Source: Dehalococcoidia bacterium
Lineage (GTDB): Bacteria; Chloroflexota; Dehalococcoidia; Lucifugimonadales; VXLM01
Length of the DNA: 64,000 bases
NCBI GenBank assembly: GCA_963662435.1
Contig: OY759598.1
Coordinates: forward strand, 712,507 to 776,506
Reading direction: 5' to 3'
In this document: positions 1 to 64,000 of the stretch, piece by piece
How positions within the stretch are numbered: position 1 is the stretch's first letter
Layout of the letters: each line of letters starts with the position of its first letter
Notes under the pieces: model-generated
Databases searched by the model: none
What the model was told of the DNA's origin: nothing
What the model saw: the letters and a program-made list of their open reading frames with translations, nothing else
Translations under genes and position numbers: made by a program

Positions 1-2818
1 GGTCGCGCTTGAGAATCTCTGAATACCAAAACTCATCTGGTGGACCTGCTAAGAACACTTCGCGCCAACGAGCTCGTCCTGCCTCGGAGAGGTCGGACAA
101 TTGTGTTTTCCCCGCCCCGCACACGATAGCTAACGCTGAGTCGCGCGCAACTATCGGGTTCGGAGCATCCAATAGGCGCTCGACGGTCTTAGCGTCCACC
201 TCGCCTCGTACGAGCAGCCACTCAATTATGTCGTGGTGCTCCCCACCCAGTCTTGAAATTCCTTTGGCCTTGAGACCCTCGTCGACGGGGTGCGTGAGAA
301 TGATCTTCAAGGCTGCCCACGAGTACCAATCGTCATCGAGAAGCTCCGCCAACACGCCCTGACAACCCACGATGTCATCATTGATGGAACGTCGAAGGAA
401 CGGCACCAGCAGATCGGGGGAGGCTCGACGTCGGACGAGCGCATCTATCCAGTTGAGCGGCTCGCCACTTGACTCGGCGAAGAGTTGCGCCAGACGTGGC
501 GTTAGGCGTGGGTATGTGATTCCGGCGGTGGTGGCCTCCAGGTCAGATCCATGCAGAACTTCAATCTTCTCATCTATCGGTCGCGACTCTAGATCATGGG
601 CCAACGCAACGACTGCCGCATCGGCGCTCCGCTGCCATTCTTCGTAATCTTCACTTCGCCGATCCTGAGGAAACAGGACTTCGAATTCACGCGGAATCGC
701 AATTTCAAGATCGAACACCACGCCGTAGGAAATGAGCTGTTGCAGCACGCCCGGGCGTTCGGCGAAAATGTTCGCCAATTCCTCAATGACGCGCGGGGCA
801 ACTCCGCGAATCGCGCGCTCCGCAGCCTCAAAAGATGACCCTCCCGGGGCTAGAGTCCTCGGAAAGACCCACGAGTGCAATTCGGCGATTAGCGGCCCTA
901 CGGGGCCGTTCTTTTCCCGTTCAACGATTCCAAGAACCCGATACCAGAGTGGGACTAGCCCCGCCACGATCTCCGGTGGCAACGGAGCCTCCATGATGGT
1001 GAATGTGTTCCCAAGCCCAGGATCCTGATGTGTTTTGCGCCTCTGGGGTCGTATCGCGTGTGCCAGGGCGCGAATTCCGACTCCAACGTCTCCACCCGCT
1101 TGGAGCCAGCCATCAATTGCCTCGATTGCGGCCTTTCTGACTTCGACCGGTCGGTCGGATGCCGCAATGTGATCGCCTATGGCTCGCAATGGGTGGTTTG
1201 GAGAGTTGTGCTCAGGGCGATAGTCGCCGACCGCTGATTCCAATAGCAGAGTAAGCGAGGTGTTGGGGGCAATTTCCGCGCGGTGGGCTTGCCGAATGAT
1301 TTCGGCTCGGAATTGCGGCCAAAGCTCAAGGGCCTCTTGGAGTTCCTTTGTGCCCAAGAGAGCAAAGGCGACGGTTGACTCAGAGTCGCGGTCATCTACG
1401 AGGTCGCGTACATATTTGTGATCGAGTTCTGCGCCGCGGTGAATCGCACCCAACAGTGGGGCTGCGGCTTGCCGAACGTCGTCTAAGTGCTGTAGCGAGG
1501 CACTCAGGTCGAGCGAACCCGCACCCGACAGATAGACGTCCCGCACTAGGGCGTATCGCAAATCCTCTGGCTGGACACGAAGGCGAACAACCTGGTCAGC
1601 GATGTGAGCCTCATCCAGAGTTCCACCAGACGCAAGACCTCGAATCAGCTCGGCTACATTGGGCTGAGCAATTCCAAGCGCATGGCCGACCTGGGTGAGC
1701 GTGGCTCCGTAGTGTCCTGAAAGCGCAAGGAATCCGAGCACATATCTGCTTTCGACACCGATCGACCTCGAATACCAATCAACGATGTCACGACGGAGCA
1801 CATCACCAGATGTAACCTCTCTCAAGCCGCCCGACAGCGACACGTGTGCAAGGGTGACCGCGAGTCCAACGCGGCCGCGTGCCTGATCCACAAGATGTGC
1901 TTGAAGTGCGACCGGCCCCAAAATGCCCATCTCCTTGATGACTTTGAGAATCTGATCGCGTTCAAGTTCCCTGATCTCGAATTGCGCGGCACCGGGAAGC
2001 GATCCTGAAACTTCTCCTACTCTTCCCGGCCAAGTGACGGCCGCTATCGTGAAATCTGTACTCATCTGAGTCCGAAGCTGCCGTAGCCTGATCAGTCGAT
2101 CTCCCTTAAGGTGAGCATCGTCGACCACGATCCTCGACGGCTGCATGTCCAGAACGGCATCTTCAACCTCTTGGATGGCCCAGCCGTCGTCAAATAGTCC
2201 CCAGTCATCATCCATGAGTTGCTGAAGTAGAAACGTTTTGCCTATTCCGGGCTTTCCGATGACAACAACATCGGATTCAATTGTTTTCAACTGCTCAAGC
2301 TCTTGGTCTCTTCCGACGAGGGGAATCTCCGGCGTAGGGCGACGGGTGGCAGGCAACTGAGACAGCGCGCGGGCTTGACCAGGAACTCCGAGAAGCTTTC
2401 GCCGCCAAGCCGCGTTTCTATAGAGCCCCGCAATGAAGTCCGCACGACTATGGACGGCAGCTAGGCGGACACCGAACTGGTGGCGAAGTTGTTGGTCTAG
2501 CTCGAGCCAGCGACGACCCGTGACTGTCCTCGAGGTCGCCAACACGACCACGCGACGATCACCACCAGCATCGATGTGACTCTTCACACTGCGCTCGAGA
2601 TTTCCACGGACGTCTTGCTGGACGGTGGCTACAAGGAAGAATGGGGTACTGTCAGCAAGTTCCCCTATTCCGTCCATCCCCGCGTCGTTACCGCCCTCGA
2701 CCGGGCGCAGCGTCGGGTAGTAATCTCGCAACAGATCGACAGCACATCGCTCGAATGTTGCGCCGTCGAGCGGTTGGGCGATTGCTTCACCAATTGCGCG
2801 ATGCAGCGTGTCAGGCAT
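1..2818 (-). CDS. STAND/AAA-type P-loop NTPase with an N-terminal Mrr-like (restriction-endonuclease fold) domain and a long C-terminal helical region; the C-terminus lies beyond position 1
   Basis: Manual minus-strand translation from ATG 2818-2816 (GGAG 9 nt upstream) stays open to position 1 (>930 codons). It is absent from the ORF track because there is no stop in the window. Motifs: MPDTLHRAIGEAI..VEGGNDAGMDGIG (Mrr-catalytic-like), Walker A VVVIGKPGIGKTFLLQQL, Walker B RIVVDDAH, then about 650 aa of helical sequence. Confidence 0.7.
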   Translation of the reverse strand, partial: MPDTLHRAIGEAIAQPLDGATFERCAVDLLRDYYPTLRPVEGGNDAGMDGIGELADSTPFFLVATVQQDVRGNLERSVKSHIDAGGDRRVVVLATSRTVTGRRWLELDQQLRHQFGVRLAAVHSRADFIAGLYRNAAWRRKLLGVPGQARALSQLPATRRPTPEIPLVGRDQELEQLKTIESDVVVIGKPGIGKTFLLQQLMDDDWGLFDDGWAIQEVEDAVLDMQPSRIVVDDAHLKGDRLIRLRQLRTQMSTDFTIAAVTWPGRVGEVSGSLPGAAQFEIRELERDQILKVIKEMGILGPVALQAHLVDQARGRVGLAVTLAHVSLSGGLREVTSGDVLRRDIVDWYSRSIGVESRYVLGFLALSGHYGATLTQVGHALGIAQPNVAELIRGLASGGTLDEAHIADQVVRLRVQPEDLRYALVRDVYLSGAGSLDLSASLQHLDDVRQAAAPLLGAIHRGAELDHKYVRDLVDDRDSESTVAFALLGTKELQEALELWPQFRAEIIRQAHRAEIAPNTSLTLLLESAVGDYRPEHNSPNHPLRAIGDHIAASDRPVEVRKAAIEAIDGWLQAGGDVGVGIRALAHAIRPQRRKTHQDPGLGNTFTIMEAPLPPEIVAGLVPLWYRVLGIVEREKNGPVGPLIAELHSWVFPRTLAPGGSSFEAAERAIRGVAPRVIEELANIFAERPGVLQQLISYGVVFDLEIAIPREFEVLFPQDRRSEDYEEWQRSADAAVVALAHDLESRPIDEKIEVLHGSDLEATTAGITYPRLTPRLAQLFAESSGEPLNWIDALVRRRASPDLLVPFLRRSINDDIVGCQGVLAELLDDDWYSWAALKIILTHPVDEGLKAKGISRLGGEHHDIIEWLLVRGEVDAKTVERLLDAPNPIVARDSALAIVCGAGKTQLSDLSEAGRARWREVFLAGPPDEFWYSEILKRD

Positions 2819-3364
2819 GCGAACGCACTCCAGAGAATGGACTAGAGACTCAGTCTAGCATCCCCGTGGTTCCCTTGAGTGATCATACGGCTCTAGTTCC
2901 TCATCACGTAGGGAGACGGTACGCATTCTCAGCGATTTGGAGGTCTGACAAAAGCGTTGAATTCCATCGTCTCAGGGATGTGGCTGGGCATCGAGAGTGC
3001 ATAGACAGATCCCTCAGCCAGAGCGCGTTGGAGCGAGAGGGCACAAAAACAAAGTCTGTCAGAGCCCATCTGAACTGGGAGTGTCGATAATGGAAGCAAC
3101 TTTGCTTTGCCAAGAGCACCGCCTCATAGTCGACCAAGAGAAAGCAAAGGCAGGCTTCGAACCGGAGGAGTCATCAACGCCGTGATCTCCTTCATCCCTA
3201 ATGGTCAATGTTACCGGAAGCGGTAGTGGAGTCAGTGATTCCAAGTATCTACTGGGCCAGTTAACTCCAAGCACCCATCATGAAGGGATGTCCGTCAGAA
3301 GGGAAGCGTCTTTCAAGGCATCTACGTTCCCCGCAACATCACTGACTACTGCGGCAGCTTCATG

Positions 3365-3660
3365 GATGTAATCCCTTTCGAGGGATTACATCGAGAGGCC
3401 CACTGTAATGCAATGGGGGCGTACAGGGAATCACGTTTTGAGACAAGTTGTACTTCAGGGCCGATGCGAACCTGAAACAGGGTGAAATCACCCTCCTACA
3501 GGACGTAAGCGGGGAACACCTTTTGTCAGGGGCCGGTTGCGGCCGGCTGGTACATCAGTCGTAGCTGAGAGTGTCCATGTTGTACCACCCGGACAAGGGT
3601 CTGGTGTGTACATGAACCGTAGCTGAGGGTGTACATGTTGTACACAGGGAGACGGGACGG
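3365..3660 (+). repeat. Structured leader, copy D, of the HTH/coiled-coil gene family
   Basis: Perfect 12-bp stem with TTCG loop (GATGTAATCCCT ttcg AGGGATTACATC, 3365-3392). Shares CTACAGGACG..GAACAC(C)TTTTGTCAGGGGCCGGTTGC with the leaders at 24.1, 48.6 and 50.9 kb. Two 38-39-nt direct repeats (3550-3588, 3608-3645) lie just upstream of the ATG. Confidence 0.6.
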
Positions 3661-4509
3661 ATGACGTTGGACGAAACGATCACTCAAGACAGCGGCAACA
3701 CTGAGGAGTTGCACCATGACCGGCTCATGGCGCTCCTTCACGACCTCGTGCGGAATCATGGCGGTCGCAGGGGTGCCGCGAGGGTGCTCGGGGTCGACCG
3801 CCGGACCGTTGCAGCGTGCATGGGCGGTAAGGGTATGGCCTGGCGGATTCGTGAGGCGTTGGAACGGGCGTTTCAGGAGGGAGTGGGTTCTGCTGCGGAG
3901 CGGGAGCGAAGGCGCAACGAGGACCTCGAACGGCGTGTGGAGCAGTTGGAGGGATGGAGGGAGGCTTTGATGGAGGAGACTGGCCATGGTCTCGAATCCG
4001 TCGCGGGCGAGGTGGATGCTCTGCGGGAGGAGTATACTCGGAAGTTTGGCCAAGTGGAGCAACGACTGGCACGGGTGGAGGCGCAGCGGGGGTTCAACAA
4101 CGAAGTGGAGGACCCTGACCAAGCAGGAGCGCCGGCGGTAAGAGCCACTGAACCGCGGCGGTACCCCGACGTCGTGACGAAGGATCCTGCGCCGGATGAT
4201 GAAGAGGTCTTTGGTGCGGCGTGGCCGCTCATCGACGAGTGGCGTGGGCTGCGGGAAGGGCATCCCAACCAGGGCAAGAGTCTCTCGTGGCTGGCGACCG
4301 AGGAGCGCATCCGCGAGCTGGAGGTCGCCATGCTGGAGGATCACGGGCTCACTCTGCCCCCTGAGACGGAGCCGCTGCGAGGCCTCGACCGGAGCTCCCA
4401 GCTGAACTGGCGGAGGGAGACTCTCTGGGAAGTTCGTGCCGCGCGGGCCGGAAGGGAACTGCTGCGTTCGGTGGGAGAGGTCCTCACCCTGGGACTGTGG
4501 CGGAGGTAG
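3661..4509 (+). CDS. HTH plus coiled-coil protein, repeat family member (copy D, 282 aa)
   Basis: ATG start. LMALLHDLVRNHGGRRGAARVLGVDRRTVAACMGGKGMAWRIREALERAF is HTH-like, followed by a coiled coil. C-terminus ..ELEVAMLEDHGLTLPPETEPL..VLTLGLWRR. Paralogs at 51229-52098 and 53060-53295, with more distant ones at 24472, 25185, 48931 and 49643. Confidence 0.7.
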   Translation: MTLDETITQDSGNTEELHHDRLMALLHDLVRNHGGRRGAARVLGVDRRTVAACMGGKGMAWRIREALERAFQEGVGSAAERERRRNEDLERRVEQLEGWREALMEETGHGLESVAGEVDALREEYTRKFGQVEQRLARVEAQRGFNNEVEDPDQAGAPAVRATEPRRYPDVVTKDPAPDDEEVFGAAWPLIDEWRGLREGHPNQGKSLSWLATEERIRELEVAMLEDHGLTLPPETEPLRGLDRSSQLNWRRETLWEVRAARAGRELLRSVGEVLTLGLWRR

Positions 4510-5096
4510 TCTTTCAGGGCGCACGAGCGCTTAGGGTATTCAGAACACTTCGGGCAGGGGTCTGGACATCAGCACTGTTGTTCGTCAACAATGGAAACAG
4601 TTTCAGGCTTTTCCAGCGTTTCCTGCCCTAGAAACCTGGAGGATTCGAGTCCCTGAATCCGGGACCGGTTGCACAGGATCGAGCACTGCGCTCTCCGAAC
4701 AGCCGCCCAAGGGGTCCTGATCGGAAGGATTGAGCATAGCTCTCCCGACGGTCTCCCCGGTGGGACTTTTTGTAAATGGTTGGAGCCGCTTACACGCTTC
4801 AACCCTACGGACACTCAGGTCGGAGTGCTGCCCGCACCCTGACCTGTCCACTCATGTCTGCGGCGCAACCGTCACGCGGTTGGGTCGCAGCTTCGACACG
4901 CGCCGGTCTGCGATAAACGCTTCGCAGGCTGGCCGCTTCACGTCTCGCAGTTTTCCCCACTGACCTTTTGTTCACCCTGGGCCGAGCTGCGTCTTCTTCA
5001 CCCGGTCTCCCGTGTCATCGCGTCGTTGACGGGTCGGGTGCGTGTTTGGAACGGAATCGCGGAGTCAGGCTGATGAGAAAAGGAGGTAACGGCTGT

Positions 5097-5609
5097 ATGG
5101 ACGAAACAGGGACACAGGCATCGGAAGGAGGTACGGACATGGCGGAACGGTACATCGGACCCAGTGCGAGGCGGATCGCAGACCTGCTGCCCCATCGCGT
5201 GAGCTTCGAGCGGGATTGGTTCTGGACCACGACGGCGATCTGCCACGGCGGCAAGTCTGACGCGTTGGCATTTAGGCAGCGACCGGACGGCGAGGGAATT
5301 GACGTTCGGTGCCGCACCGGCTGCTCCCCTGGACTGATCATTACTGAGTTGGAGGTGCTGATCGGTCAGCCCATCTGGGCTGCCTACGAGTCAGTGGGCG
5401 ACGAGGCGGTCAAGGCCCCCGTCACGCGACAGTGGTGGACGAGAAAGCGGTTCGTCGTGGCCGGGGTTGTCGCCCTGGTCGTCGCGGCGCCGCTGTTGCT
5501 CGGCCTGGGGCTGGAGACTACGGTCCTCAACCTCGTCGGGCTGGGCATCGTGGCTTTGCTGCTTCGACGGTTCCTCGTGGGCCGCGCGTTGCGGAAGCTC
5601 CGACGCTGA
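5097..5609 (+). CDS. Small protein with a primase-like Cys/His zinc motif and a C-terminal transmembrane segment
   Basis: AAGGAGG 8 nt upstream of ATG 5097. Motif CHGGKSDALAFRQRPDGEGIDVRCRTGC. Hydrophobic stretch VVAGVVALVVAAPLLLGLGL... Confidence 0.55.
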   Translation: MDETGTQASEGGTDMAERYIGPSARRIADLLPHRVSFERDWFWTTTAICHGGKSDALAFRQRPDGEGIDVRCRTGCSPGLIITELEVLIGQPIWAAYESVGDEAVKAPVTRQWWTRKRFVVAGVVALVVAAPLLLGLGLETTVLNLVGLGIVALLLRRFLVGRALRKLRR

Positions 5610-5650
5610 CGGCACGGGCTCAAGCACTTCGCAACTCACTTCACTCGTAC

Positions 5651-5688
5651 AAGGGTCGTCTCCATCCGGGGGCGGCCCTTCTTCTTTG
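5651..5688 (+). terminator. Rho-independent terminator candidate
   Basis: AAGGGTCG (5651-5658) pairs with CGGCCCTT (5673-5680, one G-U), followed by CTTCTTTG; lies 40 nt after the stop at 5609. Confidence 0.45.
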
Positions 5689-5746
5689 CTCGCACGCGGG
5701 CGCACGGACTCAAGGAAACGAATCACAGGCACTAAGGAGGTGCACG

Positions 5747-6235
5747 ATGACGACGGCGACACTGGTGGCTCACGGACAGACGATGGATACGGCGGTAGTG
5801 CGGCAGAGGCATAGCCTCGAGGAGCTGGTGGACCAGCTCTTCTCAGCGATGGGGTTCGAGGACGAGACGGAAGTGGAGATAGTGGAGAAGGTCGAGACGA
5901 CCCCGACGCGCTCGATCCACGAGGCCCGGCGGCTCAGACAGGCGGGGGACGTCGACGGAGCTCTGGCTGTCCTCGCCGAAGTGGACACGGCGGGAGCGGA
6001 GACGAAGCTGGCGCGGTGGGCCTTCGCCGAGTGGAGGCAGCTGGTGAAGCGGCTGTTCGACGGCCGGGGCCCGATGGTCTACAGCCAGGGCACGGGCCGT
6101 GCTGCAGCGCTGGTGCCCACCGCAGACGACGGGACGCTGGAGGTCGTCGCGGTCCTGGGGATGCGCTGGCGGCCCGGCAAGACCGTGTCAGAGCGCAGCC
6201 TCCGGGGGTTGAGGCCCCTGACCGGGGGTGCGTGA
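5747..6235 (+). CDS. Hypothetical protein (162 aa)
   Basis: AAGGAGG upstream of ATG 5747. Its stop overlaps the primase start (TGATG at 6233-6237). I recognised no motif. Confidence 0.55.
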   Translation: MTTATLVAHGQTMDTAVVRQRHSLEELVDQLFSAMGFEDETEVEIVEKVETTPTRSIHEARRLRQAGDVDGALAVLAEVDTAGAETKLARWAFAEWRQLVKRLFDGRGPMVYSQGTGRAAALVPTADDGTLEVVAVLGMRWRPGKTVSERSLRGLRPLTGGA

Positions 6236-6457
6236 TGGTCGCGGGCAACACGACGGTTGACATCCCCGCTCTGAAGGCGCGGCACCCGCTCGCTGAAGTG
6301 GTGGAGTCTGCCGGAGTGAAACTGCGAGGGAGAGGCAGGGTCCGCCAGGGCTTCTGTCCATTCCACGACGAGGCGGAGGGCAGCTTCACGGTGTACGGAG
6401 ACTCGGAGCGGTTCTACTGCTTCGGTTGTGGTGCCGGAGGCGACGTGCTGGACTTCA
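6235..6457 (+). CDS. DNA primase, exon 1 (CHC2 zinc finger)
   Basis: CPFHDEAEGSFTVYGDSERFYCFGCGAGGDVLDF. Homology ends exactly at the GTGCG that begins at 6458. Confidence 0.8.
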
Positions 6458-6969
6458 GTGCGCCGCGTAACACGGCATAGGATACCCGACTCAATCGGGA
6501 AGAACTCGGAGAAAGTTCTTGGGCCAACCGACCTACCTCAAGGCGAAAGCTAAGGGGGAAAACAGCATGTCGGTAAAGCGGCTACAGTCCCAAAGCGTTG
6601 TAGGACTGGTTCCGCAAGGCCCGCGCGATACGGTGAAAGCTAAACTGCCTCAACCCCAGCCCCCAGACGGTGACTCAGCACACCCGCCGGTAGAACGCTT
6701 GTAACCCGGCGCCACTCATTGCCCTGGTCTGATGAAGTTACCAATGCAACTCCGATGAGTGAACGATGGCCAATGCGGTCATTCAAGGGGACGAACGGGG
6801 CACCTACAGTCGCGCTAGATACGTCCTATGTCGAAGGAACGCGGGATGGCCTACGGGGGGAGACCCCTATGGTCACGGAGTCCTCGTAGTAGTCCGAGCC
6901 GGGGAAAGCCCGGCACATGGCGAAGGAGGACAGGTGTCAACGACGAACAAACACAGAGAGGTATGCAGA

Positions 6970-8742
6970 ATGCAACAAGCCGAAACTGTACTGAACGTCA
7001 TACGCGAACGCGGAGAACGAGGATTGCCGCTGGAGAACATCTATCGGCTGCTTTACAACCGGAACCTTTACCTGCGGGCCTACGGACGTATCTACTCAAA
7101 CCAGGGGGCTACGACCAAGGGAGTCACCGCAGAGACCGTGGACGGTATGTCACTGGCGAAAATCGACCGCATCATCGAAGCCTTGCGCTACGAGCGGTTC
7201 AGGTGGACGCCGGTGCGACGGGTCAACATTCCCAAGCCTAACGGCAAGACCCGCGCCCTGGGCCTACCGACGTGGACGGACAAGCTGCTGCAAGAGGTCA
7301 TTCGGATGATTCTGGAAGCCTACTACGAGCCGCAGTTCTCCGACCGCTCCCACGGCTTTCGGCCCGGTCGGGGGTGCCACACCGCCTTGGGCAACGTGAC
7401 CACCCACTGGACCGGTGTCCGCTGGTTCGTCGAGGGAGACATCAAAGGGTGCTTTGACAACATCGACCACGATGTCCTGTTGTCGGTGCTCGGCGAGAAG
7501 CTCCACGACAACCGATTCCTACGCCTGCTCAAGTACCTACTGAAGGCGGGCTACGTCGAGGATTGGAAGTATGGCCGCACGCTGAGCGGTACACCGCAAG
7601 GCGGCATCGTCAGCCCCATCCTCTCCAACGTTTACCTAGACCGGTTGGACAAGTACGTCGAGAACATGCTCATACCAGCCCACACCGATGGCTCAGACCG
7701 GAGAGACAACCGCGAGTACACACGTTTGCTGAAACAGGCGGCTTACCAGAGGAAACGGGGGAACCACGCCAAGGCACTGCAACTGCGCAAGCAAATGCAA
7801 CAACTGCCGTCACGCGACCCCTACGACCCTAGTTACCGCCGACTGCGGTACGTGCGCTACGCGGACGACTTCGTGCTGGGTTTCATCGGGCCAAAGGCCG
7901 AAGCCGAGCAGATAAAGGAGTCCTTGGAAACATTCCTGCGCGACTCACTCAAGCTGGAGCTATCCAGGGAGAAAACTCTCATAACCCACGCCACCAGCCA
8001 GGCGGCGCGGTTCCTCGGCTACGAACTTGTAAACCAGCAGGCCCACGACCAGTTCGACCAACGGGGTCGGCGCAAGGTCAATGGCCGCATTGGACTACGA
8101 GTTCCCGCCAAAGTCATCGAACAACACTGCCAAGCCTACATGAAAAACGGCAAACCGATTCACCGCAGCATGCTGATCCACGACGAGGACTACTCCATTG
8201 TGGAACAGTATCAGTCGGAGTTCCGGGGAGTCGTCGAGTACTACAAGCTCGCCATGAACGTCTCCCATTTCGGGAGACTGCAATGGATCATGGAGTGGTC
8301 GCTCGCCAAGACCCTTGCGGCCAAACACAAGACCACGTGCCGGAAGGTGTTTCGGAGCTACAAGAGCTCCGTCCCAACCGACCACGGGCCACGTAAATGC
8401 CTCAAGGTCATCAAGGAGCAGGGCAATGGGAAACCCCCAAAGGTGACGCAGTTCGGTGGCATACCCCTGAAGCGGAATCGGCAGGCAGTCCTCGTAGACC
8501 AGCAGCCTCAGCGGTACAGGACTGACCGCAACGAGCTTATCAAACGGCTCCTAGCGGACAAATGCGAGATGTGCGACTCAACGGTGAAGGTAGAAGTTCA
8601 CCACATCCGCGCACTTCGCGACCTGAACGTGAAAGGCCAACGGGAAAAGCCCAAGTGGGTTCAAATCATGGCGGCGCGAAAACGCAAGACCCTCGCGGTC
8701 TGCCGGACGTGTCACATGGACATCCACCACGGGCGAAAGTAA
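6970..8742 (+). CDS. Group II intron reverse transcriptase/maturase with a C-terminal HNH endonuclease
   Basis: Motifs: MQQAETVLNVIRERG..RLLYNRNLYLRAY..TAETVDGMS..IPKPNGKTRALGLPTWTDKLLQE..SHGFRPGRGCHTAL..YVRYADDFVLGF (YADD), then CEMCDS..VHHIRAL..CRTCHMDIHHG (HNH). Confidence 0.9.
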   Translation: MQQAETVLNVIRERGERGLPLENIYRLLYNRNLYLRAYGRIYSNQGATTKGVTAETVDGMSLAKIDRIIEALRYERFRWTPVRRVNIPKPNGKTRALGLPTWTDKLLQEVIRMILEAYYEPQFSDRSHGFRPGRGCHTALGNVTTHWTGVRWFVEGDIKGCFDNIDHDVLLSVLGEKLHDNRFLRLLKYLLKAGYVEDWKYGRTLSGTPQGGIVSPILSNVYLDRLDKYVENMLIPAHTDGSDRRDNREYTRLLKQAAYQRKRGNHAKALQLRKQMQQLPSRDPYDPSYRRLRYVRYADDFVLGFIGPKAEAEQIKESLETFLRDSLKLELSREKTLITHATSQAARFLGYELVNQQAHDQFDQRGRRKVNGRIGLRVPAKVIEQHCQAYMKNGKPIHRSMLIHDEDYSIVEQYQSEFRGVVEYYKLAMNVSHFGRLQWIMEWSLAKTLAAKHKTTCRKVFRSYKSSVPTDHGPRKCLKVIKEQGNGKPPKVTQFGGIPLKRNRQAVLVDQQPQRYRTDRNELIKRLLADKCEMCDSTVKVEVHHIRALRDLNVKGQREKPKWVQIMAARKRKTLAVCRTCHMDIHHGRK

Positions 8743-8856
8743 TCCGCGCAAGCAAAAGTAGGTAGTGTCAGACCCCAAACAATTGAATACGGCCCTTACG
8801 AAGCAATTCCTCAACCTGATAAACTAGCCAGCCATCATGACTGGAGGTTGAGGCCG

Positions 8857-9231
8857 ATGCCCAGAGTGACCGTGCTGACTCTCGTCTCCCTCCTGACCAT
8901 TGCATGTGGTCAGGTCTCTAATCCTTCAGCCCTAGACTTCACGGAACGCACGGCCGAATACGAGGCCCTAGTTGAAGACTTCAACGACCATTGGCGTCTA
9001 GAAAGCAGGATGTGGGCGAGATGGACAACTGCGCACATCGATAGGGATTTCCGCATCCCCGAGACGTGCAAAGAAACTCTGGCGCAGGCGCAAGAGCGAC
9101 ATACGGTATTGAACGACGCCATGCTTTTAGCCAGCCTCGACGGAAACAGGCGTGAAGCCTATGACCTGTTGGGGAAGAAGATCGCCCAGCTAAAGGAACT
9201 TGACGGTGACCTGAAACAAGGCTGCCGCTAG
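8857..9231 (+). CDS. Lipoprotein-like small protein encoded inside intron domain IV, downstream of the RT ORF
   Basis: GGAGG (8840-8844) precedes ATG 8857. Signal/lipobox-like MPRVTVLTLVSLLTIAC-GQ. Local GC is lower than in the flanking intron. Lies between the RT stop (8742) and domain V (9361). Confidence 0.5.
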   Translation: MPRVTVLTLVSLLTIACGQVSNPSALDFTERTAEYEALVEDFNDHWRLESRMWARWTTAHIDRDFRIPETCKETLAQAQERHTVLNDAMLLASLDGNRREAYDLLGKKIAQLKELDGDLKQGCR

Positions 9232-9360
9232 GAACAGTCGACACCGACCTCTTGTGCATCCTCACGCAACCGCATCACTAGAAATGCACTGCGCATCATA
9301 ACACGTGGTGCCCTTAGGGTACCGCGCCTACCTGACGACACTACCCACACCGACACTAGA

Positions 9361-9394
9361 GAGCCGGATGCGGTGAAAGCCGCACGTCCGGTTC
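9361..9394 (+). ncRNA. Group II intron domain V
   Basis: GAGCCGGATGCGGTGAAAGCCGCACGTCCGGTTC matches the canonical 34-nt domain V hairpin (AGC triad, GAAA-type loop, 2-nt bulge). Confidence 0.85.
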
Positions 9395-9457
9395 GGAGGG
9401 GGGCCGACGGAAAAGTGCCCTGAACGCTCAGGGTAACTCGCCGGCGGCCTACCCTAC

Positions 9458-10278
9458 CCCAGCGGGTCGAGGGTCTCACGCTGCCGGAGGCGATCCGGCG
9501 ACTAGAGAGCCAGAGGCCCGTTTCCGTAGCCACTCCGGTCTCGGTGGGTCATCCAGAGGTGGCGCCGCTTCCTCCCAGGGACCCGGCGTTGCTCACAGCT
9601 GCGGCGCGATTCTACGCCGGTCAGCTGCGGCGCAGTCCAACAGCGCAGGCGTACCTTGCCTCGCGGGGCATCGGGCTTGACTCCGCAGCCCGCCTGGGCC
9701 TTGGCTACTCGCCGGGCTTCGGGCTGTGGCAGGCTCTCGAGTCGGCTGGCTTCCCCGGGAAGCGCATCCGGGACTCGGGGTTGTTCATGGAGCGGGGAAC
9801 AGAGCGCTTCGCCGGGATGGTGATCGCTCCCGAGGTCTCCGGTGGGCTTGTCCGCTGGCTCGTGGGCCGGGCCATCGATCCAGACCGGACTCCCCGGTTC
9901 CAGGCGCTGCCCGGTCCCAAGCCGGTGCTTGGGCTTGGTCGTCTCGGCCCCGCGCCACCTCTTGCGGTCGTTGCCGAGGGCGTCTTCGACTGGCTTGCCC
10001 TTGCTTGCTGGGGCATACCCGCGGTCTCTGCCCTTGGTACCCAGGGGGTCGAGCGGATCGCGGGGGTCCTGCGGGGCACGCCCCGCGTCTTCCTTGCCTT
10101 CGACAACGACGCCGCTGGCCTTGAGGCCGCCGGGCGGCTTGCTGGCTTGCTTGGGCGCAGGGCCGCTGCTGTCACACTCCCCGATGGCGTCGGTGACGTG
10201 GCCGAACTTGCTTGCCTTCCCCAGGGCTACTCGCTCTTCCTCCGGCTGCTTGCACGGGCCGCCCGCGCCGCCCGGTAG
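9458..10278 (+). CDS. DNA primase, exon 2 (linker plus TOPRIM domain)
   Basis: In-frame continuation (A)CC CAG.. = T-QRVEGLTLPEAIRRLES, then LLTAAARFYAGQL..YLASRGI. TOPRIM motifs VVAEGVFDWLAL and FLAFDNDAAGLEAA. Confidence 0.8.
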
Positions 10279-10525
10279 GCTCCCGCCACTCCCCCTTCCA
10301 CTTTCCCTTTACTTGGCCTTCCCGGCCCACCCACTCCCTTGCTTAGGGAGTTCGCTCCGCTTCATCCCCATACCACTCTCACCACCCGGAGCTTGCCCCC
10401 GACTCCGATCGGGGGAGGACCCATGCCCATTTCACGACGGGCCTCGCCCGCACACGGCTTCCCTTAGAGGGAACCCGCATCGCTCATTCGCTACAGGAAC
10501 ACCGACACAAGGAAGGAGAATCGAG

Positions 10526-11392
10526 ATGTTCAACAGAAACGGACACAACAACGGAAACGGCGCCCACAACGGCGCTGCGGTCGCCTCGCGCAACGGCAAC
10601 GGGCACAGGCCCGACGCCGCCCCCGCACCGAGTGCGGGGCAGGCTATCCCTGCGGAGCACGAGCTCGTCTGGGACGGGCTGTCGCCCGCCGTCACCCAGG
10701 CGCTCGGGCAGCCCATCGACCCCTCGCTGGTCTCCCACCGCAAGGGGCGCGGCGGCAGGACCTTCGACTACCTCGAAGGTCACGCCGTCATCGACCAGGC
10801 CAACCGCATCTTCGGATTCGGCGGATGGGGGTACGAGCTGGTAGGCGACGTGACGCTGCGCCAGGTCGAGACGGTCGATCCCCAGACCGGCGAGGTGGAG
10901 GTCTCGCTCGGCTACAGCGCCCCGGTCCGGGTCACGGTGGCGGGCGCGCTACCCCGCACGGACACCGGCGTCCACCCCGTGGCCGAGGACACCGTCGACG
11001 GTCACGACACAGCCATCAAGGGGGCAGTCACAGACGGCATGAAACGGGCCTTCAGGAGCTTCGGGGTCCAGTTCGGCAACGGCTTTTACGGCGACCAGAC
11101 GCAGGCGGTGCAGCCGGAGCGCGTGCCGGTGCAGTCCAACGGCAGGTCCGGTCAGGCCCAGCCCGGGAACGGGCCGCAGGCGCAGTCCCGGGACGAGGCG
11201 CAGGCGGACAAGCTACGCAAGCGCCTCATCGAGATCGCCGTCGAGCAGGGTCTCAACGAAGAGCAGGTGGGGACTGCCGTGGTCAACCGGACGGGCAAGA
11301 GCATCGACGACCTGACGGTCGCCGAGCTCGGGCCGCTGGTCGAGGCCGCCGCCGCCAAGCTGCGGCAGATGCAGCAGGCCGAGGCTGCATAG
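10526..11392 (+). CDS. Rad52/Rad22-family single-strand annealing protein
   Basis: GGAAGGAG upstream of ATG 10526. Motifs HRKGRGGRTFDYLEGHAVIDQANRIFGFGGWGYEL and TAIKGAVTDGMKRAFRSFGVQFGN. Confidence 0.7.
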   Translation: MFNRNGHNNGNGAHNGAAVASRNGNGHRPDAAPAPSAGQAIPAEHELVWDGLSPAVTQALGQPIDPSLVSHRKGRGGRTFDYLEGHAVIDQANRIFGFGGWGYELVGDVTLRQVETVDPQTGEVEVSLGYSAPVRVTVAGALPRTDTGVHPVAEDTVDGHDTAIKGAVTDGMKRAFRSFGVQFGNGFYGDQTQAVQPERVPVQSNGRSGQAQPGNGPQAQSRDEAQADKLRKRLIEIAVEQGLNEEQVGTAVVNRTGKSIDDLTVAELGPLVEAAAAKLRQMQQAEAA

Positions 11393-11486
11393 CCCTGCGG
11401 TCAACCGGAAGTTCGGCATCGAGCGGAGTGGTCTCCCGATGGGGTTGCCCCGCTCGCTCATTACAGGACAATCAAGGAGGTCTGAC

Positions 11487-11987
11487 ATGACGACCAACGT
11501 TACCTACACACCCTGGGGTTGGACCATGGACATTACGGAATTGGCCGAGGGCGTCTGGCGGGTCTCGACGCCCTCGCACGGCGGGCTGAAGCTCAGCTTG
11601 GAGCGGTGGGACGAGCTTCCCATCGAGCTGCGGGAGGCCATGTACACGCAGACCTTCGCCGAGGAGGACTGCGAGAAGCCCATCGTCAGGACGCTGCTGG
11701 GGCTGGGCGACGAACACGAGCGGGAGATGGCGCTGAAAGTGGCGGGCTACTTCGACCGCTACGCCCCGGCGCTCCCCCACCTCCGCGAATGCTCCCCGGC
11801 CATTCACTACCACGCCATCTTCTACTGGGGAGACTACGGGTCGGACCCCTTCGAGCGGTTCGACACCCGCGTCGAGGCCGAGTCCTTCCTGGGTGACCCG
11901 GAGATGGAGCGGGCCCACGGGCGGATGGAGGCCATTGAGTGCACCGGGACTCGCCCGGTCTGCGCGGGAAGGGGGGCCAGGCCATGA
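11487..11987 (+). CDS. Hypothetical protein (166 aa)
   Basis: AAGGAGG upstream of ATG 11487. Stop overlaps the next start (ATGA at 11984-11987). Confidence 0.55.
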   Translation: MTTNVTYTPWGWTMDITELAEGVWRVSTPSHGGLKLSLERWDELPIELREAMYTQTFAEEDCEKPIVRTLLGLGDEHEREMALKVAGYFDRYAPALPHLRECSPAIHYHAIFYWGDYGSDPFERFDTRVEAESFLGDPEMERAHGRMEAIECTGTRPVCAGRGARP

Positions 11988-12400
11988 CCGCGACGACGCG
12001 GACCAGGCCCCGCAGCCTGCCCAGCACGACGACCCGGCTGCAGACGGAGATGGGAAACCTTTTCGTCACGGTCTCCGTGGACGAGGACGGCGAGCCCTTC
12101 GAGGTCTTCGGGGCGCTCGGCAAGGGCGGCTCATTCCAGCACGGGGTGACCGAACTTGCGTGCCGTCTCATCTCGCTGCACATGCGCAGGGGCACACCCG
12201 TTGAGGAAATCGTCGACCAAATCCAGGGCATTCAAGAGATGGCGCCGTTCTGGAACCACCTGGGCGACGGCAGAAGCGTGCCCATCCACGGCCTGGGCGA
12301 CGGCATCGCCCACATTCTCAAGGCCCTCCTGAAGGCGAAGCAGGAGAGGGAAGCACAGGCCGAGACCGAGCAGGAAACTGAGGTGAAGGCGGCAGCGTGA
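11984..12400 (+). CDS. TSCPD-like domain protein (similar to the class II ribonucleotide reductase C-terminal domain)
   Basis: GNLFVTVSVDEDGEPFEVFGALGKGGSFQHGVTELACRLISLHMRRGTPVEEIVDQIQGI. The eponymous TSCPD Cys motif is replaced by HGLGDGIAHIL. Confidence 0.55.
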   Translation: MTATTRTRPRSLPSTTTRLQTEMGNLFVTVSVDEDGEPFEVFGALGKGGSFQHGVTELACRLISLHMRRGTPVEEIVDQIQGIQEMAPFWNHLGDGRSVPIHGLGDGIAHILKALLKAKQEREAQAETEQETEVKAAA

Positions 12401-12445
12401 GCGGCCCCTTCTCTCACCTACAGGACAACAAGGAGGTGAACGACG

Positions 12446-13543
12446 ATGGTAACCACGGTTTATGACAGGGCGGGGGTCTTCTCCCGCCCTGCGGCGCAGA
12501 TCAACGAGGACGGCGAACTGGTGGTGCGGGCCTCTTCCGCCTTGGGCTGCCGCCGCGCGCTCTGGTACGCCGCCACCGGCTACGAGCCGACCAACCCCCC
12601 CGGCGACGACTCGCTGACGGCTATGGAGGCTGGCAACGCCCTGGAGCCGGTGGTGGTGCGGGCGATGGAGCGGGCTGGCTGGAAGGTCGACGCCCCCGAC
12701 CCGCAGGACCCGCACCAGGTGGCGGTGGAGGTGGGCCCTAACCTGCTGGTGACCGGGCACCCCGACGGTACGATCCGGATGCCGGTGGAGGAGGGCGACG
12801 CGGCCCCGCCGCAGATGTTCCTCTTCGAGGGGGAACAGGACGGACCCGTCTTCGGCGACGAGATGGTTGTCGAGATCAAGACGCGTGGCCCGGAGGCGTT
12901 CCGCCGCTGGCGGACGCTGGGGGCCGAGCGCAGCCACCCGGCGTCGGTGGCGCAGGCCGCCTTCTACACCCTCGGAGAGTTCGGGGATTTGCGGGACGTG
13001 GTGATAGCCACGATGGACACGGGCAGCCGCATCTGGGACTGGGAGCGGATACCCGCCGACCGGCTGGAGCGGGCCCTGCAGGACGCCTGCGAATGGCTCG
13101 GCGAACTAGGGGCCCACCACGTAGAAAACGGGGCAGACCCCGACGCGCTGCCGGAGCGTGACTTCACGGCCAACTCATGGCAGTGCCGGTCGTGCCCGTT
13201 CCTGGCAGTCTGCCTGCCTGGCGCGGAGGAGGAGTGTGAAGAGACTGAGACCGAAGGAAAAGAGGTGACGGACGAGGAGGCGCAGGACGCGGTGGCGGCC
13301 TACGCCGAGGCCAAGGACGCGGTCAAGGAGCCCGAAAAGGCAAAGAGGACCGCACTCGACACCCTGAAGGCGTGGATGCGCCGCCAGGGCGATTCGAAGG
13401 CGACCATCAACGGTAAGACGGTCAGCCTCGTGCGGACGACACGATACTCGGTGAACCACCGGAAGCTCAACGAGGCGCTCGACCCTGAGACCAGGGCGGA
13501 GATCGTCACCGAGAGCGAGTCGGAGTACGTCCGGGTCAGCTAG
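12446..13543 (+). CDS. PD-(D/E)XK exonuclease, Cas4/RecB-like, with a four-Cys cluster
   Basis: AAGGAGG upstream. Motifs GHPDG....VVEIKTRG, with an N-terminal Cys (LGCRRALWY) plus CRSCPFLAVC. Sits in a recombination module with the annealase and SSB. Confidence 0.65.
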   Translation: MVTTVYDRAGVFSRPAAQINEDGELVVRASSALGCRRALWYAATGYEPTNPPGDDSLTAMEAGNALEPVVVRAMERAGWKVDAPDPQDPHQVAVEVGPNLLVTGHPDGTIRMPVEEGDAAPPQMFLFEGEQDGPVFGDEMVVEIKTRGPEAFRRWRTLGAERSHPASVAQAAFYTLGEFGDLRDVVIATMDTGSRIWDWERIPADRLERALQDACEWLGELGAHHVENGADPDALPERDFTANSWQCRSCPFLAVCLPGAEEECEETETEGKEVTDEEAQDAVAAYAEAKDAVKEPEKAKRTALDTLKAWMRRQGDSKATINGKTVSLVRTTRYSVNHRKLNEALDPETRAEIVTESESEYVRVS

Positions 13544-13662
13544 ACGCTCTCTCACGGGAGCGGAGAACGGGGCCGTCATCCCCTCTAAAGGCGACGGCCC
13601 CGCCTTCAATCAAGAAGGGCGTGCAAGGAACGCGCCGCATCCACCAAGGAGGATACAGAACT

Positions 13663-14031
13663 ATGGCACGCACGATCAACAAGGTAGAACTGTTGGGCAG
13701 GGTCGGGACCGACCCAGAGATGACCTACACGCAGGGCGGCACCGCCGTCACCAAGCTGCGGCTGGCGACCGACCGCTACCGCAGGGACGCGGAGCCCGAG
13801 ACCGACTGGCATAACGTCGTGGTATGGAATGGGACCGCCGAGGCGGTGAACCAGTACGTCGCCAAGGGCCAGCGCATCTATGTGGCCGGACGCCTCGTCC
13901 AGAACAACTGGGAGGGAGACGACGGCCAGCGCCGTCACCGCACTGAGATCCACGCCTCCGAGGTCGTGTTCCTCGACGGCGGGAATGGCAGCGGGAATGT
14001 CGGGCAGGCGGAGGACGCCTCCCCCTTCTAA
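13663..14031 (+). CDS. ssb: Single-stranded DNA-binding protein
   Basis: MARTINKVELLGRVGTDPEMTYTQGGTAVTKLRLAT..WHNVVVWNGTAEAVNQYVAKGQRIYVAGRL..., with an acidic tail ending DASPF. Confidence 0.85.
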   Translation: MARTINKVELLGRVGTDPEMTYTQGGTAVTKLRLATDRYRRDAEPETDWHNVVVWNGTAEAVNQYVAKGQRIYVAGRLVQNNWEGDDGQRRHRTEIHASEVVFLDGGNGSGNVGQAEDASPF

Positions 14032-14152
14032 CCCGCTGGACGGACAACGGAAACCGACGCTCGCCACAACTGGGCGCAAAGACCACGGGGCCGCTCCCAC
14101 TTTACATGAGGCGGCCCTGCTCCTGTTCTAACCGATAACGAAGGAGGCCGAC

Positions 14153-14713
14153 ATGACCCGGAAGAAGAAAGGCGCCAACAACCAGAAAGAAGTCCTTGAG
14201 GGCAACCCTACCCCTGCGCCGGGGCTGGAGGGGCAGGCAATTCTCGATGCCCTGCGCAGCAACCTGAACCTGCTTGGAGAGCTGGCGGTGCGCTACGAGG
14301 TGGCAACCAGGCCAGAGGGCCCGGAGGATCCACCTTCCATCGGCTCCCCCCGCGATGTCCACAGCCTGCTGGGGCCGGAGATGTCCCAGCTGGCCCAGGA
14401 GCAGCTGCGAGTCCTGCTGCTGAACACCAAGAACGAGGTGGTCGGCCAGCGGGTCGTCTACCAGGGAAACATAAGCTCGTCGATGGTTCGCGCGGCGGAG
14501 GTGCTGAGGCCCGCCGTCATAGAGGCGGTCCCCGCGGTCATCATCAGTCACAACCACCCGTCCGGCGACCCCGACCCCAGCCCCAACGACGTGACGATCA
14601 CCCGCAAGCTCAAGCAGGCGGCGGACTTGCTGGACATTGACCTGCTCGACCACATCGTCATCGGCGGGAAACGGCACGTCAGCCTCAAGGACCGGGGGCT
14701 GATGGCCGGATAG
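14153..14713 (+). CDS. radC: RadC-like JAB-domain protein
   Basis: LRVLLLNTKNEVVGQRVVYQGNISSSMVRAAEVLRPAV..AVIISHNHPSGDPDPSPNDVTITRKL..DHIVIG. Confidence 0.8.
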   Translation: MTRKKKGANNQKEVLEGNPTPAPGLEGQAILDALRSNLNLLGELAVRYEVATRPEGPEDPPSIGSPRDVHSLLGPEMSQLAQEQLRVLLLNTKNEVVGQRVVYQGNISSSMVRAAEVLRPAVIEAVPAVIISHNHPSGDPDPSPNDVTITRKLKQAADLLDIDLLDHIVIGGKRHVSLKDRGLMAG

Positions 14714-14766
14714 AGCCAGTCCCACCCCGCAGGTCGAACGAAAACCAAGAGAAGAGAGAAGAAGAA

Positions 14767-15084
14767 ATGACAGACAAAGACATTCGGAACGCGCCCATCA
14801 AGTGGAAGGTCATTGGGGCCGGGTTCGTAATGCAAGGCGGGTTCGTCGCCCTTGTGGACAGGGACCCGGACCCGTTCCCCTGCACCGTCTTCGACGGCAC
14901 GGAGGAGGAGAGGGAGACCCACGAGAGGATGTGCAGGGAGACCTGGGCCACCGTGTGGGAGCTGGAGGGAGACACGCTCGAAGAGGCCAGGCAGTCCCTG
15001 GCGGAGCGCCGCTTTAGCGGGTCCGCATACCACGTGAACGACTGCGAGCTTCTGGACGACCGGCCGCAGGCGGACACGCCCTAG
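14767..15084 (+). CDS. Hypothetical protein (105 aa)
   Basis: ATG start, codon usage like its neighbours, no motif recognised. Confidence 0.45.
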   Translation: MTDKDIRNAPIKWKVIGAGFVMQGGFVALVDRDPDPFPCTVFDGTEEERETHERMCRETWATVWELEGDTLEEARQSLAERRFSGSAYHVNDCELLDDRPQADTP

Positions 15085-15180
15085 CGCAAGAGCATCACAT
15101 CGACCCCTTCCGGGGCTTCACGACGGGGACACCCTCCCCCGCTTGCATCATCCATACCAAGGAATGAAAGGAGACTGCCC

Positions 15181-15831
15181 ATGTTGCAGACTCGCACCAT
15201 TGACCTCGAGGACCCCGTATCGAGTACGGGGCAGGCTCTGTTCACCATCTCGGCGGGCGGCTTCTCGGCCACGGTGGACGCCTTCGCCCGCGACGACAGG
15301 ACGGAAGGCCTCTGGTTCGTCTCGATGGTCGGCTCCCAGACCGCGCTCAAGGCGATCTGGGCCTCGCTGCTGAAGCAGCCGCCCGACACCGCGCACCTGA
15401 TCAGGGGCGCCGACGGGATGGCCCTCAGCGGCGGCTACCAGAGGTGCCAGATCCCGTACGAGACCCTGGGGACGTGGACGACGAAGATATCCCGCCTGCC
15501 CTCGTCCGGGGGATGGCATGCGCTGGTGTACACGAAGCAGGCGGAGTACGGATTCGAGAAGGACTCGTTCCTCCTGCTGGCGCAGTCGGCGGACGAGGCC
15601 CCGGCGCTGCACCACCGCTTCCTCGACAAGCGCAGCCCGCTGCCGCTGCACGGCTCCTGGGCCGACTGGCTCTGGGAACGGGGCATCGAGGAGGAGGAGA
15701 TAGTACCGCTGCAGTCGGTGGGCATATCCGCCTACCGGTGCTCCCCCAAGGCCAAGAAGCTCCGCGAAGACCTGTCCGCCGCGGTGGCGTCGGGCAGGCT
15801 CACGCTGCCCACGGAGGCGTCCGATGGATAG
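15181..15831 (+). CDS. Hypothetical protein (216 aa)
   Basis: GAAAGGAG upstream of ATG 15181. Overlaps the next ORF by 8 nt. Contains the 30-nt hairpin repeat at 15211-15240. Confidence 0.5.
   Translation: MLQTRTIDLEDPVSSTGQALFTISAGGFSATVDAFARDDRTEGLWFVSMVGSQTALKAIWASLLKQPPDTAHLIRGADGMALSGGYQRCQIPYETLGTWTTKISRLPSSGGWHALVYTKQAEYGFEKDSFLLLAQSADEAPALHHRFLDKRSPLPLHGSWADWLWERGIEEEEIVPLQSVGISAYRCSPKAKKLREDLSAAVASGRLTLPTEASDG
15211..15240 (+). repeat. 30-nt hairpin repeat, copy 1
   Basis: GACCCCGTATCGAGTACGGGGCAGGCTCTG with stem CCCCGTA/TACGGGG; 29/30 identical to 15916-15945. Confidence 0.8.
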
Positions 15832-16255
15832 GACGCTGAAGCGGGCAAAGCGCCACAACAAGCGGCGGGGGCAGCGCAACCACGCCGCCTGGCAGCGTTT
15901 TTCCTCCGATGGAGAGACCCCGTATCCAGTACGGGGCAGGCTCTGCCGCTACTGCCCCCACGACATCACTGAGCATCTCATGAGCTCGGGACAGCCGCAC
16001 TTCTTCCGCCCGGCGACGGAGCGGGAGAGGCGCGCCCCCCACCTCATGCTCTACCGGCACACGCTGCCGGAGGGCGGCTCGGTGCTGGTACGGCGGATGA
16101 CCGTCGCCAACCGCGCCGAGCTGATAACCGCCTACTGCACGGCCTGCGCCGAGAGCATGGGCACGAGCCAGGTGCTGTGCTTCCAGCGCAACTTGGCCAT
16201 CGGAGAGGTGGTCGGGCTCAAGACCGACGACACCGACATAGCAATCGCCGCCTGA
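15824..16255 (+). CDS. Hypothetical protein (143 aa)
   Basis: ATG start overlapping the upstream gene. Contains copy 2 of the 30-nt repeat, read in a different frame. Confidence 0.45.
   Translation: MDRTLKRAKRHNKRRGQRNHAAWQRFSSDGETPYPVRGRLCRYCPHDITEHLMSSGQPHFFRPATERERRAPHLMLYRHTLPEGGSVLVRRMTVANRAELITAYCTACAESMGTSQVLCFQRNLAIGEVVGLKTDDTDIAIAA
15916..15945 (+). repeat. 30-nt hairpin repeat, copy 2
   Basis: GACCCCGTATCCAGTACGGGGCAGGCTCTG, 705 nt downstream of copy 1. Confidence 0.8.
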
Positions 16256-16278
16256 AAGCGGCGGAAAGGAGACGGAAC

Positions 16279-16548
16279 ATGCCAACCGAACAGGCGCTGT
16301 TCTTCACGTGCCCGCACTGCGAGGAGCGGTTCGCCCAGGTGGAGGAGCCAGACAGGGACATCCACACCGGGGAGATCTACCACTGCGGGTCGTGCGGCAT
16401 CCAGGTGATCCTCCATGCGGTGACGGTGGAGGACTACGTGCCACCGCCACGGGCGAGGAGGGACTGCCACTTCTGCCGGCCCGAGCCATGCCGGTTTGGG
16501 CCGAACGTCGATGTTACCAACGACACACGGAAAGGAGAGACGACATGA
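16279..16548 (+). CDS. Small zinc-ribbon protein
   Basis: CPHC..x..CGSC pairs (FFTCPHCEERF...IYHCGSCGIQV). Stop overlaps the next start (ATGA at 16545-16548). Confidence 0.5.
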   Translation: MPTEQALFFTCPHCEERFAQVEEPDRDIHTGEIYHCGSCGIQVILHAVTVEDYVPPPRARRDCHFCRPEPCRFGPNVDVTNDTRKGETT

Positions 16549-17582
16549 GACTGGCCGCACAGGCGAAAGGCGGATACTACCCGACCCCGGAGCGGGTGGT
16601 AGACCTGATCGCCGACCTGATACACACCCCCACCGGCAACTACTACCGGGAGAGGGAGACACTGCGCATCCTCGACCCCTGCTGCGGGGCCGGGGACGCG
16701 CTGCAGAAGCTGGCCGAGCGGCTCGACCGGCCCGAACCGGTCTCCATCGAGACCTACGGCGTCGAGTTGCACCGGGACCGGGCGGAAGAAGCGGCGCGCC
16801 GCCTGACCCGCGCGCTGGCCTCCGACCTGTTCGCCACGTCAATAGCGAACGGGGCCTTCGGCCTGCTGCTGCTCAATCCGCCGTATGACTGGGACTCGGA
16901 GGACAAGAGGGTCGAGCACGCCTTCCTGACTCACACCACCCGCTACCTGGCCGAGAGCGGCCTGCTGGTATTCATCGTGCCGAGGCAGCGCCTCTCGTAC
17001 TCGGCCAGGTACCTGTCCACCCACTACGGGCGGATGCGGTGCTGGGCCTTCCCGAGCCCCGAGCGCGAGGTCTTCGACCAGGTCGTGCTCATGGGCTACC
17101 GGAAGGCCGACCCCGTGCCCGACGCGCCTGCGGAGAGCATGGTGATGGAGTGGGCTCTCGGTGAGCCGGAGCCGCTGCGCTCCCACCGCTACACCGAGTA
17201 CACCCCTGTCACCACGCCCAGCGGGGACATCCTGTTCACGACCCGCACCGTGGACCCGGTGGCGGCGGCCGCCGAGGCGAGGCGGTCGGGGCTGTGGGCC
17301 AACACGGAGATAACCGACACCCTCTGGCCCGCGAAGGACGGCCGCACCCGCCCGCTCATGCCGCTGAGGCGGGGCCACACGGCGATGCTGGTGGCGGCGG
17401 GCTTTCTCGACAACCTCGTCCTCGACGGGGACGGGCGGCGCATCCTAGTCAAGGGCAGGACCAGCAAGGAGATGGAACTGGTCGAGGACTCCCCGGAGAA
17501 GGAAGTACACCGCGAGAGGCTCGTGACGACCGTGGTGGCCCTCGATCTGGACGACGGCGAGATCACCGACATCGCGGCGTAG
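16545..17582 (+). CDS. SAM-dependent DNA methyltransferase (N6-adenine/N4-cytosine type, NPPY)
   Basis: ILDPCCGAGDAL (motif I) and LLLLNPPYD (motif IV). Lies next to the helicase, as in many conjugative and phage elements. Confidence 0.7.
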   Translation: MRLAAQAKGGYYPTPERVVDLIADLIHTPTGNYYRERETLRILDPCCGAGDALQKLAERLDRPEPVSIETYGVELHRDRAEEAARRLTRALASDLFATSIANGAFGLLLLNPPYDWDSEDKRVEHAFLTHTTRYLAESGLLVFIVPRQRLSYSARYLSTHYGRMRCWAFPSPEREVFDQVVLMGYRKADPVPDAPAESMVMEWALGEPEPLRSHRYTEYTPVTTPSGDILFTTRTVDPVAAAAEARRSGLWANTEITDTLWPAKDGRTRPLMPLRRGHTAMLVAAGFLDNLVLDGDGRRILVKGRTSKEMELVEDSPEKEVHRERLVTTVVALDLDDGEITDIAA

Positions 17583-17643
17583 ACGGCTCAACCGAAGAGC
17601 CGCGGACATGACACCCACATACAAGGAAAGGAGAACAGAGACG

Positions 17644-17841
17644 ATGCAGACGGTCATGGTCATGGAGACCTGCTGCCGGTGCGGGCAGCCGATAGCCCCC
17701 GGCGAGCCGGCCATGCAGACCGCCTCGGTGGACATCGACGCCCACGGAAGGGCGGTCTCCTCGGCGGTGAAGGCGTACCACCTGAGCGGAGACTGCTACG
17801 AGGAGTACAGGCGGCGGGAACGACTCCCCGACGCCGCATAG
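17644..17841 (+). CDS. Small Cys-rich protein (65 aa)
   Basis: GGAAAGGAG upstream. Motifs METCCRCGQPI and SGDCYEEY. Confidence 0.45.
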   Translation: MQTVMVMETCCRCGQPIAPGEPAMQTASVDIDAHGRAVSSAVKAYHLSGDCYEEYRRRERLPDAA

Positions 17842-18075
17842 ACGCCCCCCGCGGGGCCGCATTCCGAGGACCGCCACGTGCGGCCTCGCCGATTCAATCA
17901 AGCGCCTGAGGACGCTTCCAAGACCCACATTCACAAGCGTCCTCTTCTCTCCCTCGGGGTGAGATGGGCGCAGTGCGTCTCCCGTCAAACCCGCCCTGCG
18001 GCGGCGACCAGGGAGAACATGCACCGGGGTCTCGGCGTCGTCCTCCGGCCACCAGGGAACAGGAGGACGACAGAA

Positions 18076-19775
18076 ATGAACCTCGGAGACTTCATCGACA
18101 AGTTCAAAGATGCGATAGCCCGGAGGGTGGTCGAGTCCTACCCGCCCCTCTACCGCCCCTCGGAGAACGGCGGCACCCTGCCCCGGCTGCTCCGCACGCC
18201 CCTGGGGGCGCAGGCCGACGCCATAAAGGGCGCGGCCCTCTCGCTCCGGGCCAACCGGGGCACGACCGTCGTCGGCGAGATGGGAACGGGAAAAACCTTC
18301 ATCGGTGCGGCGGCGGCGCACATGGCGGGCTTCGAGAGGATCCTGGTCCTCTGCCCGCCGCACCTGACGAGGAAATGGAAGCGGGAGGTGGAGGAGACCG
18401 TCCCGTTCGCACGGGCCGCCATCGTCACCTCGATCACCGGGCTGGAGAAGCTCCGGCATTCCACCGGCTCGGGGCCGTTGTTCGTCGTGATGAGCAGGGA
18501 GCGGGCGAAGCTCTCCTACCGCTGGAAGGCCGCCGTCACCTACCGATGGGCGACGTCGCGGGGCAGGCTCATCAGGGAGGAGGAGACGGGGGAGCCGTTT
18601 CGAGTCCCCTGCTGCCCGGCCTGCACGGCCCAGGTCGTGGACAAGGACGGGGTGCCGCTGACGGACGCCGACCTGAACCGCAGAAAGCGCACCTGCGCCG
18701 CCTGTGGCTCGCCCCTCTGGCAGGCCGACAACTCCGGCCCCAAGCGCTACCCGCTCAGCGACTACGTGAAGCACAGGATGAAGGGCTTCTTCGACCTGCT
18801 GATCGGCGACGAGATCCACGAGTACAAGGGTCGTGGCTCGGCCCAGGGCATCGCCGCCGGGGTCCTCGCCGACGCCTGCGGCAGATCCCTCAGCCTGAGC
18901 GGGACCCTCATGGGAGGGTACGCTTCCACGCTCTTCCATCTGCTCTACCGGTTCTCACCGGAGATCAGGACGGAATTCGGACGTTCCGAGGAGTCCCGCT
19001 GGATCAAGCGGTACGGCTTTGAAGAGCACACCATCGGCAGGCCCGACGACGGCGCTGTGGAGGACGGCAGGCTCAGCCGCCGCCGCAAATTCCGCAAGGT
19101 GGTCAGGGAGAGGCCGGGGCTCGTCCCCAGCGCCCTCTTCCACATCATCCATAACACCGTGTTCCTCAGACTCTCGGACGTGGCCTCGGGCCTGCCCGAC
19201 TACGAGGAGCAGATCCTGCTGTCCTCGATGGACTCCGAGGAGGACGCGACGGGCTACTCCCAGCGCACGGCCTACAACACGGTCTTCGAGGAGCTCCGCA
19301 AGGAGCTGGCGAACGCCCTGAAGTCCGGCTCCAAGCGGCTGTTGGCCACCTACCTGCAGACGCTCCTGGCCTACCCGGAGGGGTGCACGAAGGGCGAGAC
19401 GGTCTTCGACCCCAGGTCGGGCGACGTCATCGTCCAGGTGCCGCCGCTCTCCGAGGAGCGGCTCTACCCCAAGGAGAAGGCGCTCGTCGACCTGGTGGCC
19501 GCCGAGCGGCTGGCCGGGCGCAGGGTGCTGGTCTACGCGACACACACGGGAACGCGGGACATCACCGGGCGGATGGACGACATCCTCACCCGGCACGGTT
19601 TCAGGGTGGCGGTGATGAAGGCCGATGCCGTGGCCCCGGACCGCAGGGAGAGGTGGGTGGCCGATAGGGTCGGCGAGGGCATCGACGTGATGGTCTGCCA
19701 CCCCAGGCTGGTGCAGACCGGCCTCGACCTGATCGACTTTCCGACCCTGGTTTGGTTCGAGACGGAGAACTTTGT
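18076..19775 (+). pseudogene. SNF2/DEAD-like helicase, 3'-truncated by insertion of the serine-recombinase element
   Basis: AGGAGG upstream of ATG 18076. Motifs GEMGTGKTF (motif I) and LIGDEIHEY (motif II), with C-terminal lobe ..VLVYATHTG..VMVCHPRLVQTGLDLIDFPTLVWFETE. Motif VI is missing, and after about 19770 the frame reads Ala/Pro/Arg-rich antisense of the recombinase gene. Confidence 0.7.
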
Positions 19776-21346
19776 CCGGCAATCGACATTACATCCTCGG
19801 TGGGGATGGCTAGGGTCAGATCGACGTTGTTGGTCCGGTCGATGGTGGCCCCGTCCAGGAGGAGCCGCAGCACCTCCCTGCGCTCCTCGTCGCCCAGGTC
19901 TTCCAGCCTGCCGCCAACCCGCTGCGCCCACTCGACGATGTGCTCGCCCAGCGCCCGCTTCTCAGCCTCGGCCATCTCCCTGGCCCGGAAGTCGTCCAGC
20001 TTCAGCCGGAGGGTCTCCAGCCGCTCGGTGATGAACTTGCGCTGGCGGTCGAGCTGCTTCTCCGTGATCTTCCCCGACACGTAGAGCCTGATTGCCCGGT
20101 CCTCCTCCATCTGGACCTTGTGCAGCTCCCGCTCCGCAATGGCGATATCCTCGACCAACTCGCCGTTGTCCGCCCGGGCGTCCATGGCCTCGATCCCGGC
20201 GACAATCACGCCGGGGTTCTGAAGCACCTTCTTGACCTCGCCCCAGACCAGCGCCTCAAGTCGCTCCGCCCTGATGTGGGGGCGCTCCCGGCATTTCACG
20301 CCGTCGTTCTCCGTCCCATAGCACCTGTAGTAGCGGCGGGGGGTGTCCAGCTCGTAAGTAAAGGACTTGCCGTTGCGCCTGGTAGCCTGGCGTCTGTTGG
20401 CCCGGCAGCCCATCAGGTACCCGCACTCGGCGCACCTGACCAGATGCTGGAGGAGATAGAATATCTTGGTGTTGCGGCCCGAATGGGTCAGCCGCCGCTT
20501 CTTGACCTCCTGGGCCAGGTCCCATATCTCCTCGTCCACCACCGGGGGAAAGGGCACCCCGACCCACTCGTCCTCGGGCCGGTTGTACCTCCTCATCCCG
20601 TTCTCGGTGGCGACGTGGCGGCGCTTGCCGAAGAACCAGGTGCCCTTGTAGGCCTCAAGTCCCAGGATGCGAGTGACGGTGCGGTCGTACCATCGCCCGA
20701 CAGCCCTGGGCGTGGGGACGCCCTCTGCGGTCAGCTGCTTGGCGATGGCCGGAGCTCCCATGTCTTCGCGGACGTACATGCGGAAGACGCGGCGGATGAC
20801 CTCGGCCTCAGCCTCCACGATCTCCGCCCTGCGGCCCTCTCCGAGCCTGTACCCGAAGGGGACGTTGTTGACCGGGATGCGCCCCTGCTTTGCCGAGCCG
20901 CGCTTGCCCATCGAGGCCCTCTCCCGGAAGTTGTCCAGCTCGATCTTGCCGATGGCAGCCATCAGGCCGAAGGTCTTCATGTCGATGGCGTCCAGGACGG
21001 CTTCGAGCTCTATCTGGTACGCCTCGACGACCTCCATGAGGACGGCTGCGGGATACATGCCTCTGCTGAGCCGGTCGGACTTCCAGCAGACGATGGTGTC
21101 AAAGCGTCCCCGTCTGGCGTCGGCCAGCATCCTCTGGAACTCCGGGCGGTTCTTCGACCATCCCCTGCCAACCTCCTGGTAGCGCGCCGTGATGGTCAGC
21201 CCCCTGCGCTCGCAGTGGGCCTCCATGTCGGACACCTGCTCGGAGATGGAGGTCTTGTCCTCCGTGTCCTGGCTCTTGTCGGATACGCGGGCGTAGATGG
21301 CAGCCCGTTTCGTTCCCGTCTGTCTATCGGTCGTTCTCGTCGCCAT
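19601..21346 (-). CDS. Large serine recombinase
   Basis: GAGGAGG upstream of ATG 21346-21344. Motifs AAIYARVSDKSQ..SISEQ..FDTIVCWKSDRLSRG (resolvase catalytic domain), a recombinase domain, a zinc ribbon (CAECGYLMGC..YYRCYG) and a coiled coil. The last ~58 codons (19775-19601) are read from antisense helicase DNA across the insertion junction. Confidence 0.85.
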   Translation of the reverse strand: MATRTTDRQTGTKRAAIYARVSDKSQDTEDKTSISEQVSDMEAHCERRGLTITARYQEVGRGWSKNRPEFQRMLADARRGRFDTIVCWKSDRLSRGMYPAAVLMEVVEAYQIELEAVLDAIDMKTFGLMAAIGKIELDNFRERASMGKRGSAKQGRIPVNNVPFGYRLGEGRRAEIVEAEAEVIRRVFRMYVREDMGAPAIAKQLTAEGVPTPRAVGRWYDRTVTRILGLEAYKGTWFFGKRRHVATENGMRRYNRPEDEWVGVPFPPVVDEEIWDLAQEVKKRRLTHSGRNTKIFYLLQHLVRCAECGYLMGCRANRRQATRRNGKSFTYELDTPRRYYRCYGTENDGVKCRERPHIRAERLEALVWGEVKKVLQNPGVIVAGIEAMDARADNGELVEDIAIAERELHKVQMEEDRAIRLYVSGKITEKQLDRQRKFITERLETLRLKLDDFRAREMAEAEKRALGEHIVEWAQRVGGRLEDLGDEERREVLRLLLDGATIDRTNNVDLTLAIPTEDVMSIAGQSSPSRTKPGSESRSGRGRSAPAWGGRPSRRCPRRPYRPPTSPCGPGPRHRPSSPPP

Positions 21347-21379
21347 TTCTGCCTCCTCTCGTGTTCCCTGAAATGAAGA

Positions 21380-21407
21380 AGACCCGCCTCCTGTCGGGAG
21401 CGGGTCT
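21380..21407 (-). terminator. Hairpin between the 73-aa gene and the recombinase gene (terminator or regulatory)
   Basis: AGACCCGC (21380-21387) pairs with GCGGGTCT (21400-21407). Conserved in the remnant copy at 48085-48112. Confidence 0.4.
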
Positions 21408-21559
21408 GCGAGTAGTACAATCAACTCGCATCACCTGCTCAATCCAGGTGGCGCCACGGCCCGGGGTGTTTGCAGCATCGCCGGGCCAACTTCTTTCTGC
21501 CCACCATTTTACCGCGCCGGACAGGGGGCAGTCAAAGCGCGATGGCTCCCTGCAGCGGT

Positions 21560-21781
21560 TTACTTCGAAGCGAGGCGATAGAGGGCGGGGTGACGACTTA
21601 CCCGCAAGAAAAGCTCCGTGTAGCCGCCGGAGTTGCCGACCCGGTGCTTGGGGAGGAACGTTCCTGCCCAATGAATGCCCAAGACGTCATTCACGTCCCG
21701 CGGGCTGAACGGCTCTTCAACGAGTCCGCGGGCAACGGCGTCCCGAATGCGCCGGATCGTCTCTCCTTCGCGTCTATCCAC
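21560..21781 (-). CDS. Hypothetical small protein (73 aa)
   Basis: Start overlaps the DUF1016 gene stop by 8 nt. Sequence ..GIHWAGTFLPKHRVGNSGGYTELFLRV.. Confidence 0.5.
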   Translation of the reverse strand: MDRREGETIRRIRDAVARGLVEEPFSPRDVNDVLGIHWAGTFLPKHRVGNSGGYTELFLRVSRHPALYRLASK

Positions 21782-23012
21782 CGGGCTGCCCCTCGCTGCT
21801 TGTGTCGGGGGTCATTATAGCCTCTGATGCCATCGAGCCGCGCAGCTCCATCGCCTGCCTTGTCCGGTCGAGTTCCGTCGCCAGCAGTTCCTCGTCTGGC
21901 AGGGTGATCCGGTACTCCCCGGCCATAACAGTATTTGGCAAGCCCTCAAGAGCGTACCGGGCGAGGGCCTCGTCCTTCTCGGAGCACAGGATAAGTCCGA
22001 CGGGCGGGTTCTCGCCCTCGCGGACCCAGTGCTCCCGCGCGTAGTTGAGGTAGAAGTGCATCTGGCCGGCGTCAGCGTGGGTGAACGCCCCTATCTTCAG
22101 GTCGATGACCACGAGACATCGCAGGCCCCGGTGATAGAACAGCAGGTCCACCCTGTACCACTGGCCGCCGACTCGGAGCCTCTTCTGCCTTCCGATGAAG
22201 CAGAAGTCGTCTCCCAATTCCATGAGGAAGGTCTCCAGGTGCCGGATGAGCGCGTCTTCGAGATCGCTCTCCGAGTACTCGTCCTTGAGGTCGAGGAACT
22301 CCAGAACGAAGGGGTCCTTGACTTGCTCCTCGGGCCGCACGAGGTCCTTGGGGCGGTGTGTCCGCCCACTCGTCAACATGGTGGCTTTGTTCTTCGAGAG
22401 GGCGGTGCGCTCGTAGAACTGGGAGCCGATCTGCCGGTTCAGTTGGCGGACCGACCATCCTGCCCGCAACGCCTCCGCCTCGTAGAACCGGCGGGCGCTC
22501 TCATCCCTGACTGACAGCAGCCTGACGTAAGCCGACCAGGGCAACGGAAAGGCAGCCAGAAGGTCGTCGAAGCCCACCTCGGTAGAAGTAGATTCAGAAT
22601 CTCCAGACGGCGTCTGGAGAATAGGCAGGTGAGGGTGCTGAGACAATTTGCCAGACAGTGTCTGGAGAATCTTGTCCGGCGGATGGGAGAGGTAGAACAG
22701 GCGCATGTTGTAGATGTTCTGAATGGAGAAGCCCCGGCCGAACTGCCCGGTCAGGTCCTCCGCCAGCCTCTCGATGAGCGCCGATCCGTACTCGGCCCGC
22801 TCTTCACCCGACTGCTCGGACTCGACGATGCGACGTCCTATCAGCCAGTACGCGGCGGTCATGGCGGCGTTCACCGAGCGGGCGGCCGACTCCCTGGCCG
22901 CGTCGATGATCCTCGACACGTCTCCGAAGACGGCCTCGTAAGGGGCGTCCTGGCTCAGAGCCGAACGCCCCGGCGATGGCTGATTACGAATGGAGGACGA
23001 CTCGGACCGCAT
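21774..23012 (-). CDS. DUF1016/YhcG-type PD-(D/E)XK nuclease
   Basis: WSAYVRLLSV..ARRFYEAEALRAGWSVRQLNRQI..FVLEFLDLKDEYSESDLEDALI..LGDDFCFIGRQKRLRVGGQWYRVDLLFYHRGLRCLVVIDLKIG. Confidence 0.8.
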   Translation of the reverse strand: MRSESSSIRNQPSPGRSALSQDAPYEAVFGDVSRIIDAARESAARSVNAAMTAAYWLIGRRIVESEQSGEERAEYGSALIERLAEDLTGQFGRGFSIQNIYNMRLFYLSHPPDKILQTLSGKLSQHPHLPILQTPSGDSESTSTEVGFDDLLAAFPLPWSAYVRLLSVRDESARRFYEAEALRAGWSVRQLNRQIGSQFYERTALSKNKATMLTSGRTHRPKDLVRPEEQVKDPFVLEFLDLKDEYSESDLEDALIRHLETFLMELGDDFCFIGRQKRLRVGGQWYRVDLLFYHRGLRCLVVIDLKIGAFTHADAGQMHFYLNYAREHWVREGENPPVGLILCSEKDEALARYALEGLPNTVMAGEYRITLPDEELLATELDRTRQAMELRGSMASEAIMTPDTSSEGQPGG

Positions 23013-23239
23013 CAGGATTCCGCCTCCAGGTGGTCGCTCACGTGCCGGTCGTCCGGGGACGAGTCCTTCTCGTCCTCCGCCTGCCCGTCACCGGCTGAGG
23101 ACCCGAGCAGCAACGTAAAGAGGCGACGCAGCCTATCCTCCGCATCGGGTGCGGGCCTGGAGATGACCCTGATCTCTCCAAACTCGGAGAAGTCCTCCTG
23201 AGGCTTCATTTGCCCGTTCTGTCTGCTCTTGTCCTTCAT
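23012..23239 (-). CDS. Small conserved protein (75 aa), first gene of the leftward recombinase operon
   Basis: MKDKSRQNGQ..DFSEFGEIRVISRPAPDAEDRLRRLFTLLLG. Paralogs at 50563-50811 and (decayed) 48229-48543. Confidence 0.55.
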   Translation of the reverse strand: MKDKSRQNGQMKPQEDFSEFGEIRVISRPAPDAEDRLRRLFTLLLGSSAGDGQAEDEKDSSPDDRHVSDHLEAES

Positions 23240-23445
23240 ATCTCTCTATGCCACCGGTCTCGCAGCGGTTCGCACGCAGGCCGTGCGCTCACGCCTTCGG
23301 CCCCATCGGAGGCTCCCGCCTCCTCTCCGATGGGGTCGTCCGTCTTCCATTGAGTCTGAGGAGTTGGGAGGCGAAATATCATGGTCCGTGAGGGGGGCAC
23401 GGGGCCGTGCCCCCCTCACGGGGACTCGACTCTGTGAATGGCCGG

Positions 23446-23614
23446 ATGTGACGTCGTACCCGTGTACAAGGATTAGCGTCAGTTCCCAAAAGGGAAGTCG
23501 AGGGCTGTTTTGAACCTGAAATAGGTGAGGAAAAGGGAAGTCGGGGCCGTTGTTGCGAGCACTTTGAGGTAAGGGCTGGTTCACCGGCTGGGTGCGAGAA
23601 TTCCCTTTTGGGAA
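23446..23614. repeat. Non-coding module U1, with a palindrome pair TTCCCAAAAGGGAA / TTCCCTTTTGGGAA
   Basis: Palindromes at 23483-23496 and 23601-23614 (118 bp apart) flank the conserved core GCGAGCACTTTGAGGTAAGGGCTGGTTCACCGGCTGG. Confidence 0.75.
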
Positions 23615-23724
23615 GTGGCCCAAGACCGGGCGCTCAGGGCCGGTGGCAGCTAGATCGGAGCCGCGTGGGAGGAGCTGTCTTCCATGGGACCGTGTGAGGC
23701 GGTCAGGGGCATCTTCGAAGGCCA

Positions 23725-23893
23725 ATGTGATGTCATACCCGTGTACAGGGATTTGCGTCGATTGACTAAAGTCAATTGGGGGGCAAGTTCCTACCTGAAT
23801 CAAACGGCTATGGGGGAGGTCGGAGCGGTTTCTGCGAGCACTTCGAGGTAAGTGCTGGTTCACTGGCTGGAGACGAGGATTGACAAAAGTCAA
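23725..23893. repeat. Non-coding module U2, with a palindrome pair TTGACTAAAGTCAA / TTGACAAAAGTCAA
   Basis: Every landmark is offset 279 bp from U1. Palindromes at 23762-23775 and 23880-23893 (118 bp apart). The core is the same, but the palindrome half-sites are swapped (TTCCC to TTGAC). Confidence 0.75.
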
Positions 23894-24130
23894 TCGGACA
23901 TCTGTGCCACATCGGAGCGAGCGATTGAACGTGGGGGGTGGAAACCGGCGTAGACAACCCCCTACCGGACAGTCCTCGACGGGACTTGGGACCAGGGGCA
24001 TGAGCGTTCCGGCCTGCTGTCTGGCTCCGCTGGGGGATCGTCGGACGGTCGATGGGACTCCCACGGCTTCGCCTCCTCGTCGATGGGGTCGTGTTGTCTG
24101 CCATCGAGTCTGGAGGGTCGGGAAGCCGAG

Positions 24131-24471
24131 CGTTATCCCTCGGAAGGGACTACACGGGCGTAGTGACTTTGAGGGGACTACACCGGTGTAGTCCCCTGCA
24201 GGGGATTACGACCGACGGTCTGATCTGATGTCATGGTTCGACGAGGCGGCCCAGCTTGGCCCAGCGTTTGTGCATCGAATGGCTGTCAAGGGGCTGTACA
24301 GGGAAATGGAACTTCGGGTAGAAGCGGACTTATTGGGCCATTTAGCTTCGGTAAGTTGCAGGTTGCACGGTGTAGAGGCCCCAAAAGCGAACACTTTATG
24401 TCAGGGGCTGGTTGCAGGGCAAAGCGCCTCAAGTGTGCAAGGCTGGGCCGCCCCCTATTGGAGGTGTTGAG
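24131..24471 (+). repeat. Structured leader, copy A
   Basis: Hairpin ATCCCT cgga AGGGA; ACTAC..GTAGT; a perfect 24-bp palindrome GGGGACTACACCGGTGTAGTCCCC (24172-24195) overlapping CCCCTGCAGGGG (24192-24203); GGGATTAC; GCTGTACAGGGAAATGG; AAGTTGCAGGTTGCA; GAACACTTTATGTCAGGGGCTGGTTGC. Confidence 0.65.
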
Positions 24472-24981
24472 ATGACGGGAGAGGCGACGGAGAGCTACGG
24501 CAGTGCAGAGGCTGAACCCCGGGATGAGCAGTCCGACCTCAAGTGGGCGGTGGAGTGGCTGGTGAAGGAGAAGGGGCAGCGCCGCGCGGCGAAGGTCCTG
24601 GGGGTGAACAGGAAGACCGTGGCCCTGGCTCTGCGCAGGGAGCGGCTGACGAGCAGGATGAATCACGCAGTCCAGAGGTATCTCTACGGTCCGCGTGGCT
24701 CTGAGGGGCGTCAGGAGATGCCGCTGGACGAAATTGAGTCGCGGATCAGCTCTCTGGCGGAGTCGGTGGACGAGATCGATGACCTGATCGAGGCACTGGC
24801 CCTGCGGGTGGAGGCATTGGAGGAGGAGTGGGCGCAGGGACGGGCGGAAAGCGGCGACGAGGCCGATGCCGATGGCGGCGATATGTCGAGGACCGGTGAA
24901 AAAGAAAAAGAGGATGAACTCGAAGAGTTGCCGGAGCCTGAGCAGGCCGGACGGCGGTTTGGTCGGTTGTGGCGGCGCTAG
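24472..24981 (+). CDS. HTH plus coiled-coil/acidic protein (169 aa), family member
   Basis: GGAGG upstream of ATG 24472. LKWAVEWLVKEKGQRRAAKVLGVNRKTVALALRRERL, then a coiled coil and an acidic tract; ends GRLWRR. Confidence 0.65.
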   Translation: MTGEATESYGSAEAEPRDEQSDLKWAVEWLVKEKGQRRAAKVLGVNRKTVALALRRERLTSRMNHAVQRYLYGPRGSEGRQEMPLDEIESRISSLAESVDEIDDLIEALALRVEALEEEWAQGRAESGDEADADGGDMSRTGEKEKEDELEELPEPEQAGRRFGRLWRR

Positions 24982-25184
24982 GTCGGACGCCGTAGGCGAA
25001 TCCCCAAGAGCATCTCTCTGTAGCAGGGCGGCCGGGTTCCATCCCAGGGTTGACGCAGATGTGGCGGACAACTGGTTGTGTAGGAAAAGCCCCTACAGGA
25101 GTCGCCGGCATGGCCACGGTAGGTCTCCCACCTGTGCAGGAAGCGTGGAATCTACCAACAGATTGCACAGGGAGGTGGAAGCAA

Positions 25185-25925
25185 ATGAAACGGAATGGAT
25201 CAGACATCGAAGGCAGCATAGCCTTTGAAAGCACACACGAACGGCAGCTCATGACGCTGCTGCAAGAGATGGTGCGGGAGAAGGGCCGTGGTGGCGCGGC
25301 GCGGGTGCTGGAGATCGACCCCCGCACGGTGGCCGCGTGCATGAAGAAGGGGAGGCTGTCCTGGCGGGTGAGGGAGGCGTTGGAGAGGGCAATTCAGTAT
25401 GGGGCGGGCTCCGCCGCCGCCGAACAGCGGGAGCGCAACGACCAGCTGGAGGACCGAATCAACAGATTGGAGGAGAAACTTCAAACCGGCATCGAAGAGC
25501 TGGCAGGGGAACTCAGGAGACGTCAGAGGATACATGCCCGGGACCTTCATCTGGTCCAAGCGCGAGTGGCGATCCTGACGCAAAGCCTTCTGGGTTCGGG
25601 GACGGAAACTCCCACAGGCGATGAGAGTGGAGTTTCCCCGCCGACGAGACGTGGTCCACTCTGGTTGCTCAAGGGGCCCGGCCCGGTCGACATGACAGAC
25701 CTGGTCTTCAAGTGGCGGCAGGCGCTGGCCGAGTACCTGGCCGCCGAGGAGCGGCTGTGCGAGGGCATGGATAAGAACATGAAGGCGATCCTTCGTGATG
25801 ACAAGAAGGCTGAAGGTCCCGTCGAGCCTCGCGCCCCCAGAGCGGCTCTGCGGTCGACCCTGCGGTCGAAACGGAATCGCACCCGATCCGGGACGGCCGA
25901 GAGCGCTCAGACCGGGATAGGATAA
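25185..25925 (+). CDS. HTH plus coiled-coil protein (246 aa), family member
   Basis: GGAGGTGG upstream of ATG 25185. LMTLLQEMVREKGRGGAARVLEIDPRTVAACMKKGRLSWRVREALERAIQYG, then a coiled coil. Confidence 0.65.
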   Translation: MKRNGSDIEGSIAFESTHERQLMTLLQEMVREKGRGGAARVLEIDPRTVAACMKKGRLSWRVREALERAIQYGAGSAAAEQRERNDQLEDRINRLEEKLQTGIEELAGELRRRQRIHARDLHLVQARVAILTQSLLGSGTETPTGDESGVSPPTRRGPLWLLKGPGPVDMTDLVFKWRQALAEYLAAEERLCEGMDKNMKAILRDDKKAEGPVEPRAPRAALRSTLRSKRNRTRSGTAESAQTGIG

Positions 25926-26094
25926 TCACGAAGTCGCGGGCAGGGACGGCTCAATGGCTGTCATCAACGGCTGAGCCGGGCGTCCGGTTCACCCCCACTG
26001 GGTCTCGTCCCGTCAAGTATCCGTGTTAAATGTCAAGTTCTAGTTCTGCCTTGAAACGGACTGATCAGGCGGTAAGTAGCACCCAGGGCCTTCC

Positions 26095-26560
26095 TTAGCG
26101 GGCAACGGCGTTGAGCTGCAGGAGCGGCTTGCGCATGACCGCCACCACGGAGACGTTGCCCTGCTTGCCGCGCTGACGCAGGCGCTGATAGAAGCAGCGC
26201 ATCTCGTTGTCGTGGCGGATCACCGCCCACGCACATACGTACAGGGATCGGCGCACCAGGCCGCGGCCGCCCCTGATGCCGCGTCTGCCTCGCTTCTGTC
26301 CACTGTCCCTCGACCAGGGAGCCAGCCCCACCAGGGAGGTGAGGGCCTTGCCGGCCCACTGTCCGAGTTCGGGCAGATGCGCGACCAGGACCGCCGCCGT
26401 CACCGGACCTATTCCAGGTACGGTGCGGTATAGAGCGGCCCGCCGCCCCGTTGGAGCGCTCCTTTGCAATGCCGCCTGATATGCCTTGTCCAAACCAGCG
26501 ATTTCCTTCTCGAGCCATGAGATGTGGCACTTGGTGGGCTAGAGGGGACTGTACTGCGAA
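26095..26560 (-). pseudogene. IS110-family transposase, C-terminal fragment only
   Basis: ..ISWLEKEIAGLDKAYQAAL..LYRTVPGIGPVTAAVLVAHLPELGQ..LVGLAPWSRDSGQKRGRRGIRGGRGLVRRSLYVCAWAVIRHD..FYQRLRQRGK. The N-terminal DEDD domain is absent and stops occur upstream. Confidence 0.75.
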
Positions 26561-26657
26561 CCTTTCGCCGGGAGGTTTGTATTTGACAGCAGGGAAATCG
26601 ACTAGGTGACACCAGCAGCGAACGTTGGGAGCCTGCACCCAGAGAGGCTACGACGAG

Positions 26658-28550
26658 CTAGGGTTTTGGCATGCGGTAGCCGACCCGGGGCTCGGTGAAG
26701 ATGTATTGGGGATCGTTGGCGTCGTCTCCGAGCTTATGACGCAGCCTAGCAACGACGACGCGCACGAAGTGTCCCTCATCTCTTGTGTAGTCCGCTCCCC
26801 AGACTCTTTGCAGTATCTGCTCATGGGTCAGCACACGCCCGGCGTTGGTGGACAACTCGAAGAGCACTTTGTATTCGGTCGCGGTTAGTTGCACGGGACT
26901 GTTCCCAACCGTCACATGGCGATTCGAATAGTCGATTGTCAGGTCTCCGGCCCGGTAGGGTTCTCGTTCTTCATCCACCGCGCTGCCCGTCCCCTTTCGC
27001 AGGGCCGTTTCGATTCTCGCTAACAACTCCGTCGGGGAGAAGGGCTTGGTGATGTAGTCGGATGCTCCCATTTTGAGCGCGCGCTCTACGCTCTCTTCCC
27101 CACCGCTGCCGGACAGGAAGATCACAGGGACCTCGGATATCTCGCGGAGACTCTTCAGAAGATCGAACCCGCTGGTGCCGGGCAGCTTCACGTCGAGCAG
27201 CACGAGGTGAGGCCGCTCCATCTCGACGAGGTGGAGCATCTCATTGGGGTTGCCGGTGGCAATGGGGAGATACCCGGCGTCTGTGAGGGTGTTCCGAATG
27301 TACCGCAGTATCTGGGGATCGTCGTCTATCGAGAGGACTCGGGTCTGCTCGCCCGCGCTCGTCATCCTGATTCCGGGGGTGGACGAATCTGGCAACTCCT
27401 CTTCCGCATCGGGAGCGATGGGAATCGTGAAGGTGAACCGCGCTCCGGTCCCTTCGCCTCGACTCTCGACCCAGATGCGGCCTCCGTGCGCCTCGACGAT
27501 TCCCTTGCAGATGGCGAGGCCCAAGCCGTGTCCCTCAACGTTCTCTTGGACTTCCTTGAGACCGACCCTTGAGAACTTCCTGAAGAGCCGGGGCAGTTGG
27601 TCTGCCGTCACTCCCTCCCCTTCGTCCATCACGGAGACGGCCAGGTAGGGGTCCTGCAGCGACGCGGTCACCCTGATGGGCGAGGTCGCGGGAGAATACT
27701 TCGACGCGTTGGAGAGAAGGTTGTTCAAGACCTGCGTCACTCGCTGCGAATCCGCCCAGATCGGTGGAAGATCGGGCGGCAGATCGACCTGAACGGTTTG
27801 TCGCGACCCGCCCTGCAGGAACGAGTCCACCGTCTCTTCGACCAGGTCAATCACGTCCGTCGGCTTGAGGTCCACCTCCAGCGCTCCGGCCTCTATCCTG
27901 GTCACGTCCAGAAGGTTGCTCACGAGATCGCTCAGCAGATCGGCCTGCTGGTCGATGGTGTGGAAGAAGGAGCGAGTTTCCGTGGGGCTGAAGGGCCTTG
28001 TGGTGCTCAGCACGGTTGCGGCGGAGCCCTTGATGGTAGTCAGCGGTCCTCGAAGCTCGTGGCTCACCATGGCGAGGAAATCATTGCGCATGCGCTCCAT
28101 CTCCTCCAGGGGCGTCATGTCCTGCATCACGGCGACGGCGGAAACGATGCTCCCGTCATCCGAGTGGATCGGCGTCGCATTGACGAGGATGGTCAGCGTC
28201 CGCCCGTCCGGGCGATTCAGCAGGATCTCTTCCGCCCGCACGACCTCTCCGCGACCGAGGGCCCTCGCCAGCGGACGTTCCTCGTCTTCATACTGCTTGC
28301 CGTCCGTCCGCCGGTAGATCGCCAGCTCGTGATAGCGCACGAGCGTGGAACCCGGTTCCGGGGACATGCCGAGGATGCGCTCGGCCTCCTTGTTGACCGA
28401 TGCGAAGGTCCTCGTCGCGGCGTCGACAACCATGACACCCACGGGCGACGACTCCACCAGCGCCGCCAGTCGACGCCTCTCCGCCTCCGCGCTGAGGAGG
28501 CGCTTCCGCAGATCTTTGATCTCCCGTCTGAGCTCGTCGGCTTCCTGCAA
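26658..28550 (-). CDS. Cytoplasmic PAS histidine kinase fused to a complete OmpR-type response regulator (REC plus winged helix)
   Basis: PAS; H-box MVSHELRGPL; HATPase motifs NLLSNASKY, DEGEGV, GHGLGLAICKGIVEAHGG; REC motifs RVLSIDDD..LVLLDVKLPG..ITKPF; Trans_reg_C motifs LTATEYKVLFEL..EPRVGYRM. No TM segment. The only in-frame start is TTG 28550, because an upstream ATG is followed by TAA (see finding). Confidence 0.8.
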   Translation of the reverse strand: MQEADELRREIKDLRKRLLSAEAERRRLAALVESSPVGVMVVDAATRTFASVNKEAERILGMSPEPGSTLVRYHELAIYRRTDGKQYEDEERPLARALGRGEVVRAEEILLNRPDGRTLTILVNATPIHSDDGSIVSAVAVMQDMTPLEEMERMRNDFLAMVSHELRGPLTTIKGSAATVLSTTRPFSPTETRSFFHTIDQQADLLSDLVSNLLDVTRIEAGALEVDLKPTDVIDLVEETVDSFLQGGSRQTVQVDLPPDLPPIWADSQRVTQVLNNLLSNASKYSPATSPIRVTASLQDPYLAVSVMDEGEGVTADQLPRLFRKFSRVGLKEVQENVEGHGLGLAICKGIVEAHGGRIWVESRGEGTGARFTFTIPIAPDAEEELPDSSTPGIRMTSAGEQTRVLSIDDDPQILRYIRNTLTDAGYLPIATGNPNEMLHLVEMERPHLVLLDVKLPGTSGFDLLKSLREISEVPVIFLSGSGGEESVERALKMGASDYITKPFSPTELLARIETALRKGTGSAVDEEREPYRAGDLTIDYSNRHVTVGNSPVQLTATEYKVLFELSTNAGRVLTHEQILQRVWGADYTRDEGHFVRVVVARLRHKLGDDANDPQYIFTEPRVGYRMPKP

Positions 28551-28980
28551 AGTTACGCCATACCGTTCGTTTCGTTATGCGCCTCTACCGGGACACGACG
28601 GTCGGGATTGTACCACGAACCTTTACATCACAATCATGTGAGGAAGTCCTCAAATTCGATCTCCAGCGCCTGCATCGTGGAAATTTATACAAAACTTTGC
28701 AGTTTTTTGATAGAAACGGGGCAAATTTTTGCGTCCATGTTACATCGACCCCTTATCGTTAAGAGATATCACCCGATGAGAGGAGGCAAGAGATGGAGAG
28801 ACTGCACATACCGCGATGCGCCTGTCGAGGCCCCTGCGGGACGGCGACAGGGGGAGGCCCTCATTCCCGTCCGGCAGGGGCGCATCGACCGACGGAGGTG
28901 AAGACATCAAAAGGAGACGAGATTGAACATCCGAGACCCCCCGAGGGGTAACACGAAGAAAGAAGAAAGAGGAGAAGAAA

Positions 28981-29574
28981 ATGAAGATGCACAAGACCAT
29001 ACTGACGCTGCTGGCGGTGACGCTGGCAATCATCGGAACGACGGCGACGGTGGTACAGGCGGAGGGGCCGGCGGACAGCACTAGCTTCACTAACGTAATG
29101 GACGCCGAGACGACGACGCTGTACAACGAACTCTCCTCGCCTGCGCAAGGCTTGATGGAGCAGATTTGGGAACAGATTGAGGCGACGGCTCCCCAGGAAG
29201 CCTTTGGGCCTCAGGTAGCTCACTACGTTGCTGCGCTGCGTCAGGATCAGGAGGATATAGAGAACGCAGACCCCGCCGTCACTGCGGACTCAAACGGTAA
29301 CTGCACATCTGTAACAATGCACTCAAGTTTAACGAGCGGGTACTCGTCTGCAGTGACTGGATCGTTCGTGTCGTGCGCCGCTCTCAGCGCTAGCATTACG
29401 ATACAAGCGATTCCCGGCGCTGCGGACAGTGACGTGTGTAACAACTGCACACTGGCATTTGCGTATATCGCTGAGCCGCAAGACTACAATTTCTGGTCTG
29501 GACAGAGTGTGCATGAGTGGCAGTATCCCACCGATCTAGAAGTGCTATATCCAGACTGTTGGTGCGGCTACTAG
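28981..29574 (+). CDS. Secreted Cys-rich protein (197 aa)
   Basis: AGGAG upstream. Signal peptide MKMHKTILTLLAVTLAIIGTTATVVQA-EG. Eight Cys in the C-terminal half, ending CWCGY. Confidence 0.6.
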   Translation: MKMHKTILTLLAVTLAIIGTTATVVQAEGPADSTSFTNVMDAETTTLYNELSSPAQGLMEQIWEQIEATAPQEAFGPQVAHYVAALRQDQEDIENADPAVTADSNGNCTSVTMHSSLTSGYSSAVTGSFVSCAALSASITIQAIPGAADSDVCNNCTLAFAYIAEPQDYNFWSGQSVHEWQYPTDLEVLYPDCWCGY

Positions 29575-29667
29575 TAGCGTTCTCCGGCGTCGCACTGTGG
29601 CGACGCCGGAGAATGACTCCTGATACGACTTAAGATTCAGCCATAAGGTGACGTAGGAGATCAAGCC

Positions 29668-30750
29668 ATGACACGACACAAGGTCTTGGAGTTTGTGAGA
29701 ACAATAGTCTGGGGCAGCGTTACTTGTGGTTGCCTGCTATTGGTTGCGATTGGGTGCACAATCAACGGACCGGAGCCAGAGCCGACTAAGTCGGCTTCAG
29801 GAGAGCCAAAGTTGCCCCAAAGTACGCCTGGCATGATGACCGTAATCCCCGGAGAGTTGGAGTCGCTGCTTTCCGGAGACGTTTTGACCAAGTACAGAAA
29901 CCTGCCCGAGGAGTATCGCGAGGCTTTGCGAGCGTATCTCGCATTCGGTGTGTCGCGGGAGTTGGTTCCAACATTGGTGGAGCAGAAGATGGCCCAATGG
30001 CCGCCTTCACCCCCACCCTTGGAGGAATTGCTTGGAAGCGACAGAATTCAGGCCATAGAAAAGATCATTGAGACGGAGATTCGCGAGCCGGTTTCTAAAA
30101 CGTTGCCCTATGCGTCGTTTCTCCTCAACTACTACATCTACGTGCTCAACACTCAAGATACCGTTGCCGGCCAGCGCCAAGCTCTCACAGCACTAGCAGA
30201 CTCGCGATACGGTACGACGAATCGGGCGAAACGCGAGGCCGAGGCATTGGCAGACCACCAGTCCGGCGCGAACCAGACTGAAGTCGAGGCATTAGCAGAC
30301 CCACAACATGGAGCCACGAATCAGGCGGATCAGGTTCCAATGCCGAAACCAGAGTTGGGAAGTATCATCGCCCCCATCGCTCTGTCGCGGCTCAAAGAAT
30401 TGGGACCAAACTTCCGAAGCGTGGTCGAGTCCAAAGACGGCAAATGGCTTCCGCAAGACCCCAGCAGCATAGCCTTCTACCTTCTACACTCCGAAATCGG
30501 ATTGCTGAAGGCTGCCCCCGGCTTGGAGTTGCCTCCCATAGAACCGAGCCTAACCCAGGAGCAGTTGTCCGAGTTCAGGGCAATTTCTCCAACTGTCCAA
30601 GAGCGAGTGGAACAGTCCTATCACGCAACGGTATTCGCAAATATGATCGGTTCGTCCCTGTATGCGACTTCGCCAGCACTGTCATTACCGTCAACGGAGT
30701 CTCTTTCTGACATCGCGTCCAGTGTGTTGAGCGCAGGGAAGAAATTTTAA
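29668..30750 (+). CDS. Lipoprotein with degenerate ~30-35-aa helical repeats
   Basis: AGGAG upstream. Lipobox LLVAIGC. Repeats of the type LSGDVLTKYRNLPEEYREALRAYL and LTQEQLSEFRAISPTVQERVEQSY. Confidence 0.6.
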   Translation: MTRHKVLEFVRTIVWGSVTCGCLLLVAIGCTINGPEPEPTKSASGEPKLPQSTPGMMTVIPGELESLLSGDVLTKYRNLPEEYREALRAYLAFGVSRELVPTLVEQKMAQWPPSPPPLEELLGSDRIQAIEKIIETEIREPVSKTLPYASFLLNYYIYVLNTQDTVAGQRQALTALADSRYGTTNRAKREAEALADHQSGANQTEVEALADPQHGATNQADQVPMPKPELGSIIAPIALSRLKELGPNFRSVVESKDGKWLPQDPSSIAFYLLHSEIGLLKAAPGLELPPIEPSLTQEQLSEFRAISPTVQERVEQSYHATVFANMIGSSLYATSPALSLPSTESLSDIASSVLSAGKKF

Positions 30751-30822
30751 AAATGTAACTGATATGCACTTATGAGCGCTCGGAACCGCCGGAGTCCCAG
30801 GGAGGCCTGGAAGGGTCTCCAA

Positions 30823-30842
30823 AATCACACGATCGTGTGATT
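30823..30842. promoter_or_regulatory. Perfect 20-bp palindrome AATCACACGATCGTGTGATT (operator candidate)
   Basis: Exact inverted repeat 80 nt upstream of the lipoprotein ATG at 30922. An identical copy lies at 36398-36417. Confidence 0.6.
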
Positions 30843-30921
30843 ACAGGCACCGGGAAGTCCGCGTAGCCTGGGATTACAGGGAAGCAGGTTACGATGCACA
30901 CAGAGCAAGGAGGTGACGGAA

Positions 30922-31737
30922 ATGCAACGGATAACGAACATACGGATTTTCTTCATCGTCGCAGTGGTCGTGGTTGCTATGGCGTGTGGAACGTCCTCTC
31001 CTTCAGCGCAGCCCTCCTCTGTGACCAACGCGGTCCCAGCCGAGACGCGAGCCACTCCCGAACCGACTCCTTCGTCTACCCGGACTTCTACTCCCACACC
31101 AATTACGACGGAGATACCGGCGACTCCCGAGCCGTCCGCCTCAATACCGACCCCTGACAGCACCCAACCCGAAACCACGTCAAGCCCCGCGGCCTCCAGC
31201 CATGTGGTCGCTAGTTCCTTAGATGAACTCGTTGACTTTTCGACCCATGTGGTGACGGGCCGCTACACCAACCGGAAGACTGAGATTCACATCCCCAACA
31301 CCGGGCCGGACGGCCAACCGGACAATAGTATCGTCGGAGTCGGGGCCGTCTACACCATAGAGGTCGAAAGCTACCTGAAGGGAGACGGCGGGCGCGAGAT
31401 TCAAGTCGTTCAGATTGAACAGTTTCGGACTCAAAGCCCCGGAGAGGCGGCGAGAGTCTCTGATTTGGAGAACGCAGGCTTCCCGTTTGAACGAGATGGA
31501 CGGTATCTGCTGTTTCTGATGCCGCAGAGACAGGTCGGTAGTATGCCTGATCTCTTCTTGGGGGTAGCACAGCCATACAGGTTCAACCTAACCGCAGGCG
31601 AGGCGAAGGTGGATGGTCCCTTAGGCGATTTGTTCAGAGGTTTGCATGAAGGCACGGAGGCTATATTCCCCGACACCTCCGAGCAATCGCTGGTGGATCA
31701 GGTTCAGGCCATTGTTGCACAAACCCCCGGTCAGTAG
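30922..31737 (+). CDS. Lipoprotein with the conserved 5' cassette and a Pro/Thr linker (271 aa)
   Basis: AAGGAGG then ATG 30922. MQRITNIRIFFIVAVVVVAMAC-GTSSP. The C-terminal domain resembles the 33713-34333 product. Confidence 0.65.
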   Translation: MQRITNIRIFFIVAVVVVAMACGTSSPSAQPSSVTNAVPAETRATPEPTPSSTRTSTPTPITTEIPATPEPSASIPTPDSTQPETTSSPAASSHVVASSLDELVDFSTHVVTGRYTNRKTEIHIPNTGPDGQPDNSIVGVGAVYTIEVESYLKGDGGREIQVVQIEQFRTQSPGEAARVSDLENAGFPFERDGRYLLFLMPQRQVGSMPDLFLGVAQPYRFNLTAGEAKVDGPLGDLFRGLHEGTEAIFPDTSEQSLVDQVQAIVAQTPGQ

Positions 31738-31746
31738 AGGCGAACC

Positions 31747-32408
31747 ATGCAGCATCCTCAAGATGTGTTGCTCTCCCTGCTAATTGCTTCATGGCTTTTG
31801 GTCTCTGGGATCATGTTTGCTTGCAGCGGCGATCCATCCGATCCATGGACGCCGCTGCCGGCCGCGACTGTGGAACCGCTTCCGACGATACCCGCTCTGC
31901 CCGCGCGGACCCCGCGCGTGACTCCTACAGCACCGGTCGCCACACCCACGCCTCCTTCCATCGCACCCGCTCGCTCCCTGCCGCTTCCCAGCCTCCACGC
32001 TCGGCATGAGGGCCTGTATTACCCGGGGGACAGAACGGGAATCTGCTGGCCGATAACGTCGGAGCCGGGCGCTAAGTGTCATCTCATGACCGGTCTGTAC
32101 GCGGGGTGGGAGGGGTTCGACGAGGTTCCCGCGATTCGGCTGCGGGGCGACGAGGAGTTCCGCGTCATCCTGTCGAGCAGCAACACCCCGAAGGATTTGT
32201 TGAAGGTGACGGTCTCAGTGTGTTGGAGGAATCCCCGCGTCTACAGCGCGGGGATTTGCTGTTCGGGGACGACATCCCTTCGCGCGACTTCATAGATTAT
32301 GTATCGCTAGACCTGCCGCCCGGCATCTACTACATGCTGATCCACGCGATCTGGAAAGAAGACCGGGGACACATCTCCTACGGCTTCAAGGTCGAGATGG
32401 TCGAATAG
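31747..32408 (+). pseudogene. Lipoprotein gene with a frameshift near a GTGTGT tract
   Basis: Lipobox GIMFAC. Frame a reads ..EFRVILSSSNTPKDLLKVTVS up to about 32217. The protein-like sequence then continues in the -1 frame (LEESPRLQRGDLLFGDDIPSRDFIDYVSLDLPPGIYYMLIHAIWKEDRGHISYGFKVEMVE, stop 32408). Confidence 0.55.
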
Positions 32409-32538
32409 CCTCGGGCCGTCACGTGAAAACCAGACCTAGGTTCATAGTCTGTAATAGGAAATCGGACATGAACAGGCAACGGCGGCTCCGGGCGCGAGAG
32501 GGCTCGGAACCGCCGGAGTCCTCAGGGAGGTGGCGGAA

Positions 32539-32667
32539 ATGAAGCGGATAATGGACATACGGATTATCTTCGTCGTTATCGTGCTCGTGGTCGCTATGGC
32601 CTGTGGATCGTCCTCTCCTGCGGTGCAGCCCTCGCCGGTGACTAACGCGGTCTCGGCAGAAAACTAG
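32539..32667 (+). pseudogene. Remnant of the lipoprotein 5' cassette (signal peptide only, 42 codons)
   Basis: MKRIMDIRIIFVVIVLVVAMACGSSSPAVQPSPVTNAVSAEN-stop. Homology to the 34935 and 36497 genes ends at about 32686, where the inverted kinase remnant begins. Confidence 0.6.
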
Positions 32668-32687
32668 ACAACCCCCGAAACCCTGCC

Positions 32688-32785
32688 GCCAGTCGACGCT
32701 TCTCCGCCTCCGCGCTGAGGAGGCGCTTCCGCAGCGATTCGATCTCCCGTCTGAGCTCCTCGGCTTCCTGCAAAGTTACTGCCAT
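32688..32785 (-). pseudogene. Remnant of the first ~30 codons of the kinase/regulator fusion gene
   Basis: MAVTLQEAEELRREIESLRKRLLSAEAEKRRLAA compared with MQEADELRREIKDLRKRLLSAEAERRRLAA at 28550. The upstream 300 bp is also duplicated. Confidence 0.7.
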
Positions 32786-33088
32786 ACCGTCCGTTTCGTG
32801 GTGCCCCTCTACCCGGATACGACGGTCGGGATTGTACCACGAACCTTGAACGTCACAATCACATGATGGAGTCCCAAACTTCGATCTCCAGCGCCTGCAT
32901 CGTGGAAATTTATACAAAACTCTGCGGTTTTTTGATGGAAACGGGGCAAGTTTTTACGTCCATTTGATATCAGGCCTGTATCGTGAGGTGCATAACCCGA
33001 TGAGAGGAGGCGAGACGGTGAAGACGAAGGAGATTGAGGATTGAACATCCGAGGCCCCTCTGGGGGTACACAAGAAGGAGAAAGAACA

Positions 33089-33664
33089 ATGAAGTCCACA
33101 AGAGAATCGACTTTGGGAAGGGGATTCGTGGCCGCTATTGTTTCTGCGGCGTTGACTCTCGTAGTCCTGTGGGCCACAACTGGACCGGTCAACGCTTATT
33201 CGCTCCTTGGATGCGAATACGACAATGACTCAATTAGCCCAATCTCCTACCGGTTCTTCTCGGTCAATAGTGCCTATGTAACTGCATTCAGGAATGCAGA
33301 CATTGCTTGGGGCCAAACGTCCGCACCAGGGTACTTTGAAGAACACCCTTGGTCCCTTGATCCTGAGATCAACGTCGTTGACGGTGAGTACTCGGGTTCT
33401 TGGTGGGCTCAGGTAGTCTACACATGCGATAGCGACGGCACATACGATGGAAACGAGGTCGAAGCTCAATTCGACACCGGTGACATGGCGAGCCTTAGCG
33501 CCAATGAGAAGAAACTGGTTGCAGAACATGAGCTCGGTCACGCCTATGGGCTGGGCCACGTCTACAGTGGTTGCCACGTGATGAGACAGGGCACCTACAA
33601 GTTCACCTGTAGTGGCGCGCTTCCGTCCAGCGACGACGTTGCAGGAGTCGATGCAATCTACTAG
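33089..33664 (+). CDS. Small secreted metzincin-type zinc metalloprotease
   Basis: AAGGAGA upstream of ATG 33089. Signal peptide ..ALTLVVLWATTGPVNA. Motif HELGHAYGLGH (HExxHxxGxxH). Confidence 0.75.
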   Translation: MKSTRESTLGRGFVAAIVSAALTLVVLWATTGPVNAYSLLGCEYDNDSISPISYRFFSVNSAYVTAFRNADIAWGQTSAPGYFEEHPWSLDPEINVVDGEYSGSWWAQVVYTCDSDGTYDGNEVEAQFDTGDMASLSANEKKLVAEHELGHAYGLGHVYSGCHVMRQGTYKFTCSGALPSSDDVAGVDAIY

Positions 33665-33712
33665 GAAGAGGAATTCTGAATCTAAGCACGGTTCTCAGCA
33701 AGGAGAGTTGTC

Positions 33713-34333
33713 ATGCAGACATTGATTGCAAATCGTAAGGGGATGGGAGTCACGACCGCATTTGCGGTGTTAGCCTCCGTGCTGGTTGCGACAACGTGGT
33801 TCCTACTACAAGGAGGCGAGAAGGATAGACCTTCTTTTGGCGCCACCCCAGATATGCAAGTGTACTCCTCGATAGGAGAGTTGTCGAAGGCTTCCGACCT
33901 AGTGGTCTTGGGTACAATACGAGGAGTCGAGGCTCGCGAGACTGACTATGGAACGAGCGACCCCAACGAAAAGATTGACCGGATAGGCATTCCAACAGTG
34001 TTCTATGAGGTTGCAGTGACGGAAACTCTGCGTGGTGAGGCAAGTGGCAACATCATTGTAGGCGCGCCAGACGTAGACGAGATTTCGATTAAGGAGGCAA
34101 CAGCTCTACGAAGCGGTCAGCAGGTCCTGCTTTTTCTTAAGAGACAGACGACTGAAGACGCACCTGGCATCACAGCTTATACCGACTTTTACGTGACGGT
34201 GAGCCTGGACAACGGTGTTTTCAATCGTCTGAGTGACGATTCGGTCGAGCCGCGCATGTCTCAAGCCTTTGAAGCAGCAATCTTCAGTCTGGACGAGGTT
34301 AGGGAGCAGGCGCGACGAACATTTGTTCCGTGA
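33713..34333 (+). CDS. Secreted protein (206 aa), related to the C-terminal domain of the 30922-31737 lipoprotein
   Basis: AAGGAGAG upstream, with an N-terminal hydrophobic segment. Shared pattern: ..ELSKASDLVVLGTI..VFYEVAVTETLRGE..QQVLLFL.. here, versus ..ELVDFSTHVVTGRY..VYTIEVESYLKGD..RYLLFL.. in the lipoprotein. Confidence 0.55.
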   Translation: MQTLIANRKGMGVTTAFAVLASVLVATTWFLLQGGEKDRPSFGATPDMQVYSSIGELSKASDLVVLGTIRGVEARETDYGTSDPNEKIDRIGIPTVFYEVAVTETLRGEASGNIIVGAPDVDEISIKEATALRSGQQVLLFLKRQTTEDAPGITAYTDFYVTVSLDNGVFNRLSDDSVEPRMSQAFEAAIFSLDEVREQARRTFVP

Positions 34334-34382
34334 GGTGGTTGAGTTCGCGCGGCGAAGCGCAGCCGACCAAAGGAGCAACCTT

Positions 34383-34793
34383 ATGACTAACGGTTCCGGT
34401 TCAAGAGGATTCTTGTCCGGCCGTGTGGGACCCGTAATTATCGCCGTTGTGGTGACCGGGGTGGTGGTTTTCGTGGCTTGTTTCATGGTTTGGCACAACC
34501 TCGGTGGGGGTGCTTGGCGCAGCGAAGTGAGAGTAATGGAAGCGTACTTACTTGACCCGGACAGGCCGGACAGACTCACACTCGATGTCGCCTCCTGCAA
34601 CGGGGCCCCGCGCGTGTCGTTTCGAAAGACGGACGTCGACGTGCAAGTTAAGGTGATTGCCTTCTCCACTCCCTTCCATGGTGGCGGTGATTGCGATGAC
34701 GACGTTGATGTCTACCTTCAAGAGCCACTGGGAGACCGGGTCGTCGTTGACATGCACACCGGGCAAGTAGTGAGCGTGAGGACAGACAGGTGA
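34383..34793 (+). CDS. Membrane-anchored small protein (136 aa)
   Basis: AAGGAGC upstream of ATG 34383. TM segment VGPVIIAVVVTGVVVFVACFMVW. Confidence 0.5.
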   Translation: MTNGSGSRGFLSGRVGPVIIAVVVTGVVVFVACFMVWHNLGGGAWRSEVRVMEAYLLDPDRPDRLTLDVASCNGAPRVSFRKTDVDVQVKVIAFSTPFHGGGDCDDDVDVYLQEPLGDRVVVDMHTGQVVSVRTDR

Positions 34794-34934
34794 ATGCCTC
34801 GAATATCTGGGATACCCAAAGACCCATATGATAGGCGGAGAAGGAGAAACCACCAGTGTCCCAGGTAAGGACCGCGTAACTTGGGATTACAAGGAAGCGG
34901 GCGATGGTACAAACACCACAGGGAGGTGACGGAA

Positions 34935-36362
34935 ATGCAACGAATAACGAACATACGGTTTGTCTTCATCGTTGTCGTGCTCGTGGTCGTGGCGGCCTGT
35001 GGGACGTCCTCTCCTCCGGTGCAACCCTCGCCGGTGACTAACGCGGTCTCGGCAGAGGCGCAACCAACCCCCGAACCGCCCGCAGAGCCTGAGTTCGAAG
35101 GGACTCTTGAGGGCGACGACCTCGCCAAGTTCCAGGACCTGCCCTCGGAGTTCCAAGACGCCCTGCGGCAGGAGTTCGAGGATGCGGGCGAGGCTAAAGC
35201 GCTCGGTTATCTACGCGGCCTCCCTGACGAGACACCTACGATCTCGGAGATGTTGGATCCTGCGGCTCTTGGCTGGTTCGGCGTGCTACAGCCGTATGAG
35301 CAGCGCTTCCTTCTGCTGGAGGGGTATCCCGAGGTCTACCGAAGGAACGTGCAAGCGAGCCGAGAATTCAAGGGGGTCAAGTTCTCGTACAAGCACATGG
35401 TGGGAACCGTGTTCGACAATCGCGGGGTCAAGCTGCCGCCCATCGAAGAGGCGCTTTCGGCGGACGCGCAGGCGAAGCTCGACTCCATGGACGCGCTCCT
35501 GTCGCGGGCATTCAGGCTTGCGTGGGCCGAAGCAAAGCCCCGCCTGACGGAGGTGGACGATTCGATCAAGCGCGTGGAGGGCGGTCTGCTGACGGCGCCC
35601 AGGGAGATGCCGTCCCTGGCGGAACTGGGCCTTTCCGATGCGAGCATCGCGCAATTCCGCGCGCTTCCAGCCGAGATGCGAGACTGGCTTTGGAAGCAGG
35701 TGGCGCACGAACTGGTCACAAGGGGAAGCCTGAGCACCTACTCTGTCATGCGGGATGAGTACATCCAGGTACTGTCCGAACCCGGTGCCCTGGCGACCTT
35801 CAACCAAGGGATCATGCCGGTGCCAGAATACTCGCACGTGGGAACGACGTTCGCGTGCCTGGGAGGGCCTACCACGTGGCCGGATTCGGTGGCGGCGAGG
35901 ATGCCTGAGAGCTTTGGCGACCGGCCTGCTGTCTACCTTCCGCCATTCGAGGACGCGTTTTCTTCCGAGGCATTGGGCCAGCTGAACGAGCTGGACTCGA
36001 AGCTCCGGGCGGCCTTCGAAGACCGATGGAAGTGGTCCGGACCCTTCTCGCCCCAAAAGGCCTACTGCGAGATATCCAAGCTCGAACGCGGCATCCTCTA
36101 CATCCCCACGACGACCGCGCCCACCGCCGAATCCCTGCTGTCGCGGGAAGGGACAGCCCGCTACGCGACACTCTCCGATGAGTCCCGACAGCAGCTCGAG
36201 CGCGACATTGCGGATTCCATCATTATCGGGTGGGTCCTCGACCCTCGCGGGGGAGGACCCGTGATGTCCTTCAATACCCCTCACGATGAATTCCTGGACG
36301 CGCTTGGGGCCGAGTTAGAGGATCGGATCAAGATATGGGCTGGTAACCCCGCAGATTCGTAG
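34935..36362 (+). CDS. Lipoprotein with the conserved 5' cassette and degenerate helical repeats (475 aa)
   Basis: GGGAGG then ATG 34935. MQRITNIRFVFIVVVLVVVAAC-GTSSPPVQPSPVTNA. Repeats include LAKFQDLPSEFQDALRQEF, IAQFRALPAEMRDWLWKQV and ARYATLSDESRQQLERDI. Confidence 0.65.
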   Translation: MQRITNIRFVFIVVVLVVVAACGTSSPPVQPSPVTNAVSAEAQPTPEPPAEPEFEGTLEGDDLAKFQDLPSEFQDALRQEFEDAGEAKALGYLRGLPDETPTISEMLDPAALGWFGVLQPYEQRFLLLEGYPEVYRRNVQASREFKGVKFSYKHMVGTVFDNRGVKLPPIEEALSADAQAKLDSMDALLSRAFRLAWAEAKPRLTEVDDSIKRVEGGLLTAPREMPSLAELGLSDASIAQFRALPAEMRDWLWKQVAHELVTRGSLSTYSVMRDEYIQVLSEPGALATFNQGIMPVPEYSHVGTTFACLGGPTTWPDSVAARMPESFGDRPAVYLPPFEDAFSSEALGQLNELDSKLRAAFEDRWKWSGPFSPQKAYCEISKLERGILYIPTTTAPTAESLLSREGTARYATLSDESRQQLERDIADSIIIGWVLDPRGGGPVMSFNTPHDEFLDALGAELEDRIKIWAGNPADS

Positions 36363-36397
36363 TGGTTGCGACGTGAAGCGGCACGGAAGGCCGGGAG

Positions 36398-36417
36398 AAT
36401 CACACGATCGTGTGATT
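36398..36417. promoter_or_regulatory. Perfect 20-bp palindrome AATCACACGATCGTGTGATT, copy 2
   Basis: Identical to 30823-30842, at the same distance (80 nt) from ATG 36497. Confidence 0.6.
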
Positions 36418-36496
36418 ACAGGCAACGGGAAGGCCGCGTAACCTGGGGTTACAGGGAAGCAGGCGATGGTACAGGCAGCGCAAGGAGGTGACGGAA

Positions 36497-37724
36497 ATGC
36501 AACGAATAACGAACATACGGTTTGTCTTCATCGTTGCCGTGCTCGTGGTCGCTATGGCCTGTGGGACGTCCTCTCCTCCGATACAGCCCTCGCCGGTGAC
36601 CAACGCGACCCAAGCGAACACGCGGGTATCGCCCGACCCCACACCTACGCCAATCCCCACTGAGATTCCAGCGACTCCCGAGCCCGAGTTCAAGGCGACG
36701 CTGGAAGGAGAAGCGTTGGCGCAGTATGAATGGCTGTCGGAGGAACATATTCTGGACATGGAGGGAATGGCGAGGTTCTTGGGGACGAATATGGTGACGG
36801 AGTGGCTGGCCGTCCTATCGGGGCCGGCGTCGGACCGCTTCGCGTCGGGATTGGAGGGAGACGACCGCGAACGGTATGACAGCCTCTCGCGGTTGGAACG
36901 ATATACCTTCGAGCTCATTGCGCTCATAGAACAGGATCTGGCGATGGAGTGGCTCTCGGTCGGGCCCGGCCGGCTAGACCAGGAAGGTGAGCGGGTTGGA
37001 CAGGACCATAGAGGGGCAAGGACTCCGGCAAAGGCGTTTGCGGCTGACATTGCGCAGACCGACTCAGGGCTTCCAGGAGTGCCGATAATCGAGACAGAAG
37101 CCCTCGTCCAATACGCGCGGCTGGACTCCGAGGGACGCGCGGCATTCGAGTTCCTCGTGAAGGTGGTGGGCCTGGAGGCGGCAGAAGAGCAGTTGCTCCC
37201 CCTCAGGGAATGGAACGACTCGTACTTCCACCCGCCCCCGATCTTCGCGGCGGCCCTGCCGACCCTAGAGAGCGGCCTTTCTCCCGACGAGGCGGCGAAG
37301 CTCGGGGCGCTCGACCAGCGCATCCGAGATCCGTTCGTGGAGAACTGGGAGGAAGGACTGCGTATAAGTGCCCCGGACCCTTCCGAGGCACTGGCCTTCA
37401 CGGACCCGAAGGGGTACGTCGCCGAACAGACGGAGAAACACGCTAAGAGGCTCAAGCAAAGACTGATGGCGATCCCTGCCGAGCTTCCACACATCAAGGA
37501 CCTGGTCTCTGCCGAGGGTGTGGCGGAGTACGACCGGCTACCCCAACCTTAGGGAGCAGTTCTGGAAAGAGGTTGGAGTCGTCTACTCAAGTGGAATGAC
37601 GGTAGGGAGTGAAGGCTTCCCTGCCATGACCGACGGCGAGATCAAGGACCTGTTCGGCCCCATCCTCTCGTCCTTCATGCGGCGTCAGGAAATGAACCCC
37701 GAGTACCAAAGCAAGGCACCGTGA
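36497..37724 (+). pseudogene. Lipoprotein with the conserved 5' cassette; frame broken at a CCCC tract (about 37537-37540)
   Basis: MQRITNIRFVFIVAVLVVAMAC-GTSSPPIQPSPVTNA. The ORF stops at ..VAEYDRLPQP-stop (37552), but removing one C gives ..EYDRLPNLREQFWKEVGVVYSSG.., continuing the family repeat motif to 37724. Confidence 0.55.
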
Positions 37725-37851
37725 ACGTTTTTGGAACAAGGAAGCCACCGCCCTACTGATTCGCGAAGGTTTCATTTGTTCTTGCCGACAATTCTGCGCA
37801 AGTGCGCGGACGTCAGGGCGTACTCTATAACCCAACGGAGCCGGCCCAGAC

Positions 37852-38064
37852 ATGAAAGGAATCACAATGGCTAGAGAATGGGGCGATCAAGACGAGGTAA
37901 TAATTGTCGGCATCGACATAGACTTTCTGAATCTTGTCTATCTCGTGTTCAAGATAGGGTTCGCCATTACCCTAGTTTGGCTTGTGTTAGTCATACCGAT
38001 AACATTAGTCATCTCAATCTTTAGCCTCTTCACTGCGAATACTGGGGTTAGGTTCGGCTGGTAA
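37852..38064 (+). CDS. Small membrane protein (70 aa)
   Basis: Two hydrophobic segments (LVFKIGFAITLVWLVLVIPITLVISIFSLF). Low GC. Confidence 0.4.
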   Translation: MKGITMAREWGDQDEVIIVGIDIDFLNLVYLVFKIGFAITLVWLVLVIPITLVISIFSLFTANTGVRFGW

Positions 38065-38107
38065 CGCCGATAAGCTCAGCGCAGCACGGCAGACAATCAC
38101 CAGCACT

Positions 38108-38740
38108 ATGCCGCTTGAATTCGGCGAGGCGAAGACGCCAGACGAGTTCCGAAGCCGGTGGGACGATGAAGAGCCGTTCTACGGCGGCGCTGCAATCGAC
38201 CGGAGCGATTGGTGAAGTCCCAAGTATGACTACTGCACGACCGGGTATGGCGTGACGACCTTCAGCGGTACGGAGGACCTTCTTACGGCGCTTCACTGCT
38301 GCTACGGGAATAACTATTACATGCCGGACGGAGATCGGCATGTCGGTACCGTATCGGACCCGGTAGTCTGTACACTCGATGCCGCCAATCTAATCGGGCA
38401 GGACTACAGCCCGCGCGTCTACGCCGGGACGTGGAACAGCTCTCATTCTCTGGGCGTCGCCGGGTTGGTAATCCTGGCTGACGGCTAGTACGTCTACATG
38501 TCGGGCTCTCACTCCGGCGAACACCTGACACGGCTGGACTCTACTTTCCGATACAATGCCGGATGCATCCCCTAGGCAATGGGACCGGGTTTCTGGACGA
38601 CTGACCAGCAGGGCGATGGCTCGGCTGGGGACGGCGAAAGTGGAGACTCAGTGTTACGCTATGTTTCCGGCTCAGCCGTCAGGGGCGCCGGGATGATGGG
38701 GGGCGGAGATACGGTGAACCCCAGTGCGCCATGAGAGGGA
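38108..38740 (+). pseudogene. Decayed S1 (streptogrisin/alpha-lytic-like) serine protease
   Basis: FYGGAAIDRSDW-stop-SPKYDYCTTGYGVT..LLTALHCC (His-box-like), later ..GDGESGDSVLRYVSGSAVRGAGMMGGG (GDSGG-like) in another frame. In-frame stops and frame changes are present. Confidence 0.4.
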
Positions 38741-38863
38741 CGGGTCGCTCCCTGTAGGAGTTGCGCGTCTCGTGCCTTCCACCTGCGTCTACATACGGTA
38801 GTGAGTGGATTGGGCGTCACTCTACAGACCGAGTAGATAAACGCTACGCCACCTCGTGACGAC

Positions 38864-38898
38864 GACCCCCGGTGGGACTTTCTCGCCGGGGGTCTTTT
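38864..38898. terminator. Rho-independent terminator between convergent genes
   Basis: GACCCCCGG (38864-38872) pairs with CCGGGGGTC (38886-38894), followed by TTTT. Confidence 0.6.
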
Positions 38899-38899
38899 G

Positions 38900-39109
38900 T
38901 CAGCTGGTACCCAAGCACCACAAGCAGAGGCAATTGATAAATACGTGACGTATCAAGGCCACGTAGAGGGCCCCGAGGGCTGCAAGTACCGCCAGGGCGT
39001 AGCTGACGGCTCGAACGGCTGTGTCTTCAGTCGTGCGGTAGGTCCGCCAACAGAACGCGGCGATTCCCACGAAGATCAGAACAGCCGCAAGGTTCAGTAT
39101 TTCAGTCAT
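38900..39109 (-). CDS. Small membrane protein (69 aa)
   Basis: Two TM segments; C-terminal CLCLWCLG. Confidence 0.4.
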   Translation of the reverse strand: MTEILNLAAVLIFVGIAAFCWRTYRTTEDTAVRAVSYALAVLAALGALYVALIRHVFINCLCLWCLGTS

Positions 39110-39322
39110 GGCTCCACCCTCATGATGATCACGGGATCAAGGCGTCATGATACTGGCTTTTGCACTCGGTGTTAGCCGGTGGAGTTTGCACTTTTCCCCC
39201 GATATGGAGCCGTACATTCATTCTCCGTGCACATAGTTGCAAAAGGGGCTTTTATACAATCCTACACAAAATCCGCCGAAATGGGGCTTGCTTCCCATGA
39301 CTCTGAATTGACCAGAGCGTAG

Positions 39323-39676
39323 TTAGAATGCGCGGACGTCCTCGACCGTTAGTGGTGGCAACGCCCGCCAGTCGTACTCGTAAGCAGCCCGCTGGTCAGC
39401 CTCCCATCCCGCCGCCGATGGTTCATATCCGTCACTAGGTTCGCCGTACTCCTTCGTCACGACCAAGGATGTCAGCCCGGGCAAGGCGTTCCTCCTACAA
39501 AAGTGGAATATAGGGTCAAGGTGTGTACGTCCTATGCTCCTGGGACTGGCCGCTCCGGTCTTGCGATAGAGTTCCGTGTACGTGATCGTTCGTCGCCTCG
39601 TGGCACAGTCCACAAGCTCGGCAAACACCCTTTTGATTTCTTCAAAGGTCTTTTCATCAACATAACGGCGTGGCAT
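39323..39676 (-). CDS. Hypothetical protein (117 aa)
   Basis: AAGGATGG upstream. Preceded by a 51-codon ORF (39880-39725, MKRNKNLVGRPPRSMPPTIDASPEEIAQTVL..). I cannot assign a family. Confidence 0.45.
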   Translation of the reverse strand: MPRRYVDEKTFEEIKRVFAELVDCATRRRTITYTELYRKTGAASPRSIGRTHLDPIFHFCRRNALPGLTSLVVTKEYGEPSDGYEPSAAGWEADQRAAYEYDWRALPPLTVEDVRAF

Positions 39677-41049
39677 GTCACCATCCTTTTCGGCACTGGG
39701 AACGCACGGTTGAGTGGCGGCGCACCTAGAGAGTTAGTCGGAGTCCTTTCGCTGAAGATACCGCCACTTCGCAGGCGGTTTGACCTTCAACACCGTCTGG
39801 GCGATCTCCTCCGGCGAGGCGTCGATCGTCGGGGGCATCGAGCGCGGTGGGCGTCCGACGAGGTTCTTATTTCGCTTCATGCCAAGTCTCCCTTGCCGGC
39901 ATTATAACAGCCTGAAGTTACTTCTCTTCGAACTCCTCTATTCGCGGGTCGGGGGGAACAAAGTACCACCCGATCAGCACGAAAGGTCCGCACAGCGGGG
40001 CTTACGCCAACCCTATGAAGAACCACTTCCATGGGCTTTGGTAGCGGCCCTTGGCTCTACTTGCCAACACCCCTCCCACGATGGCCCACCCAGAATATCC
40101 ATAGAACGATGAATCTCATGAAACCGGGATCGTCCAGCATGACATCGCCTCCATGTTGCCTTCTTGTGGTGAGTCCAGCGCGGGGAGCATAGCAAATGCT
40201 AAGGGGTTTTGTGTCGCGTTCTACACAAGAGTGTATTACAGGCTCGGCGGACTCACCACGTCCATGTCTTTCGGAGTGTACCGAGGAGTGTCCTTTGCCT
40301 CCTTGAGGACGCTCCATGTGTCGGAACTTGTGATGAGTCCCTACACTCTTCGCCTAAGGTAGGCTCCTATGAACACTGTCTTGGTTGCTGCGCGGCCACG
40401 TCGAGGTGTCTAAGCGGTCAGATGACTGGAAACCTGCCAATCATGCTGGGGATTGCACCTGTATAGCTTGCTCACAAAGACAGCTCTCGGAGTGGAAACT
40501 ATTAAAGGAACCACCGCTAGAACGAACTACTCGCTTGAAACGACCGAAAAGACGGCGTCGGTGGAGGTGGAGGAGTCGGGCGCGATGGCGGAGTCGCCCC
40601 AGTTGTAGGCCCGGTCTGACCTGGCCGTGGGGCCGGACCACTCCATCTCGCTGTTAGGGCCGGCCCTGGCCTCGGCCTGAAGCTTCGAGAGGAACCACGT
40701 GACACCGTCTGCGTGCTTCGTCTGCCTCGCCCACGTCTCGGTGCGGTGTCCCACGTGACGCCTGCGGCCCTGTCTGTCGGTGGTGAGGGCGGTGCTCCAG
40801 ATGCCCTGCGTCGTCGGGAGCTGGGCGCGGTCACGGTGGGTGATGGTGGCGTCGAAGCGGCCCCTGCGGTAGATATCCACGCAGGACCGGAGCCCGTCGA
40901 TGTCGGGGGAGAGTGAGGCGGCCCTTGCCCCCGCCGTCCATCCTGTGAATGAGCGGCGTCAACCACTCCCTAGAAGGTATACTGGACCCTCCGCTCATAC
41001 TTCGACGGGCCTCAGCATGAGCGTCCCCTACTGCAGTTCCGGTCAAGAA

Positions 41050-41610
41050 TTATGTTCTTGGCTGGGCCGATTTGCTTGCGCATCGCCGACGCGCATGGGA
41101 TAGCGTTGCTAACATCCATACGAGACATATACCTAGTATCGCCATCGCAATTCGGTACGTCCAATCCCAAACAGTTGATGTCACGGGCGAACCTTCAGCC
41201 AAGGAGAACATGGCAAGAATCACTACTGCCACCAGCAAGACCAACATGAAAACGCCGATGGCTACATAGAAGCTACCCCTGTGCCAACTGCACAAATTCT
41301 TAGGCTCAATCGGCTCGTAACTTGAAGACCCGGCTGGTGCGACATTCGTCAAAGGCCTCAATAGTCTATTCAAGAGCGTATCTAGAACGTAGCCTGCAAT
41401 CTGGACAACCTTGTCGATTCTTCTAATCAACCACGCAAATAGCACCAATGTACCGACTACCTCAAGTACGGCAAGCCTATCTTCCGACGATTGCCCAGAC
41501 ATCCCAAGTGCCATCACCAAGAATAAGACCACGGCGAATACTTCCAAGGCGTGCACCATGAACATCAGGGGACTAAGTCCGTCTGTTACGTCTCGCTCTT
41601 TGTTTGCCAT
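41050..41610 (-). CDS. Four-TM membrane protein in a low-GC insert
   Basis: AGGAAGGA upstream of ATG 41610. Sequence MANKERDV..MFMVHALEVFAVVLFLVMALGM.., with four hydrophobic segments. GC is visibly lower than in the flanks. Confidence 0.5.
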   Translation of the reverse strand: MANKERDVTDGLSPLMFMVHALEVFAVVLFLVMALGMSGQSSEDRLAVLEVVGTLVLFAWLIRRIDKVVQIAGYVLDTLLNRLLRPLTNVAPAGSSSYEPIEPKNLCSWHRGSFYVAIGVFMLVLLVAVVILAMFSLAEGSPVTSTVWDWTYRIAMAILGICLVWMLATLSHARRRCASKSAQPRT

Positions 41611-41639
41611 ATGACCATCCTTCCTATTCTGTGAAAGTT

Positions 41640-42060
41640 GGTTCCAAACAATACCCGCCATCTCCAATTTCGTCCCACCGCGTCCATCCTGCGGATGAGA
41701 ATCGTCAGCCACTCCCTGGACATGGGTTAGGCCCTCACGAAGTCCGAGGGCGTGTCGAATCCGAGAACCTCAGTGGCCTTGCGGATTCCATGAGCCGTCA
41801 GGTGGTACTTGTGGCTCGACGGCAGGTGGGCCGTCCCGTGGCTCACCCTCCCGACGATGCCCTGTCCAAGCAGGTTGCTCAGGGCAAGGTGGACGGTCGT
41901 GTGCGGCTCGCCGAGGATGAGCGCCAACTCCGTCGAATCGACGAAGGGCGTCCGGCTGAAGGCGTCCGGCTGAGGGCGTCGAGCAACAGTCCATCGGAGG
42001 GGGAATTATATACTTGCCTCCCACATGATGCTGTGATTGCATATGGCATTAAAGTCATTA
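41640..42060 (-). pseudogene. Winged-helix (MarR-like) gene disrupted by a 14-nt tandem duplication and a stop codon
   Basis: GGCGTCCGGCTGAA/GGCGTCCGGCTGAG at 41947-41974 is a 14-nt tandem duplication. Removing one copy gives ..GLLLDALSRTPFVDSTELALILGEPHTTVHLALSNLLGQGIVGRV..YHLTAHGIRKATEVLG. There is a stop at 41727-41729, after which homology continues (PMSREWLTILIRRMDAVG). Confidence 0.5.
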
Positions 42061-42070
42061 GGAGGTCTCT

Positions 42071-42355
42071 ATGAGGACTTTGGTATTGCTGGCTATAGGT
42101 ATGATGTTGCTCTTGGCTTGTGGGGAACAGAGTGAGCAAGCCGCTATTCCTGAGCCGTCAGTTCACGCAGCTGCGAAAGATGTAGCGGTACTTGAATGCA
42201 CTTGGCACTATTCAGTCGGGGTGTCAGTGGTTATCATCAGGAACGGTAAGGATGAAGTCGTAGGGGGATTTGCGGTTGAGGACTCAATTTGTGCAGGCCT
42301 AGATTCTATCGGGCACAGAGAAATCGTGAGGTTATCCGAAGTTGAGCCACGTTGA
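42071..42355 (+). CDS. Small lipoprotein (94 aa)
   Basis: AGGAGG upstream. Lipobox MMLLLAC-GEQ. Low GC. Confidence 0.5.
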   Translation: MRTLVLLAIGMMLLLACGEQSEQAAIPEPSVHAAAKDVAVLECTWHYSVGVSVVIIRNGKDEVVGGFAVEDSICAGLDSIGHREIVRLSEVEPR

Positions 42356-42483
42356 CCATCGCAACCCGCATACTTTCTTGCCTTTAAAGTTGAGGCTTTA
42401 GCATTCCAAGTACAAATGATGTGATGTCTTCTATGGTGAGGCGATAGTATACGCCTCCAATTTCGTCTCTGAATGGTAATTGA

Positions 42484-43964
42484 TTAGCGGATGGCGGGGG
42501 AGGTTTGGAGTGATGGGGAGTGAAGCGGAGCGCCGCTGAAGATAGCGCAGAGCCGATCCACCACGGATTGGTCGTCGCCATTGCGCTCCAACGTCCTGAT
42601 TACGCTGGTGAAAGCCGAGAACACATCGGCCCCCTTCTCGTTCTTCGAGCAGTGTGACACCTTCCGCGCGATCACCGCCCCACGAAACTCTCGCTCAGCC
42701 CGGTTGTTGGTCGGCTCAATGCTCGGATCGTCCAGGAAGGGAAGCGCAGCAGGCTGCCCCGGTCATCGTGCCAGCACAACTCGTTCTGCAGCCGGTAGTT
42801 GTCCGCATCCGCAATCGGACGGTCGCGGAGATGATAGCTCATCTGGCGCTTCAACCGCTCGGCCTGCACACCAAAGTCGACAGCCTCACCTCGATGATAT
42901 GCCTCCCGCAACTCCATCGCCTCTCGCAGAAGGCCGCTCAAACGCTTGCCGAAGCTGCGGCCTCTCCCCGTCTTGCTCTTGACCACCTCGCTGATCGAGC
43001 GTAGCACGTGCGCCAGGCACTTCTGCTGTCTCACCTCGGACAGCGCCTGAGCATCGTAACTGCGACCCCGGTCGGTCACCATCACCCCTGTGTAGTCCGC
43101 AGGAACCATCTCGCGCACCTCTTCGTTCCGGTGACGAGCGCGAACCTGATACACCGTCGCCTCTTCTGTCTCGAACGCCATCAGAAACGCCGGCTCGCCT
43201 CCAACTCGCCAGCCCGTGTCGTCGGTGTGGACGACCGGACTCGCTCGCACCGATGTCCGCAGCGTACGGTAGGCGTCACCCACCGCATCGGCACTAAGGC
43301 GCAGCGCGTCCTGGCTGATCGCCCTCTGACTCACTCTCACCCCGGCCAGCGCCCTGAGAACGGCAGGAACCTTCCGTACCGGAACGCCCACCCCATAGTG
43401 GAGCACGTGGGCCGCCGCCATCAGCCGCTTCCCCACTCGGTGGGCGCTGGCCCCGTACTGGTCCTGCGCTATGTCGGGATGCCGCCCTCGCACAGCGTTG
43501 CCGCACGACCGGCACCGGCATACCTGCACACGATACGCCGTTATCTGGGGACGTGGAACCGGCAGAAGGTCGGTCACGTAGGCAAGCCGCACTCCCTCAT
43601 GTTCGAGGACGCCTCCACATCCGGGGCAGGTGTCCCAGGACACTGGCACGTCTACAACCGGCTCGGTGATCTCTTCGGCAGACGGCGGCTTGCGGTAGCT
43701 GAACATCCCCATACCCGGCTTGCGGCCAGGACGCTTGGGCTTGCTGCTGCGCTTGCCCTTGGAGAACGGCGCCGCCTGTCGCTTTCCCGCTCGCTTGGCC
43801 TCGGCGAGTTCCTTATGCAACTCTTCGTTGGCTGCCGTCAACCGCGCGTTCTGCTCTTGAAGCCGCGTCACCAACGCGATAAGCTGATCCCGTTCAGACG
43901 GGGACAAGCTTGTGGAACTGCACACATAGCCAAAGTCTAAACCAGCACCCAGCGCTCCCCGCAA
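42484..43964 (-). mobile_element. IS66-family transposase gene with a frameshift near 42760 (probably inactive)
   Basis: Leucine-zipper N-terminus; CPGCGG..CRCRSCG zinc motif; DDE region ..VVHTDDTGWRV..VMVTDRGRSY..QKCLAHVLR. The expected ..LLRF(L)DDPSIEPTNNRAEREFRGAVIARKVSHCSKNEKGA.. requires a 1-nt frame change to join ORFs 42672-43964 and 42484-42675. Confidence 0.75.
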
Positions 43965-44209
43965 CCCCTCTACGGGCCACTAAACGGCTAATCAAGTACG
44001 GTCAAACTAACGGCTAAACCGTTAGAAGGGAGACCACACATCCTGACGAGGTGTCACCGAAGGGTGATCGAGTTATTTCAATGCTCGTCCAGAATTCTCG
44101 GCGGCTATGATGAGCAAAGTTGTACAATTAGGCACCTGCTCATTATGGTCGGCCCATGCTCGTCGCAACAGCGACGAGCACAAAGTATTCCACGACGTAG
44201 GTGAATACA

Positions 44210-45016
44210 ATGTCAAACACTCCTCGCTTTAGTGAGCGAACCTTGCTTGAAGCAGTTGATTTGTTCGCACCGTCTTTGGCGGGTAAGAATATTGATCGTC
44301 TAATATTGCGTCTGCTACCTGAACGGTCATCCGCACGTGGGCGCGCACTCAAGGACTACCAAAGTAAGCAAGGTAAGGTAAACGAATTAACGCAGTTCGC
44401 TCAGGAAAATCGCAACCACCAAACCGTCTTAGGTTCAAATCTATGGGACGAGATAGTGGAAGAAGCGGCGTCTTTGCCGAAACTACGTCACAGTAATGCC
44501 TTCATCTATGCGTTAGCGAGAGATGGATTCACGTTAGAGGACGACGGCACCCTCCGCCGAGCCCTCCCCGGCATAGCTGATCTGCCGAGAGCGGATGACG
44601 AAGTTCATGTGCTCTTGGAAGAATTGAGCATGAACACAGCGAAGGGACATCTCGACCAGGCCATCGAAAACCATTCTCAAGGAAACTGGGCGGCAGCGAA
44701 TGGGCAATTGAGAACGTTCATGGAAGAGTTGTTCAATGAGATTTCCAGACGTGTAAGTCCAACGCAAATTACTGATAACTATACCAGTGAGAACCTGAGG
44801 CAACTGTTAGCCAAGACGGACCCGCCTTTCCTACAAGAATCGCTGGGCGAATGGGGGCAGGACGGGAAGAATTTCATCAACGGGGTATTCAAACTACTCC
44901 ACACTGAAGGATCCCATCCAGGACTCTCCGACGATGATGATTCTACATTTCGGCTGCATCTGGTTTTGATAGTCGCTCGACATTACCTGCGACGTGCTCA
45001 ACAACGGACGGATTAG
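44210..45016 (+). CDS. Hypothetical protein (268 aa) in a low-GC island
   Basis: Open frame with AT-rich codon usage unlike its neighbours. Sequence ..KLLHTEGSHPGLSDDDDSTFRLHLVLIVARHYLRR. No family recognised. Confidence 0.5.
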   Translation: MSNTPRFSERTLLEAVDLFAPSLAGKNIDRLILRLLPERSSARGRALKDYQSKQGKVNELTQFAQENRNHQTVLGSNLWDEIVEEAASLPKLRHSNAFIYALARDGFTLEDDGTLRRALPGIADLPRADDEVHVLLEELSMNTAKGHLDQAIENHSQGNWAAANGQLRTFMEELFNEISRRVSPTQITDNYTSENLRQLLAKTDPPFLQESLGEWGQDGKNFINGVFKLLHTEGSHPGLSDDDDSTFRLHLVLIVARHYLRRAQQRTD

Positions 45017-45077
45017 GTGGGTAAGACGGCATGACGGATGCGCAGGGGCATCCCCTCGCAGCCACCTCTCGGTAGTT

Positions 45078-45341
45078 CATACGGCTATGAGGGCCTCGTG
45101 GCTGATACAGCGCATGTCTCTCTCGTCGACGATCAAGTCGCTCGGTATCTCCTTGCCTGTGTCTTCGTAGAGCTCGAGGAGGGCTGCCAGTGCGTCCTCG
45201 ACGTTTGCCATGGTTTCGGGGACGGTATCGCCTTCGGACGAGTCCGGGCAGCTGTGGAGCGGTGGCAGTATAGCCTCCCTCCGGCAGCTGTTCGAGGTGA
45301 ACAGTCAAGCGTATCAACCTGTCAGTCGTTGTTGCGTTCAT
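45078..45341 (-). pseudogene. hicB: HicB-like antitoxin with a 1-nt frameshift
   Basis: MNATTTDRLIRLTVHLEQLPEGGYTATAPQLPGLV, then after skipping one C at about 45236 ..EGDTVPETMANVEDALAALLELYEDTGKEIPSDLIV.. to stop 45078. This is a typical HicB N-terminal domain pattern. Confidence 0.55.
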
Positions 45342-45521
45342 GGGTCACTCCTTCCTTCTCCGTTGGCGGGTGTGATGGTACCAAGTCGGCGTGGTGGTGT
45401 CATAGGTTGGGTGCTGGATTCCCTAGACTCACAAACGAAGTGCAACACCTTGTTAGGGAACCTCTGAACAAGTCTACGTTCTGCGGCATAGTATCATGGG
45501 GGTCATCACGACTGCCTAGGA

Positions 45522-45929
45522 TTGGACTCTGAGACGGGAGTGGAACATAGCGTGTCCACAACACCGGCGAACGTGCATGACGTGACTGAAACGCCACGTT
45601 TGTTACACGGTGGGGAGACACAAGTGTGGGGTGATGCGGGGTATCAGGGGGTGGATAAGAGGCCTGAGAATCGAGACTTGGAGGTGGAGTGCCAGGTGGC
45701 GATGAGGCCTGGTCAACGTCGAAAACTGGAGGTTGGGAGTGATGAGGCGGCATGGGAGAAGCGCAAGGCATCGGTAAGGGCGAAGGTGGAGCATCCGTTC
45801 CTGTACGTCAAGAGGCGCATTGGCTACACGAAGGTCCGCTACCGAGGGCTGGCCAAGAACACGCAACGGCTGGCATTACTGCTGGGGTTCTCCAACCTGA
45901 TGAGAGCCGAGCGGTACTTGGCAGTGTGA
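45522..45929 (+). pseudogene. IS5-family DDE transposase, C-terminal fragment
   Basis: ..VSTTPANVHDVTE..VWGDAGYQGV..KASVRAKVEHPFLYVKRRIGYTKVRYRGLAKNTQRLALLLGFSNL. The N-terminal two-thirds is missing. Confidence 0.75.
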
Positions 45930-46185
45930 GTGACCTTGCTGTATACGTGCGCCCAAATCAGGGCTGACAGGGACGAAGATGTCCCGCCAGGGGCAAAAAC
46001 AGGACGAATTAACACCCACCTAGGCTCCACCTGAAGGCTCAACATCTCCGAAAACGCCCACAATCAACTCAACCCATCTCCACAGCGAATTGTTCAGAGG
46101 TTCCGTAATATGACAAAGTAGTACTAGGGAGCTAAAATGAGTCTGCAAGAGATCACATACCTTCAATGACTTTCTCGGGGGAAGC

Positions 46186-46437
46186 ATGAATAACCGGAAA
46201 GAACGCGGTAGAGTTCTCATAATGTACCTGGAAGACCTCGTACTTGACGTCTTACGAGAAGCGAAACGAAATGGAGAGATCATGGGTCCCACTGAGACTT
46301 GTAGACGGGCAGGAATATATCTACCAAAAGCTGAACAGGGCCAACGTGATTGGGTTGGTGCTGGCATCATGAACTCTCTGGAAGCTAGAGGCCAAGTGAG
46401 GCGTTCGGGCCGAGGCAGCTGGGAAATAGTCGGATGA
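46186..46437 (+). CDS. Small winged-helix-like protein (83 aa)
   Basis: Sequence ..DLVLDVLREAKRNGEIMGPTETCRRAGIY..GIMNSLEARGQVRRSGRGSWEIV. Confidence 0.45.
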   Translation: MNNRKERGRVLIMYLEDLVLDVLREAKRNGEIMGPTETCRRAGIYLPKAEQGQRDWVGAGIMNSLEARGQVRRSGRGSWEIVG

Positions 46438-46540
46438 TGGTGGGCAGAAGAGCTCCGGGATGCTTGAATGCCATGAGAGGCCGAACGAAACCCTTCTGCA
46501 AGACAGTTCCCACCTGCCGACAATCAGTGGAGTATGCGAA

Positions 46541-46918
46541 ATGAACACAAGACTGACCAAACTCATCGCCTGCGCACCCTGGCGGGAGGAGGTCACCTAC
46601 CGAGACAGCTGGCCACATGAGTACGTCCTCAGCGAGAAGGACGGGCAACGGGAACTGCTGAACGAGATCTACGCCCGCCTCCAGGATGGTGAGGGCGTAG
46701 ACTGCCGCTTCTTCCGAGTGAGCAACAAGTACCTCTTCATAGGTGACTTCAAATACTGGTTCAACAGCCAGTGGGACGGTTTCGATCCCGATGACGGCGA
46801 GAATGTCATCAACCGCGCCCGTCTGTATAGAGACCGCCGGGACTTTGTGATTCAGTCAGGGGACTCGGGTAAGCCCGAGGACTACCCCGCCAACCCGGCC
46901 CATCAAAAGCCAGGGTGA
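46541..46918 (+). CDS. Hypothetical protein (125 aa)
   Basis: APWREEVTYRDSWPHEYVLSEKDG..YLFIGDFKYWF..INRARLY. Stop overlaps the next start (GTGA at 46915-46918). Confidence 0.5.
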   Translation: MNTRLTKLIACAPWREEVTYRDSWPHEYVLSEKDGQRELLNEIYARLQDGEGVDCRFFRVSNKYLFIGDFKYWFNSQWDGFDPDDGENVINRARLYRDRRDFVIQSGDSGKPEDYPANPAHQKPG

Positions 46919-47958
46919 CCTCTATGCCCGACAACGATACACTGCTCGCCTACTTGGTTTCCAGCTTCCCCGGGAACACAGAGGACATTGCGACAGAAGC
47001 ACTCCGTCACATTTTCGATCACTCGGACGCCTGTGGGGTGGCGTTGAACGACGTCATACAGTCTGGTGTCCGAGGTGTAAACGCGGTCACAGCCGTAAAA
47101 TCTCAGGTGCTTCAAGCGGATGGCACGCGTCCGGACTTGGTGGGGTTTGACGAAACCGGCACGGAACGAGTGCTCATCGAGGTGAAGTTTTGGGCTGAAC
47201 TCACACCCAATCAGCCCAACGGATACATTAACCGGCTCCCGGATGATGGCCCGGCGCTCGTGATGTTCCTTGCGCCGGAGGACAGAATCCAGTCGCTTTG
47301 GCCCCAGTTGCAGGGACGTATGAACCAAGAGTTCAGCCCTTTGGTGGAGACGGAATCGGAGCGCAGGTGCGTACGCGTGGGGGACACGCAAAAGCACTTA
47401 ATGATCGTAAGCTGGGGAGGTCTCCTTGATAGCATGACTGCTAGGTCCAGGGACTATGCCGAGGCCGGTGTCGAAACTGAGATTCGCCAGCTGCGTAGCC
47501 TGGCCAAGTACGCCGATGACGGAGCGTTGAAGCCAATCCGCCGAGGAGAGGAATTCGGCGCGGATTCCGAAATGCGCCTACGTTTGTACAAGCGTCTCAT
47601 TGATGCCTCTACCGAAATAGGGATTGAGCAGGAGTGGGCCAGCCGTAAGGGCTTGCGAGCAACCCCTCGCGGGTACGGCTACGGCAGGTATGTCAATCTT
47701 CGCGGAGCGGTTGTCTGGTTCGGCATCAATGTCGAACAGTTTGAAAGAACTGGTGAAACTCCTTTGTGGGTTGATTGCTTTGAATATCTACGAGAGAAGC
47801 CCTCCGAGTTACGAGATGCACTGGGCATGCAGGACTCTCATTGGGCACCGGTCGCCTTGAAGAGAGACGTTGAGTATCCGGAAATACTGGACGGCGTTGT
47901 AGACAGTTTGAAACAAATCGCCGATGTTCTCCACCAAGTTGGTCCCCAATCAACCTAA
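46915..47958 (+). CDS. PD-(D/E)XK-fold nuclease-like protein (347 aa)
   Basis: GTRPDLVGFDETGTERVLIEVKFWAEL (a D..E-x-K arrangement). Translationally coupled to the upstream gene. Confidence 0.5.
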   Translation: MTSMPDNDTLLAYLVSSFPGNTEDIATEALRHIFDHSDACGVALNDVIQSGVRGVNAVTAVKSQVLQADGTRPDLVGFDETGTERVLIEVKFWAELTPNQPNGYINRLPDDGPALVMFLAPEDRIQSLWPQLQGRMNQEFSPLVETESERRCVRVGDTQKHLMIVSWGGLLDSMTARSRDYAEAGVETEIRQLRSLAKYADDGALKPIRRGEEFGADSEMRLRLYKRLIDASTEIGIEQEWASRKGLRATPRGYGYGRYVNLRGAVVWFGINVEQFERTGETPLWVDCFEYLREKPSELRDALGMQDSHWAPVALKRDVEYPEILDGVVDSLKQIADVLHQVGPQST

Positions 47959-47988
47959 TCCCAATTCCACCGTCTGGTTCTGCTGCGG

Positions 47989-48051
47989 TACGCGGGCGTA
48001 GATTGCCGCCCGCTTCGTTGCCGTATTTCTGTCGCTAGTCCTCGTTGCCAT
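47989..48051 (-). pseudogene. Serine recombinase remnant (first 21 codons, stops just before the catalytic Ser)
   Basis: MATRTSDRNTATKRAAIYARV compared with MATRTTDRQTGTKRAAIYARVS at 21346. The upstream 180 bp (48052-48230) is also homologous to 21347-21520, including the hairpin at 48085-48112. Confidence 0.75.
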
Positions 48052-48228
48052 GTCTGCCTCCTCTTGTGTTCTCTGAAATCAAGAAGACCCGCCTCCTGTC
48101 GGGAGCGGGTCTGTGAGTACTACAATCCATTCGCATCACCTGTTCGCCCAGGTGGGCCACGGTCCGGGGTGTTAGCAGCACCGCCGGGCCAACTTCTGCC
48201 CAGAATCATACCGTCTTTGCGTGGCGCG

Positions 48229-48543
48229 TCAAAGTGCGTCGCGATGATGTGGATTGCACGCGGATGTCTCCTCCGCATCACCACAGTTGATACGGACATC
48301 CACAGTGGAGTCGCCGTCGGTCGATGCTGTCCTCTCCCTGGCATCGTGTCCCAGCAGTAGGGTGAAGAGACGCCGCAGCCGGTCCTGCGCATCGGGCACG
48401 GGGTTGCAACTGACCGACGCCACTCGCAGCTCTGCGGAGGCCCTCCGGCGATTCTCCGGTTTCGTTCGGCTCGTTGCGTCTCTCAAGATTGCTGCTCTCG
48501 TCGCGCTCATGTGCGCCTGATCTGGATGGCGACGGTGGCGCAT
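48229..48543 (-). pseudogene. Decayed paralog of the 75-aa small protein
   Basis: ..NPVPDAQDRLRRLFTLLLGHDARE.. matches the PAPDAEDRLRRLFTLLLG core. The N-terminus has diverged. Confidence 0.4.
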
Positions 48544-48590
48544 GTCGTACCCATGTGCTGATGCCAGTGTGAGAGGTGGGAGAGCGGAGC

Positions 48591-48930
48591 ATAATCCCTC
48601 GGAAGGGACTACACGGGCGTAGTGACTTTGAGGGGACTACACCGGTGTAGTCACCTGCAGGGGATTACGACCGACGGTCTGATCTGATGTCATGGTTCGA
48701 CGAGGCGGCCCAGCTTGGCCCAGCGTTTGTGCATCGAATGGCTGTCAAGGGGCTGTACAGGGAAATGGAACTTCGGGTAGAAGCGGACTTCCTGGACCAT
48801 TTAGCTTCGGTAAGTTGCAGGTTGCACGGTGTGGAGGCCCCGAAAGCGAACACTTTTTGTCAGGGGCTGGTTGCAGGGCAAAGGGCCTCAAGTGTGCAAG
48901 GCTGGGCCGCCCCCAATTGGAGGTGTTGAG
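48591..48930 (+). repeat. Structured leader, copy B (near-identical to copy A)
   Basis: Same hairpin series. The palindrome is GGGGACTACACCGGTGTAGTCACC at 48632-48655 (one arm mutated). Confidence 0.65.
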
Positions 48931-49440
48931 ATGACGGGAGAAGCGACGGAGAGCAACGGCAGTGCGGAGGCTGAACTCCGGGACGAGCAGTCCGACCTCA
49001 AGTGGGCGGTGGAGTGGCTGGTGAAGGAGAAGGGACAGCGCCGCGCTGCGAAGGCCCTGGGGGTGAACAGGAAGACCGTAGCCCTGGCGCTGCGCAGAGA
49101 GCGGCTGACGGGCAGGATGAATGACGCGGTCCAGAGATATCTCTACGGTGCGCATGGCTCTGAGGGTCGTCAGGAGATGCCGCTGGACGAAATGGAGACG
49201 CGGGTCAGCTCTCTGGCGGAGTCGGTGGACGAGATCGATGACCTGATTGAGGCACTGACCCTGCGGGTGGAGGCATTGGAGGAGGAGTGGGCGCAGGGAC
49301 GGGAGGAAAGTGGCGACGATGCCGATGCCGATGGCGGCGATATGTCGAGGACCGATGAAAAAGAAAAAGAGGATGAACTCGAAGAGTTGCCGGAGCCTGA
49401 GCAGGCCGGACGGCGGTTTGGTCGGTTGTGGTGGCGCTAG
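48931..49440 (+). CDS. HTH plus coiled-coil/acidic protein, copy B
   Basis: High identity by eye to 24472-24981; ends GRLWWR. Confidence 0.6.
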   Translation: MTGEATESNGSAEAELRDEQSDLKWAVEWLVKEKGQRRAAKALGVNRKTVALALRRERLTGRMNDAVQRYLYGAHGSEGRQEMPLDEMETRVSSLAESVDEIDDLIEALTLRVEALEEEWAQGREESGDDADADGGDMSRTDEKEKEDELEELPEPEQAGRRFGRLWWR

Positions 49441-49642
49441 GCCGGACGCCCTCGGCGAGTCCCCAAGGGTATCTCTCTGCGGCAGGGCGGCCGGGTTCCA
49501 TCCCAGGGTTGACGCAGGTGTGACGGACAGCCGATTGTGTTGGAAAGCCCCTACAGGAGTCGACGGCATGACCACGGTAGGTCTCCCACCTGCGCAGGAA
49601 GCGTGGAATCTACCAACAGATCGCACAGGGAGGTGGAAGCGA

Positions 49643-50386
49643 ATGAAACGGAAGAGGTCAGACATTGAAGGCAGCATAGCTGTTGAAAACACACACGAAC
49701 GGCAGCTCATGACGCTGCTGCAAGAGATGGTGCAGGAGAAGGGCCGTGGTGGCGCGGCGCGGGTGCTGGAGATCGACCCCCGCACGGTGGCCGCGTGCAT
49801 GAAGAAAGGGAGGCTGTCCTGGCGGGTGAGGGAGACGTTGGAGAGGGCAATTCAGTATGGGGCGGGCTCTGCCGCCGCCGAACAGCGGGAGCGCAACGAC
49901 CAGCTGGAGGACCGAATCAACAGATTGGAGGAGAAACTTCAAACCGGCATCGAAGAACTGGGGGCAGACCTCAGGGGACGTCAGAGGAAACTTGCCCGGG
50001 ACCTTCATCTGGTCGAAGCGCGAGTGGCGATCCTGACGCAAGGCCTTGAGAGTTCGGGGACGGGAACTCCCACAGACGATGAGAGTGGAGTTCCCCCGCC
50101 GACGAGACGTGGTCCACTCTGGTTGCTCAAGGGGCCCGGCCCGGTCGACATGACAGACCTGGTCTTCAAGTGGCGGCAGGCGCTGGCCGAGTACCTGGCC
50201 GCCGAGGAGCGGCTGTGCGAGGGCATGGACAAGAGCATGATGGCGATCCTTCGTGACGACAAGAGGGCTGAAGCTCCCGTCGAGCCTCGCGCCCCCAGAG
50301 CGGCTCTGCGGTCGACCCTACGGTCGAAGCGGAAGGGTGGTGTTCGTTCATGGACTGCCGAGAGCGCTCAGACGGGGAAGGGGTAA
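49643..50386 (+). CDS. HTH plus coiled-coil protein, copy B (247 aa)
   Basis: GGAGGTGG upstream of ATG 49643. High identity by eye to 25185-25925. Confidence 0.6.
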   Translation: MKRKRSDIEGSIAVENTHERQLMTLLQEMVQEKGRGGAARVLEIDPRTVAACMKKGRLSWRVRETLERAIQYGAGSAAAEQRERNDQLEDRINRLEEKLQTGIEELGADLRGRQRKLARDLHLVEARVAILTQGLESSGTGTPTDDESGVPPPTRRGPLWLLKGPGPVDMTDLVFKWRQALAEYLAAEERLCEGMDKSMMAILRDDKRAEAPVEPRAPRAALRSTLRSKRKGGVRSWTAESAQTGKG

Positions 50387-50399
50387 CCGCGAAGTTGAC

Positions 50400-50588
50400 G
50401 ATGCACCGCCGGATGAGCCAGTACGCGGCAGTCATGGCGGCGTTCACAGACCGGGCAGCTGACTCTCTGGCCGCGTCGATGATCTTCGACACGTCTCCGT
50501 AGACGGCTTGGTACGGGGCGTCTTGACTGAGAACTAAACGCCTCAGCGATGGCTGGTTACGGTTAGAAGGCGTCTCGGACCGCATCAA
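50400..50588 (-). pseudogene. DUF1016/YhcG remnant (first ~62 codons)
   Basis: MRSETPSNRNQPS..LSQDAPYQAVYGDVSKIIDAARESAARSVNAAMTAAYWLIRR compared with the 23012 start. Homology stops about 15 nt from the stop of the convergent gene. Confidence 0.7.
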
Positions 50589-50811
50589 GCTTCCGCCTCC
50601 GGGTGGCCGTCGACCCGACGGTCGTCCTGGGGGACTCCTTCTCCGACTCGACCTGGTGCTCCCTGGCTGAGTGTCCCAGCAGGATCGTGAAGAGGCGGCG
50701 CAGTCTGTCCTCCGCGTCGGGGGCGGGTTTGGAGATGACCCTGACCTTCCCGAACTCGGAGAAGTCCTTTTCGGGCGTCCGTTGCCCGTTCTGCCTGCTT
50801 TTATCGTTCAT
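50563..50811 (-). CDS. Small conserved protein, copy C
   Basis: MNDKSRQNGQRTPEKDFSEFGKVRVISKPAPDAEDRLRRLFTILLG. Confidence 0.5.
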   Translation of the reverse strand: MNDKSRQNGQRTPEKDFSEFGKVRVISKPAPDAEDRLRRLFTILLGHSAREHQVESEKESPRTTVGSTATRRRKLDAVRDAF

Positions 50812-50900
50812 CGCTTTCTTCGACGGACTCGCGTGAGCCCGCATCGGGCCGTCATCGTAGGTGTGTCTGCCGTCGAGTGTGGAGGGTCGGGAAGCCGAGT

Positions 50901-51228
50901 GTTATCCCCTGGAAGGGACTACTTGGGCGTAGTGGCTTTGGGGGGACTACAGCGATGAAGTCTCTTCCGAGGGATTACAGAGTGTCCAGCCGCCGTGATG
51001 TCATGGGGCTGTACAGAGAAACGAGTCTGGTTGCAAGTTGCAGGTCGGGTGGGTTTCAAAGCTGGAACAGGGGGGAGTCGCCCCTTACAGGACGTGAATC
51101 GCGAACACTTTGTGTTAGGGGCCGGTTGCCACGGAATACGCATTGCTCACGTTTGAAATCTGCAAGCTGCAAGCGCTCGAAATCGAGGAAAAGCAGCAAA
51201 GGTCTGCAAGTTGCAGGAGGAGGCGCCG
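50901..51228 (+). repeat. Structured leader, copy C
   Basis: ATCCCC tgga AGGGA hairpin; GGGATTACA; GCTGTACAGAGAAACG; three TGCAAG(T/C)TGCA(G/A)G motifs (about 51033, 51155, 51200); CTTACAGGACGTGAATCGCGAACACTTTGTGTTAGGGGCCGGTTGC. Confidence 0.6.
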
Positions 51229-52098
51229 ATGGAATCTAGCAAGACCGTAGTGACTGAAGGCGGAGGCGCCGAGGAGGAGTACGTCCTCCGGCTCAGGGCA
51301 CTGCTTCACGACCTGGTGCGAAAGAAGGGACGTTTCAAGGCAGCCAATGAGCTGGGGCTTGACCCCAGGACGGTCGGGGCGTGCATGGACGGCGAAGGGA
51401 TGTCGTGGCGGGTCCGAGAGGCGCTGGAGCGGGGACTCCAGGAGGGCGCGGGCTCTCCTGCCGCCCGCCAGCGGAAGCCCAACGATTACTTGGAGCTTCG
51501 CGTGGAGGAGCTGGAGAAGGAGCTTCGCGACGGCCTCAAGGCCGCCAAGGGCGAGATCGAGAAGCTGCGGGAGGACCAGGACCGCAGGTGGGAGTCGTTG
51601 GAGCGGCGGCTCGCACGCGGAGAGGCCAAGCAGGAGAACCCCCAGGAGGCTCCCAGTCCTGCTGACACTCCCAGCGCAACAGGACCGACGCTAGAGGAGG
51701 CCCCGACTGTCACCAAGCCGTCGGCGAAGGACAGGTTCCCGAAGCGGCTGTACCCCGAACTGGTGACGAAGGAGCCTGCTCACGACGACGAGGAGGTCTA
51801 CGGCGAGGCGTGGCCCCTCATCGAGGAGTGGCGCAGGCTGCGGGAGGGCCATGCCAGCGACGGCAAGGGCCTGTCGTGGCTTCGCACCGAAGAGCGCGTC
51901 CGGGAACTGGAGGTTGCCATGCTGGAACGACACGGGCTGACTTTGCCGCCGGAGACGGAGCCGCTGGGTGGCCTCGACCGGAGTTCCCAGCTGAACTGGC
52001 GGAAGGAGACCCTCAACGAAGTTCGGGTGACACGGGCCAGACGGGAGTTACTGTGTTCGGTGCGGCAGGTCCTGACCCTGGGACTGTGGAGGAAGTAG
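51229..52098 (+). CDS. HTH plus coiled-coil protein, copy C (289 aa; ortholog-like to 3661-4509)
   Basis: GGAGGAGG upstream of ATG 51229. LRALLHDLVRKKGRFKAANELGLDPRTVGACMDGEGMSWRVREALERGLQEG ... ELEVAMLERHGLTLPPETEPLGGLDRSSQLNWRKETL..VLTLGLWRK. Confidence 0.65.
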   Translation: MESSKTVVTEGGGAEEEYVLRLRALLHDLVRKKGRFKAANELGLDPRTVGACMDGEGMSWRVREALERGLQEGAGSPAARQRKPNDYLELRVEELEKELRDGLKAAKGEIEKLREDQDRRWESLERRLARGEAKQENPQEAPSPADTPSATGPTLEEAPTVTKPSAKDRFPKRLYPELVTKEPAHDDEEVYGEAWPLIEEWRRLREGHASDGKGLSWLRTEERVRELEVAMLERHGLTLPPETEPLGGLDRSSQLNWRKETLNEVRVTRARRELLCSVRQVLTLGLWRK

Positions 52099-53059
52099 GC
52101 GCTTCGGGTTTCGTCGAACTGTTCAGAAAACTTAGGGCCGAGGTTTGGGCAGTCGTACGGTTGTTCGGTAAGGATAGAGTCAGGCGCAGGCTTTTCCAGC
52201 GGTTCCCGTCCAAGATACCTGAGGGGACCCATTCCAGGCCCGAGAACGGTCGCGTAAGATCGACGCTGTTTTCCGAGCGGTCGGCCCAACTGGGATAAGT
52301 GCCTCCCCGCTGCGTGACGTGGCCGATGGATTGAGCCCTGTTCTCCCGAACCACCATTGAAAGTCGGGACATTTTCGCAGCGGTTGTAGAGCCTATCCCG
52401 CATTGGCCTCTCGAACGCCCCCGCATATAGTGCGGGGCAGGTTCTGGTCAGGGTGCGCCCTTCCCGCCGGTGGATTACTCACGTCTGAGCGGTTTCTCCC
52501 AGGACCTCTTGACCAACATCGTCCCGCATTCAACCCAGTATCGAGTCCTGCCATCGCCTCTGATAAGAAACCGCCGATGACTCTTCCGGTTCCTCTCCTC
52601 GATTGCCGCGCAATCTCCCTATCTCTTTATGGCTGTCGTAGACTCGCAACGCCGAAGCTTCCGCAACTGGCCGGATAAGGACAGCAGTGGGGTTTGAAAG
52701 GCGTACCTTAAGTAGCGCCGAATAGGGCCTTCTCCAAGGCGAGCCTTATTCGACTTCATTACCGCGTATAGAGAATCGGACTTATTTCGGGGACGATCAA
52801 AATGACCGTAAGCGCGGTGGTACAGGCGTGCAAGCGCCCTCCCTACAGGACAATCACTGGCGCATTTACTTTAGTCTCCGTTCCAGGCCCATGATCCACG
52901 GCCAGCTACGAAACGTTCCAAATGGAACACCACATTTTCGAGGTCGCGGACATGGGGGCAGAGTCTATCCACGCGTGTGCAGGGGAACCGACGAAGCGCA
53001 CGCTTCCTTCCCGGCGGCTCGACTCGTAGCGGAGTCTGATGCTCGTGGCGTCGAGATCG

Positions 53060-53295
53060 GAGGCGGTGTCGAGCGAGCCGTGGCGAAGGAGCGTAGGTGG
53101 GAGCTTGAGACTGCCATGATCGGGGAGTTTGGACTCACGCTGCCGCCGCAGACTGAGCCGCTGAACGAGTCGAGGCGAGCCGATCCTCTCCAAAAGCTGC
53201 GTAGCTTGCTCAGAAAGGCGCACATGCGCCGTGTGAGGGCCAAATGGATTCGCATTTTGAGACGCTTGATGACACTTGGCTTGTGGTGGAAGTAG
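53060..53295 (+). pseudogene. C-terminal remnant of the same family
   Basis: ..ERRWELETAMIGEFGLTLPPQTEPLNESRR..LMTLGLWWK. No matching N-terminal part lies upstream. Confidence 0.55.
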
Positions 53296-53383
53296 CACTG
53301 TTTCGAAGGCAAGCCGTCTATTTTCTTCTAAGAAGTTGTAGGCAACCTCGTGTAGAATAGTGCTTCACAAGAGGAGAGCGGTA

Positions 53384-56300
53384 ATGGCCGGACTGAAGGT
53401 TCTACGTGAGACCTGCGTTCCCAGGGACGAAGTGTTATCCGGGGAATTACGTGACGAGATGTTTGCTGCGAACCTATCCGAGGTTGTGCGCGGCGATGCC
53501 CATGAGACCTATCAAGATCCCGACAAGTTCTTTGCAAACACGTACCTTACCGAGCGTGTCAGGTCCTTCTTGAACGAGGTCGTAGGGCGGCTTTCCGGGA
53601 AGGACAGTACCGCCGCCGCATTCTTTAGGCTCGACACGCCCTTTGGCGGCGGCAAGACGCACACCCTCATCAGCCTCTATCACCTGCTGGCATCGAAGAG
53701 GTCCCCAGATTACCTACGCGCGATGGGAGTGGATCCTGCAGATGTGCCCGATACGGTCAAAGTCGTGACGGTCGTGGGTGGCGACCTGAACCCTGCTGAC
53801 GGTGTAAGGAAAGGGGACTCGGTCGTACATCACATATGGGGCGAGATCGCCTATCAGTTGGGTGGAGAGGAAGGCTACGAGCTTGTACGGAATGCCGACC
53901 GGCAGGTCATCGCCCCGGGACCGCAGTTCCTCGACGCTCTGGCGGACGATTCCCCCATCCTGTTCATGATCGATGAGCCGGCAGAGTACATGCGCAGAAT
54001 GGGGAGCTCCGCAGGCCAGCTTCCCGCGTTTCTGAAAACCCTGTCGGAATGGGCGACGGCCGCAAATCGTCCAAGGGCACTTGTTCTGACGCTGGCCTGG
54101 GGTCATGAGACTCAGCATGGCCAGATGGACGCCTTCAACAAAGAGACGTCGGAATTGGTCGAGAAGCTTGATGAAACGTTCAGGGAAATCCAGTCCGTCG
54201 TAAGCCGTCCGGCCCGTGTGGTGACGCCCTCCCAAAGACAGGACATAGAGCCCATCTTGCGCCGCCGGCTGTTCGAGTCCGTTGATATGAACGCCGCCAC
54301 TCCGACGGCCGACGCCTACTTCTCCGCTCTCCGCGACGCGGCAGGGCGAGACACGCCACTCCCGGCGGACGTTGTGCAGGCTTCGTACCGCAAGCAGATC
54401 GAGGATGCGTATCCGTTCCACCCGTCTTTCATCGAAGTCATGGATGGCAAGCTGGCTACCATTCCGAACTTCCAGCGGACGCGGGGCGCGCTCAGACTGG
54501 TGTCGCGCGTCATCCGACGGATTTGGGAACAGAAGCAAAACGATGCGGCTCTCATCCATCCGTTTAGCGTCGATCTGTCCGATCCCGAGACGGTGGAGGA
54601 ATTGGTCGGCAGGCTCGACCGTTCGGCATACTCCGCAGTAGTCAGCTACGACGTAGCCTCCACTGCCGGGGCCGCGCACGCGCAAGAGATCGACAGAGAC
54701 AGTTTTGCGGGGCATCCGCCATACGCCCAGCGCGTGGCCGTCACCCTACTGCTGCACAGTCTTCCCGACCCTCCCGCCAGGGGCGCCAACCTCAACGAGC
54801 TTTTGGCATCGGTTCTGACTCCGAGTTCCGACTCCGCTCACCTCAGAAAGGCCCTCGAATATCTGTCTAATGAGGCGTGGCATCTCGACTACGAAGGTAC
54901 ACGCTACACCTTTAGGACGGAGCCTTCCCTCAATAAGATTGTTCTTGACGAGACCCTGGCCGTTAGCAGGCACGACGCACGGACTGAGTTGGGTCGGCGG
55001 ATTCGGCAAATTTGGAGGACTGCCGGTCTTGAAGTGCGATACTTCCCCGATGCCACCGAGGACTTGGACGACACCACGAATGGCAAGCTGGTGCTGATGC
55101 ACTGGGACACCGCAGACGTTACGTCTGCCAAGAACGCCACTCCGCCCAAGGTCCAGGAGCTTGCCAACTACAAGGGCGTCCAGCAAGACTTCAGGCGCTA
55201 CAGGAACACACTCTTCTTCCTTGTTGCCGACTCCGACCGAACTGAGGGAATGTTTCAGGCGGCACGTCGCTGGCTGGCGCTCGAGCATCTGGTGCAAAAC
55301 AGGAATCGGATGGACGAGATGAAGTTGAGCACAGAGCACAGAGATCGGTTGAGGAATTGGCATAAGGAAGGTGAACTCAGCGTCAGGGTCGCCATCACAC
55401 GCGCATACCGGCATCTGTTCTATCCCCAAGGTATGGAGCAGAGCAGGACGGCATTCGGACACCATGCCTTAATGATAGATGACCAGGGACACGGAAGGAT
55501 AAATCACACCGAGACCATCCTGAAGGTGCTGGAAGAAGACTTGGAGAAGGTCAAGACCGCTTCGGCCGGGTTGCGCTCGCCGGTCATGGTGAAGCAGGAG
55601 ACGTTTGGGGCCAGCGAGGGCGGTCTGGCGCTCGATATGCTTATGGAGCGGTACGCCGAGCGCCCCAGGCTGCCACTCATCATCGCGCCTACCTATTTTC
55701 AGGAAATCGTGCGTGCGGGCGTCGTGAACAAAACGTGGCTCTACTACGACGCCGTCAAGGACATTGCATACGATACGCTCGAACCGGTCACGGACATCGT
55801 ACTCGATGGTCAGCACATGCTCATGCTTGGTGATGAGGCCGTAAAGCGTGGCGTGCAGGTGTGGGCCCCAACTGCTCAGGGCAAAGGCGAGACCGAACAG
55901 GAGGGTGGCGGCAAGGTTTCGGATGTGGGCACCCCGGGGGAGGGTGTGTCCACATCGCCAGTAAAACTCACAGGCGAAGGCGAGCCCCGAAAGGCTCTTG
56001 CCGACGCGATAGCTAAGGCCAAGGACCAGGGTTGGAAGTCCTTCATTTCGATAGCCCTCGAATGGCAAGGAGAAGACGGAGACACCCACTCGTCCATGAG
56101 TCACCTGCGAACCCTGATGGGACAGACACCTGGCGGCGAGGCGGGCGTAAGTTGCAAGTTGACCTGCGAGTTCGGAGACGGGGGAGTGTTGGATACGAGC
56201 TACACCGGCTCATACGAGCGGTACCGATCCGTGGCCAATACACTTGAGGCCCAGGCATCTCAGGCGAAGAAGGCGTTCGTCAGCATGTCACTGACTCTCG

Positions 56301-56419
56301 GTTTCACGGGCGGTTTGGAAGTCGATGGACAGGAAATCTCCGATCTGCGTGAAGCTCTGGAGCTTGTCTCGCTTGGGCACACCGTCGTCACTGCCAAGCG
56401 GTATGATGGAGACGCCTAA
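53384..56419 (+). CDS. DUF499-type P-loop ATPase (1011 aa)
   Basis: GAGGAG upstream of ATG 53384. LRETCVPRDEVLSGELRDEMFAANLSEVVRGDAHETYQDPDKFFANTYLTERV..FRLDTPFGGGKTHTLISLYHL and ..FMIDEPAEY. This N-terminal pattern is characteristic of DUF499. Confidence 0.75.
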   Translation: MAGLKVLRETCVPRDEVLSGELRDEMFAANLSEVVRGDAHETYQDPDKFFANTYLTERVRSFLNEVVGRLSGKDSTAAAFFRLDTPFGGGKTHTLISLYHLLASKRSPDYLRAMGVDPADVPDTVKVVTVVGGDLNPADGVRKGDSVVHHIWGEIAYQLGGEEGYELVRNADRQVIAPGPQFLDALADDSPILFMIDEPAEYMRRMGSSAGQLPAFLKTLSEWATAANRPRALVLTLAWGHETQHGQMDAFNKETSELVEKLDETFREIQSVVSRPARVVTPSQRQDIEPILRRRLFESVDMNAATPTADAYFSALRDAAGRDTPLPADVVQASYRKQIEDAYPFHPSFIEVMDGKLATIPNFQRTRGALRLVSRVIRRIWEQKQNDAALIHPFSVDLSDPETVEELVGRLDRSAYSAVVSYDVASTAGAAHAQEIDRDSFAGHPPYAQRVAVTLLLHSLPDPPARGANLNELLASVLTPSSDSAHLRKALEYLSNEAWHLDYEGTRYTFRTEPSLNKIVLDETLAVSRHDARTELGRRIRQIWRTAGLEVRYFPDATEDLDDTTNGKLVLMHWDTADVTSAKNATPPKVQELANYKGVQQDFRRYRNTLFFLVADSDRTEGMFQAARRWLALEHLVQNRNRMDEMKLSTEHRDRLRNWHKEGELSVRVAITRAYRHLFYPQGMEQSRTAFGHHALMIDDQGHGRINHTETILKVLEEDLEKVKTASAGLRSPVMVKQETFGASEGGLALDMLMERYAERPRLPLIIAPTYFQEIVRAGVVNKTWLYYDAVKDIAYDTLEPVTDIVLDGQHMLMLGDEAVKRGVQVWAPTAQGKGETEQEGGGKVSDVGTPGEGVSTSPVKLTGEGEPRKALADAIAKAKDQGWKSFISIALEWQGEDGDTHSSMSHLRTLMGQTPGGEAGVSCKLTCEFGDGGVLDTSYTGSYERYRSVANTLEAQASQAKKAFVSMSLTLGFTGGLEVDGQEISDLREALELVSLGHTVVTAKRYDGDA

Positions 56420-56889
56420 TGCTTGCGCGAACAGGACGGAGGCCGAAACGATACTCCAAGCCGTTCATCGTGACACTCGACACTTCAGTTCCCCGTATTG
56501 TGGTAAGCCACCAGTCGGCCGATATGAATGGCGCTGGCCAGCACACGGTCACACAGCGAATCGTCACGCTCCAAGGAAGGCGTGCATCGCAGCATATGCC
56601 GATGACTCTGGATATGCTGAGCCGGGCAGGAGCGGACGTCGGGAGAGTTGATGACCGTCACGGTGGCAGGTTGCGCCTGTCCGAGGAGCGCGGCGCGCGG
56701 TTTGCTCTGACGCTGGCGTCCGTCGCGCCCGTGCAGAAGCCGAGCAGGGCCGCGCTCATACGAGCGGGCGTCTCCGAGATGTGCGATGAGGAGGTGTACT
56801 ACTGGTACGCCAAGATGGCGGGAGCATTCGAGCCTTCCGGAGGGAATGACGCGCTCAAGGCGCTGCGAATGCTCTTGGCCGGAGAGTGA
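56419..56889 (+). CDS. Small accessory protein (156 aa)
   Basis: Start overlaps the DUF499 stop (TAATG) and its stop overlaps the next start (GTGA). No motif recognised. Its position matches the small accessory gene often found between DUF499 and DUF1156 genes (from memory, unverified). Confidence 0.5.
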   Translation: MLARTGRRPKRYSKPFIVTLDTSVPRIVVSHQSADMNGAGQHTVTQRIVTLQGRRASQHMPMTLDMLSRAGADVGRVDDRHGGRLRLSEERGARFALTLASVAPVQKPSRAALIRAGVSEMCDEEVYYWYAKMAGAFEPSGGNDALKALRMLLAGE

Positions 56890-58097
56890 ACCGCGCCAAC
56901 TTCCCGATGCCTAGAAGAACTCCAACCATACCCGTTGCTCCCGAAGTCCTAGCTTGGGCGAGGGAGTCGGTCGGCCTATCACAGGAGGAGTTGGGCCGGA
57001 AGATTGGGTCAGCAGAAGTAAACGTACTCGAGTGGGAGCGAACCGACTCCACGACACTTGTCACTCCGACACAGCTGGAAAAAATTGCAGACGCCGTCAA
57101 ACGCCCGACAGCCGCGCTCCTCCTGAATGAGCCTCCCAAGAACCCGCGACCGCCGAAGGACTTTCGACGACCGCACAGGCGACGCAAGAGCCACTCTCCC
57201 GACCTGAGCAGGGCGATACGTCGCGCTCGCCGCCTTCAGCGCGTCGCCGCAGAAGTATTTCACGAATTGGAGGAACACGCGCAGCCCGATCTTCCTGCGA
57301 CATTCTCACTCGCCGACGACACGGAATGGTCGGCGCGTCAAGTTCGCCACACTCTCGAAGTTCCACACGACATCCATACCGAATGGAACGACGCACGCGT
57401 CGCCCTTAGAGCTTGGCGCTCAATCATAGAGTCGCGAAATATCCTGGTCTTTAGCGCGGACTTTCCCCGCGAAGAGGCGCAGGGATTCAGCCTTTCGGAT
57501 GAAGAACCCAACGTCATCACCCTAAGTGCCAAAGACCCGCCTACCACGCGCTGCTTCACCTTGTGGCACGAATTCGGACATCTGCTGCTGCGAAACACGG
57601 CGCTTTGTGTCATGGATGAGTCTGAGACTGATGGGTTAGACGATGATCGTCGGACGGAGGACTGGTGCCACCGCTTCGCCGAGGCCATGCTCGTCGACAG
57701 GGATTTGCTCCAATCGCGCCCTCAGACATCAGCCGTAGCGAGTCGTCTACCCGGGTACCAAGTGGACCTGCGCAGCCTCGCGTCGAATTTCAAAGTCAGC
57801 CAACACGTCGCCCTTTTCAGGATGTGGCATCTAGGGTTGATTCCCGAGAGCATGTTCCGGGAGGAGTATGTGCGTGTTCAGGCAGAGCAGGAGGGAGCCG
57901 CGCGTGAGAGCAAGAAGAAGAGAGGCGGTCCACCCGACCCGGCGAATATCGCCGTCCGCGACAGCGGACAGCGGCTCGCAAGGGCTTTGCTCCAAGCATT
58001 CGACAGAGGCAGCCTCACCCATGCGGAGCTTGCGGACTACTTCGGCGCCCGCCTGAAGCACATAGAGAATATCCGTCGGGAAGCCCATCGACAATAA
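56886..58097 (+). CDS. XRE-type HTH fused to an ImmA/IrrE-family zinc metallopeptidase
   Basis: LAWARESVGLSQEELGRKIGSAEVNVLEWE (HTH), and later CFTLWHEFGHLLL (HExxH). Confidence 0.75.
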   Translation: MNRANFPMPRRTPTIPVAPEVLAWARESVGLSQEELGRKIGSAEVNVLEWERTDSTTLVTPTQLEKIADAVKRPTAALLLNEPPKNPRPPKDFRRPHRRRKSHSPDLSRAIRRARRLQRVAAEVFHELEEHAQPDLPATFSLADDTEWSARQVRHTLEVPHDIHTEWNDARVALRAWRSIIESRNILVFSADFPREEAQGFSLSDEEPNVITLSAKDPPTTRCFTLWHEFGHLLLRNTALCVMDESETDGLDDDRRTEDWCHRFAEAMLVDRDLLQSRPQTSAVASRLPGYQVDLRSLASNFKVSQHVALFRMWHLGLIPESMFREEYVRVQAEQEGAARESKKKRGGPPDPANIAVRDSGQRLARALLQAFDRGSLTHAELADYFGARLKHIENIRREAHRQ

Positions 58098-58107
58098 GAG
58101 AAGACGT

Positions 58108-58719
58108 ATGAATTCGACCGAAAGGATATATTGCCTCGATACAAGCGCTCTGCTTTTCATGGCGGACACCTATTCGACTGACGTGTTCCCCGAAGTCTGG
58201 GAGCAGTTGACGGAGTTAGCCCATGGCGAAGTGGTGATGGCTCCCAGAGAGGTTCATCGGGAGCTCCTAAGGAAAGAAGACAATGGAGCTTTGACGTGGG
58301 CCAAAGCGAACCGGGAGCTGTTCCGCCCACTGGATGCCGGTCAGAGTAGCGTCGTCGGCGCAATCGTAAGCTCGCCCCGATTTCAGGGTCTCATCGACCT
58401 CGATGCCGAACTGCCCGACGCCGACCCATTTGTCGTAGCGCTCGCTGCTACTCACCGGAATGAACTCTTGGCCTCCGCTCTTCCCGCTGTTGTCGGTGTG
58501 AACCCTGCCCGTGTTCGCGTAAGTCTAGAAGAGGTGTGCGAAGAGGAAAGCTACCCGGTCCGATTCCTCACTCCCTACGAAATGCTTCGGGAGAACGATA
58601 TCGACGTTCCGGAACCCGGTGGGAGGGGCCTAGCGGACTTGTACGGCATATGGAAGGGGCCGAGCTTTACCGAGGAGGAGATCGTGGCAGTCAAACTCGG
58701 AGCGTGGCGCGATCGATGA
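58108..58719 (+). CDS. DUF4411-type PIN-like protein with a ~45-aa C-terminal extension
   Basis: IYCLDTSALLFMAD..VWEQL..GEVVMAPREVHREL..WAKANRELF..DADPFVVALA. The tail ..GGRGLADLYGIWKGPSFTEEEIVAVKLGAWRDR is extra relative to what I recall of the family length. Confidence 0.6.
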   Translation: MNSTERIYCLDTSALLFMADTYSTDVFPEVWEQLTELAHGEVVMAPREVHRELLRKEDNGALTWAKANRELFRPLDAGQSSVVGAIVSSPRFQGLIDLDAELPDADPFVVALAATHRNELLASALPAVVGVNPARVRVSLEEVCEEESYPVRFLTPYEMLRENDIDVPEPGGRGLADLYGIWKGPSFTEEEIVAVKLGAWRDR

Positions 58720-59117
58720 CAACGTACGTCTTGGATACTCAGGCCTTTGTGTGGTACCTGTCTGGCGACTCGAGATTATCCTCCACAGCACTTAACATCA
58801 TTCGCGACCCTGGCGATGGCAACCAGTTGGCGATCCCGACAATCTGCCTCGTCGAGGCGTGGGACCTAGACAGAAAGGGAAAACAGGGAGCCGCCCTCTG
58901 GGGCCACATAACGCAAGGACTCAGAGTCAAAAAAATCCTCATAAGAGATCTCGATTTAAGCGTCATCAATCTGATGCCCAACCTGTGGACCGATACCCAC
59001 GACATGATAGTCATAGCCACCGCCCTCGACCTGCAAGCCCGATATGGTGCAGCTACTATCATATCGAAAGACTGCAAGATGAGATGCGACCAATCCCTGG
59101 TACCCTGCATCTGGTAA
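58716..59117 (+). CDS. PIN-domain (VapC-like) ribonuclease toxin
   Basis: ATGA overlap with the upstream gene. MTTYVLDTQAFVWYL..CLVEAWDL..DTHDMIVIATAL..IISKDCKM supplies the D/E/D/D acidic residues. Confidence 0.7.
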   Translation: MTTYVLDTQAFVWYLSGDSRLSSTALNIIRDPGDGNQLAIPTICLVEAWDLDRKGKQGAALWGHITQGLRVKKILIRDLDLSVINLMPNLWTDTHDMIVIATALDLQARYGAATIISKDCKMRCDQSLVPCIW

Positions 59118-59136
59118 ACCTCAATAAAGGACACCC

Positions 59137-62028
59137 ATGAAAACCAAGCGACTCATCGAAGAGTGGCTGCCCATCAAGGAGATCGGCGTCGAGTCGCGGC
59201 GCGAGAACTCCACTGGCCAGCATCCACCTCCAAACCGGCTCCATGTCTGGTGGGCGCGGCGGCCCCTCACCGCCTCCCGCGCCGCCGTCCTCGCTTCCAT
59301 CCTTCCCGCGTGGGGCGATGGCGATGGTTTCCTCAGCGAGCACTTCGAGTCAGAGAGCGAATACCACCGCTGGTTCCTGCGGATGCTGGGGATTCTCGGC
59401 GACCCGGTGGCGGCGGAGGATGCAAGAAACCGAGCGCGTGAGCGTAATGTGCGCTTGGAGCGAAATCCTTTCGACTATCCTCGCGCATTTTCCTCCCAGC
59501 TTGAAGCCAGTGACACGAAAATACTGCAAAATATCTGCAAAGACACGCCAACTGTGCTCGACCCGATGGCAGGTGGAGGAACCATCCCATTCGAGTCTCT
59601 GAGGCTAGGACTCACGACTTTAGCGGGGGAACTTAACCCCGTTGCCTGTACCGTCTTGAAAGCTACATTAGACTATCCGCTCAATTTCGGCACATCCCTA
59701 ATTGAAGATATCGTGAAGTGGGGCACACGACTAGAGGAATACTGCTATGAGTCCCTACTGAAATTCTTTCCGGCGCAGCAAGGCGAGCGGATACTTGATT
59801 ATACTTGGGCCCGCACCGTCCCGTGTCCGACGACGGGGAAGCCCGTGCCGCTGTCGCCCAACTGGTGGCTGCGGAAGCAGACGGCGGACTCGGTCGCCGT
59901 GAACATACTGCCCTGCGAGCCTGATTGGAACGAGTGCCGCTTCGAGATCGTGCGCGGCAGGCAGGCCGACCTCGAAAGTTTGTACGCCCCGGGCCAGGGC
60001 ACCATCGCGCGCGGCAACGCAGTCTCACCGTGGAGCGGTGATCCCGTGCCCGGCGACTACATCAAGAAGGTGGCTCAGCGGGATGGCATGGGGGCGCAAC
60101 TCTTCGCTCTCTGCGTCGACCGTGGCCAGGGACGAGACTTCCGGCTCCCCACGCAGGACGACATCGCCGCCGTCGCACGCGCCAAGAGTGCCCTCACCGA
60201 ACGCTGGGATGACTGGCTCGCCTCAGGTCTGATTCCGACGGAATCTATTCCCGTCGGCAACAAGACGGCCGAGCCGCTCCGCTACGGTATGTACCGGTGG
60301 GACCAGCTCTTCGCGCCCCGCCAGCTCTTCGCCATGCTCACCTATCTCGAACCTCTCTGCGAGTTCGCCCCAGAGATGGAGCGTGAGCTCGGTGCCGAGC
60401 GTGCCGCTGCTGTACGTACATATCTGGGCCTCGCCCTGGACAAAATACCCAATCGCAACAGCACGTTCTGCACATGGATACCGCAACGGGAAGTCATTGG
60501 ACAAGTGTTTCAAAGGCATGACTTTTCCATTAAGTGGTCGTTCGCTGAGATGAACATGGCGTTGAAGGACAAGGGGGCATTTCCATGGGCGCTGACCCAA
60601 GTAGTGGACTCCTACAGGGGGCTATGCCGCCTTGTGGAGCCGTCGCGTCCGATGTTCGACGTACAGCCCGGAAACGGTCGGAGTGGACCGGTCGAGGTGA
60701 CGCGGGCGGGCGCCGCAAACCTTTCCCACCTACCCGACGCCTCCGTAGACGCCGTGGTCGTCGACCCGCCCTACGGCAACAACGTCATGTACGCCGAGCT
60801 TTCCGACTTCTTCTACGTCTGGCTGAAGCGCAGCGTCGGCGATCTGTACCCCGGCTGGTTCGACTCCGAGCTTGTGGACAAGGACGCCGAGGCGGTGGCG
60901 AACCCCGCGCGGTTCGAGAACGCTCGCGGCGGGCGGGCCAAGGAGCTTGCCACACGCGACTACCTGATGAAAATGCGTCGCGTCTTCCGCGAGATGCGGA
61001 GGGTCGTCAAGCCGGAAGGCGCTATGACCGTCATGTTCACGCACCGAGAGACGGAGATGTGGAACGCGCTCGGACTTGCCCTGCTCGAAACGGGTTGGGA
61101 GATCGGCTCCTCGTGGCCCGTCCATACCGAGTCGGAGCACAGTCTCCACATAGCGCGAAAGAACGCCGCGCGCAGCACGATCTTCCTCTTCTGCCGCCCG
61201 CGCGAACTGAGTAATGAGGTCTCGTTTTGGAACCAGGACCTTCGGGACGAAGTTCGGCGCACTGCATCGGAGAGGGCGCGTGATTTCCAGCAGGCAGGCA
61301 TCGAGGGCGTTGACCTCTACCTCTCAACCTTCGGCCCCGTGCTAGGCGTTCTGTCGCGCAATTGGCCGATCATCAGCGAGGAGGTGGACAGGGAGACGGG
61401 CGAGGCGGTGCGACTCGAGCCGGAAGCGGCGCTGAGCATCGCGCGGCGCGAGGTGTTCGCGCTCCAGCGCGAGGGCCTCCTGGACGGGCGGGCAGCCAAT
61501 TGGGACCTCGCCACGGACTGGTATCTGCTGGCATGGAAGAGCTTCGGCGCGCGCGAATTCAGCTACGACGAGGCCCGCAAGATGGCGATGGCGCACGGCG
61601 CGGACGCCGACGAGATTCGCAATCGCCACAAGCTCCTATCTCGCAAGGGCGACTCCGTGACGTTGCTCCGTCCCGACCAGAGAGAGGGCCGCGAACACGT
61701 CAACCCCGACGCCGTCACTTTCTCGCGGACGATCGACGCTCTCCACACCGCCATGTGGCTGTACGACCTTGAGGGCGAGCGCAGTTGCCGGCAGTTCCTC
61801 CAAGGCGCGGGCCTGATCGTGGACGCCGACTTCCAAACCCTCGTGCGTGCTGCCATAAACGCTGTCCCACGAACCCGCACTTACACCCGCGGGGAGGTAA
61901 CCGGCTTCAGAGTCCCCGAGGCCCAGACCCTCGAAAACATGCGAGTGAGCCTCTTCCCCGGCATCGAGGTCGATGAGAAGTTGGACACCGATGTCGGTGC
62001 AGAGCAAGCGACGATGGACGTCGGGTAG
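59137..62028 (+). CDS. DUF1156-type DNA methyltransferase (963 aa)
   Basis: MKTKRLIEEWLPIKEIGVESRRE..NRLHVWWARRPLTASRAAVLASIL (DUF1156 signature), VLDPMAGGGTIPFES (SAM motif) and VVVDPPYGNNVMYAELSDFFYVWL (DPPY). Confidence 0.8.
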   Translation: MKTKRLIEEWLPIKEIGVESRRENSTGQHPPPNRLHVWWARRPLTASRAAVLASILPAWGDGDGFLSEHFESESEYHRWFLRMLGILGDPVAAEDARNRARERNVRLERNPFDYPRAFSSQLEASDTKILQNICKDTPTVLDPMAGGGTIPFESLRLGLTTLAGELNPVACTVLKATLDYPLNFGTSLIEDIVKWGTRLEEYCYESLLKFFPAQQGERILDYTWARTVPCPTTGKPVPLSPNWWLRKQTADSVAVNILPCEPDWNECRFEIVRGRQADLESLYAPGQGTIARGNAVSPWSGDPVPGDYIKKVAQRDGMGAQLFALCVDRGQGRDFRLPTQDDIAAVARAKSALTERWDDWLASGLIPTESIPVGNKTAEPLRYGMYRWDQLFAPRQLFAMLTYLEPLCEFAPEMERELGAERAAAVRTYLGLALDKIPNRNSTFCTWIPQREVIGQVFQRHDFSIKWSFAEMNMALKDKGAFPWALTQVVDSYRGLCRLVEPSRPMFDVQPGNGRSGPVEVTRAGAANLSHLPDASVDAVVVDPPYGNNVMYAELSDFFYVWLKRSVGDLYPGWFDSELVDKDAEAVANPARFENARGGRAKELATRDYLMKMRRVFREMRRVVKPEGAMTVMFTHRETEMWNALGLALLETGWEIGSSWPVHTESEHSLHIARKNAARSTIFLFCRPRELSNEVSFWNQDLRDEVRRTASERARDFQQAGIEGVDLYLSTFGPVLGVLSRNWPIISEEVDRETGEAVRLEPEAALSIARREVFALQREGLLDGRAANWDLATDWYLLAWKSFGAREFSYDEARKMAMAHGADADEIRNRHKLLSRKGDSVTLLRPDQREGREHVNPDAVTFSRTIDALHTAMWLYDLEGERSCRQFLQGAGLIVDADFQTLVRAAINAVPRTRTYTRGEVTGFRVPEAQTLENMRVSLFPGIEVDEKLDTDVGAEQATMDVG

Positions 62029-62038
62029 GAGGGATGCT

Positions 62039-63613
62039 ATGAGCGAATCACCCGATCAAAAGAACCTCGAACTCAGCGTCACCAACCTCGGCCCCATAGC
62101 CAAAGCGGAGATCGACCTGCGCCCGATGACCGTCTTCGTAGGCCCCAGCAACACGGGCAAATCGTACCTGGCGATCCTAATCTACGCGCTGCATCGGGCG
62201 TTCGGGGGCGGTGCCATTGCTCCAAGTTTCATACGGAGGTACAGAAGATCCCCTATCTTCGGAATCGGTCGCCGCGCCCGGAATCATCAGCCGATATCAT
62301 CAGTAGAAACTGACGCCCTGACCAAGTGGCTTGATGGGATGTTGCACAAGGTAGATGCAGAGGACTACCCGGAGGCCTTTTCCGCTACCCTACCGGAGTC
62401 CGTCGCCGGGCCGGTCCGCCGTCAACTGGAAGATACCGGCGATTCCGGTGTGCTCTTGGACGCTGAGATCACACGGTGCTTCGGCGTCGAAGATACTTCG
62501 GCTCTGGTCCGCAACCAAGTCAAGAGCGGCGGAAGAGTGGTCGTGAGACGGCCGGTTGCCAGCCCGTCTACAGCCCCAGCATCGATCGCGTATGAATTCA
62601 CTATCAAGGGAAAACGCCGTGATCTTGCAGCATTGATGCCCATCGACGCTCCTTTGCGGTTTGTCGCAGATAAGCGGCAGTACATGGAAGCCATTGATGC
62701 ACTAACTTGGCTCGACAGTGAACCGAGGAGCGATGAGGAGCACGATATCAAACTAGACGTGGCGAATAACCTTATAGAAGAGCTTACCGATGCGGTCGGC
62801 TCACAAATTGTCGCTCCGTTGAGTCATCCGGCCCACTATCTGCCCGCCGACCGCACGGGGGTAATGCACTCACACCGAACAGTGGTGGGCTCAATTATCG
62901 GGCAGGCATCCCGCGCGGGATTGCAGCACGATAGCCCTCTTCCTCAACTGTCCGGCGTCCTGGCGGACTTCCTCAGTCAACTTATTGGTTTAGATGACAA
63001 GCCGGAAGGAAATCTCGATAGGAGACTCGCCCACGGCATCGAGAGAGACATGCTTCAAGGTAAAGTTCGCATGGAGAGGTCTATCGTAGGGTACCCGGAG
63101 TTCTTCTACCGGCCAACTGGCTGGACACACGATCTGCGTTTGATGAACTCCTCATCAATGGTATCCGAACTCGCGCCCGTCGTTCTGTACCTGCGGCACG
63201 TCGTTCGACCGGGCGAGACACTGACCATCGAGGAGCCGGAGTCTAGCCTGCACCCCGCGATGCAGGTGGAGTTCATCCGGCATCTTGCGGCGGCGGTGCG
63301 CGCTGGAGTCCGCGTCATGATAACCACGCACAGCGAATGGGTGTTGGATGCGCTTGCCAACCTCGTGCTCATGTCCGACCTTCCGAAGTCGCGTCGGAAG
63401 GGATTCCCGGGAGGGGACTTTGCACTACATGCCAGTGATGTGGGCGTGTGGCTCTTCGAGTCGAAGGAACGCCCCAAGGGTACTGTGGTGAGGGAGATTC
63501 CCTTTAGCGCAGATTATGGAAGCTACGCTTCCGACTTCAACGAGGTCGCCAAGGGGACTTACAATCACTGGGCTAGAGTAGCAAACCTTATCGAAGAAGA
63601 TGGCGAGAGATGA
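62039..63613 (+). CDS. ABC/AAA_21-type ATPase (524 aa)
   Basis: GGAGGG upstream of ATG 62039. LELSVTNLGPIAKAEIDLRPMTVFVGPSNTGKSYL (Walker A) and ..LTIEEPESSLHPAMQ (Walker B/D-loop), ITTHSEWVLDAL (H-loop). Confidence 0.7.
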   Translation: MSESPDQKNLELSVTNLGPIAKAEIDLRPMTVFVGPSNTGKSYLAILIYALHRAFGGGAIAPSFIRRYRRSPIFGIGRRARNHQPISSVETDALTKWLDGMLHKVDAEDYPEAFSATLPESVAGPVRRQLEDTGDSGVLLDAEITRCFGVEDTSALVRNQVKSGGRVVVRRPVASPSTAPASIAYEFTIKGKRRDLAALMPIDAPLRFVADKRQYMEAIDALTWLDSEPRSDEEHDIKLDVANNLIEELTDAVGSQIVAPLSHPAHYLPADRTGVMHSHRTVVGSIIGQASRAGLQHDSPLPQLSGVLADFLSQLIGLDDKPEGNLDRRLAHGIERDMLQGKVRMERSIVGYPEFFYRPTGWTHDLRLMNSSSMVSELAPVVLYLRHVVRPGETLTIEEPESSLHPAMQVEFIRHLAAAVRAGVRVMITTHSEWVLDALANLVLMSDLPKSRRKGFPGGDFALHASDVGVWLFESKERPKGTVVREIPFSADYGSYASDFNEVAKGTYNHWARVANLIEEDGER

Positions 63614-64000
63614 CCGTAGTAGAAGCGGTTCGGAAGAAGGTGGACCCTCGCCTGCTGGCATCTCGCTGTAAAGAAGGAGACTGCTCGGTACGTATAGACC
63701 GAACGTCTGGGAAATTTGCTTTGGTTCATGTTGATGTGCCTGGGGATCCACCCTGGTCATTGGCTACAAAGGATAAGAAACGTTGTGACTACTTGTTCGT
63801 GGGAGGCGCAGATAAACGCGGGAACCCATGGGTAGTCCCATTGGAACTGACGACCTATGATGAGAAGCCCTCAAGCACGATTGCAGGTCAACTTCAGGCG
63901 GGCGCCGGAATCGCCGAATGCCTCATTCCCAAGAACTCAACCGTTCGGTTCTGTCCAATTCTCGCTTCTTTGAATCTTAGCAGGTATACCAGGCTTCAAT
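63610..64000 (+). CDS. Unknown partner protein of the ABC-type ATPase (5' part only; runs off the window)
   Basis: ATGA overlap at 63610-63613. Manual translation MTVVEAVRKKVDPRLLASRCKEGDCSVRIDRTSGKFALVHVDVPG..KKRCDYLFVGGADKRGNPWVVPLELTTYDEKPSS.. stays open to 64000. Not in the ORF track because there is no stop in the window. Confidence 0.5.
   Translation, partial: MTVVEAVRKKVDPRLLASRCKEGDCSVRIDRTSGKFALVHVDVPGDPPWSLATKDKKRCDYLFVGGADKRGNPWVVPLELTTYDEKPSSTIAGQLQAGAGIAECLIPKNSTVRFCPILASLNLSRYTRLQ

Follow-up and report, generated by a model that had tools for sequence, protein, structure and literature searches.

The described systems closest to this locus are the Cro/CI and Xre-type repressors found in phages (Cro of lambda and N15) and in integrative conjugative elements (ICEBs1 ImmR and SXT SetR), which have a small Cro/Xre-fold helix-turn-helix (HTH) head, are encoded at a divergent control region of the element and have several copies of a palindromic site in their own upstream DNA. 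PrgX of plasmid pCF10 and the controller (C) proteins of restriction-modification systems (e.g., C.Esp1396I) are also mobile-element HTH regulators; their sites are at least two separate operators, located upstream of the regulator's own promoter or of the divergent one, to which they bind cooperatively or with looping of the DNA, and PrgX has a peptide-binding C-terminal domain, whereas C proteins have none. In conjugative transfer, TraX of pAD1, the one MOBC relaxase that has been studied, binds five direct repeats lying 70-120 bp from the nick site, and the relaxosome accessory proteins known so far mostly have a ribbon-helix-helix fold (reviewed in PMC12857230).

We analyzed a module that recurs in a 64,000-nt stretch of DNA (the window, i.e., the whole stretch examined) and consists of a gene preceded by a conserved leader. 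The module is, on balance, probably a regulatory hub of Dehalococcoidia integrative elements, i.e., an autoregulated master regulator gene together with its putative operators.

Gene Copies and Predicted Protein Fold

Searches of the window with tblastn revealed six intact, mutually homologous genes and one remnant. The initial annotation had counted seven paralogs plus a remnant; the six open reading frames that it named are all present where it placed them, but no seventh intact copy was found in the 64,000 nt. The six fall into three types, A, B and C, all on the plus strand. The type A regulator genes are A1 (3661-4509, 282 aa) and A2 (51229-52098, 289 aa), the latter followed by Hma-type defence genes; their products are 63% identical in a MAFFT alignment and 57% by tblastn. 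Type C is represented by C1 (24472-24981, 169 aa), with an HTH, a coiled coil, an acidic stretch and an RFGRLWRR tail, and by C2 (48931-49440), and type B by B1 (25185-25925, 246 aa), with an HTH, a coiled coil and a degenerate C-terminal domain without the LWRR tail, and by B2 (49643-50386). The remnant belongs to a decayed copy (52764-53295, plus strand), in which a weak control-region core (52764-52886) precedes a fragment encoding the last 69 residues of a type A protein, which ends in TLGLWWK. Although this remnant is real, the frame starting at 53060 that had been assigned to it was wrong, the true piece being 53080-53286 inside an open reading frame at 52828-53295. Alignment confirmed that five sequences carry the ..G(L/R)LW(R/W)(R/K) tail: A1, A2, C1, C2 and the remnant. 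A small divergent gene, sm (50563-50844, minus strand, 93 aa), encodes a protein with no family match, and partial copies of it lie at 23060-23239 and 48307-48435. The many copies in the window derive from several related elements that have accreted and decayed side by side, not one multi-gene system.

The A/B/C family comprises more than 1,600 unnamed sequence clusters, with 485 loci among species-representative genomes. The 80 of these 485 loci that we fetched were all in Dehalococcoidia, SAR202 or Chloroflexota genomes, every one metagenome-assembled. The family had not been recognized in the initial annotation, and it had no match in Pfam, NCBIfam, PHROGs, PADLOC or the PDB. Neither small terminases nor Mor/C-type activators, which had been put forward as known families to which the proteins might map, were matched in Pfam or PHROGs; HK97 small terminase gave a fold match to the C-terminal domain, at a non-significant E = 3.1.

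The common HTH-like N-terminus and coiled coil are evident both in the alignment, where conservation across the family is highest in the N-terminal domain, and in the AlphaFold2 model. The predicted structure of type A proteins has a Cro/Xre-like HTH followed by a long coiled coil and, at the C-terminus, a three-helix domain without a match; in A1 these correspond to residues 11-72 (four helices, pLDDT about 80), residues 78-143 and, after a disordered linker, a domain ending in TLGLWRR. This C-terminal domain is family-specific, and the tail is basic and tryptophan-rich. The top Foldseek matches to the HTH in the PDB were N15 Cro, an Xre-family regulator, Xfaso Cro, C.Esp1396I and SinR. None was significant (all E > 1), as the search used the multi-domain protein in full; the matches were limited to Cro, Xre, C-protein and SinR heads, with target-normalized TM-scores mostly of 0.44-0.58. 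By sequence, the HTH reached no Pfam model at gathering score. With type C, Pfam Cro was hit weakly (E = 0.006-0.017; 15.5-16.9 bits, the cut-off being 32.7), types A and B had no Pfam Cro or HTH match, and no NCBIfam model of the HTH_3, Cro or CI type was matched. The long coiled coil is probably a dimerization element. Since the DNA-reading head and the coiled coil are retained in types B and C, in which the C-terminal domain is missing or altered, these types could compete for the same sites.

Control Regions, Palindromes and HTH Residues

The four leaders described in the initial annotation are indeed homologous by sequence comparison, and the profile of a 148-nt core matches each of them. 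Beyond these, it matches the decayed copy and two weak geneless cores on the plus strand (23443-23582 and 23722-23861) that form a 279-nt tandem repeat at 23443-23861. The core does not code for protein. It lies upstream of the gene in 80/80 loci, always on the gene's strand and 100-330 nt before the ATG, and it carries invariant sequence boxes that are kept across every lineage. A GAAC-N18-GTT element has constant spacing in 58/66 cores, and with this fixed spacing it is a candidate alternative-sigma promoter, resembling those of the ECF type; no sigma-70-type promoter was found. Because boxes common to all lineages could not be read by a lineage-specific head, a second factor would be needed.

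All four control regions are on the plus strand. That of A1 (3343-3660) has its core at 3399-3543 and its GAAC-N18-GTT box at about 3514-3538; it contains a perfect 12-nt inverted repeat at 3365-3392 and has none of the upstream repeat units that the other copies carry. The control region of the C1-B1 pair (24095-24471) has a divergent core (24282-24416) with a TGCAGGTTGCA site at 24357-24367, and between 24127 and 24210 it contains three phased 28-nt GGGACTACA units together with palindromes. That of the C2-B2 pair (48554-48930, core 48741-48875) is 94-95% identical to the C1-B1 copy, and that of A2 (50864-51228, core 50989-51129) contains GGGACTAC repeats.

Each leader carries one palindrome in three copies (O1-O3), at about -206, -74 and -27, with centres of 1-4 nt and with O3 adjoining the ribosome-binding site; the sequence of the palindrome is lineage-specific. 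In A1, O1 is a palindrome of the TGTACA-N3-TGTACA type with a degenerate left arm, the right arm being at 3443-3453; O2 (3572-3586) is TGTCCATGTTGTACC; and O3 (3630-3644) is TGTACATGTTGTACA, a perfect palindrome separated by a few bases from the ribosome-binding site that follows it (about 3647). The operator-like palindromes of A2, TGCAAG(T/C)TGCA, are at 51032-51044, 51161-51173 and 51205-51217, the last abutting the ribosome-binding site. In the window TGCAAGYTGCA has 10 strand-matches (1.6 expected; 0/100 shuffles reached 10), nine of which are inside leaders. The candidate operators are spaced by about 130 and 44-58 bp.

The palindromes change together with the HTH. Proteins with the HTH sequence ..DRRTV.. 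are paired with TGTACA-N3-TGTACA (about 22 loci and A1), and those with ..ELGLDPRTV.. with TGCAAGTTGCA (three related loci, L020, L022 and L023, and A2); two further lineages have palindromes of the TTGCA and GTTCC types, and the largest lineage (..ELDQRTV..) has short direct repeats and no clear repeated palindromes. Thus, the leaders display the repeated palindromic operator pattern expected of Cro/CI/Xre-type regulators, and its sequence co-varies with HTH residues, although, as this co-variation rests on four or five lineages separated by descent, shared ancestry could also produce it.

Element Context and a Proposed Switch

As the initial annotation proposed, the genes head a replication and DNA-processing operon and are divergent from a recombinase operon or, as we found, from a transfer operon. 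Using tblastn, we found the family gene divergent from a type IV secretion operon in 63/80 related loci; the genes looked for (VirB4-type ATPase, coupling protein, VirB6/TrbL and pilin) were present there, and Pfam assigned the secretion genes in two loci (L033 and L030). When loci were instead sought via the coupling protein, an A-family gene was divergent from the secretion operon in five of the six with enough flank. In related loci the secretion operon runs on into the coupling protein, a relaxase of the Pfam family Replic_Relax, which we take to be equivalent to the MOBC relaxases, and a serine recombinase; the relaxase gene was placed after that of the coupling protein in three loci (L094, L098 and L100), in one of which, L098, the recombinase follows. 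With secretion genes, relaxase and integrase all present, the related loci are integrative conjugative elements. They belong to an undescribed family in Dehalococcoidia that is integrative and mostly conjugative, some members being linked to a recombinase without transfer genes.

The window contains no type IV secretion genes and no relaxase. It does contain a large serine recombinase (19601-21424, minus strand), part of the operon that diverges from the control region of C1-B1, and an N-terminal remnant of such a recombinase at 47914-48126. The operon headed by A1 (4968-20031, plus strand) encodes two unknown proteins, an intron-split primase, Rad52-like, DUF7007 and TSCPD proteins and a Cas4/RecE-like nuclease, followed by SSB, RadC, three unknown proteins, a DUF6094 methylase and an SNF2-like helicase; its gene order, with an A-type gene first, is identical in at least 20 related loci. 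The copies in the window are remnants, or recombinase-linked versions without secretion genes, one of which carries defence genes.

The suggestion in the initial annotation that the proteins are master regulators of the element is the reading best supported by the Cro/Xre-like fold and by the palindromes, upstream of each gene, that change with the HTH. The module would consist of a gene for a DNA-binding protein and about 250-400 bp of upstream control DNA. We infer that the protein, as a dimer or a larger oligomer, occupies O1-O3 and perhaps loops the DNA between O1 and O2 (roughly 130 bp). Through these sites it would control, in whichever direction, the genes for replication and DNA processing, or cargo, in its own operon and those for type IV secretion, relaxase and recombinase in the divergent one. 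If this is true, the protein is the on/off switch of the element.

Alternative Readings and Relation to Known Systems

It is unlikely, though less so than the other alternatives, that the leader or its 5' repeat and palindrome part is an oriT and the A protein a relaxosome accessory or transfer-licensing factor, instead of or besides a regulator; such an oriT would be shared by the conjugative elements and by recombinase-linked elements that lack secretion genes and hitch-hike on them. The region does sit between the transfer and DNA-processing operons of a conjugative element whose relatives encode a Replic_Relax relaxase, and its 5' part has three phased 28-nt repeats beside long inverted repeats. 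Moreover, elements without secretion genes (those in the window and L081) retain both region and gene, as expected of mobilizable elements carrying the oriT of a helper. However, the relaxase gene is about 10 kb off, at the far end of the transfer operon, the repeats and palindromes vary between lineages, and no recognizable nick site was found in the region. In addition, most known accessory proteins are of the ribbon-helix-helix type (PMC12857230), and an operator pattern beside a ribosome-binding site is more simply explained by transcription control.

The initial annotation had described a long structured leader full of hairpins and had raised the possibility of an ncRNA. A structured-RNA role for the leader, as 5' untranslated region or ncRNA and riboswitch-like in cis or acting in trans, now appears improbable. 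Its orientation relative to the gene is strictly conserved, folding of the variable segment H1 is more favourable for the plus strand (-532 kcal/mol in total) than for the minus strand (-232 kcal/mol), and certain C-to-T substitutions in what may be a 5' stem would leave G-U pairs. However, folding energies were like those of dinucleotide shuffles, with z-scores of -1.2 to +2.0 for 14 whole leaders (plus strand) and -1.0 to +2.2, with one outlier at -3.1, for 14 cores. RNAalifold gave a consensus of two pairs (-0.35 kcal/mol) for 44 core sequences and none for the H1 block, and no helix of ≥4 bp was conserved across alignment columns. Of four local hairpin candidates, only H2, a short G-run/C-run hairpin, beat shuffles; it did so equally on both strands, and its covariation score (0.038) was under the shuffled mean (0.053). 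A group II intron was the sole Rfam match in the whole window at gathering score, the A2 leader (50800-51260) had no match even at E = 1, and no terminator-like site was found. The leader thus shows no sign of being a structured RNA. Its strong inverted repeats are DNA-type palindromes, with centres of 0-4 nt, and the occurrence of the same palindrome three times per leader, with centres of 1-4 nt, fits protein binding on duplex DNA rather than RNA hairpins. Two observations had been named as counting against the initial annotation, assignment of the proteins to a well-known family and absence of covariation from the leaders; we found the second, but not the first.

An excision or immunity role is a possible alternative for the proteins, but it is very improbable that A, B and C (or sm) are directionality factors for the large serine recombinase, with the palindromes as attachment or arm-type sites: although in window-type elements the gene is 3-4 kb from the divergent recombinase gene, the decayed copies in tandem point to integration having recurred at a single site, and the A1 control region, lacking the upstream repeat units, looks as if broken there, most loci have secretion-gene neighbours with the recombinase >10 kb away, element genes continue on both sides of the region, which is therefore not an element end, no attL/attR pair was found, and the known directionality factors of serine integrases act on the integrase, not through a DNA-bound HTH.

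The preferred reading, a regulator acting on its own upstream DNA, can be set against known systems as follows. Like Rfam structured leaders and riboswitches, the leader has conserved sequence blocks and always precedes genes of a single family, in constant position and orientation, but it differs in Rfam match, consensus structure, covariation and excess folding stability, all of which it lacks. With the oriT of MOBC-relaxase plasmids (pAD1 TraX) it shares 5' inverted repeats and phased direct repeats (PMC12857230), but it is far from the relaxase gene and its repeats are 28 nt, not short. The Cro/CI and Xre-type repressors are matched in the predicted HTH head (weakly, by Foldseek), in the placing of the gene at a divergent control region of a mobile element and in the several palindromic sites upstream. 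Unlike them, the family matches no HTH_3, Cro or CI model significantly by sequence and has no partner protease gene adjoining it; a CI-type or peptidase-type C-terminus is replaced by a coiled coil of 65 residues and a three-helix domain that is unmatched and carries a W/R-rich tail. The likeness to PrgX and C proteins is one of mechanism, without sequence similarity, although C.Esp1396I is among the weak fold matches of the HTH; the operator spacings, about 130 and 44-58 bp, are the Dehalococcoidia elements' own.

Three paralog types and their protein family

The six ORFs listed in the initial annotation all gave clean translations and could be aligned with one another, which upheld their homology. 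They fell into three types, i.e., A (A1, 3661-4509, 282 aa; A2, 51229-52098, 289 aa), B (B1, 25185-25925; B2, 49643-50386; 246-247 aa) and C (C1, 24472-24981; C2, 48931-49440; 169 aa). A1 and A2 were 63% identical in a MAFFT alignment and 57% identical by tblastn. When A1, B1 and C1 were compared by tblastn with the window, which is GC-rich (54-68%), the sole further piece detected, at 53080-53286, encoded a type A C-terminus of 69 residues. The original count of seven paralogs plus a remnant thus became six genes plus the one remnant, for which the wrong reading frame had been proposed. As had been claimed, a C-terminal tail of the form ..G(L/R)LW(R/W)(R/K) closed five of the aligned sequences (A1, A2, C1, C2 and the remnant); it was absent from B1 and B2.

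In public data A1 has homologues in more than 1,658 sequence clusters (90% identity); no cluster carries a Pfam domain, and the sole name given is 'hypothetical protein'. A scan of one genome per species yielded 485 loci, and all 80 of the loci that we fetched came from Dehalococcoidia, SAR202 or Chloroflexota metagenome-assembled genomes, often with several copies per genome. The protein family had not been recognised in the initial annotation, and types A, B and C found no match in Pfam (at threshold), PHROGs, NCBIfam, PADLOC or the PDB sequences. A family profile returned only coiled-coil noise from the PDB sequences, tblastn with A1 found no match in plasmid and phage record collections, and exact-sequence look-up of two proteins (P0001 and P0026) for genomic context found no record.

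An AlphaFold2 model of the type A protein, built from 24 sequences (mean pLDDT 70.7), contained a predicted four-helix N-terminal domain (residues 11-72), a single long helix (78-143), a disordered linker and a helical C-terminal domain (180-281). Fold matches of the whole chain were confined to HTH heads of the Cro, Xre, C-protein and SinR types, none of them significant. The C-terminal domain modelled alone formed a three-helix bundle, for which a fold search gave no significant match. The invariant residues of the family lay mostly within the HTH segment and this C-terminal domain. Used by itself as a homology query for informative fusions, the C-terminal domain recovered short stand-alone or truncated copies only, none with a Pfam domain. 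Such ORFs are common in metagenomes; those of about 111 aa, consisting of the C-terminal domain only, recur on many contigs (P0128, P0137, P0216 and others), and are either a genuine short form or the product of frequent truncation. The A, B and C proteins are sequence members of no described family, and the C-terminal domain and tail are new.

An integrative conjugative element family

In the 80 loci the type A gene was the first of a conserved operon, followed in order by two unknown genes, a primase gene (CHC2 zinc finger plus Toprim), genes for Rad52-like, DUF7007 and TSCPD proteins, a Cas4/RecE-like nuclease, SSB and RadC, three further unknown genes, a DUF6094 methylase gene and an SNF2-like helicase gene. 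A shorter variant had a multi-HTH_3 protein in place of the middle of the operon. Directly upstream, on the opposite strand, were type IV secretion genes in 63 of the 80 loci (at least two such genes in 55), identified by Pfam as TrbL/VirB6, T4SS pilin, a PrgI-like protein, a VirB4/TraC-type ATPase and a TrwB-type coupling protein. In a second set of loci, fetched via the coupling protein instead of A, the secretion operon ran on into a Replic_Relax protein, which we take to represent the MOBC relaxase family. In the locus examined past this point (L098), a large serine recombinase came next and then host genes. An A-family gene was again divergent from the secretion operon in five of the six coupling-protein loci with enough flank. 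The family is thus an integrative conjugative element, with the A gene and its leader (the control DNA upstream) placed at its central divergent control region. Our searches of the full-text literature found no account of such Dehalococcoidia elements, in which a type IV secretion operon occurs together with a Replic_Relax relaxase and a large serine recombinase, and nothing relevant on conjugative elements, or on elements with a serine recombinase, in either Dehalococcoidia or SAR202.

Within the window there were no secretion genes. One element arm, from A1 through the helicase and serine recombinase, spans 3343-21424; upstream of it, at 1-3340, no ORF had the GC3 coding signature of this genome, and this segment is probably decayed DNA in the place that the transfer operon occupies in intact relatives. 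The primase gene of this arm is interrupted by a group II intron (6016-10278 for the whole region), with the CHC2 zinc finger at 6016-6480, a reverse-transcriptase ORF at 6766-8742, a match to Rfam RF00029 at 9359-9457 and the Toprim domain at 9544-10278. In L003, L027, L035, L066 and L069, other genes of this element are split by related reverse-transcriptase genes. The SNF2-like helicase (17878-20031) loses homology at about residue 648 of about 850, at the same point as in L003, L016 and L019, and is followed by different DNA each time (the 3' end of the recombinase gene in the window, a DUF772 transposase in L016); the break may mark either the edge of a domain or a hot spot of recombination. 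We rejected the leader palindrome as a recombinase attachment site, and the helicase gene as a recurrent insertion target, since the following DNA differs and no attL/attR pair was found.

The other copies in the window are recombinase-linked units with the order recombinase, YhcG nuclease, small divergent gene (sm), leader, and then either C-B or A. This order was repeated in L076 and also in L020, where no sm match was detected; in L081 a recombinase-linked A without YhcG was followed by restriction-modification and Cas3 genes, at the position that other defence genes occupy downstream of A2. The latter are of the Hma type (53360-63613), with an HmaC-like ATPase (53360-56419), an HTH_3 plus peptidase M78 protein (56886-58097), an HmaB-like methylase (59137-62028) and a PD-T4-4/AAA_15-like ATPase (61973-63613). 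At 47.9-53.3 kb there are adjacent remnants of recombinase, sm, YhcG and A, and decayed tandem copies occur in other loci, e.g., L007, so that the multi-copy state of the window stems from several related elements that accreted and decayed.

In elements that lack secretion genes, the YhcG/DUF1016 PD-(D/E)xK nuclease (21774-23012, minus strand; remnant at 50280-50585, minus strand) is flanked by the serine recombinase and sm. In L094, L098 and L100, which are conjugative relatives, the recombinase-adjacent gene encodes the Replic_Relax relaxase, presumably, as a MOBC family member, also PD-(D/E)xK-related. The MOBC relaxase family is akin to PD-(D/E)xK nucleases (PMC12857230).

Several other features of the window were recorded. 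An unrelated repeat family has four copies of 66-84% identity (30823-31086, 32520-32679, 34836-35099 and 36398-36661) and overlaps the starts of three ORFs without a Pfam match (30913-31737, 34881-36362 and 36488-37552). A duplication of about 300 nt (28462-28759 and 32685-32984; 84-94% identity) takes in the 5' end of the gene at 26658-28550 (minus strand) for a hybrid histidine kinase/response regulator, and an IS66-family transposase gene lies at 42672-43964 (minus strand).

The leader core and operator-like palindromes

The homology claimed for the four leaders was borne out. A nucleotide profile of their conserved core (148 positions) matched upstream of the A gene in all 80 loci, always on the strand of that gene and 100-330 nt before its ATG. 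It gave seven matches in the window, two of them without a gene after them. These two weak cores (23443-23582 and 23722-23861) constitute a 279-nt tandem repeat, and the ORF enclosing them (23246-24064, minus strand) is probably not a real gene. In L009 and L010 (8492-9896), a 1.26-kb insertion splits the core and brings a homologue of a window ORF (26095-26493, minus strand) that lies just downstream of B1. We rejected the core as an ultraconserved sequence, since its overall nucleotide identity equals that of coding sequence (0.68 versus 0.67), and as a micro-protein gene, since an open frame was not kept across loci. Invariance was limited to blocks, i.e., GTGTACAGG; AGCTGAAACAGGGG(N)AAATC(N)CCCCCTACAGGACGT; GTGAACACTT; and GTTCC, all invariant or nearly so. 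In 58 of 66 cores, GAAC and GTT(C/G) were exactly 18 nt apart; in the window this element lies at 3514-3538 and 51103-51127. As a putative bipartite promoter, GAAC-N18-GTT(C/G) resembles ECF-type promoters, which have forms such as GGAAT-N18-GTT. No sigma-70-like promoter and no intrinsic terminator was found in the leader.

Across loci, one palindrome occurred in three copies per leader (O1-O3) at matching positions, about -206, -74 and -27 from the ATG. Those in the A2 leader (51032, 51161 and 51205) read TGCAAG(T/C)TGCA, and those in the A1 leader (3443, 3575 and 3633) read ACA(A/T)GTTGTAC, the last being a perfect TGTACATGTTGTACA. The sequence TGCAAGYTGCA had ten matches in the 64-kb window, nine of them inside leaders, against 1.6 expected; none of 100 shuffles reached ten. 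The type of palindrome went with the HTH sequence across lineages. TGTACA accompanied ..LGIDRRTV.. in about 22 loci (A1 having ..LGVDRRTV..), TGCAA accompanied ..ELGLDPRTV.. in L020, L022, L023 and A2, TTGCA a third HTH variant (L051 and L052) and GTTCC a fourth (L062 and L066); the two contrasted types were TGTACA-N3-TGTACA and TGCAAGTTGCA. The B proteins had the ..DPRTV.. form of the HTH, and the C leaders a TGCAGGTTGCA site. Upstream of the core were lineage-specific palindromes of 20-24 bp and repeats, the latter being, in the window, three phased 28-nt GGGACTACA units. The third operator-like site abuts the ribosome-binding site. The palindrome centres (1-4 nt) are too short for RNA hairpin loops and are usual for sites bound by protein dimers.

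As judged from sequence, the recurrence and co-variation of these palindromes show that O1-O3 would all be read by a single DNA-binding factor specific to the lineage. The obvious candidate is the HTH protein encoded next to them, since a change in the sites goes with a change in its head. We propose, with moderate confidence, that the module is an autoregulated HTH regulator with its own operators, and the putative master regulator of the element. The coiled coil would serve dimerisation or higher-order assembly; at O1-O3 the A protein would control the operon headed by its gene and probably also the divergent one for transfer and integration, and binding might loop the ~130 bp that separate O1 from O2. 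The B and C proteins, which keep the head and coiled coil but not an intact C-terminal domain, could compete at the same sites. The boxes common to all lineages call for a second, conserved reader, e.g., the relaxase, or else RNA polymerase together with a sigma factor.

Other readings and known systems

An unlikely, broader reading would make the leader (the core plus its 5' repeat/palindrome block) an oriT or other cis-acting DNA-processing site, common to the conjugative elements and to the secretion-less, recombinase-linked, defence-carrying elements that would parasitise them. On that reading type A, in a relaxosome role that we rate equally doubtful, would represent a novel kind of transfer-licensing factor, whose HTH head would mark the site and whose W/R-rich C-terminal tail, beyond the coiled coil, would dock on the coupling protein or membrane; B and C of resident remnants would be exclusion or immunity factors.

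We consider it improbable that the leader is a structured RNA, as its description as a hairpin-rich leader had implied. RNAalifold predicted two base pairs for the core in 44 sequences and nothing for the variable leader block H1, and a column-pair scan found no helix of at least 4 bp kept across the alignment. Whole leaders and cores folded no better than dinucleotide shuffles (z-scores). Of four candidate local hairpins, only H2, which pairs a G-run with a C-run, beat shuffles (z about -2.8), with both strands alike, and its covariation by pair counting was 0.038, versus 0.053 for shuffles. There was no Rfam match to the leaders, even at E = 1 for that of A2. H1 did fold better on the plus than on the minus strand, which is one hint towards RNA structure, but its hairpins were not positionally conserved. 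With no consensus fold, no covariation above shuffles and no excess stability of whole leaders or cores, the leader, though conserved, is probably not a structured RNA. That A, B and C, or sm (93 aa; 50563-50844, minus strand), might be an excision factor for the serine recombinase is more improbable still.

Genetic tools are lacking for Dehalococcoidia, abundant and mostly uncultured bacteria that take in the SAR202 group and sponge symbionts. The module marks a family of integrative and conjugative elements that is widespread among them, often in several copies per genome, and the regulator gene with the 148-nt core provides a compact, searchable signature for such elements, their boundaries and their cargo, including defence systems. 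More than 1,600 'hypothetical' or unlabelled clusters become describable as the putative master regulator of these elements. The operator/HTH variants are a natural specificity-swap series, which could supply orthogonal regulator/operator pairs. An HTH regulator with its operators on a mobile element is an ordinary kind of system, and unsurprising in principle. In its proposed role the module resembles Cro/CI, ImmR, PrgX and C-protein, which serve mobile elements as autoregulated HTH switches; it differs from them in having no sequence membership in described families, and in possessing a new C-terminal domain and tail of its own.

Follow-up and report, generated by a model that had tools for sequence, protein, structure and literature searches.

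A predicted group II intron with an additional gene in domain IV splits the primase gene of an ICE-like element in Dehalococcoidia

Introduction

The closest described system to the locus reported here is the intron Ll.LtrB, which interrupts the relaxase gene ltrB on the Lactococcus lactis conjugative elements pRS01 and sex factor and controls, through its splicing, the expression of the relaxase and conjugation (PMC1874635, PMC7293003, PMC6003770). A second point of comparison is the targetrons, which are engineered Ll.LtrB or TeI introns with a cargo put in domain IV (PMC2518211, PMC3706431).

Here, we describe an intron found in a stretch of 64,000 nucleotides from a Dehalococcoidia bacterium (the window). 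It shares with Ll.LtrB the type of intron-encoded protein (IEP), with RT, X, D and En domains, the IIA recognition set of EBS2, EBS1 and delta, and a position on the sense strand of a gene that is essential to a conjugative element for processing its DNA (PMC1874635, PMC7293003, PMC6003770), which means that in both cases splicing would gate the function of the element. The two systems differ in the interrupted gene (a relaxase for Ll.LtrB, a CHC2/Toprim primase here), in the host (Firmicutes and Dehalococcoidia of the Chloroflexota, respectively) and in the number of sites, which is essentially one for Ll.LtrB and at least 46, in conserved element genes, for the Dehalococcoidia family. Unlike Ll.LtrB, the window's intron also has a further gene within its domain IV. 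This resembles the targetrons, in which foreign sequence is likewise placed in the domain IV loop and the ribozyme is not destroyed. Unlike in targetrons, however, the cargo is natural, lies downstream of an intact IEP, recurs in roughly every second member of the family and codes for lipoproteins in most cases. Other mitochondrial-like (IIA) introns, such as those of cyanobacterial and Streptomyces plasmids, have IEPs with 58-61% identity along the whole protein and are distant relatives only. Group II introns in genes of conjugative elements are a known theme, and the intron itself is of a known kind; the gene, the host and the intron family are new, and the unusual part is the cargo habit.

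Results and Discussion

A primase gene split in frame

The initial annotation had assigned the CHC2 zinc-finger part (6235-6457) and the TOPRIM part (9458-10278) to one primase gene split in frame, and Pfam and the homologues both agree with this (Table 1). The start codon of exon 1 overlaps the stop codon of the upstream ORF (TGATG). When 6457 was ligated to 9458, the frame was restored as predicted, giving a 1044-nt open frame (..GDVLDF-T-QRVEGLTLPEAIRRL..) for a primase of 347 aa. In the spliced protein, Zn_ribbon_DnaG (PF01807, E 2.7e-20) was matched at residues 10-96, crossing the junction, and Toprim_2 (PF13155, E 3.9e-10) at residues 245-318. The residues C41, H44, C62, C65, E248, D290 and D292 were invariant in the homologue alignment. 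Both exons were intact, without stops or frameshifts and with every catalytic residue kept.

Table 1. Positions of the exons, the intron and its parts in the window
Feature	Position	Strand	Basis
Primase exon 1: codons 1-74 and first base of codon 75; CHC2 zinc ribbon C41, H44, C62, C65	6235..6457	+	Pfam, alignment
IBS2, GTGCTG, exon positions -13 to -8	6445..6450	+	exact complement of EBS2
IBS1, ACTTCA, exon positions -6 to -1	6452..6457	+	exact complement of EBS1
Group II intron, 3000 nt, IIA / LtrA-like (GTGCG ... CCTAC)	6458..9457	+	Rfam, Pfam, LtrA match, genome paralogues
Domain I	6458..6835	+	consensus fold of five genome copies
EBS2, CAGCAC, hypervariable terminal loop of conserved hairpin	6676..6681	+	pairing, fold, alignment
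delta A6732, then EBS1 TGAAGT (6733-6738), hypervariable terminal loop of conserved hairpin	6732..6738	+	pairing, fold, alignment
IEP, 590 aa: RT (RYADD), maturase (X domain), DNA-binding region, HNH endonuclease	6970..8742	+	Pfam, PDB match
Extra segment, ~580 nt, in domain IV, between IEP stop and 3' strand of domain IV stem	8763..9340	+	five-copy alignment
Cargo ORF, 124 aa, predicted small lipoprotein: signal peptide, LLTIAC/G, two conserved Cys	8857..9231	+	relatives, model
Domain V, 34 nt, AGC triad 9362-9364, GAAA loop 9375-9378	9361..9394	+	RF00029 alignment, sequence check
Domain VI, bulged branch-point A at 9451	9397..9455	+	RF00029 alignment, ending ..CCUACCCUAC
Primase exon 2: rest of codon 75 to codon 347 and stop; primase core, Toprim E248, D290, D292	9458..10278	+	Pfam, alignment

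An ORF with a GTG start exists at 9544-10278, and it could be argued that the exons are expressed as separate proteins, a zinc-finger stub and a stand-alone Toprim protein of 244 codons, with splicing being unneeded. However, more than 3000 uninterrupted homologues (343-353 aa) were found, all of them single chains of ~347 aa and gap-free across the junction, the Zn_ribbon_DnaG match spans both exons, and the stretch 9458-9543 is conserved as coding in intron-less alleles. Two separate proteins are therefore very improbable, and a single split primase is the reading that we follow.

The predicted junction was found to the nucleotide in an intron-less homologue. The metagenome scaffold L007, with 93% nucleotide identity and the same gene order, has an uninterrupted primase and carries the exact predicted ligated sequence, GACGTGCTGGACTTCA/CCCAGCGGG (the slash marks the junction), so that the window's copy and L007 represent an occupied/empty polymorphism at the primase site. 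The pairwise dN/dS of the primase exons against L007 was 0.31. A second intron-occupied copy of this site was not found in 185,579 species genomes, JGI metagenome contigs and 60 relatives. In the same genome, there are four uninterrupted primase paralogues, 73-75% identical, in sister elements. One of them (3171150+) agrees with the window's exon in both IBS2 and IBS1 and offers the pairing T at +1, yet its site is empty; with such a perfect target unoccupied, current mobility of the intron can only be called possible.

For the DnaB-helicase-binding C-terminal domain that chromosomal DnaG has, there was no Pfam match in the primase, which ends at residue 347, just past Toprim. A chromosomal dnaG-like gene, 34% identical to the split primase, is present at 2194413-2195315. 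As the C-terminal helicase-binding domain is missing and a dnaG-like gene is located elsewhere on the chromosome, the split primase is, by its predicted domains, a DnaG-type enzyme (CHC2 zinc ribbon and Toprim) of the short kind found in mobile elements.

The segment as a group II intron

The GTGCG start, the CCTAC end and the length of exactly 3000 nt that had been reported for the segment were correct in coordinates and letters. The 5' end at 6458-6462 fits the group II consensus GUGYG and the 3' ..TAC at 9457 fits AY, and the related introns have 5' GTGCG and 3' ..AC in all cases (70/70). The domain V that was called canonical from the letters (9361-9394), with its AGC triad and GAAA loop, was recovered by Rfam RF00029, which matched 9359-9457 over the full model with 67.4 bits (gathering score 40) and E 4e-11. 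Four other full copies of the intron, with 82-88% nucleotide identity, are present in the same genome. The consensus fold of domain I from the five genome copies (RNAalifold) has 111 pairs, with 96.9% of cells paired, and 18 pairs were changed on both sides (compensatory), compared with 0-5 in a control with the partners slid. Domains II-IV gave ambiguous MFE folds, and the best value with the Rfam D1-D4 models was E 0.32; a basal stem of domain IV adjoining domain V, with compensatory changes, was noticed by eye only. The ribozyme hallmarks of the window's intron are all intact and agree with the sister copies.

The RT/maturase/HNH ORF described earlier within the intron was matched by RVT_1 (2.1e-32), Intron_maturas2 (4.7e-16) and AI2M-like_HNH (2.2e-13). 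LtrA (PDB 5g2x chain C) aligned with the IEP from end to end, residues 22-589 against 24-598, with E 9e-125. The IEP is without stops or frameshifts, its catalytic residues are kept, and its pairwise dN/dS against relatives is 0.27-0.34. Judged from the sequence, a complete group II intron occupies 6458-9457, and its class is IIA (mitochondrial-like, LtrA-type).

Recognition of the exons

In IIA introns, the place of an EBS3-IBS3 pairing is taken by delta, the nucleotide immediately 5' of EBS1, which pairs with the base that opens the 3' exon. The two intron-exon pairings proposed in the initial annotation, EBS1 with IBS1 and EBS2 with IBS2, are both exact in the window's copy (6/6 each), and each EBS hexamer is present just once in the intron. 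As one hexamer match is expected by chance ~0.7 times in 3 kb, a lone match is not above chance, and the significance rests on the position in the loops and on covariation. Covariation was determined in more than 70 related introns at 46 distinct insertion sites, with 2000 exon shuffles. Both pairings covaried over the 46 sites: for EBS1-IBS1, 5.15 of 6 positions pair with their own exon (2.81 when shuffled), and for EBS2-IBS2, 4.52 of 6 (2.58 when shuffled). At 87% of family sites, the delta column and the opening base of the 3' exon form a pair, compared with 40% in the shuffles, and none of the 2000 shuffles reached the observed EBS1, EBS2 or delta values. The covariation shows that EBS2 and EBS1 of domain I recognised the target by pairing with exon positions -13 to -8 and -6 to -1, respectively.

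The chance expectation of a single hexamer match could also be taken to mean that the pairing and the intron-like ends are coincidental, and that the 3-kb segment is an insertion of another type, for example a retron or a free-standing RT gene. This is refuted by the RF00029 score of 67.4 bits, the LtrA-like IEP, the covariation between exon and loop over 46 sites, and the empty-site allele of L007, which matches exactly.

The delta-delta' pair was absent from the earlier reading of this DNA. In the window's copy, delta A6732 faces delta' C9458, the first base of the 3' exon, which gives an unpaired A.C.

The host element

In a relative, L008, genes for VirB4/TraC, TrbL and a T4SS pilin are located 4-10 kb upstream of a gene string that is shared with the window (primase, Rad52, DUF7007, TSCPD, exonuclease, SSB and RadC). 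The window's genome contains 7 VirB4 copies and 5 copies of the primase, and T4SS genes are linked to the primase module in L008 and in four sister copies of the same genome. In the window's element itself, the T4SS block is ~100 kb away and inverted relative to the sister elements, the helicase gene is interrupted by ~65 kb at window position 19766, and the usual left flank is replaced by IS-like repeats. By this gene content, the host is probably a conjugative, T4SS-bearing, ICE-like element in a Dehalococcoidia chromosome, and not a phage.

With a conjugative host, the enzyme is more likely to serve conjugative or leading-region priming than to be a phage-type replication primase. The DnaG-type primases of conjugative plasmids, RP4 TraC and ColIb-P9 Sog, are presumably comparable, in that a short CHC2 and Toprim protein would likewise be encoded next to SSB and recombination or anti-restriction genes of a conjugative element. 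By analogy, this suggests a role in priming of the transferred strand.

Splicing of the primase transcript

We consider it very probable that a complete group II intron on the sense strand splits the primase of the ICE-like element and that splicing restores the primase. The intron would have entered the sense strand of the gene by retrohoming. The primase operon would be transcribed through the intron, and the 590-aa protein, translated from domain IV, would bind the intron RNA as maturase. The branch-point A9451 would attack the 5' splice site at 6457/6458, and the freed exon 1 would then attack 9457/9458, resulting in ..GACTTCA/CCCAG.. and the restored 347-aa primase, while the excised lariat and the protein would form a retrohoming particle. 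Unspliced RNA would yield only a zinc-finger stub of 81 aa, stopped at the intron TAG 6478-6480; the primase output of the element would therefore be gated by the efficiency of splicing, akin to the Ll.LtrB gate on the relaxase in lactococcal conjugative elements.

Another possibility is a genuine intron that has lost useful splicing, the primase being insertionally inactivated in a decaying element and the primases of sister elements being relied on, if at all. The helicase gene cut by the 65-kb insertion, the rearranged T4SS block, the IS-like repeats on the left flank and the four intact primase paralogues fit with such a dead gene, as do the delta-delta' mismatch, the empty perfect target in the same genome and the occupied site that, among the genomes searched, is unique to the window's genome. 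However, the exons and the IEP have no stops, frameshifts or lost catalytic residues, the ribozyme hallmarks are as intact as in the sister copies, and dN/dS is ~0.3 for both the primase (against the intron-less allele) and the IEP, although these values are pairwise and decay on the window's branch alone is compatible with them. We therefore regard an inactivated primase as unlikely and favour a primase that is restored by splicing. Dependence of the element's replication on this splicing, as put forward in the initial annotation, is plausible but relaxed, being weakened by the four intact paralogous primases, the rearranged element copy and the interrupted helicase gene; the paralogues could supply the function in trans.

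A cargo gene in domain IV and the intron family

The extra segment in domain IV is missing from the four other intron copies of the genome. It is flanked by an inverted repeat of 12 nt (8758-8769 / 9337-9348, 11/12 complementary), and its core at 8784-9278 is 85.5% identical to L009. The cargo ORF within it has a GGAGG 9 nt upstream of the start and a dN/dS of 0.37 against L009. There was no Pfam match and no PDB fold match for the cargo protein; the AlphaFold2 model (pLDDT 78.6) predicted a three-helix body. Among 1.8 billion representative proteins, 17 relatives were detected, most of which are lipobox proteins of ~120 aa.

The family IEPs, from Dehalococcoidia, are 72-89% identical to the window's IEP and form their own group. 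Sister intron lineages recur at their sites across many genomes, for example at 23 loci at helicase motif I. The family is large and specialised on conserved ICE genes of Dehalococcoidia. At the same place in domain IV, an extra 350-1000 nt is present in 36 of the 70 related introns, mostly together with an intact IEP, and some of these introns are found as identical copies at two places of one genome, L025/L026 and L065/L066 being examples. With an insert in roughly every second related intron, this position is evidently tolerated. The cargo is on the same strand across the family and encodes mostly lipoproteins.

Unrelated cargo families are found in closely related introns, distant introns (the window's copy and L056) share one cargo family, and the cargo of L021 and L032 has a signal peptide in common with a different mature part. 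Together, this distribution points to exchange of the cargo rather than co-inheritance. A tentative reading, which we hold to be possible but somewhat doubtful, is that the family acts as a natural gene vector, in which a slot in domain IV, just past the IEP stop, accommodates exchangeable same-strand cassettes, mostly for small lipoproteins or membrane proteins. If so, genes for surface proteins would be spread as the introns retrohome into the conserved genes of conjugative elements, and expression of the cargo would depend on how the interrupted gene is transcribed. Conceivably, the cargo may act at the cell surface of the element's host, for instance in entry exclusion or in the recognition of partners.

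Taken alone, the primase case extends the known theme to a new gene and a new phylum and provides a clean pair of occupied and empty alleles. The larger value is in the family, in which conserved element genes of uncultured Dehalococcoidia/SAR202 bacteria are occupied at 46 or more target sites, and as its EBS1, EBS2 and delta loops track the exons, it provides a natural data set on the retargeting of IIA introns. If the cargo-bearing introns are mobile, group II introns would already be used for gene delivery in nature, which bears on the design of targetrons (how much cargo, and where) and on the spread of surface functions by nested mobile elements.

The split primase gene and its intron

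The initial annotation had read this primase gene as split by a group II intron with explicit exon pairing. The finding is real and that first reading is supported, with all of the coordinates correct. The intron of the window (hereafter W) is exactly 3000 nt long. Both proposed exon-binding sites (EBS1 and EBS2, the domain I loops that pair with IBS1 and IBS2 of the 5' exon) are exact complements of their targets, and each hexamer occurs once within W. Joining 6457 to 9458 restores the frame and gives 1044 nt encoding a 347-aa protein, with the ligated junction predicted as GACTTCA followed by CCCAGCGG; W's own insertion site is GACGTGCTGGACTTCA followed by C. In the spliced primase, the CHC2 zinc-ribbon Pfam match (residues 10-96, E 2.7e-20) spans the junction at residue 74/75, and the Toprim domain follows at residues 245-318. 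The predicted RT/maturase/HNH open reading frame carries all three domains. It encodes the intron-encoded protein (IEP), has GAGAGG located 8 nt upstream of its start and matches LtrA, which the lactococcal intron Ll.LtrB encodes, from end to end (PDB 5g2x; residues 22-589 against 24-598, E 9e-125).

Features of the split primase gene and of intron W (window positions)
Feature	Position	Description	Source
Primase exon 1	6235-6457
IBS2	6445-6450	GTGCTG
IBS1	6452-6457	ACTTCA
Intron W	6458-9457 (+)	GTGCG start, CCTAC end
EBS2	6676-6681	CAGCAC
EBS1	6733-6738	TGAAGT
IEP ORF	6970-8742	590 aa; RVT_1, Intron_maturas2 and AI2M-like HNH domains	Pfam
Inverted repeat	8758-8769 / 9337-9348	12 nt, 11/12 complementary
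Extra segment	8763-9340	~580 nt
Hairpin	8809-8817 / 8845-8853	perfect, 9 bp; CCTCAACCT / AGGTTGAGG
Cargo ORF	8857-9231	124 codons; GGAGG 9 nt upstream, signal peptide, LLTIAC/G
Domain V	9361-9394	AGC at 9362-9364, GAAA loop	RF00029
Branch point	9451	bulged A
Primase exon 2	9458-10278

The domain V described as canonical was confirmed by a full-length RF00029 match to 9359-9457 (67.4 bits; gathering score 40). Of the covariance-model comparisons proposed for domains I-VI, this one matched domains V-VI; on the 5' part, the Rfam D1-D4 models reached just E 0.32, which gives no class assignment from RNA models. Minimum free energy folding of a mini-intron for placing domains II-IV gave ambiguous long-range pairings.

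A second variable slot was seen at intron position ~379 (window ~6836), between domain I and a conserved GAACGCGGGATGG block. It holds 250-1370 extra nt in 16 related loci and in copies A and D, two of the full paralogous introns (A-D) elsewhere in the genome. When searched for genes this extra sequence was mostly non-coding and without convincing ORFs, the exception being an IS630-like transposase in L015. In the domain II/III region, 95 nt of W (intron 384-478, window 6841-6935) have an unannotated, 83% identical counterpart in two Streptococcus gallolyticus phages.

Exon pairing across the intron family

About 0.7 hexamer complements are expected by chance per 3 kb, therefore the pairings needed an independent test. 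The same genome (one contig, 4.145 Mb, with the window at 712507-776506) carries four further full intron copies, 82-88% identical, and one decayed copy. The consensus fold of domain I from five genome copies contains 111 pairs with 96.9% of cells paired, and 18 pairs have changed on both sides, compared with 0-5 when the partners were slid by 1-3 columns. EBS2 and EBS1 lie within the terminal loops of two conserved hairpins, and no part of domain I varies more than these loops.

By searching 185,579 species genomes with the back-translated IEP, 247 relatives were found and 76 loci fetched, every one of them from Dehalococcoidia or SAR202 MAGs. Both ends could be mapped in 70 related introns, all of which start with GTGCG and end in AC. 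Covariation was tested on 46 distinct 13-nt 5'-exon sites, with 2000 exon shuffles as the control. The EBS1 columns paired with their own exon at 5.15 of 6 positions (2.81 when shuffled) and the EBS2 columns at 4.52 of 6 (2.58 when shuffled), while delta, the base 5' of EBS1, paired with the first base of the 3' exon (delta') at 87% of sites (40% when shuffled). The values observed for EBS1, EBS2 and delta were not reached in any of the 2000 shuffles. This delta rule is the IIA-class rule, and agrees with the LtrA-like IEP.

The empty site and the primase alleles

Intron-less homologues of the primase had been suggested as a way to confirm the homing site. With the spliced primase as the query, 3007 proteins were recovered at E <= 0.001, and the best 120 of these are 343-353 aa long and 74-91% identical. 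Twelve of the best homologues align across the junction free of gaps, and keep all four zinc ligands (C41, H44, C62, C65) as well as the acidic residues of the Toprim domain (E248, D290, D292). The closest homologue, on the metagenome scaffold L007 (91% protein and 93% DNA identity), has the gene order of the window (primase, Rad52, DUF7007, TSCPD, exonuclease) and reads uninterrupted from GGCGACGTGCTGGACTTCA into CCCAGCGGGTCGAGG, matching the predicted ligation product to the letter. The split gene compared with L007 gives a dN/dS of 0.31 overall (0.16 in exon 1, 0.33 in exon 2), resembling the 0.24-0.28 found between primase paralogues.

A different lineage of the intron family occupies the same primase gene 24 codons upstream in three other genomes (L017, L031 and L077; ..DEAEGS/FTV). 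In the window this upstream site is intact and empty (6373-6385, GCGGAGGGCAGCT followed by TCACGGTG).

The host element

A phage was considered as the host; however, a blastn search with the intron against 50,697 phage records returned just a 95-nt match to two Streptococcus phages. A prophage was first suggested by the neighbouring genes, which encode a Rad52-family annealing protein, DUF7007, TSCPD and a putative exonuclease, and this was overturned by type IV secretion system (T4SS) genes in the relative L008 and by seven VirB4 copies in the window's genome. In L008, the same gene string is preceded at 4-10 kb by VirB4/TraC, TrbL and a T4SS pilin, and followed by SSB, RadC and a methyltransferase. 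The window's genome also has five copies of the primase, four of them uninterrupted and 73-75% identical, and a separate chromosomal dnaG-like gene that is 34% identical to the primase. The T4SS genes beside the string in L008, together with the VirB4 and primase copies, therefore indicate that the host belongs to a family of conjugative, ICE-like elements, in which the primase probably serves transfer or establishment.

The window's copy of the element looks damaged. Synteny with sister elements covers window 4818-19766, breaks within the helicase gene and resumes ~65 kb on, beyond the window, the interrupted stretch running from window 19766 onward (genome 732272 to 797560). The helicase gene is therefore split by a large insertion, to which most of the window (19.8-64 kb) belongs; DUF1016 nuclease, DUF499/DUF1156 methylase and AAA_15 defence-like genes are found in that part. 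The T4SS block is located ~100 kb further right, in the opposite orientation to that of sister copies, and IS-like repeats replace the usual left flank of the element. The initial annotation had also proposed that replication of the element would depend on splicing. Such dependence is a reasonable inference for this type of element, but the case is weakened here by the damage elsewhere and by four primases that could act in trans.

Probable mechanism of the intron and points against current activity

In W the ribozyme core is complete and the maturase/RT/endonuclease intact; the intron lies in sense orientation, its EBS loops pair with its own 5' exon, and its empty-site allele is exact. It belongs to a well-known kind of intron, with Ll.LtrB in a relaxase gene as the closest analogue. 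Primase transcription would run through the intron, allowing the IEP to be translated, and maturase-assisted branching at A9451 would lead to exon ligation and restore the primase. From unspliced RNA, 81 residues would be translated before a TAG codon (6478-6480). If the Ll.LtrB case carries over, the level of primase would follow splicing efficiency (PMC1874635, PMC7293003), and the intron RNP might also depress expression of the host gene (PMC6003770).

Four observations were counted against current activity. The delta-delta' pair in W is A.C. The primase paralogue at genome 3171150 is unoccupied, even though its IBS2 and IBS1 match those of W's site exactly and a T at +1 allows pairing there. 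Neither the species-genome collection nor the JGI metagenome contigs nor 60 relatives (15 of the same genus) contained another occupied copy of W's primase site. Lastly, W stands alone in the IEP tree on a separate branch (length 0.12) whose sister is, with weak support (90/90), the copy A clade; the immediate relatives of W are therefore unsampled. Recent retargeting from the lineage at helicase motif I was considered, since the two share delta and EBS1 reads TGAAGG there against TGAAGT in W. This is not supported by the IEP tree, where W falls outside the well-supported helicase-site clade.

A cargo gene in domain IV

In W an extra segment, which the four sister copies lack, separates the IEP stop from domain V. 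The basal stem of domain IV apparently has its 3' strand after this insert, adjoining domain V, which places the insert in the domain IV loop; basal-stem changes relative to copies A and B look compensatory, as judged by eye. From its sequence, the flanking inverted repeat could close off the insert. The hairpin overlaps the Shine-Dalgarno region of the cargo gene, is conserved in the cargo relative L009, and may be a translational control element.

Scanned exhaustively with HMMER, 1.8 billion representative proteins yielded 17 relatives of the cargo protein. Most are lipobox proteins of ~120 aa with two invariant cysteines, and two giant proteins repeat the domain 8-10 times. The AlphaFold2 model (pLDDT 78.6) has three long helices; the protein matched no Pfam family and no solved PDB fold (best Foldseek E 1.5). 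Against the closest relative, L009, dN/dS is 0.37. This 1136-nt Logan contig is a mosaic in which part of an element helicase gene (1-68), 120 nt from within an IEP gene (227-350) and the cargo module (351-847) are followed by a tail of unrelated sequence; it lacks domain V and looks like a decayed intron.

Across the 70 mapped relatives, 34 are compact, with ~105 nt from the IEP stop to the intron end, and 36 have 350-1000 extra nt at the same place. Almost all of these 36 carry a same-strand ORF of 70-235 aa. The cargo ORFs represent several unrelated families; a lipobox is present in 20 of the 32 examined, several others have transmembrane segments, and the cargo of L012 is a 235-aa non-secreted protein. 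W's cargo family recurs in L056, an intron with a distant IEP. The closest intron relatives of L056 (L054 and L059) hold a different lipoprotein cargo. L021 and L032 have a signal peptide in common, with mature parts that differ. Some single genomes contain identical cargo-bearing introns at two sites (e.g. L025/L026 and L065/L066), thus the cargo is not obviously blocking spread. Neither introns in Dehalococcoidia elements nor natural cargo genes in domain IV were described in the literature covered by a non-exhaustive search. This recurring natural cargo slot makes the intron family worth dedicated study.

Sister introns and other target sites

Other conserved genes are occupied in sister elements: copy A is located in the TSCPD gene and copy D in the exonuclease gene. 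Copies B (genome 3184548-3186958) and C (3187979-3190386) share one gene further along the backbone, past the helicase region, with ~1 kb between them, and the EBS2 loop of copy C pairs far better with copy B's exon (ATGCGTGTC with GGCACGCAT, 9 bp) than with its own.

The most often occupied site of the family is helicase motif I (GTGKTF/I), with 23 of the fetched loci. In the window this site (18283-18301) is empty and has IBS2 GGAAAA instead of the cognate GGCAAG. Head-to-tail tandem introns were observed in L010, L014 and L081, where the 3' exon of one intron opens directly with GTGCGCCG belonging to the following intron; in L010 the array is three introns long. A decayed intron (L004, genome ~200.4-203.5 kb) has an IEP reduced to its C-terminal HNH part; next come a 166-aa ORF, which has an HNH motif of its own and a hydrophobic tail, and then intact domains V-VI. 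The sequence just before domain V (GACACTAC..GACACT) is common to this decayed intron and W.

Follow-up and report, generated by a model that had tools for sequence, protein, structure and literature searches.

The window, that is the whole stretch of 64,000 nucleotides that was analysed, carries a primase gene interrupted by a group II intron. Between the gene for its intron-encoded protein (IEP) and domain V, this intron holds an additional gene for a small lipoprotein-like protein. The main parts of the locus are the following.

6262 to 6457, forward strand: 5' exon, CHC2 zinc-ribbon part of the primase (Pfam Zn_ribbon_DnaG, E 2e-17).
6458 to 9457, forward strand: complete group II intron, LtrA-like, 3000 nt, interrupting the CHC2-zinc-finger/Toprim primase gene.
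6835/6836, no strand assigned: second cargo slot, empty in the window and used in 15 relatives.
6970 to 8742, forward strand: IEP of 590 aa with reverse transcriptase (RT), maturase X and HNH endonuclease (Pfam RVT_1, Intron_maturas2, AI2M-like_HNH).
8743 to 9358, forward strand: cargo slot region, from the IEP stop codon to domain V, 616 nt; other, unrelated inserts are found here in 34 relatives.
9359 to 9457, forward strand: ribozyme domains V and VI (Rfam RF00029, 67.4 bits, gathering score 40).
9458 to 10278, forward strand: 3' exon, remainder of the primase with the DnaG N-terminal core and Toprim (Pfam Toprim_2, Toprim_3, DNAG_N).

Both intron boundaries, GTGCG at 6458 and CCTAC ending at 9457, agree with the consensus (5' GUGCG, 3' AY), and the exons rejoin in frame (GGDVLDF-T-QRVEGLTLPEAIRRLE) to give a continuous primase. 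The closest solved relative of the IEP is LtrA of the Ll.LtrB intron (E 9e-125, full length), and the intron was therefore assigned to the LtrA (mitochondrial-like, or ML) type. Its score against TIGR04416 was 282.6, slightly below the cut-off of 300. The intron is predicted to be an intact LtrA-like mobile element. A twintron arrangement was considered and rejected: the window contains a single RF00029 match, and no RT-like ORF is present in 8743–9358.

The host genes of the intron form a phage- or ICE-like replication module. Among relatives of the intron, target sites were found in the primase (two sites), in an SNF2-like helicase (at least four sites), in a methylase-like gene and in others. 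These target genes belong to one phage- or ICE-like element family, and genes of the same types are present at 5–20 kb of the window. At three orthologous primase loci (L002, L003 and L004), gene order is the same as in the window.

The preliminary description of this DNA had reported a gap of about 620 nt between the RT stop codon and domain V, and had proposed that it contains a secreted-protein gene carried in domain IV. Placement of domain V by Rfam sets the distance at 616 nt, from the TAA at 8740–8742 to the start of domain V at 9359. The layout of this segment is given here.

8758 to 8769, forward strand: 5' arm of the closing helix, GT.GGTAGTGTC, paired with 9337–9348 in the minimum-free-energy fold.
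8783 to 8795, forward strand: leader motif TTGAATACGGCCC, also present in cassettes of five relatives (L033, L052, L059, L043, L008) with unrelated ORFs.
8817 to 8825, forward strand: extended -10-like TGATAAACT, a possible, weak internal promoter read from the sequence.
8843 to 8847, forward strand: Shine-Dalgarno GGAGG, 9 nt before the ATG and identical in L001.
8857 to 9231, forward strand: cargo gene for a 124-aa lipoprotein-like protein (signal peptide, Cys17, three-helix bundle, Cys71/Cys123).
9304 to 9326, forward strand: folded trailer hairpin CGTGGTGCCC-TTA-GGGTACCGCG, without U-tract; kin hairpins close the cassettes of L033, L052 and L059.
9337 to 9348, forward strand: 3' arm of the helix that closes the insert, GACACTACC.AC, stopping 10 nt short of domain V.

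In the minimum-free-energy fold, the whole insert is closed by this helix. Its contiguous core (8761–8769 with 9337–9345, GACACTACC) stops 13 nt short of domain V, and the flanking pairs at 9346–9348 reduce this distance to 10 nt. The ribosome-binding region is partly paired in the same fold. A scan of 8600–9500 for sigma-70 promoters and terminators detected no promoter and no plus-strand terminator. Phage morons are recognised by a promoter and a terminator of their own, and the window cassette has only the extended -10-like TGATAAACT, with counterparts TGGTACACT or TGGTAAAAT in other cassettes, and a hairpin that lacks a U-tract.

The cargo ORF starts with the ATG at 8857, ends with the TAG at 9229–9231 and has 124 codons, so that the coordinates and the GGAGG site first given for it are both confirmed. 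The signal- or lipobox-like N-terminus that had been noticed also holds: MPRVTVLTLVSLLTIAC-GQ consists of a short basic region, a hydrophobic stretch and Cys17, and this cysteine is the same in 12 of the 12 aligned family members. Position -3 of the lipobox is a non-canonical Thr in the window (TIAC), most relatives having L/V/A-x-[AGS]-C. Invariant in the 12-member alignment are also Cys71, Cys123, S24, L26, E30, R31, Y102 and G106. An AlphaFold2 model built on this alignment has a signal helix and, after it, a bundle of three helices (residues 25–46, 69–94 and 98–120), with a mean pLDDT of 78.6 and values above 90 in the helices. The product is thus predicted to be a small exported lipoprotein.

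The protein family is small. A word-indexed search returned only one homolog (P0002, 79% identity), and an exhaustive HMMER search of 1.84 billion representative proteins brought the family to 17 representatives, mostly of 107–144 aa. No Pfam or NCBIfam family matched the cargo ORF, and an exact look-up of its product gave no record. A profile word-search with the family alignment yielded five matches only, none of them named. Against PHROGs and PADLOC, the cargo ORF and nine other cargo proteins gave at most weak, signal-peptide-like matches, and a Foldseek search of the model against PDB and the viral structures of BFVD found nothing with E below 1. By blastn, the slot segment had no match in plasmid and phage collections. 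The family was not found in JGI metagenome contigs and had two partial matches only, of 30% identity, in IMG/VR. With the RT as query, IMG/VR gave no relatives closer than 39–52% identity.

One other copy of the window cassette is known (L001, within a decayed intron fragment). Between the two, the ORF accumulated 50 differences, distributed 13/10/27 over the three codon positions, with zero indels over 375 nt. The dN/dS ratio (Nei-Gojobori) of the window ORF was 0.37 against L001, 0.28 against the free-standing homolog L083 and 0.22 against the intron-borne homolog L052. The leader is 89% identical between the window and L001, which is better conserved than the ORF, and the 3' trailer is only 63% identical. 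The coding conservation that the preliminary description had named as a check is thus present, and 8857–9231 is a real, constrained gene.

The slot was compared across the intron clade. Relatives of the RT number about 8000, and those that exceed 80% identity run into the thousands. In GTDB genomes, a scan gave 78 loci, all in metagenome-assembled genomes of Dehalococcoidia, one of them labelled SAR202; several genomes contained more than one copy. Dehalococcoidia is the class to which the marine SAR202 group belongs. Between RT stop codon and domain V, the distance was measurable in 69 of the 78 loci and was bimodal: 6–7 nt in 30 loci, 12–25 nt in four, and 339–1088 nt, with the RT intact, in 35. 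The slot is therefore empty in 34 of the 69 and filled in the other 35. Six more distant LtrA-like introns have gaps of roughly 15–45 nt. The gap in the window is thus unusual, as had been supposed, when set against the 6–25 nt of the empty relatives and the values of the distant introns. Compact relatives of the intron measure about 2408 nt.

By blastn, the 35 inserts make up at least 14 unrelated groups, and almost every insert is filled by a single sense-strand ORF of 72–235 aa. By a simple test of signal or lipobox and hydropathy, 20 of the 35 cassette ORFs were classed as lipoprotein-like and nine as membrane proteins with one to four helices, leaving six that are neither. One encodes a DUF4377 lipoprotein and another is weakly DUF429-like. 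In 15 relatives, the second slot holds 246–611 nt, each time with an antisense ORF for a small membrane protein. The slot 3' of the IEP is thus recurrent across the clade, and the lipoprotein gene of the window is one occupant of an exchangeable cargo slot. Where a single hitch-hiking gene had been described, the property extends to a whole clade of introns, so the earlier reading was an understatement.

Filled introns share a common frame. They read TCCGCGCAAGCAACAGTA-GGTAGTGTCA, leader, Shine-Dalgarno site, ORF, GC-rich hairpin and TGACACTACC-CACATCGACACTG, followed by the GAGAGCC of domain V, whereas in empty introns TCCGCAGAAGCAGACATAAACCACTG directly precedes GAGAGCC. Scored directly, arm against arm, the two ends pair as a helix of 9–10 bp in 24 of 30 distinct sequences. 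Variants that preserve pairing were found in L002 (T-A for C-G), L057 (GCGTCTG/CAGACGC), L007 and L008, and L042 and L052 have G-U pairs. Since most copies do not vary, this handful of variants lends modest covariation support to the predicted helix. Two leader and trailer frames recur around unrelated ORFs; that of the window, with the TTGAATACGGCCC leader and the CACGTGGTGCCC... hairpin, is common to L033, L052, L059 and L043. In the type-A cassettes of relatives, a GC hairpin is followed by a T-run.

Evidence for joint movement of intron and cargo came from pairwise comparisons of loci. Two copies in one genome, in paralogous methylase-like targets (L062 and L063), are 100% identical over the 3011 nt of intron and cargo, and their flanks are only 67–80% identical. 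The copy of another genome (L059) is likewise 100% identical to L063 over intron and cargo, with flanks at 78–81%. The same holds for L050 and L055 (intron and cargo 99.6–100%, flanks 62–71%) and for L014 and L016 (100%, flanks 82–88%). As cassette-bearing introns are 100% identical at different genomic sites, they are mobile together with their cargo.

In one genome, two introns with 99.8% identical ribozyme and RT (L007 and L008) hold unrelated cassettes of 381 and 932 nt. At the primase site shared by the window, L002, L003 and L004, ribozyme and RT are 95–98% identical and flanks 73–77% identical, and the four loci have three unrelated cassettes or, in L004, none. The segment is accordingly not, as the preliminary description had allowed, a non-coding RNA shared by close relatives: these three relatives contain two unrelated inserts or no insert. 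Cassettes of type B, and likewise those of type C, are found in introns of distinct RT clades and at distinct target sites. As unrelated cassettes are found in nearly identical introns, cassettes have been exchanged. Domains V and VI of the window intron are 99% identical to those of L014 and L016, and just 94% identical to those of its nearest relatives L002–L004. This suggests that the 3' end of the window intron, cassette included, derives from another lineage.

Taken together, these results argue that a mobile LtrA-like intron carries, in the 3' part of its domain IV, a passenger-gene cassette made up of 8743–9358. The idea of a secreted-protein cargo gene in domain IV thus gains support, both from the non-conservation of the segment among close relatives and from its coding conservation. 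We consider the explanation as a whole, with the mechanistic steps that follow, to be probable. The cassette would form the loop of the conserved 9–10 bp helix and hold the leader, the GGAGG site, the 124-codon gene and the trailer hairpin. The helix would insulate the ribozyme fold from the insert, so that splicing and retrohoming could still proceed. Translation would use the ribosome-binding site of the cassette, and the template might be the transcript before splicing, the intron RNA after excision or an RNA started at the weak internal promoter TGATAAACT. Cassettes could be swapped by recombination, or by template switching of the reverse transcriptase, across the conserved flanks. The product would act at the cell envelope and would benefit the mobile element in which the intron resides, in the manner of a phage 'moron'.

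The alternative that survives best, and is still improbable, is that of a neutral passenger: cellular sequence caught by accident, for example through template switching, in a permissive loop, and kept for some time without a function for intron, element or host. Rapid turnover of cassettes, the many relatives with an empty slot, the lack of any functional annotation from the searches and the degraded state of the intron around the only other copy of the window cassette all fit such a passenger. So does a dN/dS close to 1 in the largest group of cassettes. More generally, cassette ORFs other than that of the window gave values of 0.6–1.9 with intact reading frames, a range that fits both diversifying selection, as in fast-evolving surface proteins, and relaxed constraint. 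For the window ORF itself, however, the comparison with L001 (dN/dS of 0.37, third-position excess, zero indels, a leader better conserved than the ORF) speaks against neutrality. Moreover, ORFs are open in 35 of 35 cassettes, whereas simulated neutral change keeps just 8–20% of such pairs open. Finally, the bias towards sense-strand genes for lipoproteins and membrane proteins, each with a ribosome-binding site, is not expected under random capture.

Inserts bounded by an inverted repeat might also be non-autonomous, MITE-like DNA transposons, with GGTAGTGTCA and TGACACTACC as terminal inverted repeats and a cargo of their own, for which the intron is only a landing site. A 9–10 bp inverted repeat does bound nearly all inserts, and subterminal leader and trailer sequences are common to cassettes with different ORFs. 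Nevertheless, both arms were found solely within intron slots in the 683 kb of sequence searched, and no target-site duplication was seen when filled and empty sites were compared, which speaks against a free-living MITE. The inserts have no associated transposase. The two-sided arm variants of L002 and L057 keep pairing, which points to an RNA helix, and cassette and intron are copied together at 100% identity. We therefore regard a transposon origin as very unlikely.

The remaining possibility, a structured non-coding extension of domain IV with a fortuitous ORF, has a negligible probability and is largely refuted: the slot region does give a better fold than its shuffled controls (z -2.8) and high-GC DNA often has spurious ORFs, but the segment is non-homologous among introns with 95–98% identical ribozyme and RT DNA, its substitutions follow a coding pattern, and its protein family reaches free-standing genes.

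These free-standing family genes are 35–59% identical to the window ORF and keep the invariant residues. They lie in chromosomal or prophage-like settings on metagenomic contigs, and their similarity to the window is confined to the ORF (8847–9233). One (P0123 at L083, 59% identity) follows a transporter pair of ABC_tran and MacB_PCD/FtsX genes, another (P0125 at L084) adjoins a cluster of five tRNA genes, and a third (P0136 at L096) lies between a DDE transposase gene and a SIR2_2 gene. A fourth (P0124 at L094, 54%) overlaps the 3' end of a gene for a CI/LexA-like repressor (HTH_31 and Peptidase_S24). Facing this repressor gene are a row of small divergent genes and a DnaA_N gene, a layout that resembles prophage immunity. 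Within the intron clade, a family member of about 40% identity (P0128) occupies the same slot in L052. Because homologs stand free outside introns, the intron cargo is a cellular or prophage-type gene that is not specific to introns.

Lipoproteins that act in superinfection exclusion or lysogenic conversion are known from phages, examples being Ltp of phage TP-J34, Llp of T5 and Cor of phi80. The type of protein, its setting in a mobile element and the homolog next to a repressor gene raise the possibility of an envelope function of this kind for the cassette product; we put it forward tentatively, and as rather doubtful. By PADLOC, PHROGs and Foldseek (PDB and BFVD), the cargo has no sequence or fold similarity to superinfection-exclusion or anti-phage proteins. 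As with a phage moron, a small accessory gene that codes for an envelope protein is added to the backbone of a mobile element, and one member of the cargo family lies behind a CI/LexA-like repressor gene. The cassette differs in its carrier: an intron takes the place of an intergenic site.

A broader reading may be considered for the clade as a whole, to which we give somewhat less than an even chance. The introns would be retro-mobile carriers of gene cassettes with two helix-insulated slots, one 3' of the IEP for sense genes and one in the 5' ribozyme region for antisense genes of small membrane proteins. Fast-evolving envelope-protein cassettes would be captured from cellular or prophage genes, shuffled by RT template switching or recombination, and spread by retrohoming through the genes of phage- or ICE-like elements. 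Such a system would amount to an RNA-based counterpart of integrons and morons, put to use in surface conflicts or in conflicts with phages. With integron cassettes it shares a fixed slot, many alternative and mostly single-gene cassettes, and conserved bounds that can pair. In contrast to integrons, there is one cassette per slot and no array, and spread is by reverse transcription of intron RNA. Gene calls and Pfam matches at the surveyed loci listed no integrase, attC or attI in or beside the introns.

In the usual description, a group II intron is a minimal selfish retroelement that codes for nothing but its own reverse transcriptase. Known variants include ORF-less introns, twintrons, introns encoding LAGLIDADG proteins and introns with 3' extensions (Zimmerly and Semper 2015, PMC4424553). 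These resemble the present case in that extra sequence resides in an otherwise standard intron and that domain IV tolerates insertions; the window insert differs in being no intron, homing endonuclease or IS element. It is instead a cellular-type gene for an envelope protein, in an intron with one domain V and one RT. When the text of the review was searched for terms of this kind, it yielded nothing on cargo, a second ORF or an additional ORF (PMC4424553). Retroelements with extra, non-replicative ORFs are reported, in the form of LTR retrotransposons with captured ORFs in bdelloid rotifers (PMC5408684); these differ in having a eukaryotic host and in element class and cargo types.

A close parallel is provided by engineered Ll.LtrB targetrons with cargo in domain IVb. 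Here too, a foreign gene is placed in the domain IV loop of an LtrA-type intron and copied by retrohoming. The efficiency of cargo-carrying targetrons drops as the insert grows. A size ceiling is a further likeness: the largest natural cargo is about 1.09 kb, which matches the limit of about 1 kb reported for Ll.LtrB in L. lactis, where cargo of more than 1 kb abolishes retrohoming (PMC8524655). Unlike targetrons, the Dehalococcoidia introns are natural and have a full IEP gene in cis. They also have a dedicated, conserved closing helix with leader and trailer frames, many alternative cassettes that are exchanged, and, in relatives, a second slot with antisense genes. Full-text searches of open-access papers and bioRxiv for natural group II introns with passenger genes returned engineered targetrons only. 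A natural clade with exchangeable passenger genes may thus be undescribed, and a report may have been missed.

If the proposed explanation is true, these introns, about half of whose copies carry diverse genes for envelope proteins, would open a new way for genes to be transferred in Dehalococcoidia. They would show how a ribozyme tolerates cargo, by means of a closing helix, leader and trailer frames and a ceiling of about 1.1 kb, and would supply ready design rules for cargo-carrying targetrons. The capture of cellular mRNAs by bacterial retroelements would also become testable.

Two minor points of the preliminary description found little or no support. It had likened the cargo to lipoprotein genes at 29–38 kb of the window; tblastn found no similarity to the cargo ORF elsewhere in the window, and what remains of the likeness is that several lipoprotein-like ORFs are present in that interval. 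It had also reported a lower GC content for the ORF than for the rest of the intron. The values are indeed lower for the insert (0.54–0.55, versus 0.57–0.60 for the rest of the intron), but the difference is marginal. Both lie far below the 0.70 of the host gene.

The only near copy of the window cassette (8743–9358) was found at locus L001 (230–351, 351–847), where it directly abuts a fragment of the RT maturase region that is 75% identical (VIEQHCQAYM...). Unrelated sequence then follows the cassette copy, and domain V is absent, so that L001 looks like a decayed intron with an internal deletion. In the predicted fold of the window cassette, nt 8809–8816 (CCTCAACC) pair with nt 8846–8853 (GGTTGAGG), which places part of the cargo gene's ribosome-binding region in the paired stretch; both halves of the pairing are kept in L001. 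This predicted hairpin may serve translational control, or may have arisen by chance. Among the matches to the cargo-ORF family, two very large proteins, P0129 (1793 aa) and P0132 (1247 aa), align with residues 54–106 of the cargo ORF in 10 and 8 separate stretches, respectively. Therefore, giant proteins also contain the helix 2–3 unit of the family, in tandemly repeated form.

Elsewhere in the window, several ORFs with signal-peptide- or lipobox-like N-termini lie at 28981–36362 and 42071–42355, and the N-terminal motif MQRITNIR... is common to two of these. By tblastn, no similarity was detected between these ORFs and the intron-borne one. Examples are those at:
window 29668
window 30913
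window 31747
window 34881
window 42071

The 3′ slot of related introns holds other inserts, of which type A is found at the following loci:
L013, L017, L022, L025, L027, L028, L032, L042, L044, L053, L078, L080: cassette type A

The type-A lipoproteins share one leader and signal peptide (MTSESEHTNRQRSPQQAQGRQWPILVLLLGLAALALALTACGG...), and their mature domains vary, being helical in some and beta-rich in others, which suggests domain swapping. For close pairs the ORFs are intact and dN/dS ranges from 0.8 to 1.9; diversifying selection is possibly at work on these lipoproteins. The 3′ slot is not limited to envelope proteins, because the 932-nt cassette of L008 encodes a non-secreted protein of 235 aa, with a weak match to DUF429 (E 0.003).

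The 5′ part of the ribozyme has a second cargo slot, flanked by ...CCTATGTCGAA and GGAACGCGGGATGG:
window 6835/6836: second cargo slot, unoccupied in the window intron

It is occupied in 15 relatives (L004, L005, L006, L010, L019, L023, L024, L026, L030, L036–L039, L041 and L082) by inserts of 246–611 nt. Each of the 15 carries an antisense-strand ORF with its own AGGAGG and ATG, the products being small single-pass membrane proteins of 59–169 aa. One may speculate that this layout resembles that of type I toxin-antitoxin systems. In most introns whose 5′ slot is occupied, the 3′ slot is empty.

Introns of this clade have a hot spot in a single conserved gene set of phage- or ICE-like character, where they occupy at least eight different sites:
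window 5–20 kb; loci L002–L004, L008, L013, L017, L035, L061, L063: hot-spot gene set

It comprises genes for a primase, Rad52/22, DUF7007, TSCPD, SSB and an SNF2-like helicase, and a methylase-like gene. The introns are far better conserved (95–98% DNA identity) than these host genes (73–77%). At L005/L006 and L010, introns lie head to tail, the 3′ end ...CCTATCCTAC of one copy directly abutting GTGCGCCGCGTAACGCGG of the next, and thus form tandem arrays. At L078, a short 5′ intron remnant is retained beyond the 3′ end of the intron.

Follow-up and report, generated by a model that had tools for sequence, protein, structure and literature searches.

A stack of three homologous candidate operator cassettes in a non-coding gap of a Dehalococcoidia mobile element

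The window analyzed here, a 64-kb stretch of DNA from a Dehalococcoidia bacterium, is a mosaic of mobile-element genes. Within it lies a non-coding gap, which the initial annotation had recognized and sized at 0.9 kb; the gap is real, and its true extent is 1.23 kb (23240-24471). On the left it is flanked by a 75-aa ORF on the minus strand, p75 (23012-23239), the first gene of a leftward cassette that continues with YhcG/DUF1016 and a large serine recombinase. p75 had no match in Pfam, PHROGs or NCBIfam. A paralog is located at 50632-50811, homologs stand beside module arrays in L002, L048 and L014/42/43 (L numbers denote related loci), and a 75-aa gene call corresponds to it in L205 and L209. 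On the right, the gap is followed by a rightward pair of paralogous genes without Pfam match, namely gene1 (24472-24981, plus strand, 169 aa), which also lacks an NCBIfam match, and gene2 (25185-25925, plus strand, 246 aa), which is 99% identical to P0001. Both belong to one HTH-like family.

The gap contains two direct repeats on the plus strand, U1 (23445-23620) and U2 (23725-23899), offset by 279 bp and resolved by the repeat finder into two blocks of 73% and 82% identity (families D1 and D2). Each module consists of a left box (23446-23474 in U1, 23725-23753 in U2), a palindromic site A, a core (23555-23591 and 23834-23870) and a second palindromic site B. In the window, exactly two copies exist of the left box (ATGTGAYGTCRTACCCGTGTACARGGATT) and likewise of the core (GCGAGCACTTYGAGGTAAGKGCTGGTTCAC), where zero are expected. 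The sites of U1, A at 23483-23496 (TTCCCAAAAGGGAA) and B at 23601-23614 (TTCCCTTTTGGGAA), have the form TTCCC-N4-GGGAA, and those of U2, A at 23762-23775 (TTGACTAAAGTCAA) and B at 23880-23893 (TTGACAAAAGTCAA), have the form TTGAC-N4-GTCAA. In both modules, sites A and B are perfect 14-bp palindromes, 118 bp apart. The coordinates and sequences reported earlier for these four palindromes proved correct when rechecked on the window. Neither the TTCCC nor the TTGAC palindrome has any other occurrence in the 64 kb.

A third module in the gap, U3 (24223-24455, plus strand), is more diverged than U1 and U2 and represents the gene-proximal cassette of gene1, with TTGCA half-sites arranged as direct heptads (24354-24367) and a core at 24387-24413. 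Using nhmmer, U1 was detected with E=6e-7 by the family profile and E=6e-38 by the array-type profile, U2 with E=3e-7 and E=3e-33, respectively, and U3 with E=2e-10. In the whole window, nhmmer found six modules, starting at 3409, 23445, 23725, 24282, 48741 and 50994, of which those outside the gap span 3409-3540, 48741-48883 and 50994-51135. Besides the cores of U1 and U2, a relaxed core pattern returned three copies, at 24391, 48850 and 51105. Self-BLAST revealed a duplicate of 24120-25934 at 48578-50395 (93.7% identity) and a copy of 22900-23247 at 50473-50819.

The DNA between the modules is also repetitive. X1 (23300-23375) is a remnant of the upstream and 5' region of a divergent gene, and it is repeated as X2 (24054-24130, repeat D5). 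Between X1 and U1 lies a perfect 17-bp inverted repeat, CCGTGAGGGGGGCACGG / CCGTGCCCCCCTCACGG (23386-23421, repeat I4), and equivalent GTGAGGGGG...CCCCCTCAC repeats precede the array-type modules in L005, L008, L205 and L207. Upstream of U3, nested GGGACTACA hairpin repeats occupy 24131-24214 (repeats D4, I1, I2 and I13), with copies at 48592-48669 and at about 50890-50978. A scan for sigma-70 promoters and terminators found no sigma-70-like promoter and one T-run hairpin, located upstream of main-family modules only.

The only ORF called across the modules, 272 aa on the minus strand (23246-24064), had been judged non-coding, and comparison with the syntenic locus L002 bears this out: substitutions number 34/26/15 at codon positions 1/2/3, which is an anti-coding pattern. 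Only its first ~24 codons resemble a protein, namely the N-terminus of the secreted protein at the head of the T4SS operon in intact relatives, and the remainder is a chance open frame across the modules. When a related ORF was used as a tblastn query, it matched solely through its overlap with module DNA. The 263-272-aa "genes" called here in public assemblies are artefacts.

The modules themselves belong to a larger family. Databases contain 134 relatives of the gene2 product, of which 0 are annotated. A scan for relatives that took one genome per species yielded 246 hits, and the best 80 of the 246 loci were fetched; all retained loci came from Dehalococcoidia or Chloroflexota MAGs, often with several per genome. 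According to nhmmer searches, a homologous non-coding module of ~135-150 bp lies upstream of almost every one of the 80 HTH-gene loci, on the strand of the gene and ~180-330 bp from its start codon. Because homologous modules precede the genes of these relatives and none of the genes follows U1 or U2, both represent orphaned copies of this family's control region. This gene-proximal nature of the relatives of U1 and U2 had escaped the initial annotation.

Among 81 module copies, invariant blocks are split by variable stretches. The blocks are GTACA (81 of 81), the CTACAGGA box (66 of 81) and GARC-N17-19-GTTC (48 of 81), and within a cassette they follow the order GTGTACA, CTACAGGA box (GGGAGGTCGG in array-type modules) and GARCACTT...GTTC. 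Of the two sites, A falls within the conserved core and B at the core's 3' margin. Stacks of gene-less modules ahead of a single gene were also found elsewhere, with three modules each in L005, L009 and L082 and two each in L008/10/11 and L051/58/66.

Individual relatives allowed the modules of the gap to be placed. The segment 23317-23618, which spans X1, the hairpin and U1, shares 81% identity with positions 2068-2367 of L207, which lie directly upstream of a TTCCC-clade regulator gene and include its gene-proximal cassette; no regulator gene comes after U1. The X2 region (24021-24122) aligns with L207 2019-2120. U2 together with what comes after it (23725-24121) aligns with the distal cassettes of L205 (71%) and L209 (70%), and cassettes orthologous to U3 accompany a gene1 homolog in L014/42/43 and L033.

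A metagenome scan with GTNNTACCCGTGTACA was too unspecific, as 119 of 120 loci had no match to the module profile and only L172 matched. A scan of viral contigs with the TTGAC site and its flanks gave three matches, none of which fitted the module profile, and a literature search on Dehalococcoidia conjugative elements returned nothing relevant. The protein family, the cassette and its site vocabulary appear to have been undescribed so far.

In intact relatives, the cassette is located between two divergent operons. The leftward operon begins with the secreted protein and continues with TrbL_3 and a T4SS pilin (T4SS_pilin), and the rightward operon contains the regulator, small ORFs and a DnaG-type primase. 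Other copies of the cassette adjoin serine recombinases, an RHH gene or defence cargo (type I R-M, Thoeris), and in L203 the regulator gene heads defence or R-M cargo. The host elements are integrative, conjugative-type and T4SS-carrying.

The presence of T4SS genes and a DnaG-type primase on the two sides of the cassette, of inverted repeats beside conserved sequence blocks, and of a Replic_Relax gene ~4 kb away in L002 would suit an origin of transfer, a single-strand initiation site or a replication origin that is read by a relaxase, primase or initiator. However, no relaxase or initiator gene is consistently adjacent, and there is no Rep family among the neighbour genes. Of the features of an oriT, inverted repeats are present, whereas an adjacent relaxase was absent and no nic consensus was recognised. 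The cassettes also stand two or three in tandem and one before every paralog, unlike a single oriT or oriV, and their site type follows the clade of the HTH-like gene. An iteron-type origin was rejected separately, given the repeat unit of 279 bp, a GC content of ~0.60 and no AT-rich dip at 1-kb resolution; the repeat list held no short tandem iterons and no AT-rich stretch was found. We regard a role as transfer or replication site as very unlikely.

We further analyzed the palindromic sites. In 23240-24470 there are 9 perfect 5-N4-5 palindromes, compared with a mean of 1.37 in first-order Markov simulations; 0 of 2,000 runs reached at least 9, and 0 of 2,000 contained two arm types each seen twice. 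The paired palindromes of U1 and U2 are therefore far above chance. Across relatives, the arm vocabulary at sites A and B is small, consisting of TTCCC/GGGAA, TTGAC/GTCAA, TTGCA/TGCAA and TTGTA/TACAA. In 0.95 Mb of fetched DNA, matched-arm sites with a 4-bp spacer numbered 37, versus 0-4 for any other spacer length. The distance between A and B is 116-118 bp in 16 of 19 modules (outliers, 105 and 130), and the intervening sequence is conserved as well.

The sequence type of U1 site A, AGTTCCCAAAAGGGAAGT, is found at the equivalent module position in L005, L172, L205-L208 and L216, and one-mismatch or spacer variants of it occur in L008, L010, L011 and L209. In L002, the arms of U1 site B are identical, U2 site A reads TTGACTTACGTCAA, with retained arms and an altered spacer, and U2 site B reads TTGACAATAGTCAA; the counterpart of U2 site A in L005 is TTGACGAATGTCAA. 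Between the window and L002, none of 40 arm positions changed, compared with 4 of 16 spacer positions (Fisher p=0.005). Dyad sites with conserved arms and free spacers, together with the 37 sites of spacer length 4, are what would be expected of an operator region.

The initial annotation had proposed that both sites of a module change half-site together. This holds in the window, L002, L008/10/11, L172, L205-L209 and L216, but not in L005 and L009. L005 carries mixed modules of the types (TTCCC, TTGCA-like) and (TTGAC, TTGCA), and L009 a mixed module of the type (TTCCC-like, TTGCA-like). Five sites in module context are hybrids of two valid half-sites that make hairpin formation impossible, for example TTCCC-GAAA-TACAA and TTGCA-AAAA-GGGAA, both in L205. 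In the alignment of the relatives' modules, sites A and B thus vary independently in part, as seen in the mixed pairs of L005 and L009 and in the hybrids, and co-variation is not strict. The TTGCA half-site moreover occurs both as direct 7-bp repeats (24354-24367 and 51031-51043 in the window) and in inverted form (L005, L051).

Since the palindromes could also be hairpins, whether of a small RNA, of a 5' leader or of single-stranded DNA during transfer, with the arm differences between U1 and U2 as compensatory changes, we examined the RNA-structure signal. Each site can form a stem of 5 bp under a 4-nt loop, frequently A-rich or GAAA; every module stands ahead of the start codon, on the strand of the gene; and L011 shows a two-sided change, CTCCC...GGGAG. 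On the other hand, RNAalifold predicted 0 pairs on 81 distinct module copies, and the single-sequence folds of U1, U2 and U3 were not unusual (z = -1.3, -2.4 and 0.0). A search of both strands of the window with Rfam found only a group II intron (9359-9457) above the gathering threshold, and under permissive settings all matches in 22800-24800 fell far below the gathering score of their family (E ≥ 0.13). The hairpin alternative raised in the initial annotation therefore received no support from covariation or from known families.

The behavior of the arms also runs against RNA stems. The arms are a few discrete words that do not drift, the five hybrid sites lose pairing while they keep valid half-sites, and one-mismatch sites have no strand-consistent G-U bias, with three fitting each strand and two fitting neither. 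Long-range pairing of A with B was ruled out by the spacer changes in L002 and by the mixed pairs of L005 and L009. The sole long-range candidate, in which the best stacked covarying columns join a G-run to a C-run, rests on a single clade-level change and is not register-specific, as its score was equal when slid by 1-3 columns toward the 5' side. We consider the hairpin explanation improbable. Discrete words, free spacers, hybrids and mixed orientations would be expected if a protein reads the half-sites, and drifting RNA stems would not give this pattern.

What protein this might be is suggested by the genes that follow the modules. Nothing matched the regulator proteins in Pfam, PHROGs or NCBIfam, and a PDB profile search returned coiled-coil noise only. 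In the AlphaFold model of gene2 (pLDDT 72), a short N-domain made of helices is followed by a helix of 60 residues and then by a helical C-terminal part. The top Foldseek matches of the N-domain include N15 Cro, C.Esp1396I, SinR and XRE proteins. Because these fold matches are weak (E ≥ 0.25), "HTH regulator" is an inferred label, and we treat the adjacent proteins as putative HTH-like DNA-binding regulators.

The type of the proximal site tracks the clade of the adjacent regulator. GTTGCA sites go with a clade containing ...DPRTVASCMKTGRLSW..., ATGACA sites with ...DQRTVAECARTGQLSRR... and TTGTRCC sites with ...DRRTVTTCATTGRLSRRAR.... The clearest case is L172, where a TTCCC/TTCCC module stands ~130 bp ahead of a gene that represents another clade (...GVNHKTLTRAEESG...). 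Relatives of this protein, the "GVN(H/Y)KTL(T/A)RAE..GEITGRM" or TTCCC clade, were then fetched. In five distinct loci (L172/L208, L205/206, L207, L209 and L216), AGTTCCCAAAAGGGAAGT or a one-mismatch form of it is present at both A and B upstream of the gene, 105-117 bp apart, and L210 has degenerate versions of these sites. The variants L214 and L215, in which the helix is altered, carry TTGTA/TGCAA sites. A regulator gene cognate to TTGAC was found in none of the fetched loci. The site type thus changes with the cognate regulator in the relatives, while U1 and U2 themselves have no gene. Common descent of linked sequences could by itself account for the association of clade and site.

Further copies of the site-A motif tend to lie downstream in the same element (Wilcoxon p=7e-4, 25 clusters); in the largest subfamily they hardly do so (2.8 vs 2.05). 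L209 and the window share the assembly accession ERZ25069711, on different contigs (ctg17118 and ctg17307, respectively) with a similar coverage label, and because of this origin of L209 a TTCCC-clade regulator may be co-resident with the window. Two other candidate binders were rejected. p75 is absent from L207, L210 and L215, all of which carry such sites. An RHH protein is encoded in L008-L011 and some other loci, but a tblastn search of the window, L002, L005 and L172 gave no match, and the family is also absent from the gene calls of L205-L216.

The specificity swap put forward in the initial annotation accordingly stands as far as discrete arms, free spacers and a site type that follows the regulator clade are concerned; strict pairwise co-variation has to be given up.

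It is also conceivable that U1 and U2 are inert control regions left over after recombination, with palindromes that were inherited and are no longer used. The locus is indeed mosaic and contains remnants of pseudogenes, namely X1, X2 and the beginning of the 272-aa ORF, and no gene follows U1 or U2. Moreover, the arms of orphan sites vary among L008, L010 and L011, with 3 changes among these 96-99% identical loci, and gene1 shows no codon-position bias in its substitutions (14/13/13). Against this, the eight arms with their 40 positions are unchanged relative to L002 at 8.5% divergence (P ~0.03 by simple arithmetic), while the spacers have changed. The gap as a whole is 91.5% identical to its counterpart in L002, whereas YhcG has accumulated substitutions of 33/24/81 at codon positions 1/2/3, so that ~20% of its third positions differ. 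Stacked orphan modules also recur in many genomes. On balance, it is unlikely that the orphan modules are mere debris.

The gap is probably a stack of three putative repressor-operator cassettes with swapped specificity, and neither an RNA nor a gene; this reading is drawn from comparison of sequences. The three homologous cassettes would be cis-regulatory and belong to a Dehalococcoidia-specific family of integrative, T4SS-carrying elements. In intact elements, one cassette would control both the regulator gene and the divergent conjugation operon, and we infer that sites A and B are putative operators to which the regulator belonging to the cassette would bind as a dimer. Half-site use would differ from one regulator clade to another (TTCCC, TTGAC, TTGCA and TTGTA, and also ATGACA and TTGTRCC), which would amount to immunity-like groups. 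The long helix of the modeled regulator could mediate higher-order assembly and a predicted looping between the two sites, which are ~11 helical turns apart.

Recombination between conserved cores may then have placed the gene-less TTCCC (U1) and TTGAC (U2) cassettes ahead of the TTGCA cassette of gene1, and U3 would still drive gene1 and gene2. Regulators encoded by sister elements could bind to the orphan operators in trans, which would either tie local expression to co-resident elements or titrate those regulators.

The proposed arrangement has counterparts among well-studied elements. In the immunity regions of lambdoid and other temperate phages, CI and Cro act on the OR and OL operators, with three adjacent 17-bp sites. 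Like these, the cassettes are homologous control regions between divergent operons, and related elements carry different dyad operators that appear matched to their own HTH repressor. In both systems the site is present in several copies, which in the cassettes would likewise be cooperative, and the regulators here have an N-domain with weak Cro/XRE-like fold matches. In contrast to the phage regions, the sites here are 14-bp 5-N4-5 palindromes in pairs ~117 bp apart around a conserved core. They belong to a T4SS-bearing element and not to a phage, the regulator combines a long helix with an additional C-terminal domain and matched no family, and orphan cassettes whose specificity is foreign are stacked at a single locus.

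Global regulation by KorA, KorB and TrbA in IncP plasmids and the kil-kor systems of Streptomyces plasmids offer a second comparison. There too, a conjugative element combines several classes of palindromic operator, and a control region answers to more than one repressor. This likeness is one of arrangement. Here, the operator classes seem tied to paralogous regulators of different co-resident elements rather than to the regulon of one plasmid, and the TTCCC and TTGAC palindromes are confined to the gap within the window. A third comparison is with the heptad arrays of the Omega repressor in Inc18 plasmids (pSM19035) and the C-boxes of restriction-modification controller (C) proteins. They share short half-sites in direct and inverted layouts with the TTGCA heptads, and C.Esp1396I is among the weak fold matches. 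They differ in that an RHH gene is limited to a subset of the relatives and the window lacks one, and the proteins described here are far larger than C proteins.

A further possibility is that the orphan cassettes are functional inter-element sensors, each with predicted operators that would respond to the regulator from another co-resident element of the family. One such regulator would be the product of the TTCCC-clade gene in L209. We consider this possibility rather doubtful. If it were true, the expression of the recombinase module, gene1 and gene2 would depend on which sister elements are present, and the operator array would act as an "address book" that sets cross-immunity or a hierarchy among competing elements in one genome.

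These results define a widespread cis-regulatory cassette and a putative regulator family in the mobile elements of uncultured Dehalococcoidia. They also provide candidate operator-regulator pairs, of which the clearest, as judged from sequence comparison, would be AGTTCCCAAAAGGGAAGT paired with the GVNHKTLTRAEESGEITGRM clade. The collected swaps of half-sites, all set in a constant scaffold, constitute a natural data set for the evolution of DNA-binding specificity. Binding of the orphan cassettes in trans, if it occurs, would reveal how several related elements of one genome read one another's regulators.

The control module U3 (24223-24455) and the two paralogous HTH-like genes that follow it, gene1 (24472-24981, plus strand) and gene2 (25185-25925, plus strand), have a second copy at 48578-50395 with 93.7% identity. 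Directly after this copy lies a further control locus (50473-52098), in which a paralog of the 75-aa ORF p75, the 5' remnant of a divergent gene, hairpins, a module (50994-51135) and an HTH-like gene (51229-52098) follow one another. Three related control loci are therefore contained within a single 64 kb window. Downstream of the third locus, defence-type cargo was observed at 53360-63613, comprising a DUF499 ATPase, an IrrE/ImmA-like peptidase fused to HTH_3, a DUF1156 methyltransferase and an AAA_15/AbiEii-like ATPase. A gene of the same HTH-like regulator family also heads an island of type I R-M plus Thoeris in a related locus (L203).

Among the 81 distinct module copies aligned, 48 carry GA[AG]C-N17-19-GTTC in the module core (alignment A4, columns 135-160; for example, 51101-51129 in the window). 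In the main subfamily this motif takes the form TGAAC-N17-CGTT, which is similar to the -35/-10 pair of an ECF sigma factor; equally, the motif could be a wide inverted repeat. Another recurrent element, the CCCCTACAGGA box, lies on the strand of the gene (25083-25095 in the window) and is present as a single copy inside 66 of the 81 modules. In the TTCCC clade, whose regulator genes have TTCCC-type palindromes at sites A and B upstream of the start codon, the box forms a tandem pair 25-55 nt 5' of the start codon, and it was found just upstream of start codons, on the gene's strand, in L205-L210, L215 and L216. The box may be a promoter element, a second binding site or an RNA signal. Array-type modules, which resemble the gene-less U1 (23445-23620) and U2 (23725-23899), are preceded in several genomes by a G/C-rich long inverted repeat that encloses a variable loop (GTGAGGGGGG...CCCCCCTCAC) and is located 20-40 nt 5' of the module (L005, 4655-4707; L207, about 2139-2173); the window copy (23386-23421) is a perfect 17-bp repeat.

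Compared with the window, the syntenic locus L002 has a 27-bp deletion exactly between U1 and U2 (23669-23695), and the 150 bp around it (23600-23750), with 3 substitutions, are the least diverged stretch of the non-coding gap. The substitutions in gene1 between the two loci are distributed 14/13/13 by codon position and thus give no coding signature; the ORF is nonetheless kept, with homologs in L014, L033, L042 and L043. Full-length regulators of the TTCCC clade end in the family's C-terminal tail, ...LTLGLWRK, and genes of this clade are often annotated as two short overlapping genes with junk C-termini (L205, L206, L207, L208, L210 and L216). Such split calls appear to reflect either frameshifts in long-read MAGs of low coverage or genuine decay.

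A group II intron was also observed at 6766-9457, with an RT/maturase/HNH ORF (6766-8742) and domains V/VI (Intron_gpII, 9359-9457), the sole Rfam gathering-level match in the window. A 132-aa fragment of an IS110-family transposase retaining Transposase_20 only (26095-26493) and an IS66-family transposase (42672-43964) show further mobile-element decay surrounding the U1/U2/U3 locus.
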